A stretch of DNA of 64,000 bases, from assembly GCF_053078305.1 (NCBI RefSeq), contig NZ_CP166879.1. One strand, 5' to 3'. Under the pieces are notes generated by a model. It did no database searches, was not told the DNA's origin, and saw only the letters and a list, made by a program, of their open reading frames with translations. This document shows, piece by piece, positions 1-64,000 of the stretch. The translations under genes were made by a program, and so were the position numbers. Positions within the stretch are counted from its first letter, which is position 1, and each line of letters begins with the position of its first letter.

Positions 1-935
1 GCCTTTAGCCAGGATTCAATAAAGTCGGCCTGGCTATAGATCTCCGCAAGCTGCTCAATGGTTAACAGAGGTACACGTGCGCTGGCATTGGTGATTATTT
101 CGCTGACAGGCTTTGTCAGATCTTCAAAATCGCTGGCCGCTGTTTGTAAATGCTGCATTTTCTGGGCAGTGCAAATAGCTTTTGCTTTACAGAAGCGGCA
201 CTGTTTTTCTCCAGGTATGAAGTTTTCCAGCGGTAGTGTCTCAATGCCTTCGCATTCAGCAATATTGAGAACAAGGATCGCACTGGTTGCGGCCTCCTGT
301 GCCCGTTCACCGAAAGACTGAAGTTCCTGTACGGTTAACGACCATTCTGAAACGTGGTTGAGCCTTGGCTGGTGAATAAATAATCTTACAGTCTCAAAGT
401 CATACAGCATGCTGAATTGTTCGAGCGCACCCAGAGCATACAGTTGTAGTTGCTCATTTTGTTCTGCATCAATGCGGACGCCTTTGCCATATTTCAGGTC
501 GTGGATTTGTAATTCGTTACCAGCGATGATTATGCCGTCGGCAGTTCCGAAAGATTCTTCCACCCCCGTTATATGTGAGAAATCAACACGTTGTTCAACC
601 AATAGTTCATTATTCTGTGCAAGAGTCCAGACCGTATCAACATACCGGCCAACGGCTTCGACCATTTCATCATCCACCTGTGGGCCAGATGTATCATCAG
701 GATTTTCGCGAAGGGGGTATGAGCCGAGAAACATAGAAACATTGCATCCGGCGTAGTGTTCCGGGTGGCTTTGCCTGTTTCGTAGAACTTTTTCAGCAAG
801 CGCGTGCGCTGCAGTGCCCTCGATTGCAAAAGTTGTTTCTTTATCCGGTTGTGTGGCCTCCAGCGCCAGACTTCCTGGGCAGCGCATCCATCGATGCGCT
901 GATGATGGAGAAAGTTGTGCATGAACGTCTGGCAT
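1..935 (-). CDS. PD-(D/E)XK exonuclease, Cas4-like with C-terminal Cys cluster; C-terminus runs off window start
   Basis: Manual minus-strand translation from ATG at 935-933 gives [23 protein letters not shown]... open to position 1; contains HDLKYGK and [10 protein letters not shown] (C-x2-C-x5-C); absent from ORF track because no stop lies in the window. Confidence 0.55.
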
Positions 936-937
936 GA

Positions 938-1840
938 TTAACCCTCCAGTGCTTTTTCAGCCAGGGTGATTACTTCAGCGAGATTTTCATCCGTTACTTC
1001 ACCAAGTTTCCTGGCTCCCTGTTTTTCCAGAATTGCAATAGCTTCTGCCCGGTAACCCCCTTTTGCTAACTGGAGGATCAACCCTTCAGCTTGTTTGCGT
1101 AGTGCCGCGAAATCAATTGTATGGTCATCTTTGGCGTCATTATTCTGGCTGGAATTTGCTGCGTCTCTGCGTGCAAATTCTTCCTGCAGCTGAAGGTACT
1201 CAACACGGTTGATCTCGATATGGCCTTTTTTAAGCATCTCGTTCAACTTGCGTAAGGTGTGGAGTTCACTGGCTGCTGTGCCGGATACATTTTTGACGTA
1301 AAACGGCCCCGTGCGTTCTCCATCTTTGTTACTGGCCTTTTTCGGCTTAACTTCATCACGCCCATCTGCAGGTGCATCAAGTAGTTGCTCGGCAAAAGCA
1401 CGTCGCTCGCCGATGGTTGGCAGGTCGTCCCAGAACTTAAGAATGTTACGGGACAGGTCCAGAAGAGCGGGTTTATGCAGTGCCCTGGCTCGTTTGACGC
1501 CCTGCAATGCGCTGTCGAGAGCATCAATCTGAACTACTCGTTTATCGCCTTCAGCATCACGGTAGGCAACAGCACGTTGCAGCATGTCTTCTGTGATAGG
1601 GGTGGCTACCGGGTAGAAACCAGCCAGTGCGATAACGTCGCTGAACTCCAGATCATCCAGTGTCATTGCCGCTGACATATTTTCAGTTTCAGTTGCTGTA
1701 TCCCGACATTCCTGCACTCGTGAAATCGTGTCAGGATGCATAACAATACCTGATGCCATTGTGCGGATAAGACGTTCAAGCAGCGCATTATGTTGTGCCA
1801 GAAGTTGATTATTAAGTTCGAGACTGGTTTCTAAACTCAT
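938..1840 (-). CDS. Hypothetical phage early protein (300 aa), immediately upstream of the nuclease; possibly replication or recombination associated
   Basis: ORF track; stop 2 nt before nuclease ATG; no family recognised. Confidence 0.55.
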
Positions 1841-1986
1841 ACTGTGGTCCTCGCAACAAGGAGAATGAAAGTGATGATCAGACCGAGCGCAGTGGCAACG
1901 GCCAGACCGGTCATCAAATCGAAGTTTTTACGGCGATAACGGAGAACATCGCGCCCCGTCAGTCGATAGAGGTGTTCAGGTTTCAT
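1838..1986 (-). CDS. Small predicted membrane protein (49 aa)
   Basis: Manual translation [49 protein letters not shown]; stop overlaps ATG of downstream gene (ATGA). Confidence 0.3.
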
Positions 1987-2102
1987 CGGTTGTATTCCTT
2001 TTTTCATATCGGGGAGCGCGCTGTTGCGAGTGCGCTTTCAGACATAAAAAAGCCCGTCACTTGCGGCGGGCAAAGACTACACACAGCAATTACATGGATG
2101 AT

Positions 2103-2297
2103 TCAGTTGGTATTGTGCGTACGTGGTACCACAAGGTTGAAGCGGACACGCCAGTGCGTTGCAATGGTATGCAGGAAAGCACCACATCCAGGGCAGTGCT
2201 CATAACATTCGTTGATTTGGTATCGTTTTGGCTTTGGTGTCTGAAGCTGTGTTTGGCAAGCAGGGCATTCACCTTTGAGCGGTTTATATGTTTTCAC
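2103..2297 (-). CDS. Small zinc-ribbon-like protein (two CxxC pairs: CPAC and CPGC)
   Basis: ORF track 64 aa; position in early-left operon. Confidence 0.35.
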   Translation of the reverse strand: MKTYKPLKGECPACQTQLQTPKPKRYQINECYEHCPGCGAFLHTIATHWRVRFNLVVPRTHNTN

Positions 2298-2580
2298 GCC
2301 GTTTCCTCATTCAGTTCACTTTGGTGGTTCGGCGGCTTCGACTTGTATCAGTAGGCAGTGCTTCGCCGCACCCCAAAGGGAACTTACTGACCCGTATTGC
2401 CGACATCCTGTCCCGCCACGGTCCCGACGCATGGTTTAGAGTCGCGCCGTTCGACTTGTGGCTAAAGATACAATTTGAGTTGTATTGTGTAAACCACAAA
2501 CGTGGTATTTTGTGGGGTGTGAATACTACTTTATTGATATTTAAGTGAATTTAATTTGTAAGACTTTACAAATGGGGTAA

Positions 2581-2600
2581 GGGAGGCTGTTACGCCTCCC
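2581..2600. terminator. GC-rich hairpin (GGGAGGC / GCCTCCC) 20 nt downstream of repressor stop; possible terminator or attenuator
   Basis: Inverted repeat read directly; flanking U-tract is weak. Confidence 0.3.
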
Positions 2601-2619
2601 GATATTTACGGTGGGAATA

Positions 2620-3243
2620 CTAACGTTTACGGCGGTAAATACGGTGTTCGATCATTACACCTATGATCTGTAAGTTCATATCTGCACTACGAAAAATAGG
2701 GTAATCAGGATTTAGGGGGATTAATTCAAAGTCGTCGATGCCGATTCCTAATGGACGGTATTTTTTAAATGTAGCTTCGTGACCGTCGTTTTTGGCGACA
2801 ACAAACTCCCCTGGTGCAGGACATAGTTCAGGATCGATGATAACAATGTCTCCTTCTTTAAACTCTGGTTGCATGCTGTCGCCATCAATACGTAATGCGA
2901 AGCATGTTTCTGGAATGTCAGAGTCTGCCAAAATATATTCAAATTCCCCTGTCAGATCTGTTATGTCTCTTGCTTCTGTAAGCTCTCCTGCCTGAACGTA
3001 ACTTAATATAGGTATGCGTCTGGTACTTATCTCCGCGAGAGGCATAATATTTTTACCGTTCAGTAGCCAGTCTGGGCTACATTTCAAGGCCTTAGCCAGA
3101 TCCAGAAGATTGCGTGGCTTTCTGGTTCGTCCACTTTCGATGGATTCTATGGATTGTTGGCTAACCCCTGCAGAATTCGCTACTTCCACTTGAGTCATTC
3201 CTAATTCCAAACGACGTGCTTTAAAACGGGCTGCGAGAGACAT
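2620..3243 (-). CDS. CI-like phage repressor (N-terminal HTH, C-terminal S24 LexA-type autopeptidase)
   Basis: HTH signature LGMTQVEVANSAGVSQQSIESIE; S24 motifs GDSM and FKKY; start taken at ATG 3243 (ORF track extends to 3294). Confidence 0.8.
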   Translation of the reverse strand: MSLAARFKARRLELGMTQVEVANSAGVSQQSIESIESGRTRKPRNLLDLAKALKCSPDWLLNGKNIMPLAEISTRRIPILSYVQAGELTEARDITDLTGEFEYILADSDIPETCFALRIDGDSMQPEFKEGDIVIIDPELCPAPGEFVVAKNDGHEATFKKYRPLGIGIDDFELIPLNPDYPIFRSADMNLQIIGVMIEHRIYRRKR

Positions 3244-3363
3244 GGGATTAGTCCTTCTGGGTTGTATTAATGTGTATACCCACATTAAAAACAATTTTTG
3301 TTGTATTTGACAAACCTCATTTGTTGTTGCTAAATACCACTAAAATTGTATGAGGTGAAAGCA
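3244..3363. promoter_or_regulatory. Divergent immunity control region: operator-like palindrome TTAATGTG-N6-CACATTAA (3267-3288), perfect -35 TTGACA (3307-3312), Shine-Dalgarno GAGGTG before cro
   Basis: Read directly from sequence; -10 element is weak. Confidence 0.45.
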
Positions 3364-3576
3364 ATGACCTTAGCGACCCGAGTAAAAGAACGACGTAAAG
3401 AACTCAAAATGACGCAAGTTACGTTGGCTGAGCTCACAGGAGTGAGCCAGCAGGCAATAAACAGAATTGAAAGTGGTGTTATTGCTCGGCCACGTTATCT
3501 TCTTGAAATGTCTATAGCATTGGATTGCGACCCTAATTGGCTGTTGTATGGCTCACAAAACGATAAAAAGGCTTAA
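3364..3576 (+). CDS. Cro-like HTH regulator
   Basis: HTH signature MTQVTLAELTGVSQQAINRIESG; divergent from repressor; start at ATG 3364 with SD. Confidence 0.7.
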   Translation: MTLATRVKERRKELKMTQVTLAELTGVSQQAINRIESGVIARPRYLLEMSIALDCDPNWLLYGSQNDKKA

Positions 3577-3579
3577 CCC

Positions 3580-5772
3580 ATGTCCGATAGCAAACCATGG
3601 GGAGCTACGCCTGATGAGTGGTTTCATTTCGACCTGGTATTGGGGAGAACTGATCATCTTCTCCCAGTTGTATGTAACCCCGGTGCGACCATATCCCCTG
3701 ATAGTAAACTGAAAGCGCTGGGTAAGACGCCAAGTCGCTATAACCGGGACCGCCAGGTCACCGGTATTGCTCAATGGACCGGGTATGTTGTTACTGAGCA
3801 TGATTTTGCCCGCTGGTCGAATGAACCGGATTATGGCATCTGCGTGCGTACAGGCCATGGCTGGCTGGCGCTGGACGGCGATAGCGAAGATGAAGACATT
3901 CAGGCAGATATTCGCAAAACGCTTGTGCAACTTCTGGGGGAGTTGCCGCCGCGACGCTGGCGAGCAAACAGTAATAAGTGTCTGTATCTGCTGGCCGTTG
4001 ATGGTGATTTCCGTAAGCGTATCCATCGCCTGGCGGGGGATATGGGCATTATCGAGTTGCTGGCGAACGGGCAGCAGTTCGTTGCCTGTGGTACGCACAG
4101 CAGCGGCGCGCGTATTGAATGGGACGGTGGTTTGCCGGATGAACCTCCGGCTATTACTGGTGAGCAGCTTGAAACGCTGTGGCAGCGCCTGGCTGAACAA
4201 CTCCCTGTGTCGGTAACCACCGAAGCGGGCAACACGAAGATGCGCGACCGATCAGCATTCACGCCCGGCGCGACGGATGATACAGCTGAATATCTTGATG
4301 CCAATGGCTGGACGCTGCTGGATGGCGCAAATGGTGAACGATATATCCGCTGTCCGTTTGAAGACGGCCACAGTAGCGGGGGCGATCCAACAAGCACAGC
4401 TTATTTTCCTGCGGGAACCGCGGGCTTTGAGCAGGGGCATTTTAAATGCCTGCATGCCAGTTGTGCGCATCGTGATGACGGAGATTTCCTTAATGCCATC
4501 GGGATCCGCAACGACGATTTCGAAGATCTGACCAGCACCGAAGTGGCGGAACCTTTACCGCTGCCTGCTTTCGAGCGTGATAAATGGGGGCGTATCGAGG
4601 CAACCATCAGCAACGCAGCCAAAGCAGTAGTACGCCCTGATTTTGTGGACATCGATATTCGCTTTGACCAGTTCCGCGACGAAATCATGTTTGCCTCTGC
4701 AGGATCCGGACAATGGCGAGCATTCACCGATGCGGATTATGCGCGCCTGCGCATCACGATGGAAAAGCGGGGATTTAAACCTGTTGGTCGTGAACTTATT
4801 CGCGATGTGGTGTTACTTGCAGCCGATGAACAACCATTCGATTCAGCGATTACCTGGCTGAACGGGCTGGAGTGGGATGGCGTGCCGCGCATCGAATGTT
4901 TCTACCATACGCACTTCGGTACAGCCGACACGCCTTATACCCGTGCGGTGTCTATGTACATGTGGACCGCGTTGGCGGGGCGAGTACTGGAGCCAGGCAT
5001 CAAAGCGGATATGGTGCCGATCCTCGTTGGTCCGCAGGGCTGCGGTAAGTCTTCCGGAGTGGAGGCACTGAGCCCTGATCCTGCGTTTTTTACTGAAATC
5101 TCTTTTGCCGAAAAAGACGATGATCTCGCTCGAAAAATGCGTGGTCGGCTGGTGGCAGAGATTGGTGAACTGCGCGGACTTAATACCAAAGAGCTGGAGT
5201 CAATCAAAGCGTTTGTGACGCGTACTCACGAAAACTGGATCCCGAAATACCGGGAGTTCGCCACCCAGTTTCCTCGTCGCCTGGTGTTCGTTGGTACCAC
5301 CAATGAGGACGAATTCCTTGCGGACAAGACTGGTAACCGTCGCTGGCTCCCCGTGGAAGTGTCGAAAGTCGACGTGAAAGCGATAAAAAGAGATCTCCTT
5401 TTACTTTGGGCTGAGGCTCGTGAGGTGTTTCAGCGTCTGGGGGGTATCCAGTTCCGTGAGGCTGAACAACTGGCAGCGAGTGTCCATGAACAGTACACCA
5501 TCAAGGATGCTTGGCTTGAAACGGTAGAGAAATGGCTCGACACGCCAGACCTGATGACTAATGAACTTCCGCGAAATTGCGAATTTTTACGCGCAAGTGA
5601 TGTTTTGCGTGATGCGATTGGGCTAAATCCTGACCGCATCGGAAAACGCGAAGAAATGCGAATTAGTAATGTTTTGCAAAATTGCGGGTATAAGCGTGTC
5701 CAAAGGCGAATTGGGGGGAAAATGACTCGAATTTTTGAGGCGGTGTCCCAACCTGTACCAGCCTCAAAATAG
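3580..5772 (+). CDS. Phage replication primase-helicase (N-terminal primase-polymerase-like region, C-terminal P4/VirE-type NTPase)
   Basis: 730 aa; Walker A GPQGCGKSS; family assignment from recall. Confidence 0.75.
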   Translation: MSDSKPWGATPDEWFHFDLVLGRTDHLLPVVCNPGATISPDSKLKALGKTPSRYNRDRQVTGIAQWTGYVVTEHDFARWSNEPDYGICVRTGHGWLALDGDSEDEDIQADIRKTLVQLLGELPPRRWRANSNKCLYLLAVDGDFRKRIHRLAGDMGIIELLANGQQFVACGTHSSGARIEWDGGLPDEPPAITGEQLETLWQRLAEQLPVSVTTEAGNTKMRDRSAFTPGATDDTAEYLDANGWTLLDGANGERYIRCPFEDGHSSGGDPTSTAYFPAGTAGFEQGHFKCLHASCAHRDDGDFLNAIGIRNDDFEDLTSTEVAEPLPLPAFERDKWGRIEATISNAAKAVVRPDFVDIDIRFDQFRDEIMFASAGSGQWRAFTDADYARLRITMEKRGFKPVGRELIRDVVLLAADEQPFDSAITWLNGLEWDGVPRIECFYHTHFGTADTPYTRAVSMYMWTALAGRVLEPGIKADMVPILVGPQGCGKSSGVEALSPDPAFFTEISFAEKDDDLARKMRGRLVAEIGELRGLNTKELESIKAFVTRTHENWIPKYREFATQFPRRLVFVGTTNEDEFLADKTGNRRWLPVEVSKVDVKAIKRDLLLLWAEAREVFQRLGGIQFREAEQLAASVHEQYTIKDAWLETVEKWLDTPDLMTNELPRNCEFLRASDVLRDAIGLNPDRIGKREEMRISNVLQNCGYKRVQRRIGGKMTRIFEAVSQPVPASK

Positions 5773-5773
5773 A

Positions 5774-5925
5774 GGTTGGTACATTTTAACTAATTGAATT
5801 TAAAGGTCAGTACCAACTGTACCAACTGTACCAACCTAATTACTAAGAACCCCATATATATATATAAGTCGCTTGGGGAAAAGGTTTGAAAAGAGCTGGT
5901 ACAGGTGGGTACAGGTTGGTACAGG
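5774..5925. repeat. Iteron cluster: GTTGGTACA once and TGTACCAAC x3 (5811-5835), AT-rich (TA)n core (5853-5866), inverted GTACAG-type repeats x3 (5896-5924); candidate replication origin
   Basis: Repeats read directly; sits immediately after the primase-helicase stop. Confidence 0.6.
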
Positions 5926-6053
5926 CCGAACAAGGAATTTTTTGCACATAACAGCGTGTAATAAGCGAATCGGAACTGCGTTATCCACACCCACGGATAA
6001 ACAGACGTGGTTCTCAGAAAATTTTTTCGTAGCAAAACGTAGAGGTCAGAGCT

Positions 6054-6476
6054 ATGCGTAATATTCAACAGGTTTTAGAGCGCTGGGGTGGCTGGGCAGC
6101 GAGTGAAGGTGGTAGCGTCTACTTTCCTCCTGTTGCAGCCGGGTTTAAGAATCTGCTACCCGCGACGCAGTCTGGAAGGCTGAAATGCAGTGACAATGAC
6201 GGTCTTATCATCAACTCCGCTATGAGCTGCCTGAAGAAAAAAGATCCGTATCTGTGCACGCTCCTTGAGTGGCATTACGTCCAGGCCATGCCCGTGCGGG
6301 CGATGGGTGAGAAGCTCGGCGTATCTCACACCCACGTTCTGAAGAGGCTTCAGGCGGCAGAGGGATTTATTGACGGTTGCTTAGCCATGCTGGATGTGGT
6401 GCTCGAAATGGATCAGTCGGTTCAGTCAAAGCCTCAGGCTATCAGGACTTTGCGTAGGAGCTGCTCGGCGGCATAA
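6054..6476 (+). CDS. Late-gene antiterminator, Q-like (putative)
   Basis: 140 aa; upstream of lysis cassette; resembles small Q-type antiterminators from recall. Confidence 0.45.
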   Translation: MRNIQQVLERWGGWAASEGGSVYFPPVAAGFKNLLPATQSGRLKCSDNDGLIINSAMSCLKKKDPYLCTLLEWHYVQAMPVRAMGEKLGVSHTHVLKRLQAAEGFIDGCLAMLDVVLEMDQSVQSKPQAIRTLRRSCSAA

Positions 6477-6507
6477 TATCCAGCAATCAATCACGTAAGG
6501 GAACCAG

Positions 6508-6684
6508 ATGGCTCTGATCAGCGTTCGCAACAGATTTGAAAGCTTCATGGAACAGAGGTACCCAGACCTGTCGTTGCAGGTCAAAGGTAATATTGGCGCA
6601 TCAATGAAGGCCCAACTTGGCATCGGATTGAACGAGAATTGTACAGTGAAGATGTTACTTACTGTGATTCAGCAGTTCAGTTGA
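6508..6684 (+). CDS. Small hypothetical protein (58 aa)
   Basis: Manual translation MALISVRNRFESFMEQRYPDL...; SD AAGGGA upstream; stop overlaps next start. Confidence 0.3.
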   Translation: MALISVRNRFESFMEQRYPDLSLQVKGNIGASMKAQLGIGLNENCTVKMLLTVIQQFS

Positions 6685-6848
6685 TGTGGACACTCTTTCA
6701 GGCAGGTGTTCTGGCCGAACGAAGAGCTACCAGCGTTACGCTTCCTGCGCTGAAGGCAAAGCCGGATAGCTTCTACGATGCGGGTTATAACGAAGGTATT
6801 CAGGACTGTCGTAAACATCTGACGGCATCAGGCATCAAGGTAAGATAA
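6684..6848 (+). CDS. Small hypothetical protein (54 aa), translationally coupled to upstream small ORF
   Basis: ATG at 6684 overlaps upstream TGA (TGATG); ORF track lists a longer form from 6639. Confidence 0.3.
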   Translation: MWTLFQAGVLAERRATSVTLPALKAKPDSFYDAGYNEGIQDCRKHLTASGIKVR

Positions 6849-6914
6849 AAAATAGTTGTGGAATTCCAAAAAGCCGATTAGCCTGATATCTGTTGAAAAC
6901 AGTTCATCACGAAG

Positions 6915-6940
6915 AGGCTTCCGCAAGGGGGCCTTTTTTA
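6915..6940 (+). terminator. Rho-independent terminator (stem AGGCTTCC / GGGGGCCT, GCAA loop, T-run)
   Basis: Hairpin plus TTTTT read directly. Confidence 0.5.
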
Positions 6941-7167
6941 TTGCCCCATTCTGGGGAAAAGTTAATAAAACAGGGCTTTCGCTGCGAAAAAACGCTATGC
7001 AGTTTTTGCCCTTTTTTATGCACCTTTTATTCACTCGAATTTCGTCATTCTGGACCACTTAAGTTGATTAAATAGGCCTTTCATCGCAAATCTATTGCGA
7101 GCGGGGATCGTGTGGTTCCTATAACGTACATTATGTTAAATAACTTCCTTTTTTAACAAATTTAACA

Positions 7168-7193
7168 AGGTTCGCTATGGCGAACTTTTTTTT
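7168..7193 (+). terminator. Rho-independent terminator (GTTCGC-TATG-GCGAAC then T8); possible tR'-like terminator ahead of the lysis genes
   Basis: Perfect 6-bp stem and 8 T read directly; tR' role is inference by analogy with lambda. Confidence 0.55.
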
Positions 7194-7294
7194 GTATTCA
7201 GGGCCCACCGAAGGACGGCTCATAACCCAATCCTACGGGCGTATACGCAGGGCCCGCCTTTCAACAACACCCCGTAATGGCGGAGGTGGGAAGT

Positions 7295-7636
7295 ATGAAA
7301 ATGCACAATGCTCCTCATTCCTGGCCTGACTTACTGGAACTCTTACAAAGTTGGTGGCGTGGAGATACGCCGTTGGGCGCAGTGGTTATGTCAATTGTTA
7401 TGGCTGGCTTGCGCATTGCCTATTTTGGCGGTGGCGGCGGCTGGAAACGAAAAACGCTTGAGATTTTGCTCTGTGGTGCTCTGACGCTGACCTTTGCATC
7501 CGCTCTTGAGTATGTTGGATGGCCTAAATCTCTTTCTGTTGCCATTGGTGGTGGTGTTGGGCTGATCGGTGTCGATGCTATTCGTGGGGCTGCAATGCGA
7601 GTAATCGGTAACAAGTTTGGTGGCTCTAAGGAGTAG
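7295..7636 (+). CDS. Holin, class I (three predicted TM segments) with dual-start Met-Lys-Met motif
   Basis: ATG AAA ATG at 7295-7303 after SD GGAGGTGGG; hydrophobic segments; directly upstream of endolysin. Confidence 0.7.
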   Translation: MKMHNAPHSWPDLLELLQSWWRGDTPLGAVVMSIVMAGLRIAYFGGGGGWKRKTLEILLCGALTLTFASALEYVGWPKSLSVAIGGGVGLIGVDAIRGAAMRVIGNKFGGSKE

Positions 7637-7639
7637 TTC

Positions 7640-8116
7640 ATGCAGACACTAAATTCCCAACGTAAAGCTTTCCTGGATATGGTGGCATGGTCAGAAGGAA
7701 CGGATAACGGGCGACAACCGACACGTAATCACGGTTATGACGTTATCGTCGGAGGTGAGTTGTTCACTGATTACTCCGATCACCCTCGCAAACTTGTCAC
7801 GCTAAACCCGAAGCTTAAATCAACAGCCGCAGGCCGGTATCAGCTTCTTTCACGCTGGTGGGATGCCTACCGCAAGCAGCTTGGCCTGAAAGATTTTTCG
7901 CCAGAAAGTCAGGACGCTGTGGCGCTGCAGCAGATTAAAGAGCGTGGCGCTTTACCGATGATTGACCGTGGCGATATTCGTCAGGCAATCGACCGTTGCA
8001 GCAATATCTGGGCGTCGTTACCTGGTGCAGGTTACGGTCAGTATGAACATAAAATCGGTGACCTGATTTCCAGGTTTAAAGATGCTGGTGGGGTGGTAAA
8101 TGAAGCTGACTTATAA
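7640..8116 (+). CDS. R: Endolysin, lambda R-type lytic transglycosylase
   Basis: Near-identical to recalled lambda R N-terminus (QRKAFLDM.AWSEGTDNGRQ.TRNHGYDVIVGGELFTDYSDHPRKLVTLNPKLKST). Confidence 0.9.
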   Translation: MQTLNSQRKAFLDMVAWSEGTDNGRQPTRNHGYDVIVGGELFTDYSDHPRKLVTLNPKLKSTAAGRYQLLSRWWDAYRKQLGLKDFSPESQDAVALQQIKERGALPMIDRGDIRQAIDRCSNIWASLPGAGYGQYEHKIGDLISRFKDAGGVVNEADL

Positions 8117-8624
8117 GATTGTTATCGCGGCATTTTTCTTCTCTGCCTTTGGGGCGCTCGTCTGGTCTGCAAACCATTACCACAGCAAGTATCAGGCAGA
8201 AAAGTTGCGGGCTGATAAAGCGGAAGGTGAAGCTGAATATCAAGGGAAAGTGATAGCTAATCAGGCATTAAACTTCAATCGTTTTAACCAGATAGCAGAA
8301 AAAGCAAGCCGATTAAATTCTCTGGTCGACATCGGTCACGAGAAGACAGTCATCAAATACCGTGAGGTTCTGCTCCGTGAAAAGAACTGTGATTTCCCTG
8401 TTCCTGTTGATATTGCTGTCGGGGTGCTCAACTACGCGAACCGTTTACGCGCCAGCGCATTGCACGCCGATTCCGGGGACATTGACTCAGCCGGTGATCG
8501 TGCCACTACCACCAGAACGTTGACATATTGCCAGGCTGTTCTGTGGATTAACCCACTGTTGGCAGCCATCGAGAAGGCGAATAACCAGTTGGCTGGTGTC
8601 CGACAAATAGAACAGTCCCGGTAA
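8100..8624 (+). CDS. Rz-like i-spanin
   Basis: N-terminal TM segment; follows and overlaps endolysin; contains embedded +1-frame lipoprotein ORF. Confidence 0.65.
   Translation: MKLTYKIVIAAFFFSAFGALVWSANHYHSKYQAEKLRADKAEGEAEYQGKVIANQALNFNRFNQIAEKASRLNSLVDIGHEKTVIKYREVLLREKNCDFPVPVDIAVGVLNYANRLRASALHADSGDIDSAGDRATTTRTLTYCQAVLWINPLLAAIEKANNQLAGVRQIEQSR
8377..8523 (+). CDS. Rz1-like o-spanin lipoprotein embedded in the +1 frame of Rz
   Basis: Manual translation (GTG start assumed) KRTVISLFLLILLSGC... with lipobox LSGC and proline-rich tail PVIVPLPPER; start codon uncertain. Confidence 0.5.
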   Translation: MKRTVISLFLLILLSGCSTTRTVYAPAHCTPIPGTLTQPVIVPLPPER

Positions 8625-8685
8625 TAGCATTACAGAAGCTCTTCCAGGAGGGGCTTCGATAATGACCTGATAACTGGAAAATAAA

Positions 8686-9258
8686 ATGACTAAGAAGCTG
8701 AAAGCAAAACACGAGGTGTTTTGTCGCGAGTTTCTTGTCGATCTGAATGCTACACAAGCAGCTATTCGCGCAGGCTACGTCTCCAGGCGAGCACATGTTA
8801 CGGGGGCTGAACTATACGGTAAACCTGAGATACGCGCCCGTATTAACGAGCTAAAGCAGGAGCGTATTGATCAACTGGGCATTGATGCGAATTATGTGCT
8901 GATGCGACTGGTTGAGATCGACAGGCTCGATGTGGCTGACATCCTGGAGGACGATTTAAGTATTAAGCCTCTGTCTGCGTGGCCGGAATCGTGGCGTCGG
9001 TACCTGAGTGGATTTAACCTCGCTGAAATGTTTGAGGGGCGAGGAGATGACAGAGAAATGGTCGGGATCCTTAAAAAGATTAAGTGGCCTGATAAGGTTA
9101 AAAACCTTGAGTTGCTTGGGCGTCATGTTTCTGTTCAGGCGTTTAAAGACAACGTCAAAAATGAAGTGACTGGCGCTGATGGAGGACCCGTCAGAACAGA
9201 AATTACCAACTTAACGCCGGAGCAGGCTGCAGAAGCGTATAAAAAAATGATGGGCTAA
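8686..9258 (+). CDS. Terminase small subunit (P27-type)
   Basis: 190 aa; position before large terminase; family from recall. Confidence 0.75.
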
Positions 9259-9260
9259 GT

Positions 9261-10883
9261 ATGCCGTTACCATTTCACTTCGATTTTAAACATCCTGATT
9301 ACCAGATGGTTTTTGAATGGCGGATGGAACGCTTACAGCGCATTCGCCAGAACCCTGAAATATTGCCCGTATTGAAGCAGTTTTACCGAACCAATCCGGC
9401 TCAGTTCATCATCGACTGGGGCATGACAACGGACCCGCGTAATATTGATTATGGCCTGCCGGTGACCATTCCGTTTTTACTCTTCCCTAAGCAGGAGGAG
9501 TGGATCCACTGGATTATGGAACGCTGGGGCAATCGGGAGAATGGTATTACCGAAAAATCCCGTGAAATGGGGCTCAGTTGGACCGCGATCGGACTGGCCT
9601 GCTCGCTTTGTCTCTTCAACAAAGAAATGGTTATCGGTTTCGGCTCCCGTAAAGAGGAATACGTCGACAGCACCGGTGACCCGAAAGCATTGTTCTGGAA
9701 GGCACGCAAGTTCGTGGAAACGCTACCTGTAGAGTTTCGCGGTTCGTGGAGCGAGAAGAAGCACGCGCCATATATGCGTGTTGAGTTTCCTGAAACTGGT
9801 GCCGTTATCAAAGGCGAGGCTGGCGATAATATTGGTCGTGGTGACCGTACCACGCTTTATCTGGTTGATGAGGCTGCATTCCTTCAGCGTCCTCTGCTGA
9901 TTGATGCGGCGTTGTCACAAACGACGCGTTGCCGTATCGACCTGAGTTCAGTTAACGGCATGGCTAACCCGTTCGCTCAGAAGCGTCATGGCGGGAAGAT
10001 ACCGGTATTCACATTCCACTGGCGGGATGATCCTCGCAAGGATGAAGAGTGGTATCGCAGGGAATGCGAGAAAATCGATAATCCGGTGGTGGTGGCACAG
10101 GAACTTGATCTGAACTACAGCGCATCAGCGGAAGGCGTTCTGATTCCATCCGAATGGGTACAGGCTGCCGTTGATGCGCATATCAAACTGGGTATCCAGC
10201 CAACAGGCAAACGACTTGGCGCGATGGATGTCGCCGACGAAGGCAGGGACAAAAATGCCTTTTCCACCCGTCATGGCTTCCTCCTGGAAAATGTGCGGGA
10301 ATGGTCCGGTGTGGGCAGCGACATTTATCAGTCCGTCGAGAAGGTTTTCGGCTTTTGCGAACAGGACAACCTCGAAGAGTTTCGCTTTGACGAGGACGGG
10401 CTGGGCGCTGGCGTTCGCGGCGATGCACGCGCTATCAACGAACTGCGTAACGCTGCGCGTCGACCGTCAATACTTGCCACACCGTTTCGAGGTAGTGGCG
10501 CGGTATTTGATCCGGATGATGAAGCTGTTCGCGGGGACAACGGGCAAGCCGCGCGTCTGAACAAGGACTTCTTCGCTAACGCCAAAGCCCAGAGCTGGTG
10601 GCGGTTACGTAAACTTTTTCAGAATACCTGGCGCGCCGTGGTTGAAGGTATGGCTTACAACCCGGACGAAATCATCTCAATCAGCAGTAGCATGGCACTC
10701 AAAGATCAACTCATCATCGAGCTTTCGCAGCCGACCTATTCCATTAATGGTGTGGGAAAAATCGTTATTGATAAACAGCCTGATGGGACCCGGTCGCCAA
10801 ATCTTGCCGACTCGGTGATGATCAACTATGCCCCAATGAATTCAGCCCTGAACATCTGGGAGTTGCTAGGGAGACAGGCCTGA
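9261..10883 (+). CDS. Terminase large subunit
   Basis: 540 aa; position and size; followed by portal. Confidence 0.8.
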
Positions 10884-12349
10884 TGGCACGAAACAAACAA
10901 GCCCTGCGGCGAACTGCGCAGGCCACAGCTGATGGTTATGAGAATTTTATCGCCCGCGTAGGGATGCAGACACCTAACCAGCACTCAGCATCCACCTACC
11001 GGGCTAATTTCACCAGTCGTAACCGCATGCTGGTGGAATGGTCCTATCGTTCTTCCTGGATCATCGGCGAAGCAGTCGATGCTATCCCGGATGATATGAC
11101 CCGCAAAGGCATTCGCATCACTTCGGAAATTGATGCAAAAGATCGTGGCATTCTCGAATCACAACTGGATGAGTTGCAAATCTGGGATGCGCTGAATGAC
11201 GTGCTGAAATGGTCGCGCCTCTACGGCGGCGCGGTGGGTTTCATCATGATTGAGGGGCAGGCACCAATGACCCCGCTGCGACCCGAAACCATCGGTAAGG
11301 GCAAGTTTAAGGGGATTCTCCCGCTCGACCGCTGGATGATTGACCCGGTACTGACCCGCCGCATTAAAGATATGGGGCCGGACCTGGGTAAACCTGAGTT
11401 TTATGATGTGGTGACCACAGCAACGGGAATTCCTGCCTGGCGCATTCATCACAGTCGCCTGATTCGCTTTGATGGCGTCACGCTGCCATTTCAGCAGAAG
11501 ATGACCGAGAACGAATGGGGAATGTCGGTTGTAGAGCGTATCTGGGATCGTCTTACCGCGTTCGACAGCGCTACTGTCGGTGCGGCGCAGCTGGTCTACA
11601 AGGCGCATTTGCGTACCTACAGCGTGGAGAAGCTACGCGAGCTTATCGCACTTGGTGGTCCTGCGTATGAAGCGTTGCTGAAGAATATTGACCTGATTCG
11701 ACAGTTCCAGAGCAATGAAGGCATGACTCTCATGGACTCGCGGGATAAGTTTGAAACCCATCAGTACAGCTTCAGTGGTCTGGATGACATCCTTTCACAG
11801 TTTGCAGAACAGATTAGTGGAGCTGTTGGTATCCCACTGGTGCGGTTGTTCGGACAGTCCCCGAAGGGATTTTCTACCGGCGATGCAGACCTTGCCAACT
11901 ATTACGACCGGGTAAGTTCGTTGCAGGAGAGGCGTTTACGTCTTCCGGTGCGGCGGATACTGGACATCATGCATCGTTCGGAACTTGGCAAGCCGCTCCC
12001 GGATGATTTCACATTTGAGTTTAACCCGCTCTGGCAAATGTCTGATGTCGATCGTTCAACGGTGGCATTAAATACCACCAACGCAATCAGTACAGCGCTG
12101 GGTGATGGTCTGATGACACTGAAAGCTGCTATGACTGATTTGCGCGAAAATTCTGACGTAACCGGCATCGGGGCATCCATTACCGACGAGGACATCGAGA
12201 ATGCCGAAGACGAAGCGCCGCCCGGCATCGGCGAACCTGATGACGAACCGCAGGAACCGTCAGGCGGAAATCCGCTATCGAACCAGCCTACGCAGGATAG
12301 CGCGGGCGGTCGGGGACATCGTAAATGGTCGCTACGATGGTTCAAATGA
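10883..12349 (+). CDS. Portal protein
   Basis: 488 aa with acidic low-complexity C-terminus; follows terminase. Confidence 0.75.
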   Translation: MARNKQALRRTAQATADGYENFIARVGMQTPNQHSASTYRANFTSRNRMLVEWSYRSSWIIGEAVDAIPDDMTRKGIRITSEIDAKDRGILESQLDELQIWDALNDVLKWSRLYGGAVGFIMIEGQAPMTPLRPETIGKGKFKGILPLDRWMIDPVLTRRIKDMGPDLGKPEFYDVVTTATGIPAWRIHHSRLIRFDGVTLPFQQKMTENEWGMSVVERIWDRLTAFDSATVGAAQLVYKAHLRTYSVEKLRELIALGGPAYEALLKNIDLIRQFQSNEGMTLMDSRDKFETHQYSFSGLDDILSQFAEQISGAVGIPLVRLFGQSPKGFSTGDADLANYYDRVSSLQERRLRLPVRRILDIMHRSELGKPLPDDFTFEFNPLWQMSDVDRSTVALNTTNAISTALGDGLMTLKAAMTDLRENSDVTGIGASITDEDIENAEDEAPPGIGEPDDEPQEPSGGNPLSNQPTQDSAGGRGHRKWSLRWFK

Positions 12350-12974
12350 CAGTATCACGGAAATTATTGAGACGCTGGAACGCTACAGTGAAATCATAAC
12401 CCCCTGGGCGACAAAGGTCGCGGAAAACTTTACCGCCGACATTGTACGCAAGAATGATGAGCAGTGGCGTAAACACAGCAAAACCATCAGCCGTGAGCTA
12501 CGCAATCTGGTAAACAGTGCCCCTCCAGGGCAGGTGATGAAATCCATCGTTGCTGAACAGGTTAAGTACATCAAATCGCTACCCCTCGAGGCGGCTGACA
12601 GGGTGTACGACATCCAGAATCGGGCGATAGAAGCTGTTGTTACCGGTGGGAGAGCGGAACATTTTGCTAAAGAAATAGCCGCATCGGGTGATATAGCAAA
12701 GTCCAGAGCTGACCTGATTGCCCGTACTGAACTTGGACGTGCAACCGGCGCGCTGGATCAGGCGCGTGCGCTGTCAATTGGTTCGAATGGTTATATCTGG
12801 CGTACAGCCGAAGATGGTGATGTCAGGCATTCTCATCGGGAAATGGAAGGTAAATTTGTCGAATGGGGCAAACCTCCAACGCTTGACGGCATGACAGGTC
12901 ACGCTGGCGAGCTCCCGAATTGTCGCTGTTATAAAGAAATTGTTTTTCCCACCTCCCATTCTTACCCCGCCTGA
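12201..12974 (+). CDS. Head morphogenesis protein (Mu F / SPP1 gp7 family)
   Basis: Motif region WRTAEDGDVRHSHREMEGKFVEWGKPP; start uncertain, the annotated ATG overlaps the portal gene by 149 nt. Confidence 0.65.
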   Translation: MPKTKRRPASANLMTNRRNRQAEIRYRTSLRRIARAVGDIVNGRYDGSNDSITEIIETLERYSEIITPWATKVAENFTADIVRKNDEQWRKHSKTISRELRNLVNSAPPGQVMKSIVAEQVKYIKSLPLEAADRVYDIQNRAIEAVVTGGRAEHFAKEIAASGDIAKSRADLIARTELGRATGALDQARALSIGSNGYIWRTAEDGDVRHSHREMEGKFVEWGKPPTLDGMTGHAGELPNCRCYKEIVFPTSHSYPA

Positions 12975-12988
12975 ATCGCAGGTAACAC

Positions 12989-14209
12989 ATGAAATATTTT
13001 TTCAATACCCGGCTGGGGGAAACCCGCTATCAGCTGGCTGACGGCTCGTTGCTGTGCAAAGACGTGCCGATAGGACGAACAGGTAAGCAGCTCTATGGTG
13101 CTGATGACCTGCCAAAACTGAAACCCGATAAGTTCGGTGAAATAGTCGTCACGCGTTCTCCTGAGCAGGTATTCCATCCCGCCACGCTTGCCTCATTCGA
13201 AGGAATGAGTATCACGGTGTTGCATCCCGAGGATGAAAACGGGGATGTGCGGCTGGTGAATCCAGAGAACTGGAAAGAGCTCGCGGTCGGGCATCTTCAG
13301 AATGTCCGGCGCGGGGCGGGTGTGCAGTCTGATTTGATGCTGGCTGACCTTATCGTCAAAGACGAAAACGCCATTCAGCTGATCGAAGATGGCCTGCGCG
13401 AAGTGTCGTGTGGCTATGACGCGGAATATAAACAGGCTGAGCCGGGTAAGGCTCAGCAGGTCGCTATTACCGGAAACCATGTGGCTCTTGTCCCTAAAGG
13501 CAGAGCCGGAAATCGTTGTGCAATTGGAGACAGAGACACAATGGCAAATCAAAAGAAAAGCTGGTGGACCCGCATGCGCACGGCCATCAAAACGGGTGAC
13601 GCTGACACCATGAACGAACTGGTGGAGTCGGCTCCCGCATCGGTTACAGGAGATGAGGGGGATTTGCCGCAGGGCGTTAATCTCAACATCAACCTGTCCC
13701 CGCAGCAACCGCTACCGGACAAAGCACCAGAGATGGGCGGAGGTCCAACCGGCGACAGTGATGATGACCTCAAAACATTACTGAAAGCCCTGCTGGCTAA
13801 GCTGGAAGGAAATGCGACGGGCGATAACGACAATAAGCCTGACGATAATCCGACCGGTGACGGCGAGGACGATGAAGAGGAAACCACGATTACTGGTGAC
13901 TCAGCCTGGCGTGCCGAAGTTATCGTTCCGGGTATCGATCTGAGCCGTAAGATGAAACCGACCGCGTTCAAACGTGAGGTTCTGGCTTCTGCTGACAAAA
14001 CGCTGGTTCGCCAGATAGTCGGTGATGCGGATATCCGCAAATTGCCGAAACAATCGGTCGACATGGCGTTTAATGCCGTGTCTGAGATTGCCAAAGGGCG
14101 AAACACCCGCGCCACCACCGGCGATGCACAGCGCCCAAACATGGGCATGACCAGTATCGCTTCCCTGAACAAACAAAACGCTGAATTCTGGGCAAACCGT
14201 AAAGGGTAA
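12989..14209 (+). CDS. Putative prohead protease/scaffold protein (Mu gpI-like)
   Basis: 406 aa with acidic low-complexity segment; gene order. Confidence 0.45.
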   Translation: MKYFFNTRLGETRYQLADGSLLCKDVPIGRTGKQLYGADDLPKLKPDKFGEIVVTRSPEQVFHPATLASFEGMSITVLHPEDENGDVRLVNPENWKELAVGHLQNVRRGAGVQSDLMLADLIVKDENAIQLIEDGLREVSCGYDAEYKQAEPGKAQQVAITGNHVALVPKGRAGNRCAIGDRDTMANQKKSWWTRMRTAIKTGDADTMNELVESAPASVTGDEGDLPQGVNLNINLSPQQPLPDKAPEMGGGPTGDSDDDLKTLLKALLAKLEGNATGDNDNKPDDNPTGDGEDDEEETTITGDSAWRAEVIVPGIDLSRKMKPTAFKREVLASADKTLVRQIVGDADIRKLPKQSVDMAFNAVSEIAKGRNTRATTGDAQRPNMGMTSIASLNKQNAEFWANRKG

Positions 14210-14212
14210 AAA

Positions 14213-14719
14213 ATGAATAATGTATTTCTGTACCGGATGCCTGTTGGCATTGCCGGGGCCGTCTCTCGCCCGCAGGACTTAACCGTCGAACCGGTGGTCC
14301 TTAAATCCGATAACGCCTTCGCTGCCTATGGCCTGGCTGGTAAATACGATGATGACGGTTTTTTCGTGCCGCTGGCAGATGGTGATACCGCAGACAAGGT
14401 GAAGGGGATCTACGTGCGCCCTTATCCGACCACTTCGCAGCCGGACATGGTTCGCCAGGTGGGGACTGGCAAGAACTTCCCGGGCGACGCCATGAAGCGT
14501 GGCTACGTGACCGTTAATCTCGGTTCTGATTTTGATGCCAGCACCATCAAAAAAGGCGACCCGGTATACGTTGTCGTCTCCACTGATGAATCCATCAAAG
14601 TGCCGCTGGGTGGATTCATGGCCACGTCAGTCAGTGGCAAAAACGTGGTGCTGACCAACGCTGAATTCACAGGTGCCGGAGATGCTGACGGCAATGCAGA
14701 AATTTCCTGGAAGATTTAA
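14213..14719 (+). CDS. Putative capsid structural or decoration protein
   Basis: 168 aa; between scaffold and major capsid. Confidence 0.4.
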   Translation: MNNVFLYRMPVGIAGAVSRPQDLTVEPVVLKSDNAFAAYGLAGKYDDDGFFVPLADGDTADKVKGIYVRPYPTTSQPDMVRQVGTGKNFPGDAMKRGYVTVNLGSDFDASTIKKGDPVYVVVSTDESIKVPLGGFMATSVSGKNVVLTNAEFTGAGDADGNAEISWKI

Positions 14720-14730
14720 GGAACAGACGA

Positions 14731-15672
14731 ATGATTACTTTTGATCAGGCAACCGTTGACAGCTCTGGTGCCTTTCTCATCGGGGAGCTGGAGCGACTCG
14801 ACCAGACGCTGAACCTGCCACTGGTGGGGTACACCTGGACCCGCGATATTCAGTTGCGTGAAGATGTCTCCATCGCAGATGACATTTCCAGCTGGACGAA
14901 TACCAGCTTCGCCGCTGCGGGTACTGGTGCAAATCCGAATGGCAAAAACTGGGTAGGCAAAGACTCAACCGCTATTGCTGGCGTGAACGTGGATATCGGC
15001 AAATCCGGTAACCCGATGAACCTGTGGGGGATGGAACTTGGCTGGACGGTCATAGAATTGCAGGCTGCTCAGCAGATCGGACGCCCGATTGATACGCAGA
15101 AGTATGACGGGATGCAACTGAAATGGCAGATGGATAACGATGAACAGGTATATGTTGGCGATTCCGCATTAAACCTGAAAGGTCTTGTTACCCTGGACGG
15201 CGTGCCTGTCAACAACGCTGCCAAAACGTGGGCAACCTCAACACCGGACGAAATCCGCGCAAGCATTAACCAGGTGCTGTCTGATGCGTGGGCCGCTTCC
15301 GGTTACTCTGTGGTTCCGCGTGATTTGCTGATCCCGCCTGAGCAGTTTGCTCTGTTGTCCAGCATCATCGTTTCATCTGCGGGTAACCAGTCCCTGTTGA
15401 CGTACCTTCAGACCAACACCATCAGCTATCACCAGAACGGTGTTCCGCTGAATATCCGCGCGGTTAAATGGCTGAAAGGCCGTGGTGTGGGGAATAAGGA
15501 TCGCATGGTTGCGTACACCAACGATAAAAAATACGTCCGCTACCCGCTGGTTCCGCTTCAGAGCGTGCCGGTGCAGTATCGCGGTCTGTATCAGATCGTC
15601 ACTTACTACGGCAAGCTGGGTGCGGTTGAGCCAGTGTACAAAGAAACCATTTCGTACGTTGATGGCATTTAA
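14731..15672 (+). CDS. Putative major capsid protein
   Basis: 313 aa; gene order in head module. Confidence 0.5.
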   Translation: MITFDQATVDSSGAFLIGELERLDQTLNLPLVGYTWTRDIQLREDVSIADDISSWTNTSFAAAGTGANPNGKNWVGKDSTAIAGVNVDIGKSGNPMNLWGMELGWTVIELQAAQQIGRPIDTQKYDGMQLKWQMDNDEQVYVGDSALNLKGLVTLDGVPVNNAAKTWATSTPDEIRASINQVLSDAWAASGYSVVPRDLLIPPEQFALLSSIIVSSAGNQSLLTYLQTNTISYHQNGVPLNIRAVKWLKGRGVGNKDRMVAYTNDKKYVRYPLVPLQSVPVQYRGLYQIVTYYGKLGAVEPVYKETISYVDGI

Positions 15673-15713
15673 CAGCCACATGGCCCCCTGGCGGGGCCAT
15701 TAAGGATGACCCG

Positions 15714-15935
15714 ATGGCAAAAAATAATGCAGTAATACACGTACATACCCCGTTTGTGCTCACGCTTCCCGACGGTTCACGGCGCGAGTTTGTTAAAGGC
15801 CGTCATGCTGTGGAGGAAGACGTTGCCACGCACTGGTTCACTCGTGCGCACGCGGAAGTATCCGTTGGCAAAGCCACAGACGCGCGTAACGAGGTAAAAA
15901 ATGCCAAAGAATCAAAGTCTGCCAGCGGTAAGTGA
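15714..15935 (+). CDS. Hypothetical phage protein
   Basis: ORF track 73 aa. Confidence 0.3.
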
Positions 15936-16308
15936 TTTTCGCCGCGACTTCCCGCAGTTTGCTGACCCTGCCAAATATCCCGAAGCGCAAATCCAGTTTC
16001 GTCTGAATCTGGCCGATGAACTGCTGAGCGAAAACGTCACCGGCAAAAAGTTGTTTCCGTACTTTGCCGGGTTGTTCGTTGCGCACTACATGACGCTCTG
16101 GGCGGCAGACAGCCGGGCGATGCTGGCTGGCGAGCCGGGCGGTTCAACCAATGGAGTTCAGTCCTCAAAGTCCGTGGATAAGGTAAGCGTCAGTTATGAC
16201 ACCAGCGCGACGCTGAATCCTGATGCAGGTTTCTGGAATAACACCCGATATGGCGCTGAATTTTATCAGTTGATCACGATGTTCGGTGCAGGTGGTCGCC
16301 AGCTATGA
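15901..16308 (+). CDS. Putative head-tail connector protein
   Basis: 135 aa; position after capsid gene. Confidence 0.4.
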
Positions 16309-16859
16309 GTTTCAAAAGCGGTGTAACAACGAGGGTGGATAACGCTAAGGCTATTCTGGATGCGCTCAGGTCGTTAACCAAAAAAGATGTGCTGGTCGGC
16401 ATCCCTTCGGAAGACAGCGAGCGGGATGATGTTCCGTTTGGTAATGCGGGCATCGGTTACCTCAACGAATACGGCTCACCAGAGCAGAACATCCCGCCAC
16501 GACCTCACCTGGTCCCCGGCGTTAAATCGGCAGAAGAGCAGACGGTGCCGCAGCTCAAAGCCGCGGCGCAGGCTGCACTTGATGGTAATGCTGCGGGAGC
16601 AGAAAGCGCACTCAACCGTGCCGGAACACTGGCCGCTAATGGCGTCAGGCGTTACATGACCATTACCGGCTTTACGCCGCTTGCTGACAGTACTGTTGAA
16701 GCCCGGGCTCGTCGGGGGCGCAAGGGGGCAACACTGGAACTTGCCCGGCGTGCTGCTGGCGAATCCCCGGGAACCGAACTGGCGAAACCATTAATTGACA
16801 CCGGGCAATATCGCAGAGCGATTACCCATGTTGTGAGGGATAAAAATGCCGACTCTTGA
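16305..16859 (+). CDS. Hypothetical phage structural protein
   Basis: ORF track 184 aa; overlapping start/stop with neighbours. Confidence 0.45.
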
Positions 16860-17235
16860 TGTAACAGATGTGCTTTTTGACCCCGATTTTTGCGACTTCA
16901 ATTTGTGGGTAACACGCCGTGTGCAAACGGTGGATGAGGACGGGATCGGCAGCGACAGCGAAGTTAAAAAGCAGTTTGCCGGAGTCGTAACTGTTGATCG
17001 CTCTCTGGAAAACCGTCGTATGCAGGCCGGGCAGGTAATCAGCGGTGCAATTCTGATTGTGACGACTGAGCGACTGACGCAGGGACAGACTGGCCGTGAT
17101 GCCGATATCGTGACGTATCAGGGCCGTGATTATCGTGTGACTTTCGTCGACCCGTATACAGCGTATGGTGCCGGATTCGTTCAGGCGCATTGTGAGTTGC
17201 TGCCGTTTGATGGGGGAATTCCGGTTGAGCAATAA
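16846..17235 (+). CDS. Hypothetical phage structural protein (head completion/neck)
   Basis: ORF track 129 aa. Confidence 0.45.
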   Translation: MPTLDVTDVLFDPDFCDFNLWVTRRVQTVDEDGIGSDSEVKKQFAGVVTVDRSLENRRMQAGQVISGAILIVTTERLTQGQTGRDADIVTYQGRDYRVTFVDPYTAYGAGFVQAHCELLPFDGGIPVEQ

Positions 17236-17773
17236 CACCAGCACAGAGCGCGGATGGCTGATACCAACCAGTGGCGATCCGGATTATGACGAAGCGCTCG
17301 ACAGGCTGTTAAGCCAGTGGATGCGTAACGTTTCCGGTCTGTCTGCCGGGATGGTTCGCCCGCGCTGGCAGAAAGAGCAGCCGCCACTGCTACCGGCTGA
17401 AACGAACTGGTGTGCGTTTGGGGTTATCGGATGGTCAGGTGATGACAGTCCGGCATTCACCAGACAGACTGATGATGGCTCTCAGCTCTGGCGGCATGAA
17501 ACGATTGAGTGTATGGCTTCGTTTTATGGTCCGGCGGGGATGGTGTATGCGTCCCGGTTTCGTGACGGTATATCTGTACCGCAGAACAACGCAGCACTGA
17601 ATGTGCTGGGGCTGTCTCTTGGCGATTACACAGGTCTGACTCCCTTCCCTGAACTTATTAATCAGCAATGGGTCCGCCGCTACGATATGACGGTGCGTCT
17701 GCGCCGGAAGGTTGTGCGCGAGTACGGTATTAAATCGCTGGTGGAAGCACCAGTCATCTTTTTCGGAGATTAA
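17165..17773 (+). CDS. Hypothetical phage structural protein; alternative start at 17210
   Basis: ORF track 202 aa. Confidence 0.4.
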   Translation: MVPDSFRRIVSCCRLMGEFRLSNNTSTERGWLIPTSGDPDYDEALDRLLSQWMRNVSGLSAGMVRPRWQKEQPPLLPAETNWCAFGVIGWSGDDSPAFTRQTDDGSQLWRHETIECMASFYGPAGMVYASRFRDGISVPQNNAALNVLGLSLGDYTGLTPFPELINQQWVRRYDMTVRLRRKVVREYGIKSLVEAPVIFFGD

Positions 17774-17776
17774 GCT

Positions 17777-18922
17777 ATGGCACAGGGCTTGCCTGTATCA
17801 AACGTTGTTAATGTTGATGTGATCATGTCGCCGCGTGCAGCATCAGGGCGAAATTTTGGTGCATTACTCATTCTCGGCCCGTCCACAATCATTCCGGTAA
17901 GTGAGCGCATTCGCCGTTATTCTGCCGCGGAAGATATTGGAAAAGATTTTGGCGTGGAATCACCAGAATATAAGGCTGCGCAGGTGTTTTTCTCTCAATC
18001 ACCGAAACCTCAGGAGGTTTTTGTTGGTCGTTGGGTGAAAACGAAGGGAGACAGCGAACAGGCCACGCCTGAGACGCTGGAGCAGGCTGTGAATGCCATG
18101 CTCGATTATACTTCATGGTATGGGCTGGGGATTGCAGACGATGCAGATATTCCGGATGCAGACTGGCTGAAAGTGGCTGCGGCGATCGAATCCTCTTCTG
18201 TAAGCCGTATTCTGGCGATTACGACAAGCGATGAGAAATGCCTGCAGACTGCATCCAGCGATGATTTGGCATCAAAACTGAAAACCGCCGGATATTCACG
18301 CAGTTTTATTCAGTATTCATCGGGTAATAAATACGCTGCGTTATCTGCATTTGGCCGGGCATTCACGGTTAATTTCAATGGCAGTAATACCGCGATTACG
18401 CTCAAGTTTAAGCAGGCGCCGGGCGTCGGGTATGAAACACTGACAGTCAGCCAGGCATCGGCACTTGATGCAAAAAACTGCAATGTGTTCGTGTACTACC
18501 AGAATGATACGGCTATCCTCCAGCAGGGAGTGATGGCTAACGGCGATTTCTTTGATGAACGCCACGGCCTGGACTGGTTACAGAATTATGTGCAGACCAA
18601 CCTCTATAACCTGCTTTATACCAGCACCACGAAAGTACCCCAGACTGAAGCCGGTATTACCAGACTGTTATCAAGTGTTGAAAAATCACTGGATCAGGCC
18701 GTTCAGAATGGACTGATTGCTCCGGGCGTATGGAACGGTGGCGACCTGGGTCAGTTGTCATCAGGTGACACGCTGCCCAAAGGTTATTACGTATACGCCC
18801 AGCCACTGGATGAACAGGCACAATCAGAACGTGAAGCCCGTAAGGCTCCGGTGATTCAGGCTGCAATAAAACTTGCAGGCGCGGTTCATTACGCTGACGT
18901 ACAGATTAACGTTGTTCGCTAA
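17777..18922 (+). CDS. Putative tail sheath protein
   Basis: 381 aa; precedes tube, chaperone and tape measure. Confidence 0.45.
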
Positions 18923-18932
18923 GGGGAAGTGA

Positions 18933-19373
18933 ATGTCTACCTATTCTTTTATGGATGTCACTGCGACGCTGACCGGGCCGACCGGTTCGATTGACCTCGG
19001 GTACGGTTCGGCAAGTTCTGAAGAGGGGATTGTGGTTGCGATGGGCGGTCCTAAAAACACCATGACCATCGGTGCTGATGGCGAAGTGATGCACAGTCTC
19101 CATGCAGATAAAAGCGGGACGATTACCGTTAACCTTCTGAAGACATCACCGACAAATAAAAAATTGTCGCTGGCGTATAACGCACAGAGCCAGTCTTCTG
19201 CCACATGGGGGAATAACGTTATCGTGATCCGCAACAAGGTCAGCGGCGACATCATCACGGCACGCAGTGTTGCGTTCCAGAAACAACCGGATAACGCCAA
19301 CGCTAAAACCGGTAATACGATGCCGTGGGTGTTTGACTGCGGCAAGATTGACCAGGTTCTCGGGGAGTTTTAA
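18933..19373 (+). CDS. Putative tail tube protein
   Basis: 146 aa; gene order. Confidence 0.45.
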   Translation: MSTYSFMDVTATLTGPTGSIDLGYGSASSEEGIVVAMGGPKNTMTIGADGEVMHSLHADKSGTITVNLLKTSPTNKKLSLAYNAQSQSSATWGNNVIVIRNKVSGDIITARSVAFQKQPDNANAKTGNTMPWVFDCGKIDQVLGEF

Positions 19374-19376
19374 TAC

Positions 19377-19829
19377 ATGGAGTTCGAAATCAAAGGCGTG
19401 AAATATCGCGTGGCAAAACTCAGCGTTTTTGACCAGCTGAAAGTGACCCGCAAACTTCTGCCGGTGCTGGCAGGAATGATGTCAGATTTCGGGAGCATTC
19501 GCTCCCGTTTGCCTGCTGATGGCAAAATCGACACCGTGAAATTCGAGCAGTTAAAACCGGTGTTTGAAACCATGCTCCCGCGTATCGCTGAGGAACTGTC
19601 TTCCCTGACCGAAGATGACACCAGTGCGATTATTCATCCCTGTCTTGCGGTGGTATCGCGGCGTCATATGGACGGATGGGTTCCGGTATTTACCCAGGGC
19701 GAACTGATGTTTGATGATATTGACTTGCTGGTCATGCTGCAGCTGGTGGCGCGGGTGGTCGCCGATTCGCTGGGAAATTTTTTGCCTACACCCCTTACCA
19801 GCACGACGCAGAGCCTGCAACAGGGCTGA
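19377..19829 (+). CDS. Tail assembly chaperone (G-like)
   Basis: 150 aa directly upstream of tape measure; -1 frame open from 19724 to 20017. Confidence 0.55.
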   Translation: MEFEIKGVKYRVAKLSVFDQLKVTRKLLPVLAGMMSDFGSIRSRLPADGKIDTVKFEQLKPVFETMLPRIAEELSSLTEDDTSAIIHPCLAVVSRRHMDGWVPVFTQGELMFDDIDLLVMLQLVARVVADSLGNFLPTPLTSTTQSLQQG

Positions 19830-20017
19830 CGTTTAACAGCCTGCCGGACGGGCTGTCCTACCTTCTCAATCCGGTTGACGCCGGGTTAATTCCTTATACA
19901 GCACTTAAAGATGGCTCTGTCGATTTGTACGATATTGCTCTTTTGAATGACCATCTGGCGGTAAAAGCGGATAACCAGCGGCGCATTGAGAAATGGAGAG
20001 AGGATAATGAACGCTGA
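19772..20017 (+). other. Candidate programmed -1 frameshift: slippery GGGAAAT TTTTTG (19772-19784) with 78-codon -1 frame extension ending at 20017 (GT-like product)
   Basis: Heptamer in X XXY YYZ register of the chaperone frame; -1 frame has no stop between 19724 and 20015. Confidence 0.45.
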
Positions 20018-21995
20018 AACTATTAAAGATTTCCTCGTCTCGCTTGGCTTCAGTGTGGATGATGCAGGAGCGAAAAAGTTCGGTTCTGTCCTCGCCGGTA
20101 CAACTGCAAATGTCATCAAAATGGGGCTGGCCGTTGAAGGAGCCGCGCTGTCCGTGGTGGCCTTCACGGCTAAGATCGCCTCCGGTCTGGATAATCTTTA
20201 CTGGGCGTCACAGCGCACTGGAGCGACAGTCCAGGGAATTCAGTCTATTGGCTATGCGGTTTCGCAGGTTGGCGGCAGCGTGGACGCTGCGCGATCTTCT
20301 CTGGAAAGCCTCTCCCGGTTTATTCGTAATAATCCCGGTGCAGAGGGATTTCTGAATCGCCTGGGGGTACAGACACGGGATGCCAGCGGTAACATGCGTG
20401 ACATGGCCGCTATTTTTACAGGTGTAGGCCAGAAGCTCAGCGGCATGCCGTATTACCGGGCTAACCAGTATGCGCAGATGCTGGGCATTGACGAAAATAC
20501 CCTTATGGCGATGCGTCGGGGTGTGGGTGGTTTCTCCGGGCAGTACAGCGCAATGGCGAAAGCTATCGGCTTCAATGCTGACGAGGCGGCCAGAAGCTCC
20601 AACAAATTTATGACCTCCCTGCGTGAGTTTAGCGCGATGGCAGGCATGGCCCGTGACAAAATCGGCTCTAATCTTGCGGGTGGACTTGCGGGGTCGCTGG
20701 ACACCCTGCGCCGCCATATCCTGGACAACTTCCCGCGCATCGAGCAGACTCTGACGAAAGCCATAAAAGGCATTCTGGCGCTCGGGGATATTATCGGGCG
20801 GCTGTTCTTCAGACTGATTGAGGGGACATCAGGCCTTATCACCTGGTGGCAATCGCTGGATAAGCAAACGCGGGAGTTGATCTCGCTGTTTGGCGCACTG
20901 ACGATTGCGCTGCGCATTCTGAACAGTACGTTCTGGATGTCGCCGATTGGCCTCATTACCGCGCTGGCGGCGGGGATTGCCCTCCTGTGGGAGGACTATC
21001 AGACCTGGAAGGAAGGCGGCGACAGCCTGATTGACTGGGGCAAGTGGAAACCGGAGGTCGATGCCGCGCTGAAGATGGTTCGTGACCTTAAAACAACCGT
21101 TAACGACCTGGTGAAAGCGCTGGCGAAACTGCTCAATATTGACCTCAAATCATGGTCCCTGAAGTGGGATTTCAGCAACTTCATCGACCAGATGGGCGAA
21201 TTCAGCAAAATGCTGAACATGATCGCCGACCTGCTCAACGCTATCAAAGATGGCCGCTGGGCTGATGCCGTCAGCATCGGCAAACAGATACTTAATCAGG
21301 GCAGCGAAAATCCGTCAGCGATGCCGATGGTTACAGACAGCGCTAACAGTACTGCCGACTGGATTAAAGAGCACTGGGGATTCGATCCCCGCAGCGTGGG
21401 CCGGACGGTACGCGGCTGGTTTGGTGATGATGAGCCGGAACAACATGCACAGGCTACGAAACGAGGAGAACGGAATAACAATCCGGGAAACCTTAATTTT
21501 GCTGGTCAGGCAGGGGCTTCTCTTGAACGCCCGGGCGGGCGATTTGCCAGATTTGAAACTGCCTTTGATGGATTACGGGCTCTTGCTCGTCAGTTAATGC
21601 TGTACGCCGGACGGGGAATAAACAGTGTGGAGAAAATTATCTCTACCTGGGCACCTGCGTCTGATAATAACAACACAACTGCGTATATCAGGGCTGTATC
21701 GCAACGACTGGGAGTGGATCCCCGGGCTGCCCTGAATATGAGCGATCCGCAAACCATGTCAGCATTGATGAGCAGCATTATCCAGCATGAAAATGGAAGA
21801 AATATCTATTCTCGAGAGCTGATTAATAAGGCTGCCGTGGCGGGAATTAGTGGCAAAATGACAGAGGTTAACCAGCAAAATACTTACCACATTTACGGTG
21901 GCGGAGATCCGCACGCTGTCGGTAATGAGGTTGCACGTCGGCAACAGTCTGCAAATGCTCAGGTCATGCGAAGTAATCAGGTGAGGGTGGGTTAG
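20007..21995 (+). CDS. Tail tape measure protein
   Basis: About 660 aa; ATG at 20007 with SD GGAGAGAGG (ORF track begins at TTG 19986). Confidence 0.75.
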   Translation: MNAETIKDFLVSLGFSVDDAGAKKFGSVLAGTTANVIKMGLAVEGAALSVVAFTAKIASGLDNLYWASQRTGATVQGIQSIGYAVSQVGGSVDAARSSLESLSRFIRNNPGAEGFLNRLGVQTRDASGNMRDMAAIFTGVGQKLSGMPYYRANQYAQMLGIDENTLMAMRRGVGGFSGQYSAMAKAIGFNADEAARSSNKFMTSLREFSAMAGMARDKIGSNLAGGLAGSLDTLRRHILDNFPRIEQTLTKAIKGILALGDIIGRLFFRLIEGTSGLITWWQSLDKQTRELISLFGALTIALRILNSTFWMSPIGLITALAAGIALLWEDYQTWKEGGDSLIDWGKWKPEVDAALKMVRDLKTTVNDLVKALAKLLNIDLKSWSLKWDFSNFIDQMGEFSKMLNMIADLLNAIKDGRWADAVSIGKQILNQGSENPSAMPMVTDSANSTADWIKEHWGFDPRSVGRTVRGWFGDDEPEQHAQATKRGERNNNPGNLNFAGQAGASLERPGGRFARFETAFDGLRALARQLMLYAGRGINSVEKIISTWAPASDNNNTTAYIRAVSQRLGVDPRAALNMSDPQTMSALMSSIIQHENGRNIYSRELINKAAVAGISGKMTEVNQQNTYHIYGGGDPHAVGNEVARRQQSANAQVMRSNQVRVG

Positions 21996-22582
21996 TGGAT
22001 ATTCTCTCTACACTTTTTCATCAGCAGAGCAGAAAAATAGGAATGATTGTTCCCAGTGTTGTTATTTCAGAGAAGCATACAGATATGCTTGAAATAACAG
22101 AGCATCCGGTAGAGGTTGGGGCCGCTGTCGCTGATCATGCCTATAAAAAACCGTCAGAAGTGGTGATGGAGGTTGGTTTCGCCGGTGGCGGCGCATTGCT
22201 GGATTTTGCCAGTAATCTGACGGCTACCAGCCTGCTCGGCCTGAGTCCTCAGCAGACGTATCAGGAGCTACTGGATCTGCAGGAAAGCCGTATCCCCTTC
22301 GATGTGGTAACCGGTAAACGACTGTACAGCAACATGTTGATCCGGGCGTTGGAAGTGACGACGGACAAGACAACCGAAAACGTCCTGTCCGCCGTCCTCA
22401 CCCTGAGGGAGGTCATTATCTCCCGGACACAGCAGATTACCGTCGCGGATAAAACCAACATGAAGGAAGGGGCCAGCACGTCGGCGGTACAGAACAGCGG
22501 CAACAAAACCACAAAGCCTCCAGATACTTCACTGCTGAAAAGCATCACGGGTAACGTGGCGTCATTACTGGGGGGCGGCTAA
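21995..22582 (+). CDS. Hypothetical tail protein
   Basis: ORF track 195 aa; GTG start overlapping tape-measure stop. Confidence 0.4.
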   Translation: MDILSTLFHQQSRKIGMIVPSVVISEKHTDMLEITEHPVEVGAAVADHAYKKPSEVVMEVGFAGGGALLDFASNLTATSLLGLSPQQTYQELLDLQESRIPFDVVTGKRLYSNMLIRALEVTTDKTTENVLSAVLTLREVIISRTQQITVADKTNMKEGASTSAVQNSGNKTTKPPDTSLLKSITGNVASLLGGG

Positions 22583-22884
22583 TGACAATTCAGGAAATTC
22601 CGCTGACAGCGGACAACCAGCAGTTCAGCATCGTCCTGGGGGGTGTCACCTGGCGGATTAGCATCATATGGCGCGATCTGTACTGGATTATGGACCTGCA
22701 GAACGACAGAGGGGAGCCGGTAATCTCCGGTATTCCTCTTGTCACTGGTGCTGACCTGCTGGCGCAGTACGCCTGTATGGGGCTTGGTTTTAAGCTGGTG
22801 GTGGTCTGTGATGACAACACACAGGATTACCCCACAAAAACTGACCTGGGCGGTCGCAGCCATTTACTGGTATCAACGGAGTAA
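22582..22884 (+). CDS. Hypothetical tail protein
   Basis: ORF track 100 aa. Confidence 0.4.
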   Translation: MTIQEIPLTADNQQFSIVLGGVTWRISIIWRDLYWIMDLQNDRGEPVISGIPLVTGADLLAQYACMGLGFKLVVVCDDNTQDYPTKTDLGGRSHLLVSTE

Positions 22885-22886
22885 GC

Positions 22887-23951
22887 ATGTCACAGAACTG
22901 GATGAGACATTTCGAGCTGCAGCTTGTGGACGGGAACGGTCAGGGAATTGAGCTAAGTGATTTCAAAGTCACCTTTACGATCGACTGGTTCAACATCAGC
23001 AGCGCGTCCCGGGTAGGGACTATCAAAATTTATAACCTCTCGGCAGATACTGTGAACCGAATTACCGGGCAGGAGTTTTCGAAAGTGCGTCTGATTGCCG
23101 GTTACGACGGTATCGCGCCGGAGGTGTCAGCAAGCGACGTAGGGACCGTGCGGGGAGTTGACGCGGCGGACGTGGGCCAGAGAGATGGCCGCAACTACGG
23201 ACTGATTTTCAGCGGTGAAATTCGCTACTCGGTCACAGGAAAAGACAGTCCGGTTGATACCTACGTCCTGATTCAGGCAGCAGATACTGATCTGGCTTTT
23301 GCCACCAGTATAACCTCACAGACGCTGGCTGCCGGTTACACGGTCGCTGATGTGAACCGTGCGCTGATGAAAGACTTCGAAGCCAAAGGCGCGACCGAAG
23401 GCCTGACGCCTGAAATGCCTGCTACTGTATTCCCCCGGGGGCGGGTACTCTTTGGCATGACGCGGCATCTAATGGATAACGTAGCCGGACAATGTGGCGC
23501 AACATGGCAATTCGTGGACGGTCAGCGCCAGATGGTGGCGAATAACGAATATGTTCACGAAGCGATTGTGCTCAACAGCGCTACCGGGCTTATTGGCATG
23601 CCGCAGCAGACTATCGGTAACGGCGTAAACGTCCGCGCGCTTATTAATCCGAACATCCGGGTTAACGGGCTCATTCAGCTGGATCAGGCTTCCGTCTATC
23701 GTACCGCGTTGTCGAACAACGATATTGCGATGGCTGGTGGTCAGATCACCGACCAGAACACGGACGGAAATATCACGCTCAGCGGCACCACATCGCAGCC
23801 TGCCTGCATCGCAACGGATGGCGTTTATATTGTGCGCGGGATTATGTACACTGGCGACACAAGGGGCCAGGCGTGGTACATGGATATGATGTGTGAAGCG
23901 CGTGGCGCGGCGGATCTTGTTTCCTCATCAGCGAGGGAAAGAGGGCTTTAA
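22887..23951 (+). CDS. Putative baseplate hub protein (P2 gpD / Mu gp44-like)
   Basis: 354 aa; gene order. Confidence 0.45.
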   Translation: MSQNWMRHFELQLVDGNGQGIELSDFKVTFTIDWFNISSASRVGTIKIYNLSADTVNRITGQEFSKVRLIAGYDGIAPEVSASDVGTVRGVDAADVGQRDGRNYGLIFSGEIRYSVTGKDSPVDTYVLIQAADTDLAFATSITSQTLAAGYTVADVNRALMKDFEAKGATEGLTPEMPATVFPRGRVLFGMTRHLMDNVAGQCGATWQFVDGQRQMVANNEYVHEAIVLNSATGLIGMPQQTIGNGVNVRALINPNIRVNGLIQLDQASVYRTALSNNDIAMAGGQITDQNTDGNITLSGTTSQPACIATDGVYIVRGIMYTGDTRGQAWYMDMMCEARGAADLVSSSARERGL

Positions 23952-24286
23952 TGAAACGGTTATGTTTGGCGTTAGTTATGATGGTTACTGCTCCGGCGAT
24001 GGCTGCAATTCAGTGCGGCAACTACACGATGACCGGTGACGGAATGACTGTTATTAACGGTGAAACTGTCACATCACAGAAGATAAAATTTCTGGGAAAA
24101 GATGGTGACTATTCAAACATGAAAATGGACATGGGCCTGATGCCTTCCCGTGATGGTAACAATTACGGCTTTGAGTTTGTGAAACGTAACGGAAAAGCTT
24201 TCCTGAACGTCCAGCTGCTGCAGAACAGCATGGACGCGCCGAAAATCATTGGATCTTTCCCGTGTAAAAAAGTGAGCAGCAAGTGA
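23951..24286 (+). CDS. Small secreted protein with signal peptide (moron, unknown function)
   Basis: N-terminus MKRLCLALVMMVTAPAMAA; two Cys; inserted between baseplate genes. Confidence 0.5.
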   Translation: MKRLCLALVMMVTAPAMAAIQCGNYTMTGDGMTVINGETVTSQKIKFLGKDGDYSNMKMDMGLMPSRDGNNYGFEFVKRNGKAFLNVQLLQNSMDAPKIIGSFPCKKVSSK

Positions 24287-24795
24287 CAGTTGATGATGAT
24301 CCTTTGAATTCATTTCAAGACCCTGACTTTCAGGAACTTCTCGGCGGAATTGATATTACTCTTGTTATAAGGTTTTTTAATTATTTTTCGCGTTTCGAAT
24401 ATGCGTTAAAAAGAATTAATTTCAAAAAAACTGATCGTAGAAATTATCTAATCGGTGCTGACTGGAGCCGCTACGCTACTGATGATACGCGGCCTTTATA
24501 TCCTACTGGAAATAGAAATGTCGATAGGGCAGTTGAGTATCTATGTCAGCAACCTGTGAAGCAGCAGAGGCATGATTTTTCGTGGGAGGATAAACCTCCA
24601 ATCGAACCTCATTCTCTTGCTGAAGCATTAAAGCAGATCCCGTATATAAGAAATAATCTCTTTCACGGCGGGAAGTATTTACGTCCCGACCCCGTTCGTG
24701 ATGAAAAGTTATTGAAATACTCTATTTATTTGATGCAGTTGTGTTTGATAACTGATAATCAGCTTTCTGAATACTTTAATACTATCCACCGATAG
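24283..24795 (+). CDS. Hypothetical protein with HEPN-like R-x4-H motif (RNNLFH); candidate abortive-infection/RNase-type moron
   Basis: GTG start overlaps upstream stop (GTGA); visibly AT-rich; motif at residues 123-128; followed by terminator. Confidence 0.45.
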   Translation: MTVDDDPLNSFQDPDFQELLGGIDITLVIRFFNYFSRFEYALKRINFKKTDRRNYLIGADWSRYATDDTRPLYPTGNRNVDRAVEYLCQQPVKQQRHDFSWEDKPPIEPHSLAEALKQIPYIRNNLFHGGKYLRPDPVRDEKLLKYSIYLMQLCLITDNQLSEYFNTIHR

Positions 24796-24815
24796 TCATT
24801 CTTCATGAGATAAAA

Positions 24816-24844
24816 CCTGCCACCCGGCGGGTTTTTTGCTTTTT
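24816..24844 (+). terminator. Rho-independent terminator after the moron pair (CCTGCC-ACCC-GGCGGG then TTTTTTGCTTTTT)
   Basis: Hairpin with one G-U pair and T-run read directly. Confidence 0.5.
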
Positions 24845-24855
24845 GGAGCCTAACA

Positions 24856-25608
24856 ATGGCAGTAACTGACCAGACCCGCAGTGGCGATCTTGCCGAAACA
24901 TTTAAATCTGAACGGGAAACAACAAAGAACCAGATCCGTGTCGCCTTGCCTGGCATTATTCAGTCATTCGATCCTGACGCGGTGACGGCGGTTGTGCAGC
25001 CAGCTATCCGGTCGGTTGAAAAGGATAACGACGGTAACCGCATTACCAAAAATTACCCATTGCTGGTGGATGTGCCAGTGGTATTCCCGCGCGGCGGAGG
25101 CTGTACGTTGACTTTTCCGGTAAAAGCTGGGGATGAGTGTCTTGTCGTTTTTGCCGATCGTTGTATTGATTTCTGGTGGCAGAGCGGCGGGATACAGGAG
25201 ACGGTTGATGACAGAATGCATGATTTATCGGATGCGTTTTGTATTGTCGGTCCCCAGTCGCAGGCAAGGAAGATTAGCGGTATTAATACCAGTGCCACAC
25301 AGTTGCGTAGTGACGACGGCAGCACCTATTTTGAGCTTAATCCTGATACCCGGAAAATTAAAATTGTCGCTCCGGGGGGGCTTGATGTGGTTGCCCCCCT
25401 GGCTGATTTTTCTGAGAAAGTAACCATTCATGGCCTGTTAACCTGGATGGGGGGCATGGTGGGGTCTGTTGTTTCTGGTGTGGCTTCAAAAATCACTGGT
25501 GCTGTTGAGTTTTTGGGTAGCGTGAAGGCTAACGGCAAGCCAATCGATGATACGCACACTCATGGTGGTGTTCAGCGCGGTGGAAGCAATACCGACGGAG
25601 TAAACTGA
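24856..25608 (+). CDS. Baseplate assembly/spike protein (gpV-like)
   Basis: 250 aa; gene order. Confidence 0.55.
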   Translation: MAVTDQTRSGDLAETFKSERETTKNQIRVALPGIIQSFDPDAVTAVVQPAIRSVEKDNDGNRITKNYPLLVDVPVVFPRGGGCTLTFPVKAGDECLVVFADRCIDFWWQSGGIQETVDDRMHDLSDAFCIVGPQSQARKISGINTSATQLRSDDGSTYFELNPDTRKIKIVAPGGLDVVAPLADFSEKVTIHGLLTWMGGMVGSVVSGVASKITGAVEFLGSVKANGKPIDDTHTHGGVQRGGSNTDGVN

Positions 25609-25961
25609 TGCGATACAGACGTGAAGACGCCGATGGCGATTACACCTTTGGCAGCGGTGATGACACCTGGCTGATTAACTCACCGGAGGCCGTGGCGCAG
25701 GCGGTAAAAACGCGATTCGAATTGTGGTATGGGCAATGGTTTCTCGACACCACCGAGGGGACTCCGTGGATCCAGTCCGTACTCGGTAAGCAGAAGCCGG
25801 AAACCTACAACCTGGCGATCCGTAAGCGCATCCTCGAAACGCGGGGCGTTAAATCAATCCTCTCTTTCAATACGACGGTGGATACCACGACCCGACGTGT
25901 CATGTTTTCCGCTGAAATCGACACTCTTTATGGAATAACGACTGTTACATCGGAGGCGTAA
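25608..25961 (+). CDS. Baseplate protein (gpW-like)
   Basis: 117 aa; gene order. Confidence 0.55.
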   Translation: MRYRREDADGDYTFGSGDDTWLINSPEAVAQAVKTRFELWYGQWFLDTTEGTPWIQSVLGKQKPETYNLAIRKRILETRGVKSILSFNTTVDTTTRRVMFSAEIDTLYGITTVTSEA

Positions 25962-27160
25962 TGGCTCTGAACCTTGATTCTCTCGGTTTATCTGCAAAGG
26001 TAACCGCGGAGGGGATCAGTGCGCCTGATTATCAGACGATACTCAGCACCCTGATTAGCTATTTTCAGCAGATTTATGGCAGTGATGCCTACCTCGAACC
26101 GGACAGCAAAGACGGCCAGATGGTGGCTCTGATGGCGCTGGCGATTCATGATGCCAATAATATGGCGATAACTGTCTACAACTGTTTTTCACCGGCAACC
26201 GGCTATGGGGCTGCACTGACCAGTAACGTGAAAATAAATGGTATTTCACGTAAAGGCGCGACGAACTCTACGGTTGATTTGCTTCTTACAGGAACTGCCG
26301 GAACAACCATCATTAATGGCAGCGTGAAAGACAGTAATAATGTGATATGGCGTTTGCCTGCTTCAGTAGTGGTCGGCGTGGATGGTACAGTGATGGCGAC
26401 CGCAACATGTTCCGTCAGTGGTGCAGTGGCGGCGCTGGCTGGAACTATCACTGAAATTAATACGCCAACCCGTGGCTGGGTTTCGGTAACTAATCCTGCT
26501 GCGGCTACTGTGGGCACTCTGGCAGAAACTGACGCGGAGTTACGTATCCGTCAGTCGCAAAGTGTTGCGTTGCCATCAATAACCCCATTTGAAGCACTGG
26601 ATGGTGCTGTTTCTAATGTTACCGGTGTAACCCGCCACAAACTCTATGAAAACGATACTGGTTCGGAGGACGGTAACGGGTTACCGCCACACTCTGTTGC
26701 TGTAATTGTGGATGGCGGTGATGTGACGGATATTGCTCAGGCTATCAGAGGGAATAAAGGCCAGGGGACAGCCACTCACGGTACAACATCCGTTACGGTT
26801 CCGGATAAATACGGCAATCCCCATGTAATCAAATTCTCGCGTTCCAGTGATGTGCCTGTTTATGCCCGGATTAAATTAAAAGTTTTTACGGGTTATACCT
26901 CACAGATAGGGCAGCAGATCCAGCAGGCTATTTCCGACTATATCAATAGTTTGACGATTGGTGATTCGGTCCTTTTAAGTCGCATTTACTCACCGGCGAA
27001 TCTTGGCGTGGTGAGTGGCGGGAATGCACGCTATTACGATATTCAGGAACTGACGATTGGGAAATCCCCGGGGGCTTTGTCGTCATCAAACATTGATATC
27101 AGATACAACGAATCTGCGTCCTGTACCCCGGAAAATATCGTTATAACGGTGGAGTCATGA
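25961..27160 (+). CDS. Baseplate protein (gpJ-like)
   Basis: 399 aa; gene order. Confidence 0.55.
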   Translation: MALNLDSLGLSAKVTAEGISAPDYQTILSTLISYFQQIYGSDAYLEPDSKDGQMVALMALAIHDANNMAITVYNCFSPATGYGAALTSNVKINGISRKGATNSTVDLLLTGTAGTTIINGSVKDSNNVIWRLPASVVVGVDGTVMATATCSVSGAVAALAGTITEINTPTRGWVSVTNPAAATVGTLAETDAELRIRQSQSVALPSITPFEALDGAVSNVTGVTRHKLYENDTGSEDGNGLPPHSVAVIVDGGDVTDIAQAIRGNKGQGTATHGTTSVTVPDKYGNPHVIKFSRSSDVPVYARIKLKVFTGYTSQIGQQIQQAISDYINSLTIGDSVLLSRIYSPANLGVVSGGNARYYDIQELTIGKSPGALSSSNIDIRYNESASCTPENIVITVES

Positions 27161-27837
27161 GCAAATACACCGAACTAATCACGAACTACCACGCCACCAA
27201 ACCTAAATTTCTTGCGCATGTTGATCTGATGACCCGGCCGCTTATTGATGTTGCGGCTGCCACCAGAGGGCTGATTACTGCATTTGATATTGACTCTGCG
27301 GTTGGTGTGCAACTTGACATTCTGGGATTGTGGATCGGACGTAGCCGTGTTGTCAGCCAGCCTATCTCAGGTGTCTATTTCAGCTGGGATACCGACGGGC
27401 TTGGATATGATCAGGGGGTATGGCAGGGACCATACGATCCTGATTCCGGATACATGTACCTCAGCGATGAAACTTATCGTGTCATTCTTAAAGCGAAGAT
27501 TGCGATTAATAACTGGGATGGACGGAATGATTCGCTTCCGGCAATTCTTGACGCTGCAACAGCAGGATCCGGGCTGCGAATGCAGATAGTCGATAACCAG
27601 GACATGACGATATCGGTCTGGGTCTTTCCTGATACTGATATTTCAGATGTATCGCGTGAGTTAATTGCGGCAATTAAACAGGGGTATCTCACAGTAAAAG
27701 CCGCCGGGGTATGGGCGGGTGGCATTGAAACACCTTCGGTGGAAACCCCATCGGAAGGCTCAAAATTTTTTGGTTTTGATATGGATAACGAATTCATCAG
27801 TGGTTTTGATGTAGGAGCATGGGGAGTATTACTCTGA
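27157..27837 (+). CDS. Tail/baseplate protein (gpI-like)
   Basis: 226 aa; gene order. Confidence 0.5.
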   Translation: MSKYTELITNYHATKPKFLAHVDLMTRPLIDVAAATRGLITAFDIDSAVGVQLDILGLWIGRSRVVSQPISGVYFSWDTDGLGYDQGVWQGPYDPDSGYMYLSDETYRVILKAKIAINNWDGRNDSLPAILDAATAGSGLRMQIVDNQDMTISVWVFPDTDISDVSRELIAAIKQGYLTVKAAGVWAGGIETPSVETPSEGSKFFGFDMDNEFISGFDVGAWGVLL

Positions 27838-28292
27838 TGGCGAAAAATGACTTTAAAGCGTTTGCAACGGATCGAAATGCCAATGTTATATCGCAGGAGG
27901 AATGGGAAGCGTTGCCCGCGCTTTTATCCGGATTTACAGCAGGGAAAGCCTCCAGTGCGCAAGTCAATAAGGTTATTCGGCAGGTCAGCTTTATTGCTGC
28001 AGCTCTGGCCCAGTTTGTAAGTGATAAAACGCAACGGGATGTGCTTGATAATGGTGATCTGCCCGGTTTTGTTGAATTGCTGGGATCGGGGTTTGCTGTT
28101 GAATACCTGAGCCGCAAGAATCCGTTTGGTGATATCAAATCGGATGGCACGGTGAAAACGGCTCTCGAAAACCTTGGTTTGGGAGAAGAGCACAGCGTTA
28201 AGCCGGGTTGTTTCTGCCTGCGTCAGCTTCCGCCCGGCCTGCAATTTCAGCTGAATCAGACTAATGGAAGCCATAGCCGCATCAATCAGTGA
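27837..28292 (+). CDS. Tail fibre, constant N-terminal part, fused in the present orientation to only 34 codons beyond the crossover site
   Basis: ATG 27837 overlaps gpI stop; reads through site at 28162-28187 (N-L-G-L-G-E) and stops at 28290. Confidence 0.6.
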   Translation: MAKNDFKAFATDRNANVISQEEWEALPALLSGFTAGKASSAQVNKVIRQVSFIAAALAQFVSDKTQRDVLDNGDLPGFVELLGSGFAVEYLSRKNPFGDIKSDGTVKTALENLGLGEEHSVKPGCFCLRQLPPGLQFQLNQTNGSHSRINQ

Positions 28293-28715
28293 CTGGCGCC
28301 GTACTTCTGCCGCGTCTACTGCGGCGTTATGCTGTGCCTCAGTGTCGGTCACCCATTTCTCACCATCCCATTTATCGTATGACGTTAACGGGGCGATAGT
28401 GGTTGTATTTTCAGGGTAATCACCCGGAACTGTGATTTCTTTTGATTCTCCTGTTTCGGTGCTATAGACGATTTCACCGCGATGGTCTGGCACATATTCC
28501 CATGAGTTAAAATCTGCAGAACGGCAAATTGCATAACCAGCTTTATATGAGCCAGGAGCATCTAAACAGGAACATGCCGGGATACCGACACCCACAGCAA
28601 GATATTCAGTTGATGTGGAAATATATTCCCGTGTTTCACCATCATAATTATAAACGGTAATGTCTCCGGCCTTTGTGGCGATGAGTTCATTATTTAATAC
28701 AGCTTTACTTATCAT
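27924..28715 (-). CDS. Tail fibre assembly protein (Tfa/U-like); in this orientation the frame reads through the crossover site into antisense of the fibre gene
   Basis: ATG at 28715 overlaps stop of variable fibre cassette (ATGA); native C-terminus probably near the site at 28187. Confidence 0.5.
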   Translation of the reverse strand: MISKAVLNNELIATKAGDITVYNYDGETREYISTSTEYLAVGVGIPACSCLDAPGSYKAGYAICRSADFNSWEYVPDHRGEIVYSTETGESKEITVPGDYPENTTTIAPLTSYDKWDGEKWVTDTEAQHNAAVDAAEVRRQSLIDAAMASISLIQLKLQAGRKLTQAETTRLNAVLFSQTKVFESRFHRAIRFDITKRILAAQVFNSKPRSQQFNKTGQITIIKHIPLRFITYKLGQSCSNKADLPNNLIDLRTGGFPCCKSG

Positions 28716-29196
28716 GCAGCCCTCACAATATAATTAAAGGCGATGTTACGGGAGCGGGTTTCAGATGCTGTGCGAACTGAGCGAGATGCGTCGAATGTCC
28801 AGTTATAAGCGCCATAACCCTCAATAATTTCGGCTTCCTTTAGACCTGTAGATAATACTTGCCCATGTTGACTAAATGGCCCTGAACTAAGTACGTCTCT
28901 AAAAAGCTGGGTACGCCCAAAAGAACCAACAATATTCTGAATTGCATCATTCTGTGCAGATAATAAGTTACGACCAGAGTCAATCCCGCGCCCATCATCC
29001 CAGCCACGAATAAATTCACCGCGTAAATCTGGTAATTTTAATGTTGGGTAAGCCTTTGCCAGATTTGGGTACTTTTCAGAAGAAAATACTGCTCCGTTAC
29101 ATTTTAGCCACCCCATTGGCGGAGTGGCTGAAGGCCACGGAACAGGCACACCAACCGGTAATGCAGAGCCTTCTCCCAAACCAACGTTTATGAAAA
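28162..29196. mobile_element. Invertible DNA segment (about 1 kb) flanked by inverted 26-bp Pin/Gin/Hin-type crossover sites at 28162-28187 and 29171-29196
   Basis: Perfect 14-bp inverted core TTCTCCCAAACCAA (29171-29184) and its reverse complement TTGGTTTGGGAGAA (28174-28187); invertase gene adjacent. Confidence 0.75.
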
Positions 29197-29224
29197 TGCA
29201 GAAATAACGAGCAAATGGCATCAT
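28712..29224 (-). CDS. Variable C-terminal tail-fibre cassette (receptor-binding part) in the silent orientation
   Basis: Same N-V-G-L-G-E junction frame across site 29171-29196 as the constant part; first 12 codons lie outside the segment. Confidence 0.6.
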   Translation of the reverse strand: MMPFARYFCIFINVGLGEGSALPVGVPVPWPSATPPMGWLKCNGAVFSSEKYPNLAKAYPTLKLPDLRGEFIRGWDDGRGIDSGRNLLSAQNDAIQNIVGSFGRTQLFRDVLSSGPFSQHGQVLSTGLKEAEIIEGYGAYNWTFDASRSVRTASETRSRNIAFNYIVRAA

Positions 29225-29250
29225 TCCTGCTTTTGTCAGGGAGATCTACC

Positions 29251-29805
29251 ATGCTTATTGGCTATGTACGCGTATCAACAAATGACCAGAATACCGATCT
29301 ACAACGTAATGCGTTGAACTGTGCAGGATGCGAGCTGATTTTTGAAGACAAGATAAGCGGTACAAAGTCCGAAAGGCCGGGACTGAAAAAACTGCTCAGG
29401 ACATTATCGGCAGGTGACACTCTGGTTGTCTGGAAGCTGGATCGGCTGGGGCGTAGTATGCGGCATCTGGTCATTCTGGTTGAGGAGTTGCGCGAACGTG
29501 GCGTTAATTTTCGCAGCCTGACGGATGCTATTGATACCAGCACACCGATGGGGCGTTTTTTCTTTCATGTGATGGGGGCCCTGGCTGAAATGGAACGAGA
29601 ACTGATTGTTGAACGAACAAAAGCTGGACTGGAAGCTGCTCGCGCACAGGGACGAATTGGTGGACGTCGTCCCAAACTTACACCAGAACAATGGGCGCAG
29701 GCCGGGCGACTAATTGCATCAGGAGTTCCTCGCCAGAAGGTGGCGATCATTTATGATGTTGGCGTATCGACTTTGTATAAGAAGTTTCCGGTCGGAGATA
29801 AATGA
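29251..29805 (+). CDS. pin: Serine DNA invertase, Pin/Gin/Cin/Hin family
   Basis: MLIGYVRVSTNDQ with catalytic Ser; C-terminal HTH; 184 aa; adjacent to crossover site. Confidence 0.9.
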   Translation: MLIGYVRVSTNDQNTDLQRNALNCAGCELIFEDKISGTKSERPGLKKLLRTLSAGDTLVVWKLDRLGRSMRHLVILVEELRERGVNFRSLTDAIDTSTPMGRFFFHVMGALAEMERELIVERTKAGLEAARAQGRIGGRRPKLTPEQWAQAGRLIASGVPRQKVAIIYDVGVSTLYKKFPVGDK

Positions 29806-29885
29806 AACCGTAGCACGTCGTATGCAAGAACGTGCCACGGCTGGCTGATAAGCTTGTAAAAATATTGAACAGGGAGTGGAGCATT

Positions 29886-30533
29886 CTATGAAGCTAATTT
29901 GTTTAATTTCATTTGTAGTGACTTTACTTCTTGGTCGATAATGTCGAATCCCTTATTGACAGCATCTCTTAGCTCTGCATCAATATTTTTTATCCCTTGA
30001 GCATAATCTACCATTATATTTATTTTTGCATCATGTAATCTCTTATACATGGTTTTATTTTTGTTATTGTCTGCCATGCCAATAAGGATTTTTTCATAAT
30101 CCTCAATGAGTTTGTTGTTTCCTTTAAATGATTGTATTAATGAGCGTGAATATGTGTATATGTTAATTATTGAGTCTCTAGCAGAATCATTTAGTTTTGC
30201 AATGACATTCGCATTTTGCTCATAGAATGTGAAATTATCATCCCCTACAGGGAATGTGAGAATCAACATTTGTCCCGGTTTTATATTATCAATGTGTGTT
30301 TTCATCCTTTTATTATATAAATTGATTAGGGTGAAAACTTCTCCCTTAACTCCTTTTAATACTGAAAGTTGTAATTCAAGGGATTCTCTTTCTGTCTCTA
30401 CTTTAGACAGCTTAGCTTGTTGGGTAACTCCTTTTAGGGTAAACCATCCGCCAATAAGAGTACCAACTAGAGCTGTGAGGGAGGAGGATAACCATCCAGG
30501 TATGCTATTTAAAAGATTACTAAATTCACTCAT
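29886..30533 (-). CDS. Hypothetical membrane-anchored protein (N-terminal TM helix, coiled-coil-like remainder); prophage cargo
   Basis: ORF track 215 aa; hydrophobic stretch WLSSSLTALVGTLIGGWFTL; strongly AT-rich. Confidence 0.5.
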   Translation of the reverse strand: MSEFSNLLNSIPGWLSSSLTALVGTLIGGWFTLKGVTQQAKLSKVETERESLELQLSVLKGVKGEVFTLINLYNKRMKTHIDNIKPGQMLILTFPVGDDNFTFYEQNANVIAKLNDSARDSIINIYTYSRSLIQSFKGNNKLIEDYEKILIGMADNNKNKTMYKRLHDAKINIMVDYAQGIKNIDAELRDAVNKGFDIIDQEVKSLQMKLNKLAS

Positions 30534-30593
30534 TATAAGTACTCGCTAATATTGAACGATATATATATATCAAATTATTATAAAACTCGTCAG

Positions 30594-30935
30594 CTACTGG
30601 AGAAGGCTACCTGAACTTCGATCTATTCCTGCATCCATATAGTTGATGGTCTTCTGGAGCTCTTCGATTAGGGCAACAGCTTTTGCTCGAGAAATGCATA
30701 TTAGTTGATCCGGAAATTCTTGTAAGGGCCAGTTTGGTATACAGGCCATGTTATCAATGAAGGATGCAGACAAGTAAACTTCATTGGTAACCAGAGAATA
30801 GCTTACCTCAAAATTGGTGAGTTCCGGCAAACTGCTAACGTTTGACTCTTTTCTGCGCATAATATTATCCATGACTGTAATTATGTACAGGTGATGGTCT
30901 TCAATTTCGAAGAGGGAGTCAAGGGGGAGTCTCAA
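30594..30935 (-). CDS. Hypothetical protein, upstream partner of the membrane protein; prophage cargo
   Basis: ORF track 113 aa from TTG; alternative ATG gives about 92 aa; AT-rich. Confidence 0.4.
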   Translation of the reverse strand: MRLPLDSLFEIEDHHLYIITVMDNIMRRKESNVSSLPELTNFEVSYSLVTNEVYLSASFIDNMACIPNWPLQEFPDQLICISRAKAVALIEELQKTINYMDAGIDRSSGSLLQ

Positions 30936-31174
30936 ATGAACCGTTATAGAAAAAGGGGGGGGATCTTTGTGTTGCTGAACTTATGCAAAATTTTTTTGCA
31001 CCATAAATCCAACAACACATTCAATAACACATTGCTGTATCACTATGAAAATAAATGTGTTTTTATTTGATTTCACACATATCACAATTGATGCATTTTT
31101 TAGTGATTAACAGCGCCATAAGGAAACTCTCAAAACAACACAAACCGGGCGGGCATTATACGCGCATTCTTTAC

Positions 31175-32023
31175 TCAGACCAGTTTTTTCACCAGCGCTT
31201 CACTATGACGAATACGTTCTGGTGCCAGTTCCAGATCCTGCTGAATCAGCGCAATGAACAGCAAATCCGTTAACATTCCCTGCGCGTGACAAGCAGAGAT
31301 TGAAGCACTGTTTGTCGCTTGTTCTTCGGCAATGGTATACAGGCAATGAGAAGCACGCTGTTGCAGGGCATTGGGAGTAAAGCCGGTAATCGCCAGCACT
31401 TTTCCGCCCACTCGCAGCATCTCATCTGCCGCCAGGTTTAACTCGCGTCGTACACCGGTGTAAGAAATGGCTAATAACAGATCGTCAGGGGACGACGCCT
31501 GTACGGTAGCGAGTAGCGCATGCATATCGCGCACTGCGGCAGCATTGAAGCCAATCTTCATCAGCTTCCAGGCAAAGTTTTGCGCCACCAGACCCGAAGC
31601 GCCAATACCGGTCAGAATTATCCGCCGCGCAGAGCGCAACATTGTTACGCATTCATGCAGTTTCTCTTCACTATTAACGTTTAGCGTTGCGTACATAGCG
31701 GCAGTATTTTCTTTAATCAGTTTTTCGCCGACCAGCCGTAACGGATCATCACCGCGGATTTGGTTATGAATGGGCACGGAGGGCGATTCCGGCTGGCTTG
31801 CCAGCGCTTCACTCAACGCCAACTTAAGCGCCGGAAAACCTTTATAGCCGAGTTTTTGCGCGAACTTCACGACGCTGGACTGACTGACTCCGGCTTCGTT
31901 GGCCAGTTGCTGAGAGCTTAAATGGCGCGCCGTATCAGGTTGTAGCAGCAGATAATCCGCCAGTTTTTTATCACTCTGGGCAAGCCCCTGGTAACGCTGA
32001 CGGATACGAAGTAAGCCGTTCAT
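31175..32023 (-). CDS. yfhH: RpiR/MurR-family transcriptional regulator YfhH
   Basis: HTH plus SIS-domain sequence; K-12 gene order; start taken at the ATG giving 282 aa. Confidence 0.85.
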   Translation of the reverse strand: MNGLLRIRQRYQGLAQSDKKLADYLLLQPDTARHLSSQQLANEAGVSQSSVVKFAQKLGYKGFPALKLALSEALASQPESPSVPIHNQIRGDDPLRLVGEKLIKENTAAMYATLNVNSEEKLHECVTMLRSARRIILTGIGASGLVAQNFAWKLMKIGFNAAAVRDMHALLATVQASSPDDLLLAISYTGVRRELNLAADEMLRVGGKVLAITGFTPNALQQRASHCLYTIAEEQATNSASISACHAQGMLTDLLFIALIQQDLELAPERIRHSEALVKKLV

Positions 32024-32231
32024 ATCTTTCCTCGCGATGAAATAGTGGCGACAACAGGCAATATGAGACACACGCGAGTGAATTTTATATTCCATTGCCG
32101 CTAATTGCCATGAATTAAAAATTCCAGTTAGCCATGATGCGGTCGATTGTTGCCGGAAAAGTGATGATCTATCTGTTAGGCTATGTAGTAGCGAAAATTA
32201 ATCAGGATGTTTCAGTCCAGAGGAGTATGGT

Positions 32232-32867
32232 TTGGCAACTCACGAGCGTCGTGTGGTGTTTTTTGACTTAGATGGAACATTGCATCAGCAGGATATGTTC
32301 GGCAGTTTTTTGCGTTATTTACTGCGTCGCCAGCCGCTGAATGCGTTACTTGTCCTGCCGTTGTTGCCGATCATAGCCATTGCGTTATTGATAAAAGGTC
32401 GTGCGGCACGCTGGCCGATGAGTCTGCTTCTGTGGGGATGCACTTTTGGTCACAATGAAGCGCGTTTGCAGGCGTTGCAGGCCGATTTCGTACGCTGGTT
32501 TCGTGACAATGTTACCGCCTTTCCGCTGGTTCAGGAGCGATTAACCACCTACCTGTTAAGTTCCGATGCTGATATCTGGTTGATTACCGGCTCTCCGCAG
32601 CCGCTGGTTGAAGCGGTTTATTTCGATACGCCCTGGCTGCCGCGGGTTAATCTTATCGCCAGCCAAATTCAGCGTGGCTATGGTGGTTGGGTATTGACGA
32701 TGCGTTGTCTGGGACATGAAAAGGTCGCACAACTGGAGCGCAAAATCGGCACGCCGCTGCGGCTGTACAGTGGCTATAGCGACAGTAATCAGGACAATCC
32801 GCTGCTTTATTTCTGTCAGCATCGTTGGCGAGTAACCCCGCGCGGTGAACTCCAGCAACTGGAATAG
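32232..32867 (+). CDS. pgpC: Phosphatidylglycerophosphatase C
   Basis: 211 aa; HAD-type N-terminus FFDLDGTL; K-12 gene order. Confidence 0.85.
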   Translation: MATHERRVVFFDLDGTLHQQDMFGSFLRYLLRRQPLNALLVLPLLPIIAIALLIKGRAARWPMSLLLWGCTFGHNEARLQALQADFVRWFRDNVTAFPLVQERLTTYLLSSDADIWLITGSPQPLVEAVYFDTPWLPRVNLIASQIQRGYGGWVLTMRCLGHEKVAQLERKIGTPLRLYSGYSDSNQDNPLLYFCQHRWRVTPRGELQQLE

Positions 32868-32879
32868 AGTAAAGCATAG

Positions 32880-34981
<2,102 letters not shown>

Positions 34982-35146
34982 TTAGTTAATTCTCTGTGTC
35001 GTGCGCGTCCCAGCTTGAAAAAACGTAATAATAGTGAAAGGTTTACTCATAAATGAGCGGCATTTTGCGTAAACCTGCGCCAGATGGCAACTTATTACAG
35101 CCATTGGCGGCACGCGTTGCTAATTCACGATGGTGATTTTATTTCC

Positions 35147-35185
35147 ACGCAAACGGTTTCGTCAGCGCATCAGATTCTTTATAAT
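35147..35185 (+). promoter_or_regulatory. purL promoter region: PurR box ACGCAAACGGTTTCGT (35147-35162) and -10 TATAAT (35180-35185)
   Basis: 16-bp match to recalled PurR operator consensus; consensus -10 read directly. Confidence 0.6.
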
Positions 35186-35242
35186 GACGCCCGTTTCCCC
35201 CCCCCCCTTGGGTACACCGAAAGCTTAGAAGACGAGAGACTT

Positions 35243-38200
35243 ATGATGGAAATTCTGCGTGGTTCGCCTGCACTGTCGGCATTCCGAATCAACAAACTGC
35301 TGGCACGTTTTCAGGCTGCCAGGCTCCCGGTTCACAATATTTACGCCGAGTATGTCCATTTTGCTGACCTCAATGCGCCGTTAAACGATGATGAGCACGC
35401 ACAACTTGAACGCCTGCTGAAATATGGCCCGGCACTCGCCAGCCACGCCCCGCAAGGCAAACTCCTGCTGGTGACCCCGCGTCCTGGCACCATCTCTCCC
35501 TGGTCTTCGAAAGCGACCGATATTGCCCATAACTGCGGGCTACAACAGGTAAACCGCCTTGAGCGCGGCGTTGCTTACTATATAGAAGCCGGTACGCTGA
35601 CCAATGAACAATGGCAGCAGGTTACCGCTGAACTGCACGACCGCATGATGGAAACGGTCTTTTTTGCTTTAGATGATGCAGAGCAGTTGTTTGCCCACCA
35701 TCAACCGACTCCGGTTACCAGCGTTGATTTGCTGGGGCAGGGCCGTCAGGCGCTGATCGACGCTAACCTGCGTCTTGGCTTGGCTCTGGCGGAAGATGAA
35801 ATTGACTATCTGCAGGATGCTTTCACAAAGCTTGGTCGTAACCCGAACGACATCGAGCTGTATATGTTCGCTCAGGCGAACTCTGAGCACTGCCGCCACA
35901 AAATTTTTAATGCCGACTGGATTATCGACGGTGAACAGCAGCCGAAATCGCTGTTCAAGATGATCAAAAATACTTTCGAAACCACGCCAGATCACGTTCT
36001 CTCTGCTTATAAAGATAACGCCGCCGTAATGGAAGGTTCTGAAGTGGGCCGCTACTTTGCTGACCACGAAACGGGCCGCTACGATTTCCATCAGGAACCG
36101 GCGCATATTCTGATGAAAGTCGAAACTCACAACCACCCGACGGCGATTTCTCCGTGGCCGGGCGCGGCGACCGGTTCCGGCGGCGAAATTCGTGATGAAG
36201 GCGCCACCGGACGCGGCGCGAAGCCGAAAGCGGGTTTGGTTGGTTTCTCCGTTTCCAACCTGCGAATTCCTGGCTTCGAACAGCCGTGGGAAGAAGATTT
36301 CGGTAAGCCTGAGCGCATTGTCACCGCGCTGGACATCATGACCGAAGGCCCGCTGGGCGGCGCGGCGTTTAACAACGAATTTGGTCGTCCGGCACTGAAT
36401 GGCTACTTCCGTACTTATGAAGAAAAAGTGAACAGCCACAACGGCGAAGAGCTGCGCGGTTATCACAAACCGATCATGCTGGCGGGCGGGATCGGCAACA
36501 TTCGCGCCGATCACGTACAAAAAGGCGAGATCAACGTCGGTGCGAAACTGGTCGTTCTCGGCGGCCCGGCAATGAACATCGGTCTTGGCGGCGGAGCGGC
36601 GTCTTCCATGGCGTCAGGTCAGTCTGATGCCGACCTCGACTTTGCTTCCGTACAGCGCGACAACCCGGAGATGGAGCGTCGCTGCCAGGAAGTGATCGAC
36701 CGTTGCTGGCAGCTTGGTGATGCCAACCCAATCCTGTTTATCCACGACGTCGGCGCTGGCGGTCTTTCTAACGCGATGCCGGAACTGGTGAGCGACGGCG
36801 GGCGCGGCGGTAAATTTGAACTGCGCGATATTCTAAGCGACGAACCGGGCATGAGCCCGCTGGAAATCTGGTGTAACGAATCCCAGGAACGCTACGTGCT
36901 GGCGGTTGCTGCCGATCAATTACCGCTGTTTGACGAACTGTGTAAGCGTGAGCGCGCACCCTACGCGGTGATTGGTGAAGCGACCGAAGAACTGCATCTT
37001 TCTCTGCACGATCGTCATTTTGATAATCAGCCGATCGATCTGCCGCTGGACGTCCTGCTTGGTAAAACGCCGAAGATGACCCGCGATGTACAAACGCTGA
37101 AAGCGAAGGGCGATGCGCTGGTCCGTGAAGGGATCACCATTGCAGACGCGGTGAAACGCGTACTGCATCTGCCGACCGTGGCGGAGAAAACTTTCCTGGT
37201 GACCATCGGTGACCGCAGCGTAACCGGCATGGTGGCGCGCGATCAGATGGTGGGGCCGTGGCAGGTGCCGGTCGCTAACTGCGCTGTCACTACCGCCAGC
37301 CTCGACAGCTACTACGGTGAAGCGATGGCGATTGGCGAGCGTGCGCCGGTTGCGCTGCTGGATTTCGCCGCCTCTGCCCGTCTGGCGGTCGGTGAAGCGT
37401 TAACCAATATTGCCGCAACACAGATTGGCGATATCAAACGCATTAAACTTTCCGCCAACTGGATGGCGGCGGCAGGCCACCCTGGTGAAGATGCGGGCCT
37501 GTATGAAGCCGTTAAAGCCGTGGGCGAAGAGCTTTGTCCGGCGCTGGGCCTGACGATCCCGGTGGGTAAAGACTCTATGTCGATGAAAACCCGCTGGCAG
37601 GAAGGTAACGAAGAGCGCGAAATGACGTCGCCGCTGTCGCTGGTGATTTCTGCATTTGCCCGCGTGGAAGATGTACGTCACACCATCACGCCGCAGCTTT
37701 CTACCGAAGATAACGCACTGCTGCTGATTGATTTGGGCAAAGGCAATAACGCGCTGGGCGCAACGGCGCTGGCGCAGGTTTATCGTCAGCTTGGCGATAA
37801 ACCGGCAGATGTACGCGATGTCGCGCAACTGAAAGGCTTCTATGACGCGATTCAGGCGCTGGTTGCACAGCGTAAGCTGCTGGCGTATCACGACCGCTCT
37901 GATGGCGGCCTGCTGGTAACGCTGGCGGAAATGGCCTTTGCTGGTCATTGTGGCATTGACGCTGATATCGCCACTCTGGGTGACGATCGCCTGGCGGCGT
38001 TGTTTAACGAAGAACTGGGTGCGGTGATTCAGGTTCGTGCCGCTGACCGTGAAGCGGTCGAATCCGTACTGGCACAGCATGGGCTTGCTGATTGCGTCCA
38101 TTATGTTGGGCAGGCGGTTTCCGGTGACCGTTTTGTGATTACCGCCAATGGGCAGACTGTATTCAGCGAAAGCCGCACTACGTTGCGTGTCTGGTGGGCA

Positions 38201-39130
38201 GAAACTACCTGGCAGATGCAGCGCCTGCGTGACAACCCGGAGTGTGCCGACCAGGAGCACCAGGCGAAATCAAACGACGCCGATCCTGGCCTGAATGTGA
38301 AACTGTCGTTCGATATCAACGAAGATGTGGCAGCACCGTATATTGCCACTGGCGCACGTCCGAAAGTTGCCGTGCTGCGTGAGCAGGGTGTGAACTCGCA
38401 TGTTGAAATGGCGGCAGCTTTCCACCGTGCGGGCTTTGATGCTATCGACGTGCATATGAGCGACCTGCTGGCTGGACGCACGGGCCTGGAGGATTTCCAC
38501 GCCCTGGTCGCGTGCGGTGGTTTCTCCTACGGTGATGTGCTGGGTGCCGGTGAAGGTTGGGCGAAGTCTATCCTGTTCAATGACCGTGTACGCGATGAGT
38601 TTGCAACCTTCTTCCACCGTCCGCAAACGCTGGCGCTGGGGGTATGTAACGGTTGCCAGATGATGTCTAATCTGCGTGAACTGATCCCAGGTAGTGAGTT
38701 GTGGCCACGTTTTGTGCGCAATACCTCCGATCGCTTTGAAGCGCGTTTCAGCCTGGTTGAAGTGACCCAAAGCCCGTCGCTGCTGTTGCAGGGGATGGTG
38801 GGCTCGCAAATGCCGATTGCTGTCTCTCATGGTGAAGGGCGCGTGGAAGTGCGTGATGCGGCGCATCTGGCGGCACTGGAAAGCAAAGGGCTGGTGGCAC
38901 TGCGCTATGTCGATAACTTCGGCAAAGTCACTGAAACCTACCCGGCTAACCCGAACGGTTCTCCGAATGGTATTACGGCGGTCACGACTGAAAGCGGTCG
39001 AGTCACCATTATGATGCCGCATCCGGAACGTGTTTTCCGTACTGTCAGCAACTCCTGGCATCCGGAAAACTGGGGCGAAGATGGCCCGTGGATGCGTATT
39101 TTCCGCAATGCGCGTAAGCAGTTGGGGTAA
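35243..39130 (+). CDS. purL: Phosphoribosylformylglycinamidine synthase
   Basis: 1295 aa from [12 protein letters not shown]; unmistakable large PurL. Confidence 0.95.
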
Positions 39131-39190
39131 GCCGTCAAACCCATTGGTTTTGCAACCCGCATCCGGCATTAAACACCAACCACTATTATA

Positions 39191-39216
39191 AGCTCCCAAC
39201 TCCGGGAGCTTTTTTG
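39191..39216 (+). terminator. purL rho-independent terminator (AGCTCCC / GGGAGCT then TTTTTT)
   Basis: Hairpin and T-run read directly. Confidence 0.55.
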
Positions 39217-39330
39217 TGTCTGTAAATCACGACAATGGGTGGTTTGGCGCGTCGCTTTTTGGCGACACTTAACTGATTGATTTAACTGAAATATAATAAG
39301 TTTATCTTAAGCTGTCTCTTTTTAGCGACA
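39217..39330 (+). promoter_or_regulatory. Three TGTC-N10-GACA activator sites (39217-39234, 39250-39267, 39313-39330) upstream of glmY; GlrR binding sites
   Basis: Inverted-repeat half-sites read directly; matches recalled GlrR site architecture. Confidence 0.55.
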
Positions 39331-39419
39331 CAGTGGCTGATTTACACCCAAATAGTGGAGAAGCCATAAACCCCTCAAAGCAACGTATAATCAGTACGTT
39401 ACCAAACTATTTTCTTTAT

Positions 39420-39439
39420 TGGCACAGTTACTGCATAAT
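39420..39439 (+). promoter_or_regulatory. glmY sigma-54 promoter (TGGCAC-N5-CTGCA) overlapping a sigma-70 -10 CATAAT
   Basis: -24/-12 elements read directly. Confidence 0.6.
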
Positions 39440-39446
39440 AGTAAGC

Positions 39447-39632
39447 AGTGGCTCATTCACCGACTTATGTCAGCCCCTTCGGGACGTGCTACATAAAATT
39501 CGAATGACGCACAACAAGGTGCCTGCCGTCCAACTTCTGATATCAGCGTAGCTATATCAACCATCGGGCGAAACGTCGAGTTAGGCACCGCCTTATTCCA
39601 TAACAAAGCCGGGTAATTCCCGGCTTTGTTGT
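39447..39632 (+). ncRNA. glmY: Small RNA GlmY
   Basis: Position between purL and glrK, sigma-54 promoter, terminal hairpin AAAGCCGGG / CCCGGCTTT plus U-run; sequence matches recall. Confidence 0.7.
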
Positions 39633-39688
39633 ATCTGAACTTCCCCTCGGTTAGCATCAGGCTATTCGCGTCTGACGAGAGTAACACC

Positions 39689-41116
39689 TTGAAACGCTGG
39701 CCCGTTTTTCCCCGCTCATTACGACAACTGGTAATGCTGGCATTTTTGCTGATTCTGCTACCCCTGTTGGTGCTGGCATGGCAAGCCTGGCAAAGCCTGA
39801 ATGCGCTTAGCGATCAGGCGGCGCTGGTTAACCGCACTACGCTTATTGATGCCCGGCGCAGTGAAGCGATGACCAACGCGGCACTGGAGATGGAGCGCAG
39901 CTACCGTCAGTATTGCGTGCTGGACGACCCTACGCTTGCGAAGGTTTATCAAAGCCAGCGCAAGCGTTACAGCGAAATGCTCGATGCTCACGCAGGCGTG
40001 CTGCCTGACGATAAACTTTACCAGGCATTGCGTCAGGACTTGAACAATCTGGCCCAACTTCAGTGTAACAACAGTGGTCCCGATGCTGCTGCCGCCGCGC
40101 GTCTTGAAGCCTTTGCCAGTGCCAATACCGAAATGGTGCAGGCCACGCGCACCGTGGTGTTCTCTCGTGGGCAGCAACTTCAGCGTGAAATCGCCGAACG
40201 TGGGCAATATTTTGGTTGGCAATCGCTGGTGCTATTTCTGGTGAGTCTGGTGATGGTGCTACTTTTCACGCGGATGATTATCGGTCCGGTGAAAAATATC
40301 GAGAGGATGATCAACCGGTTGGGGGAAGGGCGTTCACTGGGCAATAGCGTCTCGTTCAGTGGACCGAGCGAGTTACGCTCGGTTGGGCAACGTATTCTTT
40401 GGTTAAGTGAGCGCCTGTCATGGCTGGAATCCCAACGCCATCAATTTTTAAGACATTTATCTCATGAATTAAAAACGCCACTGGCGAGTATGCGCGAGGG
40501 CACTGAATTACTGGCTGACCAGGTTGTCGGGCCGCTTACGCCAGAGCAAAAAGAGGTGGTGAGCATTCTTGATAGCAGCAGCCGCAATTTGCAAAAGCTG
40601 ATCGAACAACTGCTTGATTACAACCGTAAACAGGCGGACAGTGCGGTGGAACTGGAGAATGTTGAGTTAGCACCGCTGGTGGAGACAGTAGTTTCTGCTC
40701 ATAGCCTGCCCGCACGGGCTAAAATGATGCATACCGACGTCGATCTCAAAGCAACAGCTTGCCTGGCGGAGCCAATGCTGCTGATGAGCGTACTGGATAA
40801 TCTTTACTCCAATGCGGTGAACTACGGGGCTGAATCCGGTAACATTTGCCTTCGCAGCAGTTTACATGGTGCGCGGGTTTATATTGATGTTATCAATACA
40901 GGCACGCCCATTCCGCAAGAGGAACGCGCCATGATCTTCGAACCCTTTTTTCAGGGAAGCCACCAGCGAAAAGGGGCGGTGAAGGGCAGCGGTCTGGGAT
41001 TAAGCATTGCCAGGGATTGTATTCGCCGTATGCAAGGGGAACTGTATCTGGTCGACGAGAGCGGGCAAGACGTTTGTTTCCGCATTGAATTACCGTCGTC
41101 GAAAAACACGAAATAA
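39689..41116 (+). CDS. glrK: Sensor histidine kinase GlrK
   Basis: TTG start gives 475 aa; histidine-kinase H-box and ATPase motifs; K-12 gene order. Confidence 0.85.
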   Translation: MKRWPVFPRSLRQLVMLAFLLILLPLLVLAWQAWQSLNALSDQAALVNRTTLIDARRSEAMTNAALEMERSYRQYCVLDDPTLAKVYQSQRKRYSEMLDAHAGVLPDDKLYQALRQDLNNLAQLQCNNSGPDAAAAARLEAFASANTEMVQATRTVVFSRGQQLQREIAERGQYFGWQSLVLFLVSLVMVLLFTRMIIGPVKNIERMINRLGEGRSLGNSVSFSGPSELRSVGQRILWLSERLSWLESQRHQFLRHLSHELKTPLASMREGTELLADQVVGPLTPEQKEVVSILDSSSRNLQKLIEQLLDYNRKQADSAVELENVELAPLVETVVSAHSLPARAKMMHTDVDLKATACLAEPMLLMSVLDNLYSNAVNYGAESGNICLRSSLHGARVYIDVINTGTPIPQEERAMIFEPFFQGSHQRKGAVKGSGLGLSIARDCIRRMQGELYLVDESGQDVCFRIELPSSKNTK

Positions 41117-41280
41117 TACTAACAGCCTATCCCATCAGGCTATTTTATTTGCCAGTTCGGCCCCGGGCAGTGCTCGAAATCCTCACGTACGACGTGTACG
41201 CTCCGGTTTCTCCGCGCTGTCCATGTCCAAACTGTCTGCAACAATTACGCCCACTGGGATAGGCTTTAAGTCTGGTGAAT

Positions 41281-41994
41281 ATGCGACACATTTTTCAACG
41301 ATTATTGCCCCGACGGCTGTGGCTGGCAGGGCTGCCATGTCTGGCATTGCTGGGTTGCGTGCAGAGTCACAATAAGCCAGCCATTGATACGCCAGCAGAA
41401 GAAAAAATTCCGGTTTATCAACTGGCTGACTATCTTTCTACTGAATGTAGCGACATCTGGGCGCTGCAAGGTAAATCAACTGAAACCAATCCGCTTTACT
41501 GGCTGCGGGCGATGGATTGTGCTGATCGTTTAATGCCTGCGCAGTCGCGTCAGCAAGCCCGCCAATATGACGACGGCAGCTGGCAAAATACCTTTAAACA
41601 AGGGATTTTGCTCGCCGACGCCAAAATTACGCCGTATGAGCGCCGCCAGCTGGTCGCGCGCATTGATGCGTTAAGTACCGAGATCCCGGCACAGGTTCGC
41701 CCACTGTATCAACTCTGGCGCGACGGTCAGGCGCTGCAACTGCAACTGGCGGAAGAGCGCCAACGCTACGGCAAACTCCAGCAGTCCAGTGACAGCGAGC
41801 TGGATACTTTGCGCCAGCAACATCACGTTCTACAACAGCAGCTGGAACTCACCACCCGCAAGCTGGAAAACCTGACCGATATTGAACGCCAGCTCTCGAC
41901 CCGCAAACCGGCTGGAAATTTCTCGCCGGATACGCCGCACGAGGGTGAAAAGCCCGCGCCATCCACCCATGAGGTCACTCCTGATGAGCCATAA
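41281..41994 (+). CDS. qseG: Lipoprotein QseG
   Basis: 237 aa with lipobox LLGC; between glrK and glrR. Confidence 0.85.
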   Translation: MRHIFQRLLPRRLWLAGLPCLALLGCVQSHNKPAIDTPAEEKIPVYQLADYLSTECSDIWALQGKSTETNPLYWLRAMDCADRLMPAQSRQQARQYDDGSWQNTFKQGILLADAKITPYERRQLVARIDALSTEIPAQVRPLYQLWRDGQALQLQLAEERQRYGKLQQSSDSELDTLRQQHHVLQQQLELTTRKLENLTDIERQLSTRKPAGNFSPDTPHEGEKPAPSTHEVTPDEP

Positions 41995-43318
41995 ACCTGC
42001 GCATTTATTATTGGTCGATGACGATCCGGGATTGCTGAAACTGCTTGGCCTGCGCCTGACCAGCGAAGGCTACAGTGTGGTCACGGCGGAAAGTGGCGCT
42101 GAAGGATTACGGGTACTGAATCGCGAAAAAGTAGATTTAGTTATCAGCGACCTGCGGATGGATGAAATGGACGGTATGCAGCTGTTTGCTGAAATCCAGA
42201 AAGTGCAGCCGGGAATGCCGGTAATTATTCTTACCGCGCATGGTTCTATTCCCGATGCCGTTGCTGCAACACAGCAGGGCGTTTTTAGTTTCCTCACCAA
42301 GCCAGTCGATAAAGACGCGCTATATCAGGCAATTGATGATGCGCTGGAACAATCCGCGCCAGCCACCGACGAACGCTGGCGCGAGGCGATTGTCACCCGC
42401 AGCCCGCTGATGCTGCGTTTGCTGGAACAGGCGCGGCTGGTGGCGCAATCAGACGTCAGCGTTTTGATTAATGGCCAGAGCGGCACCGGGAAAGAGATTT
42501 TCGCCCAGGCTATCCACAACGCCAGCCCGCGCAATAGCAAACCATTTATTGCTATTAACTGTGGTGCATTGCCTGAGCAATTGCTGGAGTCGGAGCTGTT
42601 TGGTCATGCGCGTGGCGCGTTTACTGGCGCTGTCAGCAATCGCGAAGGTTTATTCCAGGCGGCGGAAGGCGGAACGCTATTTCTCGATGAGATTGGCGAT
42701 ATGCCTGCGCCGTTGCAGGTCAAACTGTTGCGCGTGTTGCAGGAGCGTAAAGTGCGCCCGCTGGGCAGTAACCGCGATATTGATATCAATGTACGGATTA
42801 TTTCTGCCACTCACCGTGATCTGCCAAAAGCGATGGCGCGCGGGGAATTCCGCGAAGACCTCTATTACCGCCTCAACGTTGTCAGCCTGAAAATTCCGGC
42901 ACTGGCGGAGCGCACAGAAGACATTCCGCTACTGGCAAATCACCTGTTGCGCCAGGCGGCAGAGCGACATAAACCGTTTGTCCGCGCGTTCTCTACCGAT
43001 GCGATGAAACGCCTGATGACCGCGAGCTGGCCGGGTAATGTGCGCCAGTTGGTCAACGTGATTGAACAGTGCGTGGCGCTGACCTCATCTCCGGTGATTA
43101 GTGATGCATTAGTAGAGCAGGCGCTGGAGGGCGAAAACACGGCGCTGCCAACCTTTGTTGAGGCACGTAATCAGTTTGAACTCAACTATTTGCGTAAGCT
43201 GCTGCAAATTACCAAAGGCAACGTCACCCATGCGGCGAGAATGGCGGGGCGCAACCGGACAGAATTTTATAAACTGCTTTCCCGACACGAGCTGGATGCA
43301 AACGATTTCAAGGAATGA
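41984..43318 (+). CDS. glrR: Sigma-54-dependent response regulator GlrR
   Basis: Receiver domain, AAA+ sigma-54 activator motifs; 444 aa from [14 protein letters not shown]. Confidence 0.9.
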
Positions 43319-43342
43319 ATTGGCGTTATGTGTTACGTTTAG

Positions 43343-43717
<375 letters not shown>

Positions 43718-43729
43718 ACCGCGTCAAGG

Positions 43730-43755
43730 GTTGCCGGATGTTTCCATCCGGCAAC
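43730..43755. terminator. Bidirectional terminator hairpin between convergent glnB and hmp (GTTGCCGGATG-TTTC-CATCCGGCAAC)
   Basis: Perfect 11-bp stem read directly. Confidence 0.6.
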
Positions 43756-43761
43756 ATCAAA

Positions 43762-44952
43762 TCACAGCACCTTATGCGGGCCAAAGCATTCGTAATGAAT
43801 GTTTTCCTGCTTCACGCCCAGATCCACTAACTGTTTCGCGGCAAACTGCATGAAGCCAACCGGGCCGCAGAGATAGAACTGCATTGTCGGATCGCTGAAC
43901 GCACCTTCCAGTTTGCTCAAATCCATCAGACCTTCGCTATCAAACTGACCTTTAGCGCGATCGGCTTCGCTCGGCTGACGATACCAGGTGTGCGCGGTAA
44001 AGCGCGGCAGTGACTGCCCCAGTTCCTTAACTTCATCGGCAAAGGCGTGAACATCGCCATTTTCTGCCGCATGGAACCAGTTCACTTGTGCTGTGTGGCC
44101 TGCTTTTGCCAGCGTGTCGAGCATTGCCAGCATTGGCGTTTGACCAACACCGGCAGAGATTAACGTCACTGGTGTGTCATCTGCGACAGCCATAAAGAAA
44201 TCACCTGCCGGAGCGACCAGTTTCACGACATCGCCAACATTGGCGTGATTGTGCAACCAGTTGGATACCTGCCCACCCTCTTCGCGTTTCACCGCAATAC
44301 GATAGCCTTTGCCATCCGGTTTGCGAGTCAAAGAGTACTGACGAATTTCCTGATGCGGGAAACCTTCCGGCTTCAGCCAGACGCCGAGATATTGCCCCGG
44401 ACGGTATTCTGCCACTGCGCCACCGTCGACCGGCTCCAGTTCGAAGCTGGTGATAAGCGCGCTGCGCGGTGTTTTAGCCACAATGCGGAAATCGCGAGTA
44501 CCTTCCCAACCACCGGCTTTGCTGGCGTTTTCGTTATAGATTTCCGCCTCGCGATTGATAAATACATTAGCCAGTACACCATAGGCTTTACCCCACGCGT
44601 CCAGCACTTCCTGCCCCGGGCTGAACATTTCGTCCAGCGTTGCCAACAGGTGTTCACCGACGATGTTGTACTGTTCCGGTTTGATCTGGAAACTGGTGTG
44701 CTTCTGCGCGATTTTTTCTACCGCTGGCAGCAGCGCAGGCAGGTTTTCAATATTACTGGCGTAGGCGGCAATAGCGTTAAACAGGGCTTCACGTTGATCG
44801 CCATTACGCTGGTTACTCATGTTAAAAATTTCTTTGAGTTCTGGGTTATGAGTAAACATACGGTCGTAGAAATGGGCGGTTAACTTTGGCCCCGTTTCCA
44901 CCAGTAAAGGGATGGTGGCTTTTACTGTAGCGATGGTTTGAGCGTCAAGCAT
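43762..44952 (-). CDS. hmp: Flavohaemoglobin (nitric oxide dioxygenase)
   Basis: 396 aa from [17 protein letters not shown]; ORF track begins 21 nt upstream. Confidence 0.95.
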
Positions 44953-44968
44953 ATGGTCTTCCTTTTTT

Positions 44969-45001
44969 TGCATCTTAATTGATGTATCTCAAATGCATCT
45001 T
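44969..45001 (-). promoter_or_regulatory. NsrR operator in the hmp promoter (AAGATGCATTTGAGATACATC on the hmp strand)
   Basis: Match to recalled NsrR 11-1-11 inverted-repeat consensus, immediately upstream of hmp. Confidence 0.5.
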
Positions 45002-45279
45002 ATAAAAAATAGCCCTGCAATGTAAATGGTTCTTTGGTGTTTTTCAGAAAGAATGTGATGAAGTGAAAAATTTGCATCACAAACCTGAAAAGAAATCCGT
45101 TTCCGGTTGCAAGCTCTTTATTCTCCAAAGCCTTGCGTAGCCTGAAGGTAATCGTTTGCGTAAATTCCTTTGTCAAGACCTGTTATCGCACAATGATTCG
45201 GTTATACTGTTCGCCGTTGTCCAACAGGACCGCCTATAAAGGCCAAAAATTTTATTGTTAGCTGAGTCAGGAGATGCGG

Positions 45280-46533
45280 ATGTTAAAGCGTGAAATGAAC
45301 ATTGCCGATTATGATGCCGAACTGTGGCAGGCTATGGAGCAGGAAAAAGTACGTCAGGAAGAGCACATCGAACTGATCGCCTCCGAAAACTACACCAGCC
45401 CGCGCGTAATGCAGGCGCAGGGTTCTCAGCTGACCAACAAATATGCTGAAGGTTATCCGGGCAAACGCTACTACGGCGGTTGCGAGTATGTTGATATCGT
45501 TGAACAACTGGCGATCGATCGTGCGAAAGAACTGTTCGGCGCTGACTACGCTAACGTCCAGCCGCACTCCGGCTCCCAGGCTAACTTTGCGGTCTACACC
45601 GCGCTGCTGGAACCAGGTGATACCGTTCTGGGTATGAACCTGGCGCATGGCGGTCACCTGACTCACGGTTCTCCGGTTAACTTCTCCGGTAAACTGTACA
45701 ACATCGTTCCTTACGGTATTGATGCTACCGGTCATATCGACTACGCCGATCTGGAAAAACAAGCCAAAGAACACAAACCGAAAATGATTATCGGTGGCTT
45801 CTCTGCATATTCCGGCGTGGTGGACTGGGCGAAAATGCGTGAAATCGCTGACAGCATCGGCGCTTACCTGTTCGTTGATATGGCGCACGTTGCGGGCCTG
45901 GTTGCTGCTGGCGTCTACCCGAACCCGGTTCCTCATGCTCACGTTGTTACTACCACCACTCACAAAACCCTGGCGGGTCCGCGCGGCGGCCTGATCCTGG
46001 CGAAAGGTGGTAGCGAAGAGCTGTACAAAAAACTGAACTCTGCCGTTTTCCCTGGTGGTCAGGGCGGTCCGTTGATGCACGTAATCGCCGGTAAAGCGGT
46101 TGCTCTGAAAGAAGCGATGGAGCCTGAGTTCAAAACTTACCAGCAGCAGGTCGCTAAAAACGCTAAAGCGATGGTAGAAGTGTTCCTGGAACGCGGCTAC
46201 AAAGTGGTTTCCGGCGGTACTGATAACCATCTGTTCCTGGTTGATCTGGTCGATAAAAACCTGACCGGTAAAGAAGCAGACGCCGCTCTGGGCCGTGCTA
46301 ACATCACCGTCAACAAAAACAGCGTACCGAACGATCCGAAGAGCCCGTTTGTGACCTCCGGTATTCGCGTGGGTACTCCGGCAATTACGCGTCGCGGCTT
46401 CAAAGAAGCAGAAGCGAAAGAACTGGCTGGCTGGATGTGTGACGTGCTGGACAGCATCAATGATGAAGCCGTTATCGAGCGCATCAAAGGTAAAGTTCTC
46501 GACATCTGCGCACGTTACCCGGTTTACGCATAA
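45280..46533 (+). CDS. glyA: Serine hydroxymethyltransferase
   Basis: 417 aa from [17 protein letters not shown]. Confidence 0.95.
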
Positions 46534-46564
46534 GCGAAACGGTGATTTGCTGACAATGTGCCCG

Positions 46565-46671
46565 TTGTTCATGTTGGATGCGACATGAACACCTTCTCAG
46601 GCCTACAAAATCTTGCAAATTCAATATATTGCAATCTCCGTGTAGGCCTGATAAGCGTAGCGCATCAGGCA
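46565..46671. repeat. REP/BIME-type extragenic palindromic repeats (AGGCCTACA ... TGTAGGCCTGATAAGCGTAGCGCATCAGGC)
   Basis: Inverted palindromic units read directly in the glyA-yphH spacer. Confidence 0.5.
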
Positions 46672-46691
46672 ATTTTTCGCTTATGATCATC

Positions 46692-46713
46692 AAGGCTTCC
46701 TTCGGGAAGCCTT
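46692..46713. other. Stable hairpin (AAGGCTTCC-TTCG-GGAAGCCTT) between glyA and yphH; possible terminator or transcript stabiliser
   Basis: Perfect 9-bp stem with UUCG loop; no clear U-tract. Confidence 0.4.
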
Positions 46714-46730
46714 TCTACGTTATCGTGCCA

Positions 46731-47924
46731 TCAAATCTGTCGTAACTGCGCCTCAACATACAAATAGCCAATTCCCAGCACCTGTTGTGCGCGGCTTAAT
46801 TGCCCGAAGCCAATTTGCGTCGCTTTCACGCTCGGTCCTTCGTCGCGGTCGAACGGGTTAAATCCTGTCTGGCGAATAATAGTATTAAGCCAGTTCTCAC
46901 CAAAGGCACAACTGCGACCGTACAACCAAATCTGATTAATATTGAGGATGTTGAGGAAGTTATACAGACTCAAACCAATGGCATTGGCAGAGCGATCAAC
47001 CCAGCTGGTGATCCACGGTTCTCCACTTTGCCAGGCAGCGATTAACTGCGCTGTAGTCAGTTTTTCAGGATCAAGCTGAGTATTAACCGGTTGTGATTTT
47101 AGCCATACCCGCGCCTGTTTTTTTAATGCGCTTAACGAGGCGACGGTTTCCAGGCAGCCGTAACGTCCACAGTCGCAGACGACGCCATCCGGATTAACGA
47201 TGGTGTGACCAATCTGTCCGCTACCATACAAACTGCCGCGATAAATTTGCTCGTTAATCACGAACGACGAGCCAATGCCGTAATCAACGTTGATCACGCA
47301 GAAATCCCGTTCCTGCGAATTATTTTGCCATTTTTCCGCCAGCGCCAGCATCACGCAGTCATTATCGACCATCACCCGAATGCCGAGCTTCTCTTCCAGC
47401 AGATACTTCACCTCAACCGGCGTTGTCCAGGGCGCTTGCGGCATGGTTTGCGACACTCCGGTCACAGGATCAACCTGACCGTGGATTGCCAGCGCCAGAT
47501 TGATGGTGCGGTCCGGCCACAATTTACGGTGGCGATGCCAGCATTTTTCGATTTCGGACAGCAGCGCCTGCGGCGTCGGTGCATCAATCTGTAAATACTC
47601 AAATTCACCTTTCGGACTTAAACAAGCATTAGCAACCTGACACTCAATACTGGTGGGCGTCACGTTCAGACACAGCGTCCAGTCACCCTCCGGCGCAATC
47701 AGCCATGTACCGCTACTATGCCCGCGCGTCTGGCTTTCATCGTCGATATTCACCACCCGTTTTTCGCTTTCCAGTTCCTGCAAAATATTACTGACTGCCG
47801 GAATCGAAATTTGCGCCAGCCGGGCCAGCGTTGATTTATTGGCGCGCTTTTGCCGGTACAGCAGTTCCAGAATCACGCATTTGTTATGGTGGCGAATCTG
47901 TTGATTGTTAATGCAGGCTCTCAT
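46731..47924 (-). CDS. yphH: ROK-family (NagC-like) transcriptional regulator YphH
   Basis: 397 aa from ATG 47924; K-12 gene order. Confidence 0.85.
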   Translation of the reverse strand: MRACINNQQIRHHNKCVILELLYRQKRANKSTLARLAQISIPAVSNILQELESEKRVVNIDDESQTRGHSSGTWLIAPEGDWTLCLNVTPTSIECQVANACLSPKGEFEYLQIDAPTPQALLSEIEKCWHRHRKLWPDRTINLALAIHGQVDPVTGVSQTMPQAPWTTPVEVKYLLEEKLGIRVMVDNDCVMLALAEKWQNNSQERDFCVINVDYGIGSSFVINEQIYRGSLYGSGQIGHTIVNPDGVVCDCGRYGCLETVASLSALKKQARVWLKSQPVNTQLDPEKLTTAQLIAAWQSGEPWITSWVDRSANAIGLSLYNFLNILNINQIWLYGRSCAFGENWLNTIIRQTGFNPFDRDEGPSVKATQIGFGQLSRAQQVLGIGYLYVEAQLRQI

Positions 47925-48041
47925 CTTCACTAAACCTTGTTTAGTTAATTGCGTGATTATTCCGCGAAAACATTGCCAGATTGTTCAATACACTGCCACA
48001 AATCTTTTAATTCAGTATGTCTTGTTAATATTGAGGGCACC

Positions 48042-51000
48042 ATGACTCCAGTAAAAGTGTGGCAAGAGCGCGTTGAGATCCCGACCTATGAAACCGGGCC
48101 GCAGGATATACATCCCATGTTCCTCGAAAATCGCGTTTATCAGGGATCGTCCGGCGCGGTTTATCCCTACGGCGTGACCGATACGCTGAGCGAGCAGAAA
48201 ACCCTGAAATCCTGGCAGGCGGTGTGGCTGGAAAACGACTACATCAAAGTGATGATCCTGCCGGAATTGGGCGGTCGGGTGCATCGCGCATGGGATAAAG
48301 TGAAACAGCGCGATTTTGTCTATCACAATGAAGTCATTAAACCTGCGCTGGTGGGGCTGCTGGGACCGTGGATCTCCGGCGGGATTGAGTTTAACTGGCC
48401 GCAACACCATCGCCCGACCACCTTTATGCCCGTTGATTTCACCCTCGAAGCCCATGAAGACGGCGCACAGACGGTGTGGGTAGGCGAAACGGAGCCGATG
48501 CATGGTTTACAGGTGATGACAGGTTTCACCCTGCGCCCTGACCGGGCGGCGCTGGAAATCGCCAGCCGCGTCTATAACGGCAACGCCACGCCGCGTCATT
48601 TCTTGTGGTGGGCCAACCCGGCAGTGAAAGGGGGGGAAGGGCATCAGAGCGTCTTTCCGCCGGATGTAACGGCGGTGTTTGATCACGGCAAACGGGCCGT
48701 CTCCGCTTTCCCTATCGCCACCGGCACTTACTACAAAGTGGACTACTCCGCTGGAGTGGACATTTCTCGCTATAAAAATGTGCCCGTTCCAACCTCATAT
48801 ATGGCTGAAAAATCACAGTACGATTTTGTCGGCGCGTGGTGTCACGATGAAGATGGCGGTTTGCTACACGTTGCCAACCACCATATTGCGCCAGGTAAAA
48901 AGCAGTGGAGCTGGGGACACAGTGAATTTGGCCAGGCGTGGGATAAGAGCCTAACTGATAATAACGGCCCGTATATCGAACTGATGACCGGTATTTTTGC
49001 CGATAACCAGCCCGATTTTACCTGGCTTGATGCTTACGAAGAGAAGCGTTTCGAGCAGTATTTCCTGCCTTATCATTCTTTGGGCATGGTGCAAAATGCC
49101 TCCCGCGATGCGGTGATAAAACTCCAGCGTAGTGAGCGGGGGATTGAGTGGGGGCTGTATGCCATCTCTCCGTTGAACGGATACCGCCTGGCGATCCGCG
49201 AAATCGGCAAATGCAACGCGTTACTTGATGATGCCGTGGCACTGATGCCTGCGACCGCTATCCAGGGCGTGTTGCACGGTATCAATCCTGAAAGGCTGAC
49301 CATTGAGCTCTCCGATGCCGACGGCAATATTGTACTGAGTTATCAGGAACATCAGCCGCAAGAGTTGCCGTTGCCGGACGTCGCCAAAGCGCCACTGGCA
49401 GCACAAGACATTACCAGTACAGATGAAGCCTGGTTTATCGGTCAGCATCTGGAGCAATATCATCACGCCAGCCGTTCACCGTTCGATTACTACCTGCGCG
49501 GCGTGGCGCTGGATCCGCTGGATTACCGCTGTAATCTGGCGCTGGCGATGCTGGAGTATAACCGCGCAGATTTCCCGCAAGCGGTGGCGTATGCCACTCA
49601 GGCTCTGAAACGCGCACATGCGCTGAACAAAAATCCGCAGTGCGGACAGGCGAGTTTGATTCGCGCCAGTGCTTACGAACGTCAGGGACAATATCAACAA
49701 GCCGAAGAGGATTTCTGGCGTGCGGTCTGGAGCGGCAACAGTAAAGCCGGAGGCTATTATGGTCTGGCACGACTGGCGGCGCGTAATGGTAACTTCGACG
49801 CGGGTCTGGATTTTTGCCAACAAAGTCTTCGCGCCAGCCCAACCAATCAGGAAGTGCTTTGCCTGCATAATCTGCTGCTGGTGTTAAGTGGTCGTCAGGA
49901 CAACGCGCGTTTGCAGCGCGAGAAACTGCTGCGCGATTATCCGCTGAACGCCACTCTGTGGTGGCTGAACTGGTTCGATGGTCGTAGCGAATCAGCTCTC
50001 GCGCAGTGGCGCGGTCTGTGTCAGGGACGCGACGTTAACGCCCTGATGACCGCCGGGCAACTGATTAACTGGGGAATGCCCACCCTGGCGGCAGAGATGC
50101 TGAACGCACTGGACTGCCAGCGCACGCTGCCGCTTTACCTGCAAGCCAGCTTGCTGCCGAAAGCCGAACGTGGCGAACTGGTCGCAAAAGCCATTGATGT
50201 CTTCCCGCAGTTTGTCCGTTTCCCGAATACGCTGGAAGAAGTGGCGGCGCTGGAGAGTATTGAAGAGTGCTGGTTTGCTCGCCATTTACTGGCCTGCTTC
50301 TACTACAACAAACGTAGCTACAACAAAGCCATTGCCTTATGGCAACGTTGCGTAGAGATGTCGCCGGAGTTTGCCGACGGCTGGCGCGGGTTAGCGATCC
50401 ATGCGTGGAATAAGCAACACGATTATGAGCTGGCCGCGCGTTATCTTGATAATGCTTATCAGCTTGCGCCGCAGGATGCACGTCTGCTTTTCGAACGGGA
50501 TTTGCTTGATAAGTTAAGTGGAGCCACACCGGAGAAACGACTGGCGCGTCTGGAAAATAATCTGGAAATTGCGCTGAAACGCGACGACATGACCGCAGAA
50601 CTGCTCAATTTGTGGCATCTCACGGGGCAGGCAGACAAAGCGGCGGACATTCTCGCCACGCGCAAATTCCACCCGTGGGAAGGCGGGGAAGGGAAGGTCA
50701 CCAGTCAGTTTATCCTCAACCAGTTATTACGCGCCTGGCAGCATCTTGATGCCAGACAGCCGCAGCAGGCCAGCGAACTGCTTCATGCCGCGCTGCATTA
50801 TCCGGAGAATTTAAGCGAAGGCCGTTTACCGGGGCAAACTGATAACGACATCTGGTTCTGGCAGGCGATATGCGCCAACGCGCAGGGCGATGAAACTGAA
50901 GCGACGCGTTGTTTACGTCTGGCGGCGACCGGCGATCGCACCATTAACATCCACAGTTATTACAACGATCAGCCGGTTGATTATCTCTTCTGGCAAGGAA

Positions 51001-51323
51001 TGGCGCTACGACTGCTGGGCGAACAACACACCGCACAGCAACTGTTTAGTGAAATGAAACAGTGGGCGCAAGAGATGGCGAAAACCAGTATTGAGGCGGA
51101 TTTCTTTGCTGTTTCACAACCTGATCTGTTGTCGCTGTATGGCGATTTACAACAGCAGCATAAAGAAAAATGCCTGATGGTGGCGATGCTGGCGTCCGCG
51201 GGACTCGGGGAGGTTGCGCAATATGAGTCTGCTCGCGCTGAATTGACGGCGATTAATCCGGCCTGGCCGAAAGCGGCATTATTCACCACTGTGATGCCTT
51301 TTATTTTTAACTACGTTCGCTAA
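48042..51323 (+). CDS. yphG: Large TPR-repeat protein YphG
   Basis: ATG 48042 with SD GAGGG; upstream TTG at 47949 would give the 1124-aa form in the ORF track. Confidence 0.8.
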   Translation: MTPVKVWQERVEIPTYETGPQDIHPMFLENRVYQGSSGAVYPYGVTDTLSEQKTLKSWQAVWLENDYIKVMILPELGGRVHRAWDKVKQRDFVYHNEVIKPALVGLLGPWISGGIEFNWPQHHRPTTFMPVDFTLEAHEDGAQTVWVGETEPMHGLQVMTGFTLRPDRAALEIASRVYNGNATPRHFLWWANPAVKGGEGHQSVFPPDVTAVFDHGKRAVSAFPIATGTYYKVDYSAGVDISRYKNVPVPTSYMAEKSQYDFVGAWCHDEDGGLLHVANHHIAPGKKQWSWGHSEFGQAWDKSLTDNNGPYIELMTGIFADNQPDFTWLDAYEEKRFEQYFLPYHSLGMVQNASRDAVIKLQRSERGIEWGLYAISPLNGYRLAIREIGKCNALLDDAVALMPATAIQGVLHGINPERLTIELSDADGNIVLSYQEHQPQELPLPDVAKAPLAAQDITSTDEAWFIGQHLEQYHHASRSPFDYYLRGVALDPLDYRCNLALAMLEYNRADFPQAVAYATQALKRAHALNKNPQCGQASLIRASAYERQGQYQQAEEDFWRAVWSGNSKAGGYYGLARLAARNGNFDAGLDFCQQSLRASPTNQEVLCLHNLLLVLSGRQDNARLQREKLLRDYPLNATLWWLNWFDGRSESALAQWRGLCQGRDVNALMTAGQLINWGMPTLAAEMLNALDCQRTLPLYLQASLLPKAERGELVAKAIDVFPQFVRFPNTLEEVAALESIEECWFARHLLACFYYNKRSYNKAIALWQRCVEMSPEFADGWRGLAIHAWNKQHDYELAARYLDNAYQLAPQDARLLFERDLLDKLSGATPEKRLARLENNLEIALKRDDMTAELLNLWHLTGQADKAADILATRKFHPWEGGEGKVTSQFILNQLLRAWQHLDARQPQQASELLHAALHYPENLSEGRLPGQTDNDIWFWQAICANAQGDETEATRCLRLAATGDRTINIHSYYNDQPVDYLFWQGMALRLLGEQHTAQQLFSEMKQWAQEMAKTSIEADFFAVSQPDLLSLYGDLQQQHKEKCLMVAMLASAGLGEVAQYESARAELTAINPAWPKAALFTTVMPFIFNYVR

Positions 51324-51419
51324 ACCCTATTAACTGTAATATTTGAGCGGCACGTGCTGCCGCTCATCACAAAATAATTAGAATAAGCCGTTGTTAATAA
51401 AAACCCTACAGGAGGCTCT

Positions 51420-52403
51420 ATGCCTAAAAAAATGAGAACAACCCGTAATCTATTATTAATGGCTACGCTATTAGGTAGCGCACTATTTGCCAGAGCTGCG
51501 GATAAAGAAATGACCATTGGCGCAATATACCTTGATACTCAGGGATATTACGCTGGAGTGCGTCAGGGCGTTCAGGATGCGGCAAAAGATTCTTCAGTAC
51601 AGGTACAGTTAATTGAAACTAACGCCCAGGGTGATATTTCGAAAGAAAGTACCTTTGTTGATACCCTCGTGGCGCGTAATGTCGATGCTATTATTTTATC
51701 GGCAGTGTCTGAAAATGGCAGTAGCCGTACCGTTCGTCGCGCCAGTGAAGCGGGTATTCCGGTGATTTGCTACAACACCTGTATTAATCAAAAGGGGGTC
51801 GATAAATATGTCTCGGCGTATCTGGTCGGCGATCCGCTGGAATTTGGTAAAAAACTGGGTAACGCTGCCGCCGATTATTTTATTGCCAATAAAATTGACC
51901 AGCCGAAAATTGCCGTCATCAATTGCGAAGCCTTTGAAGTTTGTGTGCAGCGACGTAAAGGATTTGAAGAAGTATTAAAATCCCGCGTTCCCGGCGCGCA
52001 AATTGTCGCTAATCAGGAAGGGACTGTTTTAGATAAAGCGATTTCCGTTGGTGAAAAACTGATTATCTCCACGCCGGATCTCAACGCCATTATGGGGGAA
52101 TCGGGCGGTGCGACACTCGGCGCGGTAAAAGCGGTACGTAATCAAAATCAGGCCGGAAAAATTGCTGTTTTCGGTTCGGATATGACAACCGAAATTGCTC
52201 AGGAGCTGGAAAACAATCAGGTGCTGAAAGCGGTAGTGGATATTTCCGGTAAGAAAATGGGCAATGCTGTTTTCGCGCAAACATTGAAGGTTATCAATAA
52301 ACAAGCCGACGGTGAAAAAGTGATTCAGGTGCCAATCGATCTCTATACCAAAACGGAAGACGGTAAACAGTGGCTGGCAACGCACGTTGATGGTCTGCCC
52401 TAA
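51420..52403 (+). CDS. yphF: ABC sugar transporter periplasmic binding protein YphF
   Basis: 327 aa with signal peptide; K-12 gene order. Confidence 0.85.
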   Translation: MPKKMRTTRNLLLMATLLGSALFARAADKEMTIGAIYLDTQGYYAGVRQGVQDAAKDSSVQVQLIETNAQGDISKESTFVDTLVARNVDAIILSAVSENGSSRTVRRASEAGIPVICYNTCINQKGVDKYVSAYLVGDPLEFGKKLGNAAADYFIANKIDQPKIAVINCEAFEVCVQRRKGFEEVLKSRVPGAQIVANQEGTVLDKAISVGEKLIISTPDLNAIMGESGGATLGAVKAVRNQNQAGKIAVFGSDMTTEIAQELENNQVLKAVVDISGKKMGNAVFAQTLKVINKQADGEKVIQVPIDLYTKTEDGKQWLATHVDGLP

Positions 52404-52425
52404 TCGCTGATTCGCAGAGGTCCCT

Positions 52426-53937
52426 ATGTTCACGGCAACAGAGGCAGTCCCGGTAGCAAAAGTGGTGGCAGGAAATAAGCGTTATCCCGGCGTCGTTGCG
52501 TTGGATAACGTTAACTTCACGCTCAATAAAGGCGAGGTTCGTGCGCTGTTAGGCAAAAACGGCGCGGGCAAATCGACCCTCATTCGAATGCTTACCGGTA
52601 GCGAACGTCCGGATAGCGGTGATATCTGGATTGGCGAGACGCGACTGGAAGGCGACGAAGCTACGCTGACTCGCCGTGCCGCTGAACTGGGGGTTCGTGC
52701 GGTTTATCAGGAGTTAAGTCTGGTGGAAGGGCTGACGGTGGCGGAAAACCTCTGCCTCGGTCAGTGGCCCCGCCACAACGGCATGATTGATTACCTGCAA
52801 ATGGCGCAGGATGCCCAACGTTGCTTACAGGCGCTGGGCGTTGACGTTAGTCCTGAACAACTTGTTTCAACACTAAGCCCGGCGCATAAGCAGCTGGTGG
52901 AAATTGCGCGGGTGATGAAGGGCGAGCCGCGCGTGGTCATTCTTGATGAACCTACCAGTTCGCTTGCGAGTGCGGAAGTTGAACTGGTGATCAGCGCGGT
53001 GAAAAAGATGTCGGCACTGGGCGTGGCGGTGATTTATGTCAGCCACCGGATGGAAGAAATTCGCCGCATTGCCTCCTGTGCCACCGTTATGCGCGACGGG
53101 CAGGTGGCTGGCGATGTGATGCTCGAAAACACTTCCACGCATCATATTGTGTCGCTAATGCTAGGGCGCGATCACGTTGATATTGCGCCGGTTGCCCCTC
53201 AGGAAATTGTGGATCAGGCCGTGCTGGAAGTCCGTGCGTTACGCCATAAGCCCAAGCTGGAGGATATCAGTTTTACGCTACGTCGTGGCGAAGTGCTCGG
53301 CATTGCTGGTCTGCTGGGGGCAGGGCGCAGTGAATTGCTGAAAGCGATTGTTGGGCTGGAGACGTATGAACAGGGCGAAATTGTTATCAACGGCGAGAAA
53401 ATCATGCGCCCCGATTACGGCGACATGCTGAAACGCGGCATTGGCTATACGCCAGAAAACCGCAAAGAAGCGGGGATCATTCCCTGGCTGGGCGTTGACG
53501 AAAATACAGTGCTGACCAATCGGCAAAAAATCAGCGCCAACGGTGTGCTGCAATGGTCCACCATCCGCCGCCTGACCGAAGAGGTGATGCAGCGGATGAC
53601 GGTCAAGGCCGCCAGTAGCGAAACACCCATCGGCACGCTTTCTGGCGGCAATCAGCAAAAAGTGGTGATCGGTCGTTGGGTCTATGCCGCCAGCCAGATT
53701 TTGTTGCTCGACGAGCCAACGCGCGGCGTCGATATCGAAGCCAAACAGCAGATTTACCGTATTGTCCGTGAGCTGGCTGCCGAAGGAAAAAGCGTGGTGT
53801 TTATCTCCAGTGAAGTGGAGGAGTTACCGCTGGTGTGCGACCGCATTCTGTTGTTACAGCACGGTACGTTCTCGCAGGAGTTTCACGCTCCGGTCAATGT
53901 GGATGAGCTGATGTCCGCCATTCTGTCTGTGCACTGA
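52426..53937 (+). CDS. yphE: ABC transporter ATP-binding protein YphE (tandem ATPase domains)
   Basis: 503 aa; Walker A GKNGAGKST and LSGG signature. Confidence 0.85.
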   Translation: MFTATEAVPVAKVVAGNKRYPGVVALDNVNFTLNKGEVRALLGKNGAGKSTLIRMLTGSERPDSGDIWIGETRLEGDEATLTRRAAELGVRAVYQELSLVEGLTVAENLCLGQWPRHNGMIDYLQMAQDAQRCLQALGVDVSPEQLVSTLSPAHKQLVEIARVMKGEPRVVILDEPTSSLASAEVELVISAVKKMSALGVAVIYVSHRMEEIRRIASCATVMRDGQVAGDVMLENTSTHHIVSLMLGRDHVDIAPVAPQEIVDQAVLEVRALRHKPKLEDISFTLRRGEVLGIAGLLGAGRSELLKAIVGLETYEQGEIVINGEKIMRPDYGDMLKRGIGYTPENRKEAGIIPWLGVDENTVLTNRQKISANGVLQWSTIRRLTEEVMQRMTVKAASSETPIGTLSGGNQQKVVIGRWVYAASQILLLDEPTRGVDIEAKQQIYRIVRELAAEGKSVVFISSEVEELPLVCDRILLLQHGTFSQEFHAPVNVDELMSAILSVH

Positions 53938-53960
53938 TGAATTTTACCGAGGAACCTAAG

Positions 53961-54959
53961 ATGTCTGCTTCGTCATTACCATTGCCGCAGGGCAAGAGCG
54001 TCTCGCTCAAACAATTTGTCAGTCGCCATATTAATGAGATCGGTTTGCTGGTGGTGATTGCCATTCTTTATCTGGTCTTCTCCCTGAACGCGCCTGGCTT
54101 TATCTCATTGAATAACCAGATGAACGTGCTGCGCGATGCCGCCACCATTGGGATTGCCGCCTGGGCGATGACGCTGATTATTATCTCCGGTGAAATTGAT
54201 GTCAGCGTTGGGCCGATGGTGGCTTTTGTCTCGGTGTGCCTGGCATTTTTGCTGCAATTTGAAGTTCCGCTGGCGGTGGCGTGTCTGCTGGTGTTGCTGT
54301 TAGGCGCGCTGATGGGAACGCTGGCCGGGGTGCTGCGCGGCGTGTTTAACGTACCAAGTTTCGTTGCCACACTGGGGCTGTGGAGCGCCCTGCGCGGAAT
54401 GGGGCTGTTTATGACCAACGCACTGCCAGTGCCGATTGACGAAAACGAGGTGCTGGACTGGCTGGGCGGACAATTTCTCGGTGTGCCGGTATCCGCGCTG
54501 ATCATGATGGTGCTGTTTGCGCTGTTTGTGTTCATTAGCCGAAAAACCGCCTTCGGGCGCTCGGTTTTTGCCGTTGGCGGTAATGCCACGGCGGCGCAGT
54601 TGTGCGGTATTAACGTTCGTCGGGTACGCATTCTTATCTTTACCCTTTCGGGATTATTAGCGGCGGTGACCGGCATTTTGTTGGCGGCGCGCCTCGGTTC
54701 TGGTAACGCAGGTGCGGCAAACGGTCTGGAGTTTGACGTCATCGCCGCGGTCGTGGTCGGCGGTACGGCACTTTCCGGCGGTCGCGGTTCCCTGTTCGGT
54801 ACATTGCTTGGTGTGCTGGTGATTACGCTAATCGGTAACGGTCTGGTGCTGCTCGGTATTAACTCCTTTTTCCAGCAGGTGGTACGCGGCGTCATCATCG
54901 TGGTGGCGGTGCTGGCGAATATCTTGCTGACCCAGCGAAGCAGTAAAGCGAAACGCTAA
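53961..54959 (+). CDS. yphD: ABC transporter permease YphD
   Basis: Multi-pass hydrophobic protein; start at the ATG giving 332 aa. Confidence 0.8.
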   Translation: MSASSLPLPQGKSVSLKQFVSRHINEIGLLVVIAILYLVFSLNAPGFISLNNQMNVLRDAATIGIAAWAMTLIIISGEIDVSVGPMVAFVSVCLAFLLQFEVPLAVACLLVLLLGALMGTLAGVLRGVFNVPSFVATLGLWSALRGMGLFMTNALPVPIDENEVLDWLGGQFLGVPVSALIMMVLFALFVFISRKTAFGRSVFAVGGNATAAQLCGINVRRVRILIFTLSGLLAAVTGILLAARLGSGNAGAANGLEFDVIAAVVVGGTALSGGRGSLFGTLLGVLVITLIGNGLVLLGINSFFQQVVRGVIIVVAVLANILLTQRSSKAKR

Positions 54960-55024
54960 ACCTTAACGCCCCTGGCGCGGGTGCGGCAGGGATGAAAATT
55001 AATCGTATTGTTAATGAGGGATTT

Positions 55025-56086
55025 ATGAAAACGATGCTGGCAGCTTATTTACCAGGAAATTCGACCGTCGATCTGCGGGAAGTTGCGGTGCCGACGCCGG
55101 GGATTAACCAGGTACTGATCAAAATGAAATCCTCCGGGATTTGCGGAAGCGATGTCCACTATATCTACCATCAACACCGCGCCACGGCGGCGGCGCCCGA
55201 TAAACCGTTATACCAGGGCTTTATCAACGGTCATGAGCCGTGCGGGCAAATTGTGGCGATGGGGCAAGGCTGTCGCCATTTTAAAGAGGGTGATCGCGTG
55301 CTGGTGTATCACATTTCTGGCTGTGGTTTTTGCCCGAACTGCCGCCGCGGCTTTCCTATCTCTTGTACTGGCAAAGGAAAAGCGGCTTACGGCTGGCAGC
55401 GTGACGGCGGTCATGCCGAATATCTGCTGGCGGAAGAAAAAGATCTGATCCTCCTGCCGGATGCGCTGAGCTACGAAGATGGTGCGTTTATCAGTTGCGG
55501 CGTTGGCACGGCCTATGAAGGGATTTTGCGCGGCCAAGTTTCCGGCAGCGATAACGTGCTGGTGGTCGGTCTGGGGCCGGTCGGCATGATGGCGATGATG
55601 CTGGCGAAAGGTCGCGGTGCAAAACGGATCATCGGCGTTGATATGCTGCCGGAACGTCTGGCGATGGCAAAACAGTTAGGGGTGATGGATCACGGTTATT
55701 TAGCGACCACCGAAGGTCTGCCGCAGATAATTGCTGAACTTACCCACGGTGGCGCGGATGTTGCGCTCGATTGTTCCGGTAATGCCGCAGGTCGCTTGCT
55801 GGCACTGCAATCCACTGCTGACTGGGGGCGGGTGGTTTACATTGGTGAAACCGGAAAAGTGGAATTCGAGGTCAGCGCCGATCTGATGCACCATCAACGG
55901 CGGATTATTGGCTCCTGGGTGACCAGTCTGTTCCATATGGAAAAATGCGCCCACGATTTGACTGACTGGAAGCTGTGGCCGCGTAACGCCATTACTCATC
56001 GCTTCTCGCTGGAACAGGCAGGTGATGCCTATGCGCTGATGGCGAGCGGCAAATGCGGGAAAGTTGTGATTAACTTCCCGGATTAA
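55025..56086 (+). CDS. yphC: Zinc-dependent alcohol/sugar dehydrogenase YphC
   Basis: 353 aa; GHEP and Rossmann GLGPVG motifs. Confidence 0.85.
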   Translation: MKTMLAAYLPGNSTVDLREVAVPTPGINQVLIKMKSSGICGSDVHYIYHQHRATAAAPDKPLYQGFINGHEPCGQIVAMGQGCRHFKEGDRVLVYHISGCGFCPNCRRGFPISCTGKGKAAYGWQRDGGHAEYLLAEEKDLILLPDALSYEDGAFISCGVGTAYEGILRGQVSGSDNVLVVGLGPVGMMAMMLAKGRGAKRIIGVDMLPERLAMAKQLGVMDHGYLATTEGLPQIIAELTHGGADVALDCSGNAAGRLLALQSTADWGRVVYIGETGKVEFEVSADLMHHQRRIIGSWVTSLFHMEKCAHDLTDWKLWPRNAITHRFSLEQAGDAYALMASGKCGKVVINFPD

Positions 56087-56097
56087 GGAGTTAGCGG

Positions 56098-56970
56098 ATG
56101 ACCATCTATACCTTATCTCACGGGGGGCTCACGCTGGACGTTTCTGACCAGGGCGGCGTAATCGAAGGCTTCTGGCGCGATACGACGCCGCTCTTACGTC
56201 CTGGTAAAAAAAGCGGTGTGGCAACCGATGCCTCCTGTTTTCCGCTGGTGCCATTTGCAAACCGGGTGAGCGGCAACCGTTTTGTCTGGCAGGGGCGTGA
56301 GTATCAACTGCAACCGAATGTTGAATGGGATGCGCACTATCTACACGGCGATGGCTGGCTGAGCGAGTGGCAATGTGTCTCGCACAGCGATGATAGTTTG
56401 TGTCTGGTGTATGAACATCGCAGCGGTGTCTATCACTATCGGGTAAGTCAGGCGTTTCATTTAACGGCGGATACGCTGACGGTGACGCTCTCTGTCACCA
56501 ATCAAGGGGCAGAGACGCTGCCATTTGGTACCGGCTGGCATCCTTATTTTCCGTTGTCGCCGCAAACGCGGATTCAGGCACAGGCGAGCGGTTACTGGCT
56601 GGAGCGGGAGCAGTGGCTGGCGGGTGAGTTTTGCGAGCAGCTACCGCAAGAACTGGATTTTAACCAGCTCGCGCCGTTGCCGCGCCAGTGGGTGAACAAT
56701 GGTTTTGCCGGATGGAATGGTCAGGCCCGCATCGAGCAGCCGCAGGAGGGTTATGCCATCATCATAGAAACGACGCCACCTGCACCGTGTTATTTCATCT
56801 TTGTTTCCGACCCGGCGTTTGATAAAGGATATGCGTTTGATTTCTTCTGTCTGGAGCCGATGAGCCATGCGCCGGATGACCATCATCGCCCGGAAGGGGG
56901 GGACCTCATTGCGCTTGCGCCGGGGGAATCAACAACCTCAGAGATGTCGTTGCGGGTAGAGTGGCTGTAA
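56098..56970 (+). CDS. yphB: Aldose 1-epimerase family protein YphB
   Basis: 290 aa; K-12 gene order. Confidence 0.8.
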   Translation: MTIYTLSHGGLTLDVSDQGGVIEGFWRDTTPLLRPGKKSGVATDASCFPLVPFANRVSGNRFVWQGREYQLQPNVEWDAHYLHGDGWLSEWQCVSHSDDSLCLVYEHRSGVYHYRVSQAFHLTADTLTVTLSVTNQGAETLPFGTGWHPYFPLSPQTRIQAQASGYWLEREQWLAGEFCEQLPQELDFNQLAPLPRQWVNNGFAGWNGQARIEQPQEGYAIIIETTPPAPCYFIFVSDPAFDKGYAFDFFCLEPMSHAPDDHHRPEGGDLIALAPGESTTSEMSLRVEWL

Positions 56971-56980
56971 TTTATAAAAT

Positions 56981-57010
56981 GCCGGATAAGGCGTTCACGC
57001 CGCATCCGGC
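56981..57010. repeat. REP element (GCCGGATAAGGCGTTCACGCCGCATCCGGC)
   Basis: Canonical REP palindrome read directly. Confidence 0.65.
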
Positions 57011-57017
57011 ATCTTTC

Positions 57018-57440
57018 CTAACGGCGATCGAGAGAAATTGCCCCCGGCCCGGTAATTGCCAATAGCAAGAACGCGCCAGCGATACTGACATTCTTCCAGA
57101 AATTAATCATATTTGGCCCGACGGCATCGCCGGTCATATCCCAGTAATGGTGACCAATCACCGCCGTACCCAGCGTGTAGAAAATAAACAGTACCGCCAG
57201 CGGACGGGTGAAAAAGCCAAGCACGATTAATATCGCGGCGGGCACTTCCATAACTACCGCAATAATCGCTGCCAGCATCGGCATTGGTGCGCCCAGCGAG
57301 GCCATATATTGGACCGTACCGTCAAAGCCCATCATTTTGGGAAAACCAAAAATAATGAAAATTAGGACCACGGCGATACGGGCAATTAATAACAAAACGG
57401 GGCGGGCAGCACCAAAATCAAAATAACGTAGTGAGTTCAT
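57018..57440 (-). CDS. yphA: DoxX-family inner membrane protein YphA
   Basis: 140 aa hydrophobic protein; ORF track begins 45 nt upstream. Confidence 0.8.
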
Positions 57441-57536
57441 AACCAATCCCTTTGCAAGATAATGTGATTTAAACGTAATACACACTCTGGTACCTCGCCA
57501 CGCCCCAGGCGTTGAGATATTCGCTAATTATCCTGG

Positions 57537-58748
<1,212 letters not shown>

Positions 58749-59561
58749 TTAAAGATCCAACCCAGCCGCTACGTGGCGAATGCCGCGAATCGCTAAACCC
58801 GCATCAGCGTTGATCATCACACCGCTTAATGCGCGATTATTGCGCCGCGATGCCAACATCACATACGGACCCGTAAAATCAGCCGGTTGCGGGAAAAATT
58901 GCAGCGGTAAAATGGCGGCAATTTTCTCCGGCGTCAGAGACTGCATTATCGAGGTTTCACTTTGCCCGAGCGCCTGTGGGCCGCGCAGGTCGCTGGCCAT
59001 ACCACACGGGCCGACGCCATTCACCCGCACTTTCGGTGCCAGTTCATAAGCCAGTTGGCGAATAAGTCCGGTTGCGGCATGTTTACTGGCGGTGTACAGC
59101 GGGCCACCGCCGCCGGGATACCAGGCGGCATTTGATAGTGTGAAAATCATGCTGCCTTCACCGGCGATTAACGCCGGAGCGCAGGCTTTTGCACCCAGCA
59201 GGTAACCGAGTACGTTGACGTTAAACAGCTCGTGGAAGCCGGTTTCGAGCGTCTCTGCGGGAGTATTAACCAGTGAGGCATTGTGATCCCAGATGCCCGC
59301 ATTGCCGATAAAACAATCCAGCTTGCCGGAACGAGTCAGGATCTGATCGACCGCGCGTTGATAATCGGCATAACAGGTCACGTTACCTTCCACCGCCAGA
59401 ATATGTTCGCCAAATCGCTGACGCAGACTGGCGACTTTTGCCGCCGACAGTTCCAACGTGGCAACCTGCGCGCCTTCTTCGATAAATCGCTCGACCAGCG
59501 CCAGGCCTAATCCCGATCCGCCGCCGGTAATAAAAATGGACTCGTTATGCAGATCGCTCAT
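58749..59561 (-). CDS. hcaB: Dihydrodiol dehydrogenase (short-chain dehydrogenase)
   Basis: 270 aa; TGGGSGLG motif. Confidence 0.9.
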
Positions 59562-59877
59562 GGCTGCGCCTCCGGTAAGTCGATGAAAATGTCACCACCT
59601 TCAACGTGTACTGGATAAGTGGTGAGCGGATCGGTAGCGGGCAGGCATAACGCTTTCCCCGTTTTCAGGCAAAAACTGGCGGCGTGTAGCGGGCACTCCA
59701 CCGTGGCGTCATCTTCCAGATACCCTTCTGACATCGACGCATTACCATGGCTGCAACGATCGTTAATGGCATAAAACTCGCCGCCAACGTTGAACAGGGC
59801 GATGACGGGCGAGGTATCGATCCGGAGAGCCTCACCCTCCGGCACATCCGCAACGGGACACGCATAAATTCGATTCA

Positions 59878-59878
<1 letters not shown>
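59558..59878 (-). CDS. hcaC: Rieske ferredoxin of 3-phenylpropionate dioxygenase
   Basis: 106 aa; Rieske CxH...CxxH. Confidence 0.9.
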
Positions 59879-61790
<1,912 letters not shown>

Positions 61791-61889
61791 CTATTTTTGT
61801 GCCATAAGGATGTTGCTGGTTGGTTGCTAATATGTGAAATAGTTAATTTCTACCAGCTGAGACGTTTTTTCGATAACAAGGGGAAGGTG

Positions 61890-62780
61890 ATGGAACTACG
61901 GCATTTACGCTATTTCGTCGCAGTGGCGCAGGCACTGAACTTTACCCGTGCGGCGGAAAAACTGCATACCTCACAGCCTTCGTTAAGCAGCCAGATCCGC
62001 GATCTTGAAAACTGTGTCGGTGTTCCGTTACTGGTGAGGGATAAGCGTAAAGTCGCGTTGACGGCGGCGGGAGAATGTTTTCTCCAGGACGCGCTGGCAA
62101 TCCTCGAACAAGCGGAAAATGCCAAATTACGGGCGCGGAAAATTGTTCAGGAAGACAGACAATTAACCATTGGCTTTGTGCCATCGGCGGAAGTGAATTT
62201 ACTGCCAAAAGTATTACCGATGTTTCGTCTCAGACAGCCAGACACCTTGATTGAGCTGGTGAGTTTAATCACCACGCAACAGGAGGAAAAAATTCGCCGT
62301 GGTGAACTCGACGTCGGCTTAATGCGCCATCCTGTTTATAGCCCGGAGATTGATTATCTGGAGCTTTTTGACGAACCATTAGTGGTGGTGTTACCGGTTG
62401 ATCACCCTTTAGCACATGAAAAAGAGATCACCGCCGCGCAACTGGATGGCGTGAATTTCGTCAGTACCGATCCGGCGTATTCCGGTTCGCTTGCGCCGAT
62501 CGTTAAAGCGTGGTTTGCACAAGAAAACAGCCAGCCAAATATCGTCCAGGTGGCAACGAATATTCTGGTGACCATGAATCTGGTGGGCATGGGGCTGGGC
62601 GTCACTTTGATACCCGGTTATATGAATAATTTTAATACCGGGCAGGTTGTTTTTCGTCCCATTGCCGGAAATGTGCCTTCCATTGCTTTACTGATGGCGT
62701 GGAAGAAAGGGGAGATGAAGCCGGCATTACGCGATTTCATCGCCATTGTGCAGGAACGTTTGGCAAGCGTAACGGCATAA
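61890..62780 (+). CDS. hcaR: LysR-family activator of the hca operon
   Basis: 296 aa from MELRHLRYFVAVAQ; divergent from hcaE. Confidence 0.9.
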   Translation: MELRHLRYFVAVAQALNFTRAAEKLHTSQPSLSSQIRDLENCVGVPLLVRDKRKVALTAAGECFLQDALAILEQAENAKLRARKIVQEDRQLTIGFVPSAEVNLLPKVLPMFRLRQPDTLIELVSLITTQQEEKIRRGELDVGLMRHPVYSPEIDYLELFDEPLVVVLPVDHPLAHEKEITAAQLDGVNFVSTDPAYSGSLAPIVKAWFAQENSQPNIVQVATNILVTMNLVGMGLGVTLIPGYMNNFNTGQVVFRPIAGNVPSIALLMAWKKGEMKPALRDFIAIVQERLASVTA

Positions 62781-62939
62781 TTACGCATTATCTTTGCAAC
62801 ATGCGTCACGGATCGCAGTTTTTGAGTGCTTGTGAACTGGCGTTACGGACATCGGGAAGCAGGCTCGAATATTCTTATTTTTCAACTTGCACCAACATTC
62901 GATTAACTCCAGACTAACGCCTCCTGACGGGAGGGACTC

Positions 62940-64000
62940 ATGGTTTTGCAATCCACGCGCTGGTTGGCGCTCGGCTATTTCACATACTTTTTTAGTTACG
63001 GCATTTTTCTACCTTTCTGGAGCGTCTGGCTTAAAGGGATTGGTTTAACGCCAGAAACCATCGGCCTGTTATTGGGGGCAGGTCTGGTTGCCCGTTTTCT
63101 CGGGAGTTTGCTCATCGCGCCCCGCGTCAGCGATCCTTCTCGCCTGATTTCCGCCTTGCGCGTGCTGGCACTGCTGACACTTCTCTTTGCTGTCGCCTTC
63201 TGGGCGGGGGCGCACGTAGCGTGGCTGATGCTGGTGATGATTGGCTTTAACCTCTTTTTCTCACCGCTGGTACCGTTGACCGATGCACTGGCGAATACGT
63301 GGCAAAAGCAGTTCCCGCTTGATTACGGCAAAGTGCGACTGTGGGGCTCGGTGGCGTTTGTCATTGGCTCGGCGCTGACGGGCAAACTGGTCACTATGTT
63401 TGATTATCGGGTGATCCTCGTGCTGTTGACGTTGGGCGTGGCATCCATGCTGCTCGGCTTTCTCATCCGTCCGACGATTCAGCCACAAGGGGCAAGCCGC
63501 CAACAGGAGAGCACCGGTTGGTCAGCGTGGTTGGCGCTGGTTCGCCAGAACTGGCGCTTTCTGGCCTGCGTTTGTTTATTGCAGGGGGCGCATGCGGCCT
63601 ATTACGGTTTTAGCGCCATTTACTGGCAGGCAGCTGGCTACTCGGCCTCGGCGGTGGGGTATTTGTGGTCGCTGGGCGTGGTGGCGGAAGTCATTATCTT
63701 TGCACTGAGTAATAAACTTTTCCGCCGTTGTAGTGCACGCGATATGCTGTTGATCTCGGCGATTTGCGGCGTAGTGCGCTGGGGCATTATGGGAGCAACT
63801 ACGGCGTTGCCGTGGTTGATAGTGGTGCAAATTCTGCATTGCGGCACCTTCACGGTCTGCCACCTGGCCGCCATGCGCTATATTGCCGCTCGCCAGGGTA
63901 GCGAAGTCATCCGTTTACAGGCGGTTTACTCTGCCGTCGCGATGGGCGGCAGTATCGCTATCATGACCGTTTTCGCCGGTTTCCTGTATCAATATCTGGG
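62940..64000 (+). CDS. hcaT: MFS transporter HcaT (3' end beyond window)
   Basis: ATG 62940; hydrophobic multi-pass sequence open to window end. Confidence 0.8.
   Translation, partial: MVLQSTRWLALGYFTYFFSYGIFLPFWSVWLKGIGLTPETIGLLLGAGLVARFLGSLLIAPRVSDPSRLISALRVLALLTLLFAVAFWAGAHVAWLMLVMIGFNLFFSPLVPLTDALANTWQKQFPLDYGKVRLWGSVAFVIGSALTGKLVTMFDYRVILVLLTLGVASMLLGFLIRPTIQPQGASRQQESTGWSAWLALVRQNWRFLACVCLLQGAHAAYYGFSAIYWQAAGYSASAVGYLWSLGVVAEVIIFALSNKLFRRCSARDMLLISAICGVVRWGIMGATTALPWLIVVQILHCGTFTVCHLAAMRYIAARQGSEVIRLQAVYSAVAMGGSIAIMTVFAGFLYQYL

Follow-up and report, generated by a model that had tools for sequence, protein, structure and literature searches.

The right end of a probable yfhL prophage of a known Escherichia coli myovirus lineage, with a predicted Pam3/XM1/E217-type virion module and a shortened tail-fibre switch

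Gene content and extent of the prophage

The window analysed here is a 64,000-nucleotide stretch of contig NZ_CP166879.1 (RefSeq assembly GCF_053078305.1), and the region under study runs from the first base of an endolysin gene (7640) to the last base of a DNA invertase gene (29805). Between them lie genes for lysis, DNA packaging, head, neck, contractile tail, baseplate and tail fibre (Table 1), and the sheath, tube, tape measure, hub, spike, sheath initiator, Baseplate_J and second wedge genes follow one another in the usual myovirus order.

Table 1. Features of the prophage in the window
Feature	Position	Strand	Basis or remark
Q-type antiterminator	6054-6476		
Holin, lambda S family	7295-7636	+	Pfam Phage_holin_3_1 (PF05106), E 1e-27; dual-start motif MKM
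Endolysin, lambda R-type lytic transglycosylase	7640-8116	+	139/158 (88%) identical to lambda R
Inner-membrane spanin, Rz-like	8100-8624	+	PHROG 214 Rz-like spanin, E 8e-58
Outer-membrane spanin ORF, 53 aa	8362-8523		Embedded in spanin gene; lipobox LLSGC
Small terminase	8686-9258	+	Pfam Terminase_2 / PHROG 2, given for the terminase pair 8686-10883
Large terminase	9261-10883	+	As for small terminase (pair)
Head module: portal, Mu_F-domain protein, DUF2213 protein, cement protein, major capsid protein	10883-15672	+	Pfam
Head morphogenesis protein, Mu_F domain, 257 aa	12201-12974	+	Pfam Phage_Mu_F, E 2e-17
Head-tail connectors: STY1053-family, DUF4054, Neck1/tail completion, head protein, neck terminator	15714-17773	+	Pfam, PHROGs, RefSeq names
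Sheath (DUF3383)	17777-18922	+	Pfam; XM1 7KH1 E 8e-41, Pam3 8HDR E 5e-25
Tube (KPP10_Orf10)	18933-19373	+	Pfam
Tail assembly chaperone, then tape measure protein	within 17777-21995 (block with sheath and tube)	+	Pfam
Inner baseplate: Dit-like protein, Pam3 gp18-type plug, hub	21995-23951	+	Pfam
Cargo slot between hub and spike	23951-24835	+	GC 42.7%
111-aa signal-peptide protein	23951-24286	+	Hub/spike slot
170-aa HEPN-like protein	24283-24795	+	Hub/spike slot
Terminator-like hairpin	24812-24835	+	3' end of hub/spike slot
Outer baseplate: spike, sheath initiator, Baseplate_J wedge, DUF2612 wedge	24856-27837	+	Pfam
Tail-fibre gene, constant N-terminal part	27837-28188	+	Collinear with relatives up to 28188
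Invertible segment, down to one cassette	28177-29181	-	Inverted repeat at 95%
Fibre-assembly gene, last 25 codons missing	28189-28715	-	89% nucleotide identity to e14 tfaE
Alternative fibre C-terminus	28712-29170	-	In invertible segment
Pin-type serine DNA invertase, intact	29251-29805	+	Pfam Resolvase + HTH_7; catalytic serine in VRVSTNDQ
Cargo gene between pin and attR, 215 aa	29886-30533	-	GC 36%; N-terminal membrane helix + four-helix bundle
Small backbone ORF adjoining attachment site	30594-30935	-	PHROG 17793
attR core, 38-bp direct repeat TTCACACATATCACAATTGATGCATTTTTTAGTGATTA	31072-31109		Same 38 bp at yfhL/integrase junction of relative prophage

The prophage is about 41.6 kb long, and its right ~31 kb correspond to window positions 1-31109; the left ~10 kb, integrase included, lie beyond the window and were viewed in a relative only. 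The integration site, which yfhH, pgpC and tadA adjoin, is shared with the prophage of E. coli NZ_LR882978 and with the vB_EcoM relatives described below, and the small ORF adjoining it is 79% identical in nucleotide sequence to SEN34_31, the gene beside the integrase of Salmonella phage SEN34. The Q-type antiterminator would give rise to a single long late transcript comprising holin, endolysin and spanins and then all the virion genes; the activities of Q, Pin and the lysis genes are predictions from their sequences. One accessory ORF of the present prophage copy carries a 1-bp frameshift. We conclude, with a probability of about 90%, that the region is the late half of a temperate myovirus prophage of a known E. 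coli phage lineage, located at the 5' end of yfhL.

Lysis genes

The initial annotation had called the endolysin nearly lambda R, and it is (Table 1); its product also matches the solved structure 1AM7 (E 2e-95). The cassette as a whole has a lambda-type architecture, with an S-family holin with dual start (its start position taken from the RefSeq annotation of a relative), an R-type transglycosylase and an Rz gene with an embedded Rz1. At the level of sequence, the description of these genes as lambda-type holds strongly only for R, since the holin is 26% identical to lambda S and pairwise comparison of the spanin with lambda Rz found no real similarity. The lysis genes share ~89% nucleotide identity with lambdoid and Shigella Sf phages, their nearest matches being SfV, SfII and SfIV, not lambda. 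This lambdoid match ends at ~8216, and similarity to SEN34 begins at ~9220.

The virion module

The large terminase is 95% identical to that of SEN34 at the protein level and the small terminase just 33%, over part of its length, while the head module proteins have 80-92% identity to their SEN34 counterparts. The portal belongs to family Phage_portal_3 (PF06381, E 7e-106), the cement protein is of the E217 gp24 / XM1 gp53 type, and the major capsid protein (PF09950) matches the Pam3 capsid 8HDT (E 3e-19). In the baseplate, the hub's match to E217_GP41 falls under the Pfam cut-off, the spike is composed of a PF18352 N-domain and a GpV apex motif, the sheath initiator is of the Pam3 gp21 / XM1 gp15 type (Pam3 gp21, E 5e-12) and the DUF2612 wedge protein matches XM1 gp17 (E 8e-5). 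When membership is counted by Pfam cut-offs passed or solved chains matched at E < 1e-4, the cement protein, PF09950 capsid, DUF3383 sheath, KPP10-type tube, gp18 plug and sheath initiator all belong to the Pam3/XM1/E217 module, and the virion module is very probably of this small-myovirus type structurally, and neither of the Mu nor of the P2 type.

The head and contractile-tail genes had been described as Mu-like, and this description has to be withdrawn, as the portal, the protein in the scaffold position, the capsid, the sheath and the tube fall in Pam3/XM1/E217 families. Mu gp29 is a Portal_Mu protein (PF06074), a family to which the window's portal does not belong and with which it gave no tblastn match; where Mu has Mu-like_Pro (PF10123) and Mu-like_gpT (PF10124) as protease/scaffold and capsid, the window has the DUF2213 and PF09950 proteins; and Mu L and M are Phage_sheath_1 and Tail_tube proteins, whereas the sheath and tube here are DUF3383 and KPP10_Orf10. 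When every head and tail protein was compared with the Mu genome by tblastn, none of the head module proteins matched, and the baseplate J protein alone gave a match, weak and partial, to gp47 (26% identity over 43% of the J protein). Of the Mu F-family protein that had been noted in the head module, a Mu_F domain is indeed present, and this domain and Baseplate_J are the only families shared with Mu among the head and tail genes. The protein with this domain lacks MuF_C, is 257 aa long against 439 aa in Mu, and has no pairwise similarity to Mu gp30; the Phage_Mu_F domain is also present in phages outside the Mu group.

The same annotation had listed sheath, tube and gpV-, gpW-, gpJ- and gpI-like baseplate genes in myovirus order. 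The genes and their order are as described, but of the P2-type baseplate families only Baseplate_J is held in common: Phage_base_V/Phage_spike, GPW_gp25 and Tail_P2_I are absent, with TIGR01644 phage_P2_V the spike reaches 33 bits, short of the cut-off of 46.75, and the positions of P2 W and I are occupied by the sheath initiator and the DUF2612 wedge, kin of Pam3 and XM1. No head or tail protein matched P2 by tblastn.

Relatives and the nature of the mosaicism

The Escherichia phages vB_EcoM-606R2, 611R5 and 683R1 (ON470579, ON470588 and ON470593) have 98% identity over 91% of the region, and at least 80% of it is present, collinear and in one place, in 230 of 5,426 complete E. coli genomes. 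The prophage of NZ_LR882978 is 97.9% identical to window positions 1-24273, and vB_EcoM-611R5 is 97-99% identical to 6792-28188 save for ~370 bp in the tape-measure gene. Identity was plotted in 500-bp tiles against these two genomes. With NZ_LR882978, values under 96% are confined to short stretches, which are 5501-6000, 19501-20000 and 25001-26000 (95%), the hub/spike slot and the fibre cassette; against 611R5, identity drops in the immunity/replication region, in tile 13001-13500 (93%), in the middle of the tape measure and in the fibre cassette. The early region varies among members of the lineage, and other variable points are the hub/spike slot, the tail-fibre cassette from 28189 on, and the slot between pin and attR. 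The region is not matched along its entire length by any deposited genome, the uncovered 5%-9% being the cargo slot, the fibre cassette and the tape-measure middle; apart from this remainder, phages 606R2, 611R5 and 683R1 largely supply the single match to the whole element at uniform identity that the initial annotation had named as evidence against its mosaic.

Is the element then a recent and unusual chimera, in which lambda lysis genes, a Mu head and tail, a P2 baseplate and an e14 Pin switch meet at fresh junctions with new cargo? The endolysin and invertase identities to lambda R (88%) and e14 PinE (95.7%), the Mu_F domain, the passage from lambdoid to SEN34-like similarity between ~8216 and ~9220 and the cargo genes at 23951-24795 and 29886-30533 could be read in this way. 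However, deposited phages and the 230 complete E. coli genomes contain this very combination at 97-99% identity, only the J protein matches Mu by tblastn and nothing matches P2, and the Pfam families of the portal, capsid, scaffold-position, sheath and tube proteins are unlike those of Mu. The recombination joints implied between lysis and head genes and between head and tail genes are not seen in the tile plot, in which lysis, head and tail genes form collinear blocks of 96-100% identity unbroken at both places; and although some module boundaries do carry cargo, as had been suggested, the slots lie away from these two joints. We therefore regard a fresh chimera as extremely improbable, a reading largely refuted by the whole-element matches. 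The mosaic architecture is real and modular in the classical sense, though as a combination neither fresh nor unusual, and as judged from these comparisons the mosaicism is of the old, module-level kind that is normal for temperate phages.

SEN34 is related to the region through its virion module only (72% of the region at 81.6% identity), its early and lysis regions being unrelated, and the region falls outside SEN34's genus, Brunovirus, at the 70% threshold used in PMC12945033. For an induced E. coli phage whose nearest relative is vB_EcoM-683R1, electron microscopy shows a myovirus, and its intergenomic similarity to SEN34 is 31.3%, under the genus threshold (PMC12945033).

The tail-fibre switch

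The constant N-terminal part of the fibre gene finishes in the left crossover site (28160-28188), and in the present orientation, in which the fibre gene is truncated, it runs into about 31 nonsense codons. The invertible segment behind it is flanked by 20-nt inverted repeats (28169-28188 and 29170-29189, 95% complementary), and the two crossover sites, one in the fibre gene and the other adjoining the invertase gene, are inverted and have a core of the AAACC-NN-GGTTT type, as at Mu gixL. Assignment of the invertase to the Pin family was correct: it is 95.7% identical to e14 PinE and 78% to Mu Gin, it matches structure 3UJ3 (E 1e-93), and the whole pin gene with its upstream region has 90% nucleotide identity to e14. 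The fibre and invertase cassette recurs in e14, P2-like phages and HK97. Pin would invert the short segment between the inverted crossover sites, and inversion would supply the constant N-terminus of the fibre with a C-terminal receptor-binding part and turn the assembly chaperone to sense.

Relative to strain CD45, the segment has lost 936 bp: one fibre C-terminus is gone along with its chaperone, and the other chaperone gene lacks its final 25 codons. A single pair of fibre C-terminus and assembly gene remains, where relatives and e14 hold both pairs. The intact segment stands in opposite orientations in strains CD45 and TL20, and the present copy is seen in one orientation. The flipped orientation is predicted to encode an uninterrupted 278-aa fibre, yet with a damaged chaperone that is presumably non-functional. 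Because the present fibre is truncated and the chaperone of the flipped state is damaged, this copy is probably impaired in the production of infectious particles.

Errors of assembly or sequencing could account for both the 936-bp deletion and the 1-bp frameshift. In the fuller form of this explanation, both are artefacts, the real prophage is intact with a four-gene segment, and a population of mixed orientation misled the assembler. Invertible segments are known to cause difficulties in assembly, the same junction is found in one piece in none of the 5,426 complete genomes, and the deletion's left end lies exactly at the edge of the crossover-site repeat; but a flip would not link a crossover site to the interior of the chaperone gene, the junction has no repeat that would cause a collapse, and the flanks otherwise agree with strain CD45 at 99% identity, so we consider this explanation unlikely. 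It might also be argued that the one-cassette segment is a working on/off tail-fibre switch (phase variation) and not a product of decay, in keeping with its intact pin gene, the retention of both crossover sites and the uninterrupted fibre of the flipped state. Against this, the chaperone lacks its last 25 residues, which both chaperones of an intact relative possess, and continues into unrelated sequence in either orientation; moreover, no other genome searched has this arrangement, as would hardly be expected of a selected design. A working on/off switch is thus highly improbable, and we regard the fibre switch of this copy as broken.

Cargo genes

The two genes of the hub/spike slot are also present in phage 611R5, and in NZ_LR882978 and SEN34 other ORFs stand in place of the 170-aa gene. 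HEPN domains are helical bundles with a conserved Rx4-6H motif. Used as a query, the 170-aa protein had no match in Pfam. It gave a weak profile match (E 0.02) to a CRISPR-associated protein, aligned at the latter's RNxxxHGG motif, and the corresponding RNNLFHGGK is invariant across 27 homologues; it is probably a HEPN-domain protein, as judged by this motif. Its distant relatives lie behind an XRE/ImmA regulator pair in bacterial chromosomes. We suggest tentatively that the 111-aa and 170-aa genes may form an uncharacterised cargo cassette with its own terminator inside the baseplate operon, and that the 170-aa protein may represent a new small family of HEPN-type RNases acting as a prophage toxin or anti-phage effector. 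An antiterminated late transcript would pass through the terminator behind these genes. The 215-aa protein encoded between pin and attR falls in no family of Pfam, PHROGs, PADLOC or NCBIfam.

Comparison with known systems

Apart from its broken fibre switch and two small cargo genes, the region is ordinary, belonging to a common and previously sequenced E. coli prophage, and SEN34-like temperate myovirus prophages are already known. The lysis genes share with lambda S-R-Rz/Rz1 the order of holin, endolysin and embedded spanins, the MKM dual start and the endolysin, and differ in their distant holin and in spanins unrelated in sequence to Rz and Rz1. Mu resembles the window in that one head protein has a Mu_F domain, in its Baseplate_J protein and in a Gin-like invertase located at the end of the fibre genes, and has Portal_Mu, MuF_C, Mu-like_Pro, Mu-like_gpT, Phage_sheath_1 and Tail_tube, none of which was found in the window; the P2 baseplate (V, W, J, I) is alike in order and roles and not in families. 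Pam3, XM1 and E217 (8HDT, 8HDR, 7YFZ, 7KH1) agree with it in the families of cement, capsid, sheath, tube, plug, sheath initiator and wedges, a likeness at the family level only (E 1e-5 to 1e-41) to phages whose hosts are cyanobacteria, Vibrio and Pseudomonas.

The e14 Pin / P-segment switch (Din family: Gin, Cin, Hin, Pin) resembles the present one in its invertase, in its crossover site and its tfaE and stfE parts (89-95% nucleotide identity) and in its position at the end of the fibre genes. The e14 segment has four genes (stfP C-terminal part, tfaP, tfaE and stfE), of which the window keeps the tfaE/stfE-like half with its chaperone gene cut short.

SEN34, which has myovirus morphology and lambda-like early genes (PMC5261728), has the same virion module from large terminase to second wedge protein, in the same order and at 65-96% protein identity. 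It differs in a wholly different early region with lambda-type O/P replication, Red recombination and nin genes, in its small terminase, holin, endolysin and spanin, in its lack of an invertase, and in an O-acetyltransferase in the slot behind the fibre genes. Phages 606R2, 611R5 and 683R1 and the yfhL prophage of NZ_LR882978 agree with the window in gene order, at 96-100% nucleotide identity, over a stretch that begins with Q, takes in the lysis, head, tail and baseplate genes and closes with the fibre N-terminus. Among them, 611R5 has its own immunity/replication region (window 2100-6500), a diverged tape-measure middle and its own fibre cassette; its invertase is truncated, and its pin/attR slot is occupied by another gene. 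In NZ_LR882978 the hub/spike slot is filled by other ORFs, and the invertible segment has its full four genes.

Whole-element comparison and limits of the prophage

The initial annotation read the region 7640–29805, which starts exactly with the endolysin gene and ends exactly with pin, as a mosaic, and we compared it with 50,697 phage records and 5,426 complete E. coli genomes. Among the phage records vB_EcoM-606R2, vB_EcoM-611R5 and vB_EcoM-683R1 cover 91% of the region at 98% identity, 689R2 covers 88% at 98.2%, and Salmonella phage SEN34 (a Brunovirus) covers 72% at 81.6%. At least 80% of the region lies at one collinear place in 230 of the 5,426 E. coli genomes, the best of which match 95% of it at 97.7–97.8% identity. 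Block alignment and 500-bp tile plots give 96–100% identity to the related prophage of E. coli NZ_LR882978 and to 611R5 for the lysis, head and tail genes, with no identity step against either at the lysis/head and head/tail joints. A single known phage thus essentially matches the element throughout, which largely refutes a reading of it as a fresh or unusual mosaic.

The exceptions to this high identity are all short. Against 611R5, the immunity and replication region (about 2100–6500) differs, tile 13001–13500 is 93% identical and the middle of the tape measure gene (about 20500–21400) has diverged. Against NZ_LR882978, tiles 5501–6000 and 19501–20000 are 82% and 92% identical, respectively, and 24273–24815 in the slot between the hub and spike genes is replaced, with tiles 25001–26000 just downstream at 95%. 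The fibre cassette differs from 28189 onward, and the gene between pin and attR varies among relatives. The real swaps are at the hub/spike slot, the fibre cassette and the pin/attR slot instead of at the module joints that had been proposed as sites of exchange and cargo insertion.

ORF listing, Pfam, PHROGs and the RefSeq annotation of close relatives together give a single rightward late operon. Its packaging and head genes run in the order small and large terminase, portal, Mu_F-domain head protein, DUF2213 protein, cement and major capsid protein; these are followed by connector proteins, sheath, tube, chaperone and tape measure, then by a Dit-like protein, plug, hub and two small extra genes, then by spike, sheath initiator, Baseplate_J and a DUF2612 wedge protein, and the 3′ end of the operon holds the N-terminal part of the tail fibre, a short inverted segment and pin. 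Coordinates of individual features are collected in the table.

Features of the prophage and neighboring chromosome in the window
Feature	Coordinates	Strand	Remarks
Immunity region	2620–3576		Exchanged between phages otherwise 98% identical
VapE-type primase/helicase	3580–5772		
Q-type antiterminator	6054–6476		Upstream of the region 7640–29805
113-aa ORF	6508–6849		1-bp deletion near 6625; 58-aa and 69-aa pieces
Holin	7295–7636		
Endolysin	7640–8116		
Spanin	8100–8624		Lipoprotein ORF embedded at 8362–8523
Mu_F-domain head protein	12201–12974		Phage_Mu_F, E 2e-17
Hub/spike slot	23951–24835		Low GC, inside baseplate operon
111-aa protein	23951–24286		Signal peptide
170-aa protein	24283–24795		
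Terminator-like hairpin	24812–24835		Strong; 3′ end of slot
Tail-fibre N-terminus	27837–28188		
Left inverted repeat	28169–28188		20 nt
Right inverted repeat	29170–29189		20 nt
pin	29251–29805		
215-aa protein	29886–30533	minus	GC 36%
Direct repeat (attR core)	31072–31109		38 bp
Alignment gap in the glyA-yphH intergenic region	46543–46692		~150-bp gap against NZ_LR882978

The 38-bp direct repeat recurs in NZ_LR882978 where yfhL meets the integrase gene of this prophage. The integration site is therefore the 5′ end of yfhL, and of the ~41.6 kb of the prophage the right ~31 kb lie in the window. Beyond its right end come yfhH, pgpC, tadA, mltF and purL, and outside the prophage the window consists of normal E. 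coli chromosome, collinear at ~98%; the glyA-yphH gap interrupts an otherwise collinear 98% alignment to NZ_LR882978. A tRNA scan found no tRNA genes in the window. At the right, the deposited “complete genome” of vB_EcoM-611R5 (ON470588) includes yfhH, pgpC and tadA of the host, and this record therefore runs past the prophage boundary.

The early region of the window (1–5772), with its VapE-type gene, is unlike the lambda-type O/P module of SEN34. Upstream of the VapE-type gene, relatives carry genes for a family A DNA polymerase, DUF2800, DUF2815, VRR-NUC and a DEAD-box helicase. An early-region TIR-domain gene of 611R5 (3105–3866 in that genome) matches the PADLOC candidate defence family PDC-S35 (E 1e-108); it is outside the part homologous to the window, which starts downstream of it.

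Lysis genes

The endolysin is indeed close to lambda R (139 of 158 residues identical) and matches the lambda lysozyme structure 1AM7 with an E value of 2e-95. The wider description of the lysis genes as lambda-type holds for their architecture (a dual-start holin, an R-type endolysin and embedded spanins) but not for their sequence, where closeness to lambda is confined to R: the holin shares 26% identity with lambda S, and the spanins show no relationship to Rz/Rz1. The nearest nucleotide matches of the holin and endolysin genes (7322–8216) are SfV, SfII and SfIV, at ~89%. The interval between Q and the holin gene is a frequent site of toxin genes in lambdoid phages; here it has only the frameshifted 113-aa ORF, to which no function is assigned and which is intact in NZ_LR882978, so toxin-type cargo was rejected for this interval.

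Relationship of the head and tail genes to Mu, P2 and Pam3

The head does contain a Mu F-family protein, and the sheath, tube and baseplate genes are present in their usual order, as the initial annotation had it; its label “Mu-like” for these modules is wrong. When Mu's own proteins were scanned with Pfam and compared with window proteins at equivalent positions, the families differed position by position: Portal_Mu in Mu and Phage_portal_3 in the window for the portal, Phage_Mu_F plus MuF_C and Phage_Mu_F only for the head morphogenesis protein, Mu-like_Pro and DUF2213 at the protease/scaffold position, Mu-like_gpT and PF09950 for the capsid, Phage_sheath_1 and DUF3383 for the sheath, and Tail_tube and KPP10_Orf10 for the tube. 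Pairwise comparison of the Mu_F-domain protein with Mu gp30 shows no similarity, and when all window proteins were searched against the Mu genome by tblastn, the only hits were the invertase and the J protein (26% identity over 43%). The window's order of spike, initiator, J and second wedge protein is equivalent to the V-W-J-I order of the P2 baseplate, but Baseplate_J is the only family in common. On the tblastn and Pfam comparisons we rejected descent of the virion genes from Mu or P2. The capsid, sheath, sheath initiator and wedge proteins match those of cyanophage Pam3, a described minimal myophage (PMC9942802), and Vibrio phage XM1, both with solved structures, and the cement protein is of the E217 gp24/XM1 gp53 type; the virion module belongs to the Pam3/XM1/E217 type.

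A probably decayed fibre switch

The assignment of the invertase to the Pin family is confirmed by its 95.7% identity to e14 PinE (78% to Mu Gin). The inverted repeats share the core AAACC-NN-GGTTT, as at Mu gixL, and between them the minus strand carries a fibre-assembly gene and a fibre C-terminus. As the segment now lies, the fibre N-terminus reads into ~31 nonsense codons; flipping the segment in silico gives an uninterrupted 278-aa fibre. E. coli strain CD45 has a matching cassette (99% identity) with the full four-gene segment, and in strain TL20 the intact segment lies the other way round, which shows that the switch flips in nature.

Directly after the left site (28188/28189) the window lacks 936 bp of the CD45 segment. 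These encode the second fibre C-terminus together with its chaperone, and the final 25 codons (DYIDAVTATDISTAPDVIWPELPEA) of the remaining chaperone. A 140-bp probe found this deletion junction in one piece in 0 of the 5,426 complete E. coli genomes. We infer that the window's copy of the switch is a decayed derivative. An assembly error could also produce such a private junction, and is less likely than decay; the prophage carries a second lesion, the 1-bp frameshift in the 113-aa ORF. Decay by the action of Pin itself is not supported, as the right end of the deletion has neither a pseudo-crossover site nor microhomology.

When 27800–31110 was compared with the phage records by megablast, 42 records matched at 99% or more; most of them are Stx1a-, Stx2- and Stx2c-converting phages. 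These records were recovered neither with 28189–29830 nor with 29830–31071 as a sub-query, and the match must therefore be in 27800–28188 or in the 38-bp att core.

Cargo genes

The two-gene cassette in the hub/spike slot is swapped for other ORFs in relatives. In its 170-aa protein the sequences FSRFEYALK and RNNLFHGGK are invariant in 27 homologues; the latter is an Rx4H motif of the HEPN type, which a profile search aligned weakly (E 0.02) to a CRISPR-associated protein. Fold matches to HEPN toxins are also weak, and a distant homologue lies behind an HTH_3 and Peptidase_M78 gene pair. This protein is probably a HEPN-type effector.

The 215-aa protein of the pin/attR slot has an N-terminal membrane helix and a four-helix bundle. 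Its fold search gave only generic four-helix-bundle matches, designed proteins among them, so no function is claimed for it. Its homologues (60–74% identity) occur across Enterobacterales, beside toxin-antitoxin pairs (HigB/HTH, CcdAB) or in a conjugative element; the equivalent slot of SEN34 carries an acyltransferase. PADLOC, Pfam, NCBIfam and PHROGs place none of the 111-, 170- and 215-aa proteins in a named family, and known defence systems were rejected for the cargo genes on that basis.

Comparison with known phages

The importance of this element for phage biology is small, since it is a common E. coli prophage type already deposited as phage genomes, which others have induced and imaged. 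What is useful here is the correction of three points: a Mu_F domain alone does not make a head Mu-like, the virion module is of the Pam3/XM1/E217 type, and the lineage swaps genes at the two slots and the fibre cassette instead of at the proposed joints. Only the private fibre-switch deletion and the two uncharacterised cargo genes are mildly new, the cargo genes being modest leads for defence-gene hunting.

The window and SEN34 have in common the genes between large terminase and second wedge protein, both included (65–96% protein identity), and the fibre C-terminus and chaperone are shared at 86–94% with P2-like phages (pro483), HK97, HK106, SfIV and Klebsiella phages. The element is thus a mosaic of modules of a kind long familiar from temperate phages, and it is fixed as a lineage and not newly formed; the mosaic that the initial annotation described is real, and its gene calls are right, but it is old and already represented in public phage records. 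Lambda-like genes together with myovirus morphology were described by the authors of SEN34 (PMC5261728), and a urinary E. coli phage that was induced, and whose nearest relative is vB_EcoM-683R1, showed myovirus morphology in the electron microscope and has 31.3% intergenomic similarity to SEN34 (PMC12945033). SEN34 differs from the window in its lambda-type O/P replication, Red and nin genes, in its small terminase and lysis cassette, and in lacking an invertase.

Follow-up and report, generated by a model that had tools for sequence, protein, structure and literature searches.

The last unit of the Q-dependent S-R-Rz/Rz1 lysis cassette of an E. coli prophage lies in the window analysed here, a continuous stretch of 64,000 nucleotides. 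That lambdoid lysis cassettes have embedded o-spanin genes is textbook knowledge. In this case an i-spanin gene, Rz, sits directly downstream of a lambda-type holin and endolysin, its start overlapping the end of R by 17 nt, and a smaller gene, Rz1, lies inside Rz. The main features of the cassette are as follows.

6054..6476, + strand: late-gene antiterminator Q, upstream of the lysis cassette (Pfam PF06530, E 5e-42)
7295..7636, + strand: holin S, lambda family (Pfam PF05106, E 1e-27; TIGR01594, E 6e-40)
7640..8116, + strand: endolysin R, lambda R-like (PHROG 90 endolysin, E 2e-63; RefSeq 'glycoside hydrolase family 24/104 protein')
8100..8624, + strand: Rz i-spanin gene, 174 aa (PHROG 214 'Rz-like spanin', E 8e-58)
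8106..8168, + strand: residues 3-23 or so of Rz, a predicted N-terminal transmembrane segment (Kyte-Doolittle; preceded by K2 and K6)

A terminator-like hairpin and T-run occupy 7167-7198, between Q and S. The holin gene has a Met-Lys-Met dual-start motif, with a further in-frame ATG upstream at 7277. The lysis cassette is 99.2% identical to the cassettes of four sequenced E. coli phages, and a tRNA scan found no tRNA genes in the window.

Rz matched no Pfam or NCBIfam family. With a Kyte-Doolittle window of 19 residues, its hydropathy peaks at 1.91 over residues 3-21; past residue 30 the maximum is 1.08. From this profile we infer a single N-terminal transmembrane segment followed by a periplasmic C-terminal domain. 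An AlphaFold2 model built on a 13-sequence alignment is of low confidence (mean pLDDT 57, pTM 0.28) and gives a weak indication that Rz is mostly helical, with a disordered stretch at residues 122-142.

An o-spanin reading frame inside Rz

A preliminary description of this DNA, made from its letters alone, placed in the +1 frame of Rz a 48-residue lipoprotein precursor with a lipobox and a proline-rich mature region. These are the features found there.

8364..8367, + strand: Shine-Dalgarno-like GAGG, 9-10 nt upstream of the Rz1 start
8377..8523, + strand: Rz1-type o-spanin gene, GTG start, 48 codons, TGA at 8521-8523, +1 frame of Rz
8377..8424, + strand: predicted signal peptide of Rz1, residues 1-16 (MKRTVISLFLLILLSG), by the lipoprotein-signal rule
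8416..8427, + strand: Rz1 lipobox L-S-G-C, with the codon of the predicted lipid-modified Cys17 at 8425-8427
8425..8520, + strand: predicted mature o-spanin, 32 aa (CSTTRTVYAPAHCTPIPGTLTQPVIVPLPPER), homologous to the first half of LysC-type o-spanins

The coordinates given in that description are exact from start to stop. The sequence and the ORF list agree on the frame (8377-8100 = 277; 277 mod 3 = 1). The peptide reads MKRTVISLFLLILLSGCSTTRTVYAPAHCTPIPGTLTQPVIVPLPPER, and the precursor divides at the lipid-bearing cysteine into MKRTVISLFLLILLSGC and STTRTVYAPAHCTPIPGTLTQPVIVPLPPER. Its translation contains the LSGC motif with Cys17 and a Ser at +2, a non-Asp residue compatible with outer-membrane sorting; the published lipobox consensus is [LVI][ASTVI][GAS]C (PMC6139136). 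The N-region is charged through K2 and R3 and is followed by an 11-residue hydrophobic core. The mature part is indeed rich in proline (7 of 32 residues, 22%) and has a second cysteine at position 29. The frame was said to be too short for the ORF track, and RefSeq likewise leaves Rz1 out, calling Rz a 'hypothetical protein' (30 rows sampled across 123 matching E. coli genomes).

Is this frame a gene, or did it open by chance and yield no product? Its length does not help to decide. In 20,000 synonymous resamplings of Rz, 41% had a +1 ORF of at least 48 codons, and we therefore dropped ORF length as evidence for Rz1. A GTG start and the missing RefSeq call would also suit a chance opening. But a lipoprotein-like +1 ORF arose in just 0.6% of the same resamplings, and the comparative data speak strongly against chance. 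All 53 aligned relatives (Rz identity 55-99%) have a 48-codon ORF from the position equivalent to GTG 8377; the start codon is GTG in 52 of them and ATG in one (L078). The same 53 share a lipobox of the form L-[SVTA]-[GS]-C (variants LSGC, LVGC, LTGC, LAGC and LVSC), Ser at +2 and the position of the stop, TGA or TAA. The lipoprotein-signal rule is satisfied by 27 of 27 distinct family precursors. The +1 ORF, start, lipobox, stop position and 32-aa mature peptide are retained in 80 of 80 fetched related viral loci, and the Rz1 features are kept as well in phages HK225, ZF40, yong2, BZS1 and PSTCR3, where Rz identity is 32-63% and thus goes as low as 32-39%. The preliminary description would have been undone by homologous Rz genes in which the +1 ORF or the lipobox was not conserved; both are conserved in every relative examined.

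Selection on the second frame is visible in the nucleotides themselves. Diversity at Rz third positions is 0.41 and 0.39 in the two flanks and collapses to 0.093 in the overlap (Mann-Whitney p = 4e-14). There Rz position 1, equivalent to Rz1 position 3, varies most (0.232). The nucleotide variation in the overlap tracks the Rz1 frame, not the Rz frame. The two proteins are constrained in complementary places: across the DNA of the Rz1 signal peptide Rz varies less, and across Rz1 residues 29-48 Rz1 does. In the latter part the mean amino acid diversity is 0.083 for Rz1 and 0.357 for the Rz residues read from that DNA. The same pattern of complementary constraint in the DNA common to lambda Rz and Rz1 has been reported genetically by Cahill et al. 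(PMC5295617). On this comparative evidence the Rz1 gene is real and under selection. The chance-ORF reading, to which we assign next to no probability, is effectively refuted.

Where does Rz1 begin? The first start codon of the open +1 frame in the ORF list is GTG 8362, giving 53 aa. Exactly this version is deposited as GenBank BAI31869.1, 'putative lipoprotein Rz1 precursor', and the 53-aa form passes the lipoprotein-signal rule too. Yet GTG 8362 is not conserved, being GGG in most relatives, whereas position 8377 is a start codon in all 53. No Shine-Dalgarno sequence precedes 8362; rather, 8362-8367 is itself the site for 8377, which reads GGGAG in most relatives and keeps its position in all aligned ones. 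The comparison with embedded Rz1 genes of related phages that the preliminary description had proposed gives the same answer, since both the start at 8377 and the length of 48 aa match the curated call in HK225 and mEp237. We consider initiation at GTG 8362 distinctly unlikely and number Rz1 from 8377. The spacing of 9-10 nt between the Shine-Dalgarno-like site and this GTG start is rather long. The mature lipopeptide is identical with either start.

Membership in the HK225 family

Phages HK225, ZF40 and mEp237 were curated in 2018 as an embedded spanin family (Kongari et al., PMC6139136), for which the threshold is at least 40% identity over at least 40% of the length. Rz exceeds this against HK225 Rz (62.6% identity over 80% of the query, residues 36-174) and against mEp237 Rz (58.8% over 84%); against ZF40 Rz identity is 31.7%. 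Rz1 is identical to HK225 Rz1 at 35 of 48 residues, also above the threshold, with the same size and position. In the tables of that survey the HK225 and mEp237 o-spanins are 48 aa long, 32 aa when mature, and lie at 0.53-0.81 of the i-spanin length (PMC6139136). The +1 frame, the 48-aa precursor, the 32-aa mature part and the span of 0.53-0.81 L are the same here as in HK225, mEp237 and ZF40. Rz1 also matches PHROG 456 'Rz-like spanin' (E 8.5e-7). NCBIfam matches for Rz1 and Rz were set aside as signal-peptide noise under the cut-offs.

The architecture agrees with the definition of an embedded two-component spanin given by Kongari et al. (2018): 8377-8523 lies wholly within 8100-8624 in another frame, Rz1 has a lipobox with a sorting-compatible +2 residue, the i-spanin has a predicted N-terminal transmembrane segment, and the neighbours are a holin and an endolysin. 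All the architectural features are thus present, supporting that identity. As judged from these comparisons the Rz/Rz1 pair is a member of the HK225/mEp237/ZF40 family and not of the lambda sequence families. The Rz1 gene was already known, being named in GenBank and belonging to a curated family, and an embedded Rz1 is in itself a routine finding. What it exposes is an annotation gap: a model or rule for HK225-type Rz/Rz1 would mend many records.

The N-terminal 35 or so residues of HK225 Rz, including the transmembrane segment, differ from those of Rz here, which resemble SfV Rz; the Rz gene is therefore mosaic. Rz1 stays with the C-terminal two-thirds of Rz even where unrelated sequence replaces the Rz N-terminus.

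Comparison with lambda

The preliminary description also held that the gene matches the embedded spanin architecture of lambda. This stands for the layout and fails for the sequence family. As in lambda, the o-spanin lies wholly in the i-spanin, in the +1 frame and at the same place in an S-R-Rz cassette. Lambda likewise has an i-spanin with an N-terminal transmembrane segment and an o-spanin with a lipobox, a non-Asp +2 residue and a proline-rich mature part. But neither Rz1 nor Rz has any match at E <= 1 to the lambda families PF06085 (Rz1) and PF03245 (Rz), while lambda Rz1 (72.2 bits, E 3e-20) and lambda Rz (183.2 bits, E 3e-54) served as positive controls. Membership in the lambda families is excluded by this test, and in BLASTP the similarity to the lambda pair is confined to the signal peptide and the transmembrane segment.

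There are differences of detail too. The mature Rz1 has 32 aa here and 40-41 aa in lambda, and ends at 0.81 L here against about 0.87 L in lambda; the penta-proline run occurs only in lambda. The periplasmic cysteines of Rz are at 97 and 144 here and at 99 and 152 in lambda, with Cys29 of Rz1 common to both. For HK225, the tables of Kongari et al. (PMC6139136) give Rz without a predicted coiled coil and an o-spanin with some beta-strand. Given these predictions and the lack of the penta-proline run, the lambda mechanism may not carry over in detail. A further difference from lambda is that the C-terminus of Rz here appears to be derived from an o-spanin.

An o-spanin domain probably divided between two frames

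The evidence for this last statement is the match of both gene products to one family of o-spanins, LysC. Besides the mature Rz1, the element concerned is

8511..8621, + strand: Rz residues 138-174, its last 37 (...TLTYCQAVLWINPLLAAIEKANNQLAGVRQIEQSR), homologous to the second half of LysC-type o-spanins

Against Pfam LysC (PF23793; cut-off 27 bits) Rz1 aligns to profile positions 1-33 with 16.6 bits, and Rz residues 136-173 align to positions 31-68 with 13.5 bits. When Rz1 is joined to Rz 138/139-174, the score is 41.6-41.9 bits in one stretch over LysC positions 1-68. For comparison, SfV Rz1 scores 63.5 bits. Rz1 alone falls below the cut-off and is homologous to the family without being a complete PF23793 member; its match is limited to positions 1-33, so that it lacks the C-terminal half of the domain.

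An HMM built from nine overlapped-type o-spanins only, with P0032 left out, gives the same picture. Residues 17-47 of Rz1 align to its positions 1-31 with 33 bits, and the C-terminus of Rz aligns to positions 31-67 with 39.4 bits. Six embedded-type Rz C-termini score 24-39 bits and two Rz1 peptides 33-35 bits, whereas about 170 shuffled, reversed or unrelated sequences score at most 3.6 bits. In BLASTP, SfV Rz1 gives a single alignment with the joined sequence that runs across the junction (41% over 68 aa, E 5e-13), and SfV Rz aligns to Rz 1-126 (E 1e-14). SfV Rz just passes the cut-off of DUF2570 (PF10828; 28.0 bits against 26.6) and Rz here has no match to it, so the DUF2570 relationship is visible by pairwise comparison only. 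With the joined sequence as query, tblastn found 21 phage records in which it is encoded in two frames and 25 in which it is encoded in one.

The one-frame relatives are overlapped DUF2570/LysC pairs (PF10828 + PF23793), found in SfV, SfIV, Yersinia vB_YenM phages, Klebsiella 3LV2017 and RCIP0114; the Rz1 proteins of SfV and SfIV form part of the 'Mu' o-spanin family of Kongari et al. The pair here has in common with them the +1 frame, the position of the lipobox and the motifs C-x-x-TRTVYVP and L-T-Y...LL.A...AGIR.IE. In the overlapped phages a mature o-spanin of 70-75 aa extends beyond the end of an i-spanin of about 130 aa. Here, by contrast, the o-spanin ends after 32 aa, its C-terminal domain is in the Rz frame, and the old i-spanin stop is absent. 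Judged by these alignments, the HK225-type embedded family is homologous to the overlapped DUF2570/LysC pairs of SfV-, Mu- and P2-like phages.

This bears on what Rz1 does. Small phage lipoproteins can have roles other than lysis, such as superinfection exclusion (Cor-like) or serum resistance (Bor-like), and Rz1 has weak matches at the level of the signal peptide to Cor and other small lipoproteins (E 0.16-0.17). The Cor-type matches, however, are restricted to the signal peptide, while the mature Rz1 is homologous to LysC-family o-spanins, and the gene accompanies the C-terminal two-thirds of Rz even when the N-terminus of Rz is unrelated. We regard such a role as extremely unlikely.

Might the shortened Rz1 frame instead be a non-functional remnant of the frameshift, with the enlarged Rz alone, or some other factor, disrupting the outer membrane? 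Rz now bears the former C-terminal domain of the o-spanin, and a mature peptide of 32 aa is the shortest embedded o-spanin among the lengths examined in the Kongari table (PMC6139136). A remnant should nevertheless decay, and the stops and the losses of start or lipobox to be expected occur in 0 of 80 loci; the stronger conservation of Rz1 residues 29-48 over the Rz residues from the same DNA is contrary to it as well. Moreover, Rz itself lacks a lipid anchor and therefore cannot reach the outer membrane. A remnant strikes us as very improbable, and we hold to a working o-spanin gene.

In the 2018 survey, the HK225 family is treated as unrelated to any overlapped family and the embedded and overlapped layouts are judged to stem from unrelated pathways (PMC6139136). 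The frameshift link proposed here contradicts that view. Our literature search for earlier descriptions of a link between the layouts returned just this survey, most subscription journals being outside its coverage; within the searchable papers, the split of LysC between Rz1 and the Rz C-terminus appears unreported. If true, embedded and overlapped spanin families would for the first time have a documented connection, and it would mean that the C-terminal domain of the o-spanin works on either subunit.

The junction and the direction of the proposed frameshift

The frame changes at a single, still recognisable site.

8518..8525, + strand: frame junction; Rz1 reads CGT TGA (Arg, stop) and Rz reads (AC)G TTG ACA (Thr-Leu-Thr)

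The junction has one base fewer than CCG CTG ACC of SfV; a -1 shift of frame at the stop codon of Rz1 separates the embedded layout from the overlapped one. Throughout the family, the bases of this stop (TGA or TAA) belong, in the Rz frame, to the Leu/Ile and Thr codons of an L/I-T-Y motif. We think that the HK225-type pair is probably a split LysC system, in which a -1 frameshift moved the o-spanin domain of about 35 residues onto the i-spanin in one step.

The change may have run the other way, with the embedded layout ancestral in the lineage and the overlapped LysC-type pairs produced by +1 frameshifts. One insertion is indeed enough: in the E. coli record CP157170.1 a 1-nt insertion (A, after the base equivalent to 8490) makes a locus like that of the window an overlapped pair, the product of which is named LysC by NCBI. 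The locus L095 is a second case in point. The pair there is overlapped; the i-spanin shares 56% identity with Rz of PSTCR3, an embedded-type protein (E 5e-49), and the o-spanin matches both PSTCR3 Rz1 (E 5e-21) and the C-terminus of PSTCR3 Rz (E 4e-6). The PSTCR3 junction has 13 nt fewer than that of L095. Crude neighbour-joining trees place L095 with the embedded PSTCR3 in two of three segments (i-spanin core and first half of the o-spanin); in the third, the C-terminal domain, it lies apart from the embedded group, a pattern that suggests recombination or reversal. With the segments in conflict over L095, the trees do not settle which way the frameshift went.

Against an ancestral embedded layout, the deeper relatives are all overlapped (SfV/SfIV, Yersinia vB_YenM, Klebsiella P2-like 3LV2017, RCIP0114 and L096), and all of them match Pfam LysC in a single frame. 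In the embedded members, moreover, the stop is always in the same place, and this suggests one derived event. We think the reverse direction unlikely as the origin of the family. The change between the layouts nonetheless appears reversible, and L095 is perhaps a revertant or a recombinant.

Six further sequences (P0019, P0033, P0034, P0038, P0055 and P0068) were considered as forms that read through the junction and were rejected, since their frame switch lies away from the family junction; they are probably recent mutations or assembly indels. The closest single-frame relative, P0032 (61%), is without a contig on record. A word-indexed protein search with the joined sequence returned mostly fragments and the CP157170.1 variant, and no ancestral forms.

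A model for the origin and action of the pair

We consider it very likely that 8377-8523 is a functional Rz1-type o-spanin gene within Rz and that it derives by frameshift from an overlapped pair. In our model, a net -1 frameshift at the present Rz1 stop would have cut the o-spanin after its proline-rich half and, by the same event, fused its C-terminal domain of about 35 residues to the end of the i-spanin. Together with the loss of the old i-spanin stop, this would have converted the overlapped layout to an embedded one and shifted where one subunit ends and the other begins. The model offers a testable example of an embedded pair arising from an overlapped one by a single frameshift, and it bears on the evolution of overlapping genes. 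It would further imply that a spanin domain can switch subunit without loss of the system, which bears on where the interface between i-spanin and o-spanin lies.

The action of the pair is modelled on lambda. Our search found no experiments on the HK225-type spanin family; the spanins cited as tested are those of lambda, T7, P2, T4 and T1. Rz1 would be translated from its own GTG and Shine-Dalgarno site, exported, lipid-modified at Cys17 and cleaved by signal peptidase II, while its N-terminal transmembrane segment would hold Rz in the inner membrane. Rz and Rz1 would then form a complex that bridges the periplasm. After removal of the cell wall by holin and endolysin, the complex would disrupt the outer membrane; fusion with the inner membrane is the most likely means. 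A conceptual parallel only is the unimolecular spanin of phage T1, gp11, in which one polypeptide has a lipobox at its N-terminus and a transmembrane segment at its C-terminus; spanins can thus differ in how the lipid anchor and the inner-membrane anchor are shared out among chains (PMC6139136).

The cysteine in the LTYC motif of Rz is found in the embedded group only and not in the overlapped pairs. A disulfide between this residue, Cys144, and Cys29 of Rz1 might re-join the two halves of the domain, a speculative idea. Cys29 is absent from two relatives (L027 and L029).

An Rz1 gene embedded in Rz

According to the preliminary description, the i-spanin gene Rz contains in its +1 frame a lipoprotein of the Rz1 type, with a lipobox and a proline-rich mature region. 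All of these elements are found at the coordinates given, and the embedded o-spanin is confirmed and correctly interpreted.

8100-8624, + strand: Rz, 174 codons
8364-8367, + strand: Shine-Dalgarno-like GAGG, 9 nt 5' of the Rz1 start
8377-8523, + strand: Rz1 ORF, GTG at 8377, then 47 sense codons and TGA at 8521-8523

The Rz1 ORF lies in the +1 frame relative to Rz (offset 277 nt). Translated from 8377, the peptide is MKRTVISLFLLILLSGCSTTRTVYAPAHCTPIPGTLTQPVIVPLPPER. Two basic residues and an 11-residue hydrophobic core precede the lipobox L-S-G-C (Cys17), which has Ser at +2; the mature part of 32 residues includes 7 prolines and a second cysteine. A mechanical ORF list opened this frame at GTG 8362, giving 53 amino acids. 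We place the start at GTG 8377, since most relatives have GGG at position 8362.

The gene is already catalogued, and the embedded Rz1 as such is already known. The exact 53-residue translation is deposited in GenBank as BAI31869.1 under the name 'putative lipoprotein Rz1 precursor', from E. coli O103:H2 12009. Rz falls into PHROG 214 (E 8e-58) and Rz1 into PHROG 456 (E 8.5e-7), both named 'Rz-like spanin'. Kongari et al. (PMC6139136) group HK225, ZF40 and mEp237 as an embedded family. According to the supplementary tables of that survey, the HK225 and mEp237 o-spanins have 48 residues, 32 of them mature, and lie in the +1 frame between 0.53 and 0.81 of the length of the i-spanin; in size, mature length, frame and relative position the window Rz1 is identical. 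The window Rz is 62.6% identical to that of HK225, and 35 of 48 Rz1 residues are shared. Neither protein falls in the lambda sequence families, whereas lambda's own proteins match these strongly in the same search.

What the follow-up adds here is an annotation gap. In the 30 RefSeq records of E. coli genomes matching 8100-8624 that were listed across the full match ranking, Rz is a 'hypothetical protein' and Rz1 is absent (NC_013353.1 is an example), and none of the Pfam and NCBIfam models matches the window Rz. The four near-identical phage records ON470579/582/588/593 call Rz 'endopeptidase Rz' and leave Rz1 unannotated. In Serratia phage vB_SspM_BZS1 (locus L083, 1292-1615), Rz1 is deposited as 107 residues, with a TTG as its start; the lipoprotein signal that is conserved in the family opens about 80 codons further in, which makes this deposited start almost certainly too far upstream. 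Clustered at 90% identity, the 53-residue protein falls together with a 766-residue bird protein (Cyanistes), an Arf-GAP with coiled-coil, ANK repeat and PH domain, presumably a clustering artefact.

Selection on both reading frames

Could such an ORF arise by chance? Of 20,000 synonymous-codon resamplings of Rz, 41% had a +1 ORF 48 or more codons long, and we rejected ORF length as evidence for that reason. A lipoprotein-like signal on the +1 ORF appeared in only 0.6%.

Comparative conservation is the decisive evidence. A scan of viral contigs yielded 80 loci with 55-99% Rz identity. All 53 aligned loci have a +1 ORF of 48 codons from the same GTG (ATG in one, L078), a GGAG-type site 5' of it, a lipobox L-[SVTA]-[GS]-C with Ser at +2, and a stop, TGA or TAA, at a constant position. 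The 32-residue mature peptide is kept in 80 of 80 loci, and Rz1 is also kept in phages HK225, ZF40, yong2, BZS1 and PSTCR3 (Rz identity 32-63%). Loss of the +1 ORF or of the lipobox was seen in no relative examined.

Nucleotide diversity by Rz codon position, computed on 43 distinct sequences
Region: position 1, position 2, position 3
Upstream of overlap: 0.13, 0.08, 0.41
Inside overlap: 0.23, 0.05, 0.09
Downstream of overlap: 0.14, 0.04, 0.39

This pattern shows dual coding: Rz third positions are frozen within the overlap (p = 4e-14), and the wobble signal passes to the Rz1 frame. The Rz protein is the more conserved of the two across the stretch encoding the Rz1 signal peptide, and Rz1 residues 29-48 are far more conserved than Rz from the same DNA (diversity 0.083 vs 0.357). 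Cahill et al. found the same complementary constraint genetically in lambda (PMC5295617).

Probable homology across frames to LysC-type o-spanins

In a Pfam scan, both proteins gave weak matches to the LysC profile (PF23793, 69 positions), below its cut-off of 27 bits: the match of Rz1 covers positions 1-33 with 16.6 bits, that of Rz residues 136-173 positions 31-68 with 13.5 bits. The two matches adjoin each other in the profile and in the DNA. When Rz1 and Rz residues 138/139-174 are read as one chain, this joined sequence matches positions 1-68 in one stretch with 41.6-41.9 bits (E 1e-10).

Phage SfV has an overlapped pair. Its Rz has 130 residues, and its Rz1, a LysC member (63.5 bits), begins inside Rz in the +1 frame and extends 157 nt beyond the Rz end. 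SfV Rz aligns with window Rz 1-126 (E 1e-14), and SfV Rz1 aligns with the joined sequence in a single alignment spanning the junction (41% identity, 68 residues, E 5e-13). At the junction SfV reads, in the Rz1 frame, CCC GAG CCG CTG ACC TAT (P-E-P-L-T-Y); the window reads CCA GAA CG- TTG ACA TAT. With this one base fewer, Rz1 ends with CGT TGA (Arg, stop), and reading goes on in the Rz frame as TTG ACA TAT TGC (L-T-Y-C...). The window also lacks the 9 nt that hold the SfV Rz stop codon.

The same relationship recurs more widely. A tblastn search of 50,697 phage records with the joined mature sequence gave two cleanly separated groups, 21 HK225-type records matched in two frames (57-100% identity) and 25 records matched in one frame (38-41%), the latter being SfV, vB_EcoM-720R4, five Yersinia phages, and Klebsiella phages, one of them P2-like. 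An HMM for which nine overlapped-type o-spanins were the sole input scored 23.6-39.4 bits against six embedded-type Rz proteins, in each case at the C-terminus (HMM positions ~31-67), and 33-35 bits against two Rz1 peptides (positions 1-31); none of about 170 controls (shuffled and reversed Rz, lambda Rz and Rz1, SfV Rz, other window proteins) exceeded 3.6 bits. Homology of Rz1 and the Rz C-terminus to LysC-type o-spanins is very likely.

Likely direction of the proposed frameshift

In all embedded members the Rz1 stop falls within the Rz motif L/I-T-Y, at its Leu/Ile-Thr codons, a common placement that points to a single event. A HMMER search of the full library found single-frame relatives with 44-61% identity. 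One, in locus L095, stands with a holin, a lysozyme, a 118-residue DUF2570 i-spanin and an overlapped LysC o-spanin. Its i-spanin is 56% identical to the embedded-type Rz of PSTCR3 (E 5e-49). Its o-spanin matches two PSTCR3 proteins, Rz1 with the N-half (61%, E 5e-21) and Rz residues 135-169 with the C-half (E 4e-6). At the junction the two differ by 13 nt, a net one-base shift, and the i-spanin stop is present in overlapped L095.

A change from overlapped to embedded, occurring once, is the simplest reading, since the deeper relatives are all overlapped and the embedded members share one junction. We consider this direction likely. The reverse step is easy, as E. coli CP157170.1 (L091, 2212-2737) illustrates. 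It differs from the window Rz by three substitutions and one A inserted after 8490 (8490/8491), which turns the embedded pair into an overlapped one, with Rz cut to 132 residues and a 78-residue Rz1-Rz fusion that NCBI names 'Rz1-like lysis system protein LysC'. The insertion could be genuine or could stem from faulty sequencing. Crude trees place L095 beside PSTCR3 when built on the i-spanin core or the o-spanin N-half and outside the embedded group when built on the C-terminal domain, which suggests recombination or reversal. Several database proteins (P0033, P0034, P0038, P0055, P0068) from HK225-type or ZF40-type loci hop between the two frames at various points, suggesting assembly indel errors or recent frameshifts in a number of assemblies.

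According to the 2018 survey (PMC6139136), the embedded architecture shares no family with either of the two other architectures, and unrelated pathways are the most parsimonious origin of the embedded and overlapped layouts. The literature searched, itself incomplete, yielded no prior description of the link; that it is unreported is only probable. That a frameshift in an overlapped pair of the LysC type gave rise to the embedded pair is well supported and apparently undescribed.

Proposed function of the pair

The two reading frames are conserved and co-selected. The Rz1 +2 residue, Ser, is of the outer-membrane type, and the Rz N-terminus is a hydrophobic anchor. Periplasmic cysteines are conserved: Rz 97 and 144 are nearly invariant, and Rz1 Cys29 is absent in two relatives. 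By analogy with lambda (PMC5295617, PMC6139136), Rz1 would be lipid-modified, processed and routed to the outer membrane, and Rz would be an inner-membrane protein whose C-terminus faces the periplasm; together they would form a disulfide-stabilised complex spanning the periplasm, fusing the membranes after cell wall removal. If the last 37 Rz residues were once part of the o-spanin, the subunit contact would have to lie between the 32-residue lipopeptide and Rz and would not be the ancestral interface. The cysteine of LTYC occurs only in the embedded group (Gly in SfV, P0032 and L096, Gln in L095); as speculation, it might be bonded to Rz1 Cys29.

The lysis cassette and its prophage

6054-6476: Q antiterminator, upstream of the lysis cassette
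7167-7198, + strand: terminator-like hairpin and T-run, AAGGTTCGC-TATG-GCGAACTTT TTTTTG, between Q and holin
7295-7636: lambda-family holin, Met-Lys-Met start
7640-8116: lambda-R-like endolysin, upstream of Rz

The genes 3' of the cassette encode the small and large terminase subunits, the portal, the capsid and a contractile tail, and host genes, including purL and glyA, begin at about 31 kb; this identifies the window as a prophage in an E. coli-type chromosome. Four sequenced E. coli phages have a cassette with 99.2% identity to this one, and 122 complete E. coli genomes carry the Rz gene at 97-99% identity. Phage genes extend to about 30.5 kb (about 1-30500) and also include a VapE-like primase/helicase, a DUF3383 protein (possibly tail sheath), baseplate J and a tail-fibre assembly protein. 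The host side (31000-64000) also encodes an RpiR-type regulator, an MltF-like transglycosylase, a sensor kinase and a flavohaemoglobin.

The hairpin at 7167-7198 sits where a late-operon terminator read through by Q is expected; a consensus scan did not locate the promoter. Within the holin reading frame an ATG occurs at 7277, followed by GGAGG and then by ATG-AAA-ATG at 7295-7303, the dual-start motif (holin/antiholin) of lambda S. The one near-identical phage record inspected, ON470582.1 (vB_EcoM-689R2), annotates a much shorter holin of 249 nt.

A second hairpin, stable and located at 8635-8657 (GAAGCTCTTC-CAG-GAGGGGCTTC), follows the Rz stop and precedes the small-terminase gene, which starts at 8686. 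Folding of 8618-8690 gives -23.1 kcal/mol (z = -4.6). The hairpin has no T-run 3' of it and recurs 3' of Rz in many mosaic relatives with compensatory changes, for example AAAGCCATTC/GAGTGGCTTT and GCAGGCATTC/GAGTGCCTGC. It could mark the transcript end, stabilise the transcript or serve as a site related to packaging.

The 5' end of Rz (8100-8215, ~35 codons, transmembrane segment included) has about 89% DNA identity to SfV-type phages, and the remainder is of the HK225 type, which indicates a recombination joint inside the spanin gene; many relatives have unrelated N-termini.

Follow-up and report, generated by a model that had tools for sequence, protein, structure and literature searches.

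The gene of the Mu F-like minor head protein of the E. coli prophage studied here in all likelihood begins with the ATG at 12201-12203, inside the coding sequence of the portal protein, and the 149 nt shared by the two genes (12201-12349, + strand) would be genuinely dual-coding, portal residues 440 to 488 being read in frame 0 and residues 1 to 49 of the Mu F-like protein, named MuF below, in frame +1. Coordinates are those of the window, the whole 64,000-nucleotide stretch of contig NZ_CP166879.1 (assembly GCF_053078305.1) that was analysed. Its + strand carries the prophage head module, composed of the genes for the small terminase (8686-9258), the large terminase (9261-10883), the 488-residue portal protein (10883-12349), the 257-residue MuF, a Mu F-like / SPP1 gp7-like minor head (head morphogenesis) protein (12201-12974), a DUF2213 protein (12989-14209) and two further head genes (14213-14719 and 14731-15672).

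The family assignment of both proteins is clear. The portal matches PF06381 (Phage_portal_3 / DUF1073) with residues 55-402 aligned to profile positions 7-355 of 357 (E=6.8e-106), a full-length match that makes it a member of this family, and it matches phrog_146 with E=3.5e-174. A PDB sequence search gives hits to solved portals (E=2.7e-37); solved relatives like the Pam3 portal (8hds) match residues 15-452 only, leaving the tail outside. The downstream protein matches PF04233 over residues 137-243 (E=2e-17, 64.4 bits for a cut-off of 29.6) and phrog_324 over residues 8-255 (E=2.4e-90), and its gene adjoins the portal gene in all loci examined. Both the profile match and the position next to the portal gene identify it as a member of the Mu F-like / SPP1 gp7-like family. 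A PDB sequence search with MuF found no match.

The portal gene ends with the TGA at 12347-12349. The portal tail encoded within the overlap is acidic (DEDIENAEDEAPPGIGEPDDEPQEP) and consists of an acidic, proline-rich linker with LRWFK at its end. The ending LRWF(K/R) is present in portals down to 58% identity and in nearly all Enterobacterales portals. In 28 of 75 relatives CGA followed by TAG stands in place of the TGA, which lengthens the tail by one residue and the overlap to 152 nt. The MuF frame is open from 12162 to 12974 and, among ATG, GTG and TTG codons, has between 12162 and 12349 only the ATGs at 12201 and 12240. The preliminary description had named these two codons as the only in-frame ATG candidates and had placed them inside the acidic portal tail; direct reading agrees, and its coordinates for the 149-nt overlap are exact. 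The next canonical starts in the MuF frame after the portal stop are GTG 12534 and ATG 12537, and initiation at GTG 12534 would cost 111 conserved residues and four predicted helices.

In one genome, such an overlap arising by chance is mildly improbable. In the rest of the MuF gene the portal-phase frame meets 17 stops in 208 codons and stays open for 29 codons at most, and when MuF residues 1-50 are recoded synonymously the portal phase remains open for 49 codons in only 2.3% of cases. A chance origin is made implausible by the recurrence of the overlap, with 149 or 152 nt in 75 of 75 related sequences and 137-164 nt in about 40 Enterobacterales species.

The position of the conserved MuF N-terminus relative to the portal stop codon is informative on the reality of the overlap. 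A phmmer search of MuF against 1.8 billion representative proteins yielded 6,991 relatives; for the majority of the top-scoring divergent ones (36-50% identity) the alignment starts at query residue ~13-25, which corresponds to ~12240-12275 in the window. PHROG profile matches begin at residue 8 (phrog_324) or at residues 19-22 (other profiles), and tblastn matched residues 1-257 in nearly all of 80 viral loci. Homologue N-termini consist of a basic tail followed by the motif R.AE..Y...LR.IA..VG.IV, found in all 29 aligned homologues and formed here by residues 19-41 (12255-12323); L30 (12288-12290) is invariant in this 29-sequence alignment. An AlphaFold2 model built on the alignment (mean pLDDT 89.5, pTM 0.83) has a first helix spanning residues 10-44, with pLDDT 95-97 over residues 21-50 and low confidence for residues 1-20, and a loop YDGS (residues 45-48) between helix 1 and helix 2. 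AlphaFold2 and the family-wide motif both support the confident part of helix 1, residues 20-44, encoded at 12258-12332 on the + strand. The conserved MuF domain begins about 95 nt 5' of the portal stop, which falls at MuF residue 50, and a conserved part of the downstream protein is thus encoded within the portal gene. The preliminary description held that homologue alignments with a conserved domain beginning after 12349 would speak against the overlap; the alignments, L30 and the predicted helix all place it before this position.

Selection on the two frames was assessed from 75 distinct related sequences, which include phages SEN34, yong1 and Omnitron, Klebsiella phages GZ7 and Mulock, and IMG/VR contigs. 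The first scan of viral contigs provided close relatives only (87-99% identity) and served for the substitution counts. Changes were counted by parsimony on one neighbour-joining tree of recombining prophages and the p-values (Mann-Whitney) are approximate. The overlap measures always 149 or 152 nt in the 75 sequences. Three gaps, of 4, 2 and 3 nt, distinguish the overlap of Klebsiella-type sequences; they add up to 9 nt and restore both frames. In the geometry of the two frames the third base of a MuF codon is the first base of a portal codon, and the third base of a portal codon falls second in a MuF codon; hardly any site of the overlap is silent in both. All positions taken together undergo 1.19 changes per site in the overlap against 1.7-1.9 in both flanks, and at about 12250 the codon periodicity of change stops following the portal frame and takes up that of MuF.

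The counts by codon position show purifying selection on both frames within the overlap. Portal third positions change 4.59 times per site in the portal-only region (n=90), 1.17 times between the two ATGs at 12203-12238 (n=12; p=6e-5) and 1.15 times at 12239-12346 (p=1.5e-9). MuF third positions, with a baseline of 3.65 changes per site downstream of the overlap, fall to 0.83 at 12204-12239 (p=1.4e-5) and to 2.41 at 12240-12329 (p=0.005). Under the portal residues L-R-W-F-K (12332-12344) the MuF third positions underwent 2, 0, 0, 1 and 0 changes (p=0.0013), and the portal tail is under selection as well as MuF.

Constraint is partitioned along the overlap, each frame being tolerant where the other one is strict. 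Changes over the MuF helix 1 region are concentrated at MuF third positions, and the portal segment read from the same DNA is variable at the protein level (GGNPLSNQPTQ vs GGDPISNEPTA) through changes that are silent in MuF. At the end of the overlap the conserved portal terminus L-R-W-F(K) lies over the MuF loop, its 13-mer CTACGATGGTTCA (12332-12344, + strand) being read in MuF as (R)Y-D-G-S. This 13-mer is identical in 7 relatives down to ~70% DNA identity, and the MuF YDGS is conserved only in the clade having the overlap.

The near invariance of the 13-mer and a predicted 6-bp stem with invariant arms, CATCGT(N11)ACGATG at 12316-12340, would also be expected if an RNA or DNA element was conserved here instead of two coding frames. 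We hold this to be very unlikely. The stem has no covarying pair, the consensus structure of -9.64 kcal/mol including a covariation term of +0.77, and coding constraint explains the frozen sites, at which changes hit portal Arg, Trp or Phe or create stop codons. Folding of the start region is no better than that of shuffled sequence (z=+1.12).

Dual coding extends in our reading up to ATG 12201, which is invariant in 75 of 75 sequences and is preceded, 8 nt upstream, by a putative Shine-Dalgarno sequence GAGGA (12188-12192, + strand) that lies inside the portal D-E-D codons and is invariant in the 75 distinct sequences. Both elements are embedded in the codons of the conserved portal peptide DEDIENA, and the support for them that is independent of the portal frame comes from the two portal-synonymous sites 12190 (Shine-Dalgarno) and 12202 (ATG), which have 0 changes against 3-10 at neighbouring portal third positions. 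The same ATG and Shine-Dalgarno sequence are found in Yersinia and Serratia loci and in an unassigned metagenomic contig (L093) with 58-61% portal identity, where the overlap spans 149-155 nt. Across the ~40 Enterobacterales species with overlaps of 137-164 nt, the aligned ATG with a Shine-Dalgarno-like motif was picked in most; the values of 164 nt result from the automatic pick of an ATG 15 nt upstream in a few Enterobacterales loci. These data argue for a conserved start codon and ribosome-binding site inside the portal gene.

The overlap could also be real and MuF start at ATG 12240-12242, giving a protein of 244 residues and an overlap of 110 nt, or both ATGs could be used. ATG 12240 is the start chosen by RefSeq/PGAP for WP_000184962.1 in E. 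coli O55:H7 CB9615, whose sequence is 99.8% identical here, and in ETEC-2264 (the PGAP CDS 1841-2575 of loci L094/L095 begins at this position). The family motif begins at residue 19-22 only and is kept with either start, and MuF residues 1-20 are of low confidence in the AlphaFold2 model. However, this codon is limited to close E. coli relatives: it is TCG, ACA or GCG in SEN34, yong1 and Omnitron, is absent in the Klebsiella type, Yersinia and Serratia, and has no Shine-Dalgarno sequence upstream. The roughly four-fold depression of portal-synonymous change is moreover already in place between the two ATGs, and such an early drop would be predicted only with the MuF frame being read in this interval. 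Initiation at 12240 is thus improbable, though it is the most serious competitor of the start at ATG 12201.

In other records MuF starts beyond the portal stop. This is the case for SEN34, yong1 and Mulock, and the vB_EcoM-606R2 record uses a GTG 95 nt past it. According to these annotations there would be no real overlap: MuF would start 3' of the portal stop, in the present prophage at a rare start codon or one other than ATG, and the open frame upstream would be fortuitous. Large surveys in which annotated same-strand overlaps above 60 nt were all mispredictions lend weight to this reading (PMC2478687). Against it, where those records have an ATG (equivalent of 12366) or a GTG (equivalent of 12444) as start, this window reads ATT and GTA, respectively, and the first canonical start past 12349 is GTG 12534. 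Helix 1 and the invariant L30 are located before 12349, the periodicity of substitutions follows the MuF frame from ~12250 on, and the six different annotated starts are the expected product of an overlap cap in gene finders. We give this explanation almost no chance. The preliminary description had left the choice between two extensively overlapping genes and a non-ATG start further downstream; homologue alignments, the conserved start and the constraint on both frames support the former, and the latter is rejected because the conserved MuF N-terminus lies before 12349.

The +1 offset of MuF relative to the portal raises the possibility of a programmed +1 ribosomal frameshift producing a portal-MuF fusion protein. 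There are phages in which a MuF domain is fused to the portal carboxyl terminus (PHROG families phrog_2662, phrog_859 and phrog_12, which match MuF residues 19-248 and other stretches), and four fused proteins of 655-697 residues occur in public assemblies. These are however four singletons with four junctions, DSAG/VGDIV, AEDEA/RPAS, DEDI/VNGH and GELG/RQNR, and because the junctions all differ they are interpreted as indels or assembly errors and not as products of a shared shift site. The DEDI/VNGH fusion corresponds to a deletion between direct repeats GGACATCG at 12190 and 12314. No shift site is conserved at one position, the stop context varies as well (TGA or CGA-TAG), and there is no covarying RNA structure. 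For a fusion, the conserved Shine-Dalgarno sequence and ATG and the MuF-frame constraint from 12203 on would be superfluous. A frameshift origin of MuF is highly improbable. Coupling by termination and reinitiation was considered too and was discarded: the MuF start lies 146 nt upstream of the portal stop codon, and coupling of the ATGA type, with 4 nt shared, is found only in distant relatives (L142, L146 and L149).

Relatives of the gene pair are graded in the extent of their overlap. A scan of genome collections gave 58 loci from a wide range of species, which were pooled with the loci fetched earlier. A metagenomic relative (L087, with a 2-nt spacer) and Pseudomonas putida (L126) have no overlap. 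Pseudodesulfovibrio, Desulfovibrio and Gallionella have a 4-nt (ATGA) overlap with MuF in the other frame offset, alphaproteobacterial loci (L101, L140 and L143) have ~17-29 nt, and Burkholderia, Pseudomonas, Dyella and Acinetobacter have 62-125 nt, followed by the 137-164 nt of Enterobacterales. Several Acinetobacter loci possess a single ATG before the conserved motif, which forces an overlap of 74 nt. The MuF helix motif is present in all graded relatives and the portal LRWF tail is confined to Enterobacterales, and for this reason the portal tail is taken as the more recent of the two readings, superimposed on a MuF N-terminus that was there before. The portal reading frame was probably extended in the 3' direction over MuF, the direction being deduced from this distribution.

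The genetic code may have eased overprinting at the 5' end of the overlap, where acidic GAN codons would yield ANG codons (Lys, Arg, Thr, Met) in frame +1. The stretch GAA GAC GAA GCG CCG of the portal is read as AAG ACG AAG CGC CGC in MuF, so that one piece of DNA supplies an acidic linker to the portal and a basic tail to MuF; in non-overlapping relatives these two features are encoded on separate DNA.

We privilege a scheme in which MuF would be translated independently from ATG 12201 through its own GAGGA Shine-Dalgarno sequence, with neither frameshifting nor reinitiation at the portal stop. Ribosomes translating the portal gene would then run across the MuF ribosome-binding site, and this traffic might keep MuF output below that of the portal. 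A lower output would fit a capsid protein that is bound to the portal and present in few copies, as SPP1 gp7. More tentatively, and with somewhat more doubt than confidence, the observations can be joined in a single reading: the LRWF tail would be functional and would have originated as an overprint on the older MuF N-terminus, the overlap of 137-164 nt would be one of the longest verified cases of dual coding on one strand in bacteria or prophages, well above the ceiling of ~60 nt reported for real overlaps, and the arrangement would set the ratio of portal to MuF expression and tie two interacting head proteins together genetically.

The annotation of the family is heterogeneous, the MuF start being placed at six or more different codons in public records. 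Besides the starts past the portal stop mentioned above, metagenome gene calls have overlaps of 44-53 nt, PGAP/RefSeq uses 12240 with 110 nt, and Klebsiella phage GZ7 uses an ATG 15 nt upstream of the one aligned with 12201, which gives 164 nt. The overlap is thus partly in databases already, through the PGAP and GZ7 entries. Prodigal limits same-strand overlap to 60 nt, a cap that would explain the truncated MuF annotations. With most of the public start choices, a conserved virion protein loses one or more helices at its N-terminus. The region is present in 338 of 5,426 complete E. coli genomes, and adoption of the conserved ATG as start would correct the annotation of a widespread family. 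A search of the literature for a description of a portal/MuF overlap found none, and the SEN34 paper, in which virion proteomics was sought, contains none. The case is that of a well-supported long same-strand overlap inside a prophage, a kind of feature that is already known but is of unusual length here. It offers a clean natural example of such an overlap, with selection on one frame distinguishable from selection on the other, and its graded relatives show the growth of a carboxyl-terminal extension over a neighbouring gene; no new mechanism is revealed.

SPP1 provides the closest parallel in gene order, its portal gp6 being followed directly by the PF04233 protein gp7. In this phage gp7 binds the portal gp6 and enters the procapsid in few copies (PMC6316719), a relationship that makes tight linkage of portal and MuF genes sensible. 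The two systems differ in that the portal here belongs to another Pfam family (PF06381), and the SPP1 text consulted does not describe a long gp6/gp7 overlap (PMC6316719).

Portal-MuF fusions of phrog_2662, phrog_859 and phrog_12 have the same two domains physically coupled, and MuF residues 19-248 align to positions 489-708 of a fused family profile. Here the two domains are in different frames and MuF has its own Shine-Dalgarno sequence and ATG, the fused versions of the present pair being singleton indel variants.

Short same-strand overlaps are common and long gene overlaps are well known in viruses. In a survey of 338 prokaryotic genomes, no same-strand overlap longer than 60 nt proved real, and holD/rimI, with 32-56 nt, was the longest that did (PMC2478687). 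In holD/rimI, as in the present pair, the upstream gene's 3' end and the downstream gene's 5' end are read in two frames, and the arrangement is conserved among Enterobacteria at the nucleotide level (PMC2478687); it differs by its extent, 32-56 nt compared to 149 nt here and 137-164 nt across Enterobacterales. Overprinted viral genes are alike in combining an older frame found family-wide, here MuF helix 1, with a lineage-restricted one, here the portal LRWF tail. Viral overlaps have been sorted into classes according to whether a stop or a start codon was lost or displaced, and the portal/MuF pair matches the pattern of the class with stop-codon loss between adjacent genes in different frames (PMC2268670). 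The difference from overprinted viral genes is that no new gene has appeared here, only a 49-residue carboxyl-terminal extension of an existing protein.

The junction between the portal gene (10883-12349) and the gene of the Mu F-like minor head protein (MuF; 12201-12974) is read in both frames over 149 nt. The gene upstream of the portal (9261-10883), whose TGA stop and the start codon of the portal gene have one base in common (TGATG, 10881-10885), codes for a 540-aa polypeptide named "hypothetical protein" in RefSeq. Searches of this protein for Pfam matches at E<=0.01 gave none, and a homologue is named large terminase subunit in phage records. Long ORFs on the minus strand, one of 147 aa within the portal and MuF genes (11902-12345) and one of 233 aa within the DUF2213 gene (13549-14250), are probably spurious open frames.

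Close to each end of the overlap lies a copy of the direct repeat GGACATCG (12190-12197 and 12314-12321), whose longer form is GGACATCGnnAATG. Four proteins from public assemblies that are related to the 10883-12974 region (P0151, P0153, P0155 and P0157) are portal-MuF fusions of 655-697 aa. Each is a singleton, and the point within the overlap at which the frame switches differs in all four. P0155 (655 aa, junction DEDI|VNGH) matches a 124-nt deletion between the two GGACATCG copies. These proteins may be natural fused variants, but all four are probably the product of indels or sequencing errors. A candidate 6-bp hairpin, CATCGT(N11)ACGATG (12316-12340), covers the end of the predicted first helix of MuF together with the portal LRW codons. 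Its arms are invariant, so that covariation speaks neither for nor against it.

A junction of the Citrobacter/Enterobacter type, with an LRWFTGKR tail and a 149-nt overlap, is found also in a 799-kb contig labelled Chryseobacterium sp. 18061 (L129, CACSKA010000001.1), suggesting that this assembly is mislabelled or contaminated.

In several Acinetobacter prophages (L135, L136, L147; about 2183-2259) the MuF-frame ORF opens just 3 nt 5' of a single ATG, so that an overlap of 74 nt with the portal gene is unavoidable. These loci lack the LRWF tail, the conserved carboxyl-terminal portal motif of Enterobacterales. The Acinetobacter overlap is a shorter, independent version of the same portal/MuF arrangement.

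What the first reader, a model, noticed from the sequence alone, without database searches (positions are those of the whole stretch)
19772..20017. Probable programmed -1 ribosomal frameshift in the tail assembly chaperone
The chaperone gene contains the heptamer G GGA AAT in X XXY YYZ register followed immediately by T TTT TTG, and the -1 frame is open for 78 codons from this point to 20017, overlapping the tape-measure start. This mirrors the conserved G/GT frameshift of tailed phages.
Basis: partly seen in the sequence, partly recalled or inferred. Interest (0 to 1): 0.4.

Follow-up and report, generated by a model that had tools for sequence, protein, structure and literature searches.

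The report
Tail chaperone frameshift site, confirmed
This prophage almost certainly uses the classic "slip back one base" trick of tailed phages to make a short and a long tail-assembly chaperone from one gene; that is ordinary, but public E. coli annotation misses it and calls the extension a separate protein of unknown function.

Summary
The 150-aa tail assembly chaperone gene (19377-19829, Pfam Phage_TAC_15) lies between the tube gene and the tape-measure gene. It contains GGGAAATTTTTTG at 19772-19784. The -1 frame runs open from there to TGA 20015-20017, overlapping the tape-measure ATG at 20007.

There are three: G_GGA_AAT, A_AAT_TTT and T_TTT_TTG. The missed middle one is the best slip candidate.

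The -1 extension is real coding sequence:
- It matches Pfam DUF6889 (E 9e-20).
- Its substitutions against relatives fall mostly at third codon positions.
- It has no ATG or GTG start.
- It is conserved behind an in-register slippery site in about 80 diverged phage and prophage loci from Enterobacteria to Acinetobacter and Burkholderia.

GenBank records of two relatives (Mulock, Magia) already annotate the frameshift. RefSeq E. coli instead calls a separate "DUF6889 family protein" starting at CTG.

No conserved downstream RNA structure was found. An 18-nt block 9 nt upstream of the run is frozen at synonymous sites and holds a strong anti-Shine-Dalgarno complement. It is a candidate stimulator, by inference only.

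Verdict: a new member of a well-known kind. Interest is low to moderate.

The parts
17777..18922 (+). Tail sheath gene (context)
   Evidence: Pfam DUF3383 E 2e-100; phrog_205 tail sheath E 4e-135.
18933..19373 (+). Tail tube gene, directly upstream of the chaperone. Presumed partner of the T domain.
   Evidence: Pfam PF11681 E 9e-61. The same family is labelled Phage_Tube_PhiTE and DUF3277 in RefSeq. The partner role is inferred from phage lambda.
19377..19829 (+). Tail assembly chaperone, zero-frame product (150 aa, the 'G' form)
19746..19763 (+). Block frozen at synonymous sites (GTG GCG CGG GTG GTC GCC), 9 nt upstream of the slippery run
   Evidence: In 18 diverged enteric-clade genes the pairwise synonymous difference is 0.02 here, against 0.48 gene-wide. 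The lowest of 98 upstream 6-codon windows is 0.32.
19753..19760 (+). Shine-Dalgarno-like GGGUGGUC, candidate 5' stimulator (inferred)
   Evidence: Forms an 8-bp duplex with the 16S 3' tail GAUCACCU at -12.7 kcal/mol. This is the strongest in the gene and in the top 0.04% of all 10-mers of the window's + strand. It lies 11, 14 and 17 nt before the three heptamers. Known -1 stimulatory SD sequences act at 9-14 nt (PMC5009743).
19772..19784 (+). Slippery run GGGAAATTTTTTG, holding three overlapping in-register heptamers
   Evidence: Identical in all 80 close IMG/VR relatives and in 17 of 18 diverged enteric-clade loci. The eighteenth changes only the first G.
19775..19781 (+). A_AAT_TTT, the most likely principal slip site (tRNA-Asn in the P site, tRNA-Phe in the A site)
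   Evidence: NNT_TTT is the one feature kept at this position in most distant clades. E. coli reporter values with IS911 stimulators / IS3 pseudoknot: 0.355% / 11.4%, against 0.112% / 1.05% for G_GGA_AAU and 0.247% / 0.77% for U_UUU_UUG (PMC4066793 Table S3). The C. amalonaticus prophage L187 has lost heptamer 1 but keeps this one.
19778..20017 (+). -1 frame extension (the 'T' part), giving a 213-aa fusion whichever heptamer is used
   Evidence: Open frame. Substitutions by -1-frame codon position against SEN34 are 4/2/22 and against Mulock 13/12/24. Protein conservation begins right after the slip site.
19892..20008 (+). DUF6889 domain within the extension (fusion residues 173-211)
   Evidence: Pfam PF21829 E 8.9e-20, 70.6 bits against a cut-off of 23.9. 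phrog_4364 E 1.9e-23.
20007..21995 (+). Tape measure protein with a C-terminal lytic transglycosylase region. Its ATG overlaps the end of the T frame.
   Evidence: phrog_2276 E 2.5e-282. RefSeq names it 'lytic transglycosylase'. GAGAGGA precedes the ATG at 20007.

Best explanation
This is a programmed -1 ribosomal frameshift in the tail assembly chaperone gene of a SEN34-like (Brunovirus-type) temperate myovirus prophage of E. coli.

Proposed mechanism:
- Most ribosomes read 19377-19829 and make a 150-aa chaperone.
- A minority slip back one base within GGGAAATTTTTTG (19772-19784). The most probable site is A_AAU_UUU, where tRNA-Asn and tRNA-Phe re-pair to AAA and UUU.
- Those ribosomes continue in the -1 frame to TGA 20015-20017 and make a 213-aa fusion whose C-terminal part is the DUF6889 domain.

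Shown here: the site, its register, and the coding nature and conservation of the extension.

Inferred:
- The slip itself and which heptamer is used.
- That the synonymously frozen GGGUGGUC element 11-14 nt upstream pairs with 16S rRNA and stimulates slipping.
- The function, by analogy with lambda gpG/gpGT (reviewed in PMC5009743): the shared N-terminal part coats the tape measure protein (20007-21995), the T domain recruits the tube protein (18933-19373), and neither ends up in the virion.
For: Layout and families:
- Gene order is sheath, tube, chaperone, tape measure.
- The upstream ORF is a Phage_TAC_15 member with the fold of the HK97 tail assembly chaperone.
- Three in-register heptamers lie in the zone where both frames are open.

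The extension is coding and depends on the chaperone ORF:
- It matches DUF6889 and phrog_4364.
- It evolves under purifying selection in the -1 frame, with 4/2/22 substitutions by codon position against SEN34.
- It has no ATG or GTG start.
- In three Klebsiella phages a -1-frame TAG lies one codon before GGGAAAT, which pins the entry point.

Conservation:
- The motif is present in 80 of 80 close relatives, and the -1 ORF is intact in 77.
- In 61 distinct distant loci, canonical heptamers in the overlap zone fall 90 / 24 / 2 by register. Fifty-one loci have an in-register heptamer, clustered within about 12 nt of the homologous site. Most of the rest keep NNT_TTT there.
- GenBank records of Mulock and Magia annotate the joined frameshift product.
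- Assemblies with T7 instead of T6 encode exactly the predicted fusion in one frame.

Signal strength:
- Reporter data rank A_AAU_UUU well above the other two heptamers.
- Synonymous-site freezing is seen at the slip site and at the upstream SD-like block.
Against: - There is no protein, ribosome-profiling or reporter data for this phage.
- Without a stimulator, each of the three heptamers gave only 0.07-0.12% in the E. coli reporter, near background.
- No significant or conserved downstream structure exists in the enteric clade, and there is no Rfam match.
- The SD-like element is not universal in the family. If measured from the canonical GGAGG core, its spacing would be longer than 9-14 nt.
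- The 18-nt frozen block is longer than the 8-nt rRNA complement, so part of its conservation is unexplained.
Confidence: 0.88

Rival explanations
1. The DUF6889 segment is a separate small gene translated from its own start, as RefSeq annotates it (54 aa from CTG at window 19853) and as several Klebsiella phage records do (50-58 aa ORFs).
For: PGAP annotates WP_071819661.1 'DUF6889 family protein' separately. Klebsiella, Hafnia, Providencia and Burkholderia records call short ORFs here. Pfam DUF6889 and phrog_4364 model only the last 40-54 residues.
Against: - In the window the -1 frame has no ATG or GTG, only late TTG codons inside the domain. PGAP had to use CTG.
- The Met used in Klebsiella records is Leu in the window, SEN34 and YP3.
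- Protein conservation in the -1 frame starts immediately after the slip site, upstream of every proposed start: F(F/Y)xRxxY and LPxGEDWL.
- The AlphaFold2 model of the fusion is confident, with pLDDT 89 and pTM 0.80.
Confidence: 0.04
2. The fusion arises by transcriptional slippage. RNA polymerase adds one U in the T6 run (19778-19783), and normal translation of that mRNA subpopulation gives the same 213-aa protein.
For: - A T6 run is present.
- Adding one T gives exactly the fusion frame, and T7 variants occur in assemblies.
- A mechanism other than ribosomal frameshifting has been proposed for T4-like chaperone genes (Vladimirov et al. 2022, cited in PMC12846349).
Against: - Productive bacterial transcriptional slippage is described for runs of about 9 A or T (PMC5009743). 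This run has 6.
- Relatives make the same extension with no long run: Bordetella GGGAAATAC and Burkholderia CCCTTTTAT.
- The runs keep the X_XXY_YYZ register at 90 / 24 / 2, which matters for tRNA re-pairing but not for a polymerase.
Confidence: 0.05
3. The overlap and heptamers are coincidental. The 178 nt between the chaperone stop and the tape-measure ATG are non-coding spacer, or the remains of a decayed gene.
For: Long open -1 runs near ORF ends are not rare in this window: 18 of 109 mechanical ORFs.
Against: - Family match at E 9e-20.
- Third-position substitution excess.
- Conservation across genera with GC content ranging from Acinetobacter to Burkholderia.
- The slip-site codons are invariant at synonymous sites.
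Confidence: 0.01

Closest known systems
Phage lambda gpG/gpGT -1 frameshift at G_GGA_AAG, and the conserved tail-chaperone frameshift of long-tailed dsDNA phages (Levin 1993; Xu, Hendrix and Duda 2004, 2013, 2014, as reviewed in PMC5009743)
   Same: - Two overlapping ORFs lie between the major tail/tube gene and the tape-measure gene.
[quoted passage not shown]
- The first heptamer here differs from lambda's by one base.
- The fold is related to the HK97 chaperone.
   Different: - No detectable sequence similarity to gpG or gpT; the Pfam families differ (Phage_TAC_15 plus DUF6889).
- This is a contractile-tail phage.
- The A-site codon is AAU or UUU rather than the highly shifty AAG.
- Three overlapping heptamers replace one.
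- A candidate upstream SD-like element is present here. To my recollection, unchecked, no such stimulator has been reported for lambda G/GT.
Phage P2 gpE/gpE+E' frameshift (recalled from Christie et al. 2002, not checked here: slip at T_TTT_TTG)
   Same: A myovirus tail chaperone with a -1 shift. The same heptamer T_TTT_TTG is present in register at 19778-19784.
   Different: - Unrelated protein families.
- T_TTT_TTG is probably not the main site here. It is weak in E. coli reporters and is absent from most relatives.
- Its conservation can be explained by the need for an aromatic residue in the -1 frame.
Klebsiella phage Mulock and Burkholderia phage Magia 'tape measure chaperone frameshift product' annotations (GenBank MN098327, NC_070954)
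   Same: Homologous genes, about 60% and 41% identical in the chaperone. Mulock carries the identical 13-nt run. Both records annotate the joined CDS.
   Different: These are database annotations only. The Mulock genome announcement does not mention the frameshift. Magia uses C_CCT_TTT.
SD-stimulated -1 frameshifting in E. coli dnaX and IS elements (PMC5009743; PMC4066793)
   Same: An internal anti-SD complement lies 9-14 nt 5' of the shift site. Here it is 11 nt and 14 nt before the first two heptamers, and it is frozen at synonymous sites.
   Different: - dnaX and IS911 also use a downstream stem-loop. None is conserved here.
- The pairing here is to the GAUCACCU part of the 16S tail and includes two G-U pairs.
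- Stimulation is untested.
Pakpunavirus/Vandenendeviridae tail-chaperone -1 frameshift with a conserved GTTTTT motif (PMC12846349)
   Same: The same type of argument and result: the -1 frame is open in all relatives, a T-rich slip motif sits at the 3' end of the short form, and the downstream ORF is routinely mis-annotated as a hypothetical protein. The tube protein belongs to the family named after KPP10.
   Different: A different phage group (lytic Pseudomonas myoviruses). Homology between the chaperones was not tested here.

Membership tests
G/GT-type tail assembly chaperone frameshift (Xu et al. 2004 class) | Two overlapping ORFs located between the major tail/tube gene and the tape measure gene | tested here: met
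   Order is sheath 17777, tube 18933, chaperone 19377, -1 ORF to 20017, tape measure 20007.
G/GT-type tail assembly chaperone frameshift (Xu et al. 2004 class) | The upstream ORF is a tail assembly chaperone | tested here: met
   [not shown]
G/GT-type tail assembly chaperone frameshift (Xu et al. 2004 class) | A slippery sequence in X_XXY_YYZ register inside the zone where both frames are open | tested here: met
   Three heptamers at 19772, 19775 and 19778. Register bias in 61 distant loci is 90 / 24 / 2.
G/GT-type tail assembly chaperone frameshift (Xu et al. 2004 class) | The downstream frame lacks its own conserved start and is conserved as an extension in relatives | tested here: met
   No ATG or GTG. 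PGAP resorts to CTG. Conservation starts at the slip site. Codon-position pattern is 4/2/22.
G/GT-type tail assembly chaperone frameshift (Xu et al. 2004 class) | Two proteins made at a fixed low GT:G ratio, both needed for tail assembly and absent from virions | not testable with these tools
   Needs western blot or mass spectrometry, plus genetics.
Pfam DUF6889 (PF21829) | Score above the gathering cut-off | tested here: met
   70.6 bits against 23.9, E 8.9e-20, fusion residues 173-211.
SD-stimulated -1 frameshift (dnaX / IS type) | An anti-SD complement 9-14 nt upstream of the shift site | tested here: met
   GGGUGGUC at 19753-19760, -12.7 kcal/mol. Spacers are 11 nt and 14 nt to heptamers 1 and 2, and 17 nt to heptamer 3.
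SD-stimulated -1 frameshift (dnaX / IS type) | The element is constrained beyond protein coding | tested here: met
   Synonymous pair-difference is 0.02 against 0.48 gene-wide in 18 lineages. The lineages are not independent. In distant clades an SD-like element recurs (about 11 of 57 below the 5% gene background) but is not universal.
SD-stimulated -1 frameshift (dnaX / IS type) | A downstream stem-loop or pseudoknot 5-9 nt after the site | tested here: not met
   Fold z-scores are -0.44 and -1.0. The consensus fold has 5 pairs and no covariation. Some distant relatives do have a hairpin 5-9 nt downstream: Bordetella z -2.4 and Acinetobacter z -2.0.
SD-stimulated -1 frameshift (dnaX / IS type) | Mutating the SD-like element lowers frameshifting | not testable with these tools
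   Needs a reporter assay.
Transcriptional slippage recoding | A homopolymer run long enough for polymerase slippage (about 9 A or T in bacteria) | tested here: not met
   The run is T6. Relatives have T3-T4 or none. The threshold is taken from PMC5009743.

The most novel reading that the evidence does not exclude
In the enteric clade the signal is compound and works without a downstream structure. Three overlapping slippery heptamers give the ribosome three consecutive chances to slip. A synonymously frozen anti-SD complement 11-14 nt upstream acts as the stimulator, as in dnaX and IS elements. As far as I recall, and unchecked, an SD stimulator has not been described for the phage G/GT class. 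Distant relatives with a single heptamer use a downstream hairpin or a stronger SD-like AAGGUGAUC instead, so the family would show stimulators being swapped around a fixed slip position.
Probability: 0.35. Interest if true: 0.45.

Novelty: new member of a known kind. Interest (0 to 1): 0.3.

Why it matters
Annotation is the main practical gain.
- The prophage occurs in 336 of 5426 complete E. coli genomes. RefSeq there lists the T part as a free-standing 54-aa "DUF6889 family protein" starting at CTG.
- Several Klebsiella phage records label the T part "NTP pyrophosphohydrolase".
- The results assign DUF6889 and phrog_4364 a role: they are the frameshift-encoded C-terminal domain of Phage_TAC_15 chaperones.

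The family is also a tidy natural series for studying how slip sites and stimulators co-vary. Different heptamers occupy one fixed position, with or without SD-like elements or hairpins.

It does not change what is known about phage tail assembly.

Tried and rejected
- Downstream stimulatory structure. Folding 19785-19880 and 19785-19835 gave z -0.44 and -1.0. The alignment fold of 8 relatives gave 5 pairs and no covariation. Rejected for the enteric clade.
- Upstream hairpin GGCG...CGCC around the SD-like element. Fold z is +0.68. EKP1 can form a different hairpin, but not with the same pairs. Rejected as unsupported.
- Rfam scan of 19500-20200 at E up to 1 found nothing.
- The first IMG/VR scan with the chaperone returned only relatives 93-100% identical, which were useless for covariation. 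A second scan used a T-domain alignment led by an Acinetobacter sequence.
- My first automatic pairing of G and T frames failed for high-GC loci, where the T frame is open far upstream. It was redone anchored on the T match.
- The other window hits from the heptamer-plus-extension screen are artefacts or ordinary. G_GGA_AAG at 42488 lies in a spurious ORF nested in a 478-aa gene. G_GGG_GGC at 22570 is an ordinary overlap with the next gene.
- Literature: no paper in the searchable library mentions DUF6889. The Mulock and SEN34 papers do not mention a frameshift.

Full report
**1. The observation**

The ORF 19377-19829 (+, 150 aa) ends ...CTG GGA AAT TTT TTG CCT.... A third heptamer, A_AAT_TTT (19775-19781), lies between them and was missed.

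The -1 frame is open from 19724 to TGA 20015-20017. The tape-measure ATG at 20007, preceded by GAGAGGA, overlaps its end. Any of the three slips gives a 213-aa product. Slips at sites 1 and 2 give the identical sequence ...GNFFAYT.... A slip at site 3 gives ...GNFLAYT....

In-register heptamers occur about 3 times per 1000 codons in the window's ORFs. This is the only XXXYYYZZZZZZ 12-mer on either strand. A long open -1 frame alone is weak evidence, since 18 of 109 mechanical ORFs have one.

**2. Context**

The window holds a temperate myovirus prophage. It is 97.7% identical over this stretch to Escherichia phages vB_EcoM-606R2/689R2. It is related to Yersinia YP3, Salmonella SEN34 (genus Brunovirus) and a Klebsiella group that includes Mulock. 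It is present in 336 of 5426 complete E. coli genomes.

The gene order is sheath (DUF3383), tube (PF11681), chaperone (PF21822 Phage_TAC_15, E 2.6e-30), then tape measure with a lytic transglycosylase region.

**3. Is the -1 frame translated as an extension?**

- It matches Pfam DUF6889 (E 8.9e-20, far above the cut-off) and phrog_4364.
- Over its last 54 codons, substitutions by -1-frame codon position are 4/2/22 against SEN34, 4/2/21 against YP3, 13/12/24 against Mulock and 22/12/35 against Hafnia yong1. This is the signature of a translated frame.
- It contains no ATG or GTG. Its only TTG codons lie inside the domain.
- RefSeq's separate "DUF6889 family protein" (WP_071819661.1) begins at a CTG that corresponds to window 19853.
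- The Met that Klebsiella records use as a start is Leu in the window's clade.
- Protein conservation in the -1 frame begins right at the slip site, with F(F/Y)xRxxY followed by LPxGEDWLLRPV. This lies upstream of all proposed independent starts.
- In three Klebsiella phages a -1-frame TAG sits one codon before GGGAAAT, so entry into the frame must occur at the run.

**4. Conservation**

All 80 close IMG/VR relatives carry the 13-mer, and 77 have an intact -1 ORF. Seventeen of 18 diverged enteric-clade loci (about 60-90% protein identity) have the identical 13-mer. The eighteenth, a C. amalonaticus prophage, reads CTC GGA AAT TTT TTG. That breaks heptamer 1 and keeps heptamers 2 and 3.

Distant phages keep the G/T arrangement with other heptamers at the same position:

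| Lineage | Heptamer(s) at the homologous site |
|---|---|
| Bordetella | G_GGA_AAT only |
| Acinetobacter | A_AAT_TTT, with or without G_GGA_AAT |
| Burkholderia | C_CCT_TTT |
| Ralstonia | G_GGT_TTT and T_TTT_TTC |
| Providencia | T_TTT_TTT |

A scan seeded with a T-domain alignment gave 61 distinct loci. Canonical heptamers in the overlap zone fall 90 / 24 / 2 by register. The out-of-register ones are mostly by-products of T7 runs. Fifty-one loci have an in-register heptamer, clustered within about 12 nt of the homologous position. The other ten keep NNT_TTT there, for example G_CCT_TTT.

Register dependence argues for tRNA re-pairing rather than polymerase slippage. So does the absence of long runs in many relatives. 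GenBank records of Mulock and Magia already annotate the joined product.

**5. Which heptamer?**

Sharma et al. 2014 measured all 64 heptamers in E. coli (PMC4066793 Table S3).

| Heptamer | No stimulator | IS911 stimulators | IS3 pseudoknot |
|---|---|---|---|
| G_GGA_AAU | 0.069% | 0.112% | 1.05% |
| A_AAU_UUU | 0.070% | 0.355% | 11.4% |
| U_UUU_UUG | 0.118% | 0.247% | 0.77% |

Background is about 0.04-0.07%. Their rule is that UUU and UUC are good A-site shifters while AAU and UUG are poor ones.

Three lines of evidence point the same way: these data, the family-wide NNT_TTT, and the natural loss of heptamer 1. The middle heptamer is therefore the best candidate.

G_GGA_AAT cannot be excluded, because it is the only site in the Bordetella-type clade. 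T_TTT_TTG may exist only because the -1 frame needs an aromatic residue there (F here, Y in distant clades).

**6. Stimulators**

No downstream structure is significant or conserved in the enteric clade, and there is no Rfam match.

Upstream, the six codons GTG GCG CGG GTG GTC GCC (19746-19763) show a pairwise synonymous difference of 0.02, against 0.48 for the gene. The minimum over 98 other windows is 0.32. The three codons between this block and the run vary freely.

The block contains GGGUGGUC (19753-19760). This forms an 8-bp duplex with the 16S 3' tail at -12.7 kcal/mol. It is the strongest in the gene and in the top 0.04% of + strand 10-mers in the window. It lies 11, 14 and 17 nt before the three heptamers. 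SD stimulators of -1 shifts act at 9-14 nt (PMC5009743).

Several distant clades have AAGGUGAUC at the same position. About 11 of 57 loci fall below the 5% gene background, giving a binomial p near 1e-4 with non-independent lineages. Many loci have nothing there. A local hairpin is not supported.

The stimulator role is an inference. The full 18-nt extent of the frozen block is not explained.

**7. Function**

This is inferred by analogy with lambda gpG/gpGT (PMC5009743). The common part binds the tape measure, the T domain recruits the tube protein, the ratio matters, and neither protein is in the virion. None of this was testable here.

**8. Verdict**

- There are three heptamers, and the unlisted one is the likeliest site.
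- The stimulatory element to look for lies upstream, not downstream.

This is a further member of a well-known recoding class. It is unannotated in RefSeq for this prophage but already annotated in two relatives.

Noticed in passing
window 19853-20017 (= L101:20554-20718, E. coli NCTC9022): RefSeq/PGAP annotates the T part as a free-standing 54-aa 'DUF6889 family protein' (WP_071819661.1) that starts at a CTG codon. Klebsiella phage records call the same stretch 'NTP pyrophosphohydrolase' or 'hypothetical protein'. These look like missed frameshifts, and Pfam DUF6889 and phrog_4364 appear to be built from such fragments.
   Followed up: yes
L102:1897-1910 (Logan SRR23924998); proteins P0001, P0121 (CDL28562.1, E. 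coli ISC7): Some assemblies have T7 instead of T6 in the slippery run, which puts G and T in one 213-aa ORF (a cluster of 16 members, about 10 of them full length). These are either homopolymer sequencing errors or prophage mutants locked in the GT form. By analogy with lambda, such mutants should be defective in tail assembly.
   Followed up: partly
L183 (Yokenella regensburgei GCA_051296125.1), 701-1853: A decayed relative keeps the chaperone and the 13-nt run, but its T frame is cut after ...PVDAGLIPY. The tape-measure gene is replaced by a 168-aa ORF and a tail-fibre-assembly-like gene.
   Followed up: no
L097:1615-1665, L099:1702-1752, L091:1558-1608 and similar loci L134-L180: In Acinetobacter, Burkholderia and related loci the nucleotides just after the slip site (ATTCAAGGGCTGCTTAC) are nearly identical despite very different genome GC. 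A hairpin starts 5-9 nt downstream (z -2.4 in Bordetella, -2.0 in Acinetobacter). The cause may be dual coding, a stimulatory stem-loop, or both.
   Followed up: partly
window 19986-20009: The mechanical ORF for the tape measure starts at TTG 19986, but ATG 20007 with GAGAGGA upstream is the likely start and is the one used in RefSeq. The T frame's TGA (20015-20017) overlaps it by 11 nt, which suggests translational coupling.
   Followed up: partly
window 22570-22576: G_GGG_GGC lies in register four codons before the stop of the 21995-22582 gene, and the -1 frame is open for 100 codons. That frame is simply the next gene (ATG 22582). It looks like ordinary gene overlap, not recoding.
   Followed up: no
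window 42471-42890 and 41882-43318: The lambda-type heptamer G_GGA_AAG at 42488 lies in a spurious nested ORF. The real gene is the 478-aa ORF in the other frame, which reads ...GQSGTGKE... at that point (a Walker-A-like motif). This is an artefact of mechanical ORF listing.
   Followed up: yes
[not shown]
   Followed up: no

Follow-up and report, generated by a model that had tools for sequence, protein, structure and literature searches.

A putative stand-alone cargo gene for a predicted membrane-anchored protein at the right end of a SEN34-like Escherichia coli prophage

Morons are genes found in some phages of a lineage, with a deviant base composition and a promoter and terminator of their own, and they are expressed from the repressed prophage (PMC3594210). 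In phage HK97, the moron protein gp15 is located in the inner membrane, where it mediates superinfection exclusion (Cumby et al. 2012, as summarised in PMC3594210). Other accessory genes of temperate phages occupy typical map positions. In lambda the gene order is cI-rexA-rexB, and in P22 the gtrABC genes lie between the tailspike gene and attP. Here we describe a gene which resembles a moron in its distribution and in its base composition. This gene, coding for 215 amino acids, is present in 79 E. coli genomes and is replaced in relatives by a 281-aa gene or by an acyltransferase gene; its GC fraction is 0.329, against about 0.50 for the neighboring genes pin and yfhH. It is located in a 64,000-nucleotide stretch of contig NZ_CP166879.1 (assembly GCF_053078305.1), hereafter called the window. 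A sequence-only reading of this stretch had proposed that it forms, together with a smaller gene, a two-gene accessory or defence module between a Pin invertase gene and chromosomal yfhH.

The two co-directional minus-strand open reading frames (ORFs) on which this proposal was based are present where they had been placed. The larger one starts with ATG and codes for the 215-aa protein. The smaller one, as called mechanically, starts with TTG and extends from 30594 to 30935, corresponding to 113 codons. The features of the locus, with the boundaries retained after analysis, are collected in Table 1.

Table 1. Features of the right prophage end in the window, with strand and the evidence used to define them.
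Feature	Position	Strand	Evidence
Pin-type DNA invertase, left border of the variable slot	29251..29805	+	annotated pinE in near-identical genomes
Putative stand-alone cargo gene (moron), 215 aa	29886..30533	-	ORF, GC, homologues, AF2 model, topology, dN/dS
60-nt spacer, 23% GC, holding (AT)6	30534..30593	-	composition, 12 related loci
88-aa conserved backbone gene of the SEN34-like lineage, PHROG 17793	30594..30860	-	PHROG match, homologues, SEN34 context, dN/dS
5' extension of the 113-aa ORF, probably noncoding, upstream region of the 88-aa gene	30861..30935	-	outside the PHROG match; CTG in relatives; PGAP CDS of 267 nt
Phage-side arm of the attachment site, with G8/C8 and AACACA/TGTGTT motifs	30936..31071		sequence inspection, relatives
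attR core TTCACACATATCACAATT, right prophage boundary, yfhH-yfhL intergenic region	31072..31089		direct repeat and empty sites

The stretch had been described as visibly AT-rich compared with both neighbors, and computing the base composition confirmed this impression. The GC fraction of the 215-aa gene (32.9%, with 28.7% at third codon positions) is well below that of pin (0.499), yfhH (0.519) and the whole window (0.516). The spacer is even poorer in GC (0.233). For the small gene, the value is 0.427 over its 88 codons and 42% over the mechanical 113-aa ORF. The AT-richness of the stretch is therefore mostly due to the 215-aa gene.

Two repeat tracts reported at this locus were also located as claimed, an (AT)6 tract at 30559-30570, inside the spacer, and a G8 tract at 30955-30962, which reads C8 on the coding strand and precedes the 88-aa gene. 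Across 12 related loci the spacer tract consists of (AT)4, 5, 6 or 7, and the length of the spacer varies from 56 to 62 nt. Slipped-strand variation of this tract, which is flanked by the hexamers TTGATA and TATTAG, might in principle affect how the 215-aa gene is expressed. A promoter dependent on it (TTGATA-N16-TATTAG) was considered but not adopted, since the final T that is conserved in -10 hexamers is missing from the candidate and the consensus scan gave no call. The C-run is also polymorphic in length, appearing as C7, C8, C9 or an interrupted C4-5 in relatives, and the adjoining T-run varies as well.

In near-identical E. coli chromosomes, a prophage of about 42 kb lies between yfhL and yfhH. 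Its gene order is integrase, family-A DNA polymerase, VapE primase-like gene, Mu-like baseplate genes, tail fibre genes with the Pin invertase, and finally the 215-aa gene. An 18-bp exact direct repeat, TTCACACATATCACAATT, was found at both ends of the prophage, including the integrase end, in a near-identical genome (L004). The same sequence occurs only once in the window. Genomes in which the site is empty align with the window from position 31072 onward only. The repeat at both ends and the alignment of the empty sites thus place both genes inside the prophage, at its right end, as expected from the proposed location between the tail-fibre/invertase block and the first core gene. The prophage is SEN34-like, and both genes are found between the Pin invertase gene and attR, beside yfhH.

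The arm separating the small ORF from the att core is 136 nt long. Several AACACA/TGTGTT motifs, in both orientations, were detected on the phage side of the core, with one more on the host side (window 30966-31144). The phage side also contains an AT-rich palindrome, TGCAAAAAAATTTTGCA. The motifs and the palindrome are putative sites for recombination proteins, the motifs probably corresponding to recombinase arm sites.

Further differences were observed on the other side of the cargo. The Pin-invertible tail-fibre segment (28189-29189) is in the opposite orientation to that of the closest complete genome (L001), and its alleles have diverged from those of this genome (79-89% identity, versus 99.7% for the flanks). 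Downstream of pin, at 29783-29839, a partial match to CssrB, a Shigella sRNA, was obtained from Rfam with 31.7 bits, compared to a gathering score of 76. This sub-threshold match is probably due to chance.

The boundaries of the small gene had to be revised. PHROG 17793 matches residues 26-113 of the 113-aa ORF (E=1.3e-43), covering positions 1-88 of the 91 positions of the profile. The 61 homologues retrieved, from E. coli, Salmonella and Citrobacter only, are nearly all 87 or 88 aa long, and the coding sequence called by PGAP measures 267 nt in some genomes. Moreover, the ATG at codon 22 of the 113-aa ORF is replaced by CTG in relatives (loci L002, L022 and L023). Together, these data establish that the real gene codes for 88 amino acids, and the remaining 5' part of the ORF is probably a noncoding upstream region. 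The dN/dS ratio of the 88-aa gene (0.03-0.24) indicates purifying selection. Thus, the sequence-only reading was right to place a genuine gene on the minus strand here, but the size that it gave was too large. PGAP leaves this gene unannotated in most E. coli genomes; in a minority of them it is called, as WP_001253100.1 and WP_032214641.1.

PHROG 17793 was the sole match for the 88-aa protein, which gave none in PADLOC, NCBIfam or Pfam scans, and the PHROG family carries no annotated function. The AF2 model (pLDDT 75) consists of a beta-hairpin followed by a C-terminal helix, for which Foldseek detected no fold match in the PDB. The genomic position of the gene is more informative. In Salmonella phage SEN34, a homologue with 80% identity lies beside the integrase gene, across attP. 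The 88-aa gene and the att arm are present in about 120-153 complete E. coli genomes, and throughout the lineage the gene stays beside attP, regardless of the cargo. It is therefore a conserved gene of the phage backbone, adjoining the attP arm and separate from the cargo.

The DNA between the tail-fibre/invertase block and the att site had been suspected to be accessory, and a survey of related prophages revealed that the cargo is indeed swapped at this slot. Sampled genomes with the 88-aa gene and without the 215-aa gene contain instead a gene for a 281-aa hypothetical protein and a shortened invertase gene. The deposited phage vB_EcoM-611R5 displays the same arrangement, with the 281-aa gene and a truncated invertase gene at the slot and the 88-aa gene present. 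This alternative cargo, WP_001039127.1 (loci L002 3869-4714 and L022-L024 2354-3199), always occurs with the truncated invertase; it has no match in Pfam or PADLOC. In SEN34, the slot is occupied by an acyltransferase-3 gene and a 73-aa ORF. The 215-aa gene is thus swappable cargo within the phage lineage.

In near-identical genomes, the 215-aa gene is annotated as coding for the hypothetical protein WP_040091219.1. Among 5,426 complete E. coli genomes, 79 contain it, each as a single copy and at no other locus. None of these 79 copies has an interrupted reading frame (95-99.8% identity), and dN/dS values of 0.06-0.15 (0.06 versus a 97%-identical relative) reveal purifying selection. From the intact frames and the dN/dS values, we reject the idea that the gene is a pseudogene. 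Shortened copies, of 139-204 aa, are nevertheless listed in some E. coli records. Across Enterobacterales, 216 homologues with 63-74% identity were retrieved, all of them labelled hypothetical and all without Pfam domains.

Outside the SEN34-like lineage, the family travels in a variety of elements. At least 12 unrelated settings contain a member of the 215-aa family and lack the 88-aa gene: they include prophage immunity regions, prophage ends, phage-plasmids, a satellite-like element, an integrative and conjugative element (ICE) and small islands. The gene is found in an Enterobacter islet beside higBA, in a Dickeya ICE with ccdAB, IS110 and T4SS genes, at the end of a Citrobacter prophage, where it follows tail fibre, umuDC and SRAP genes, in a Klebsiella island, in 20 IMG/VR viral contigs and in lambdoid prophages of Providencia, immediately downstream of cI and an HSDR_N gene. 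In one such Providencia prophage (L013 3013-5657), the genes for a cI-like repressor, a 385-aa HSDR_N (PD-(D/E)xK-like) protein and a 218-aa family member all lie on one strand; the 385-aa protein has no PADLOC match.

More distant subfamilies, at 28-32% identity, display similar diversity. Their members occur in an integrase-DEAD-capsid satellite-like element of E. coli and Klebsiella, in a small integrase-bearing islet that Cronobacter and Klebsiella carry at several chromosomal sites, in a sopAB/GpJ phage-plasmid, and, immediately downstream of an HTH_3 gene, in a metagenomic prophage. In addition, 29 non-mobilizable plasmids contain one; most of these plasmids measure about 106-127 kb, and the one that was read is an IncFIB plasmid with phage genes. 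In Cronobacter and Klebsiella, the gene for the 211-aa subfamily member is followed, 27 nt downstream and in the same direction, by a 142-aa gene in every copy read (L053-L056 6001-7092). All these copies belong to the same small islet, and the 142-aa gene product has no Pfam match.

All-against-all BLAST of the ORFs within 3.5 kb at 16 loci detected no neighbor family common to the contexts, and in one pair of contigs (L045 compared to L038) the synteny of the flanks is inverted around the gene. The GC content of the gene is 33-36% in every host, versus 40-58% in the flanks. A tblastn search of the phage genomes deposited in INPHARED gave no match to the family. Altogether, the 215-aa gene behaves as an autonomous single-gene mobile cassette, that is a moron with no obligate partner.

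The mobile unit seems to extend beyond the coding sequence. Indeed, in four unrelated contexts the conservation continues for about 170 nt on its upstream side and about 25 nt on its downstream side. The upstream region (L005 5830-6000, L010 5830-6000, and the equivalents in L038 and L044) starts with GCCAGAAG..GTTAAACATTGTGAGT; the Providencia copy retains just its two ends. It has no match in Rfam, and may serve as a promoter/leader or encode a regulatory RNA. A promoter-like sequence, TTCATT-18-TATAGT, was read from the alignment of this region in the four other contexts; it is not found in the window copy, from which both the upstream region itself and three residues of the N-terminus present elsewhere are missing. 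A consensus scan of the minus strand of the window, spacer included, detected neither a sigma-70-like promoter nor an intrinsic terminator for the 215-aa gene. The same scan found no terminator-like site between yfhH and the 215-aa gene. In the lysogen, the gene might thus be expressed from its own signals or, in the window, by transcription coming in from yfhH, which has the same direction.

The 215-aa protein belongs to a large family. From among 1.84 billion cluster representatives, a search with its profile retrieved 666 clusters (50% identity) at E≤1e-3, of which 250 at E≤1e-10. Almost all of them are about 190-220 aa long, with the same layout. Residues E65, Y73, F101, Y126, N139, N140, Y177 and G24 are invariant or nearly so, and all family-invariant residues are kept in the window copy. 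Neither the query nor 10 distant relatives gave a match in Pfam, NCBIfam, PADLOC or PHROG, and scanning 47 family members against Pfam was equally negative. The statement that no phage structural, lysis or regulatory family is recognisable in either protein is thus upheld, PHROG 17793, with no annotated function, being the sole match for the pair. The family of the 215-aa protein has neither a name nor a Pfam model, and reaches well beyond Enterobacterales. A literature search on WP_040091219 and WP_001288815 returned no papers.

The AF2 model of the 215-aa protein (pLDDT 82, pTM 0.70) comprises a membrane helix prolonged by a long helix (residues 13-82), a conserved non-helical segment (83-101, containing FPVGDDNF) and two more long helices (116-154 and 160-214). 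The Kyte-Doolittle maximum is at residues 15-33, within a single glycine-rich hydrophobic helix spanning residues 13-33 approximately. Hydropathy thus confirms the single N-terminal transmembrane helix originally described; the rest of the protein, in which a coiled-coil-like region had been noted, is predicted to form long helices. Sequence-profile searches of the PDB gave chance matches only, and Foldseek comparison of the model to the PDB revealed only generic helical bundles (best E 0.06).

The orientation in the membrane was predicted from the distribution of charges. On average, 3.15 lysines and arginines were counted in the C-terminal flank of the hydrophobic helix, versus 0.57 in the N-terminal flank, and 43 of 47 members agree with the positive-inside rule in this orientation. 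Moreover, relatives with long N-terminal extensions begin with segments resembling signal peptides. The charge bias and these extensions together place the helical bundle in the cytoplasm, with a predicted N-out/C-in topology.

The sequence-only reading treated the two genes as one module, and the arguments in its favor are that they are co-directional, only 60 nt apart, and together in all of the 79 E. coli genomes containing the 215-aa gene. Such an operon could for instance be a sensor-effector or toxin-antitoxin pair. A pair of this kind is difficult to reconcile with the distribution of each gene. In at least about 40 E. coli genomes, as well as in Salmonella phage SEN34, the 88-aa gene is present and the 215-aa gene is missing. 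Conversely, when 43 loci with a 215-aa homologue were searched by tblastn, the 88-aa gene was detected only where the identity of the 215-aa protein is at least 96%, and it was absent from all other contexts, that is from every context outside the lineage. Homologues of the 88-aa protein come from E. coli, Salmonella and Citrobacter alone, compared with the 666 clusters of the 215-aa family, and in loci L032-L037 the two genes differ in their divergence from the window (97% versus 85-89%). We therefore consider a two-gene defence operon very improbable. As the 88-aa gene is kept with differing cargo and the 215-aa gene occurs elsewhere without it, the former is a backbone gene and the latter is cargo. 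Adjacency at a prophage edge does not by itself indicate a module, and the object of interest here is one gene, not two.

What this gene does was approached from its position and architecture. We hold the architectural and evolutionary account given above with high confidence: the 215-aa gene is a well delimited example of the many uncharacterised prophage morons or accessory genes of mobile elements. The overall explanation that we favor, as somewhat probable, combines an 88-aa backbone gene with an independent 215-aa moron, whose membrane-anchored product would act alone in the lysogen, most likely in competition between mobile elements. The protein would be held in the inner membrane by its single N-terminal helix, with a few N-terminal residues facing outward and a bundle of about 180 residues in the cytoplasm. 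Solo action on the cytoplasmic side of the membrane of the lysogen is suggested by the lone occurrence of the gene in the accessory slots of many mobile elements and by its slot downstream of repressor genes. Its most likely role would then be superinfection exclusion or abortive infection against incoming phages. Taken separately, this defence or exclusion role remains tentative: the protein is a plausible candidate, as judged from position and architecture. Several results count against the explanation, namely the negative PADLOC scans, the negative comparisons to known exclusion proteins, the consensus scan with neither promoter nor terminator for the gene in the window, the predicted cytoplasmic domain, and the negative search of INPHARED.

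Alternatively, the 215-aa gene might be a silenced or decaying passenger, AT-rich, repressed by H-NS and without function in its present host. A GC content of 33%, the missing upstream region and N-terminal residues of the window copy, the lack of a promoter call in the consensus scan and the shortened E. coli copies are all compatible with this idea. We find it improbable, as the frame is intact in every one of the 79 genomes, selection is purifying even against the 97%-identical relative, and no family-invariant residue has been lost. More serious, while still rather doubtful in our opinion, is an accessory membrane protein serving a purpose other than defence, such as envelope or stress adaptation, membrane organisation, or the maintenance or transfer of the element. 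Family members do reside beside partition genes in phage-plasmids and beside T4SS genes in an ICE, the helical bundle carries no catalytic or nucleic-acid-binding signature, and PADLOC detected no known defence gene among 8 neighboring proteins. However, the gene is dispensable and swappable within a single phage lineage, and it lies after repressors and beside att sites, as conflict genes expressed in lysogens typically do. Moreover, a fixed partner or position was seen in no type of element, arguing against a core maintenance function. Competition between mobile elements remains our preferred role for the independent 215-aa moron. More speculatively, the protein might be the founding member of a large family of partner-free, single-gene systems directed against phages or other mobile elements at the inner membrane face. 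Its members, cytoplasmic helical bundles tethered to the membrane and carried by temperate phages, phage-plasmids, satellites and ICEs, would exclude or abort incoming elements. If exclusion or abortive infection were its function, the gene would be a widespread and very compact single-gene addition to the defence catalogue (about 850 nt with its own upstream region). It would also explain why temperate phages, phage-plasmids and ICEs of clinically important Enterobacterales repeatedly carry this gene as cargo.

The family was finally compared to described systems. In PADLOC-DB v2.0.0 (2023), no family was matched at E≤1 by either window protein; 10 distant relatives gave only chance-level matches (E≥0.003), and 8 neighboring proteins none. 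From AFDB50, Foldseek retrieved members of the protein's own family and also proteins annotated as DUF4760 (PF15956), the latter with E values of 1e-6 to 4e-5 and TM scores of 0.57-0.72, both sides of this comparison being predicted structures. The two groups have similar lengths and an N-terminal helix in common. However, sequence identity is only 14-20%, and the DUF4760 Pfam model matched neither the query nor any of 47 family members. DUF4760 is itself uncharacterised, and is mentioned in one paper of the literature searched, in a list only.

By its map position, which varies in content within the lineage, the 215-aa gene resembles P22 gtrABC and the SEN34 acyltransferase-3 gene. Unlike these, its product has no acyltransferase or glycosyltransferase domain and is not a multi-pass protein; as its bulk is predicted to be cytoplasmic, direct modification of the O-antigen is unlikely. 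The predicted cytoplasmic domain also distinguishes it from classical injection blockers, which face the periplasm.

Comparison of the 215-aa protein to gp15/YebO, SieA, SieB and RexB with hhalign gave probabilities of 0.05-0.4%, indicating no homology. HK97 gp15 (0.4%) is a 62-aa protein encoded within a tail operon with an annotated terminator, whereas the 215-aa protein has a large predicted cytoplasmic bundle and is encoded at a prophage end. The resemblance between the two is of another kind: both are single added genes of deviant base composition, absent from close relatives and with homologues outside prophages, and each is predicted to encode a small inner-membrane protein. As in the rexA/rexB and sieA/sieB systems of lambda and P22, the product of the 215-aa family is predicted to be membrane-associated, with one membrane helix where RexB, SieA and SieB have several. 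No RexA-like partner is conserved across the contexts of the family, in contrast to lambda. On the other hand, family members in Providencia prophages and in the metagenomic prophage take the position of lambda rexAB, immediately after the repressor gene, and the Providencia order of cI, HSDR_N gene and 218-aa gene resembles cI-rexA-rexB of lambda.
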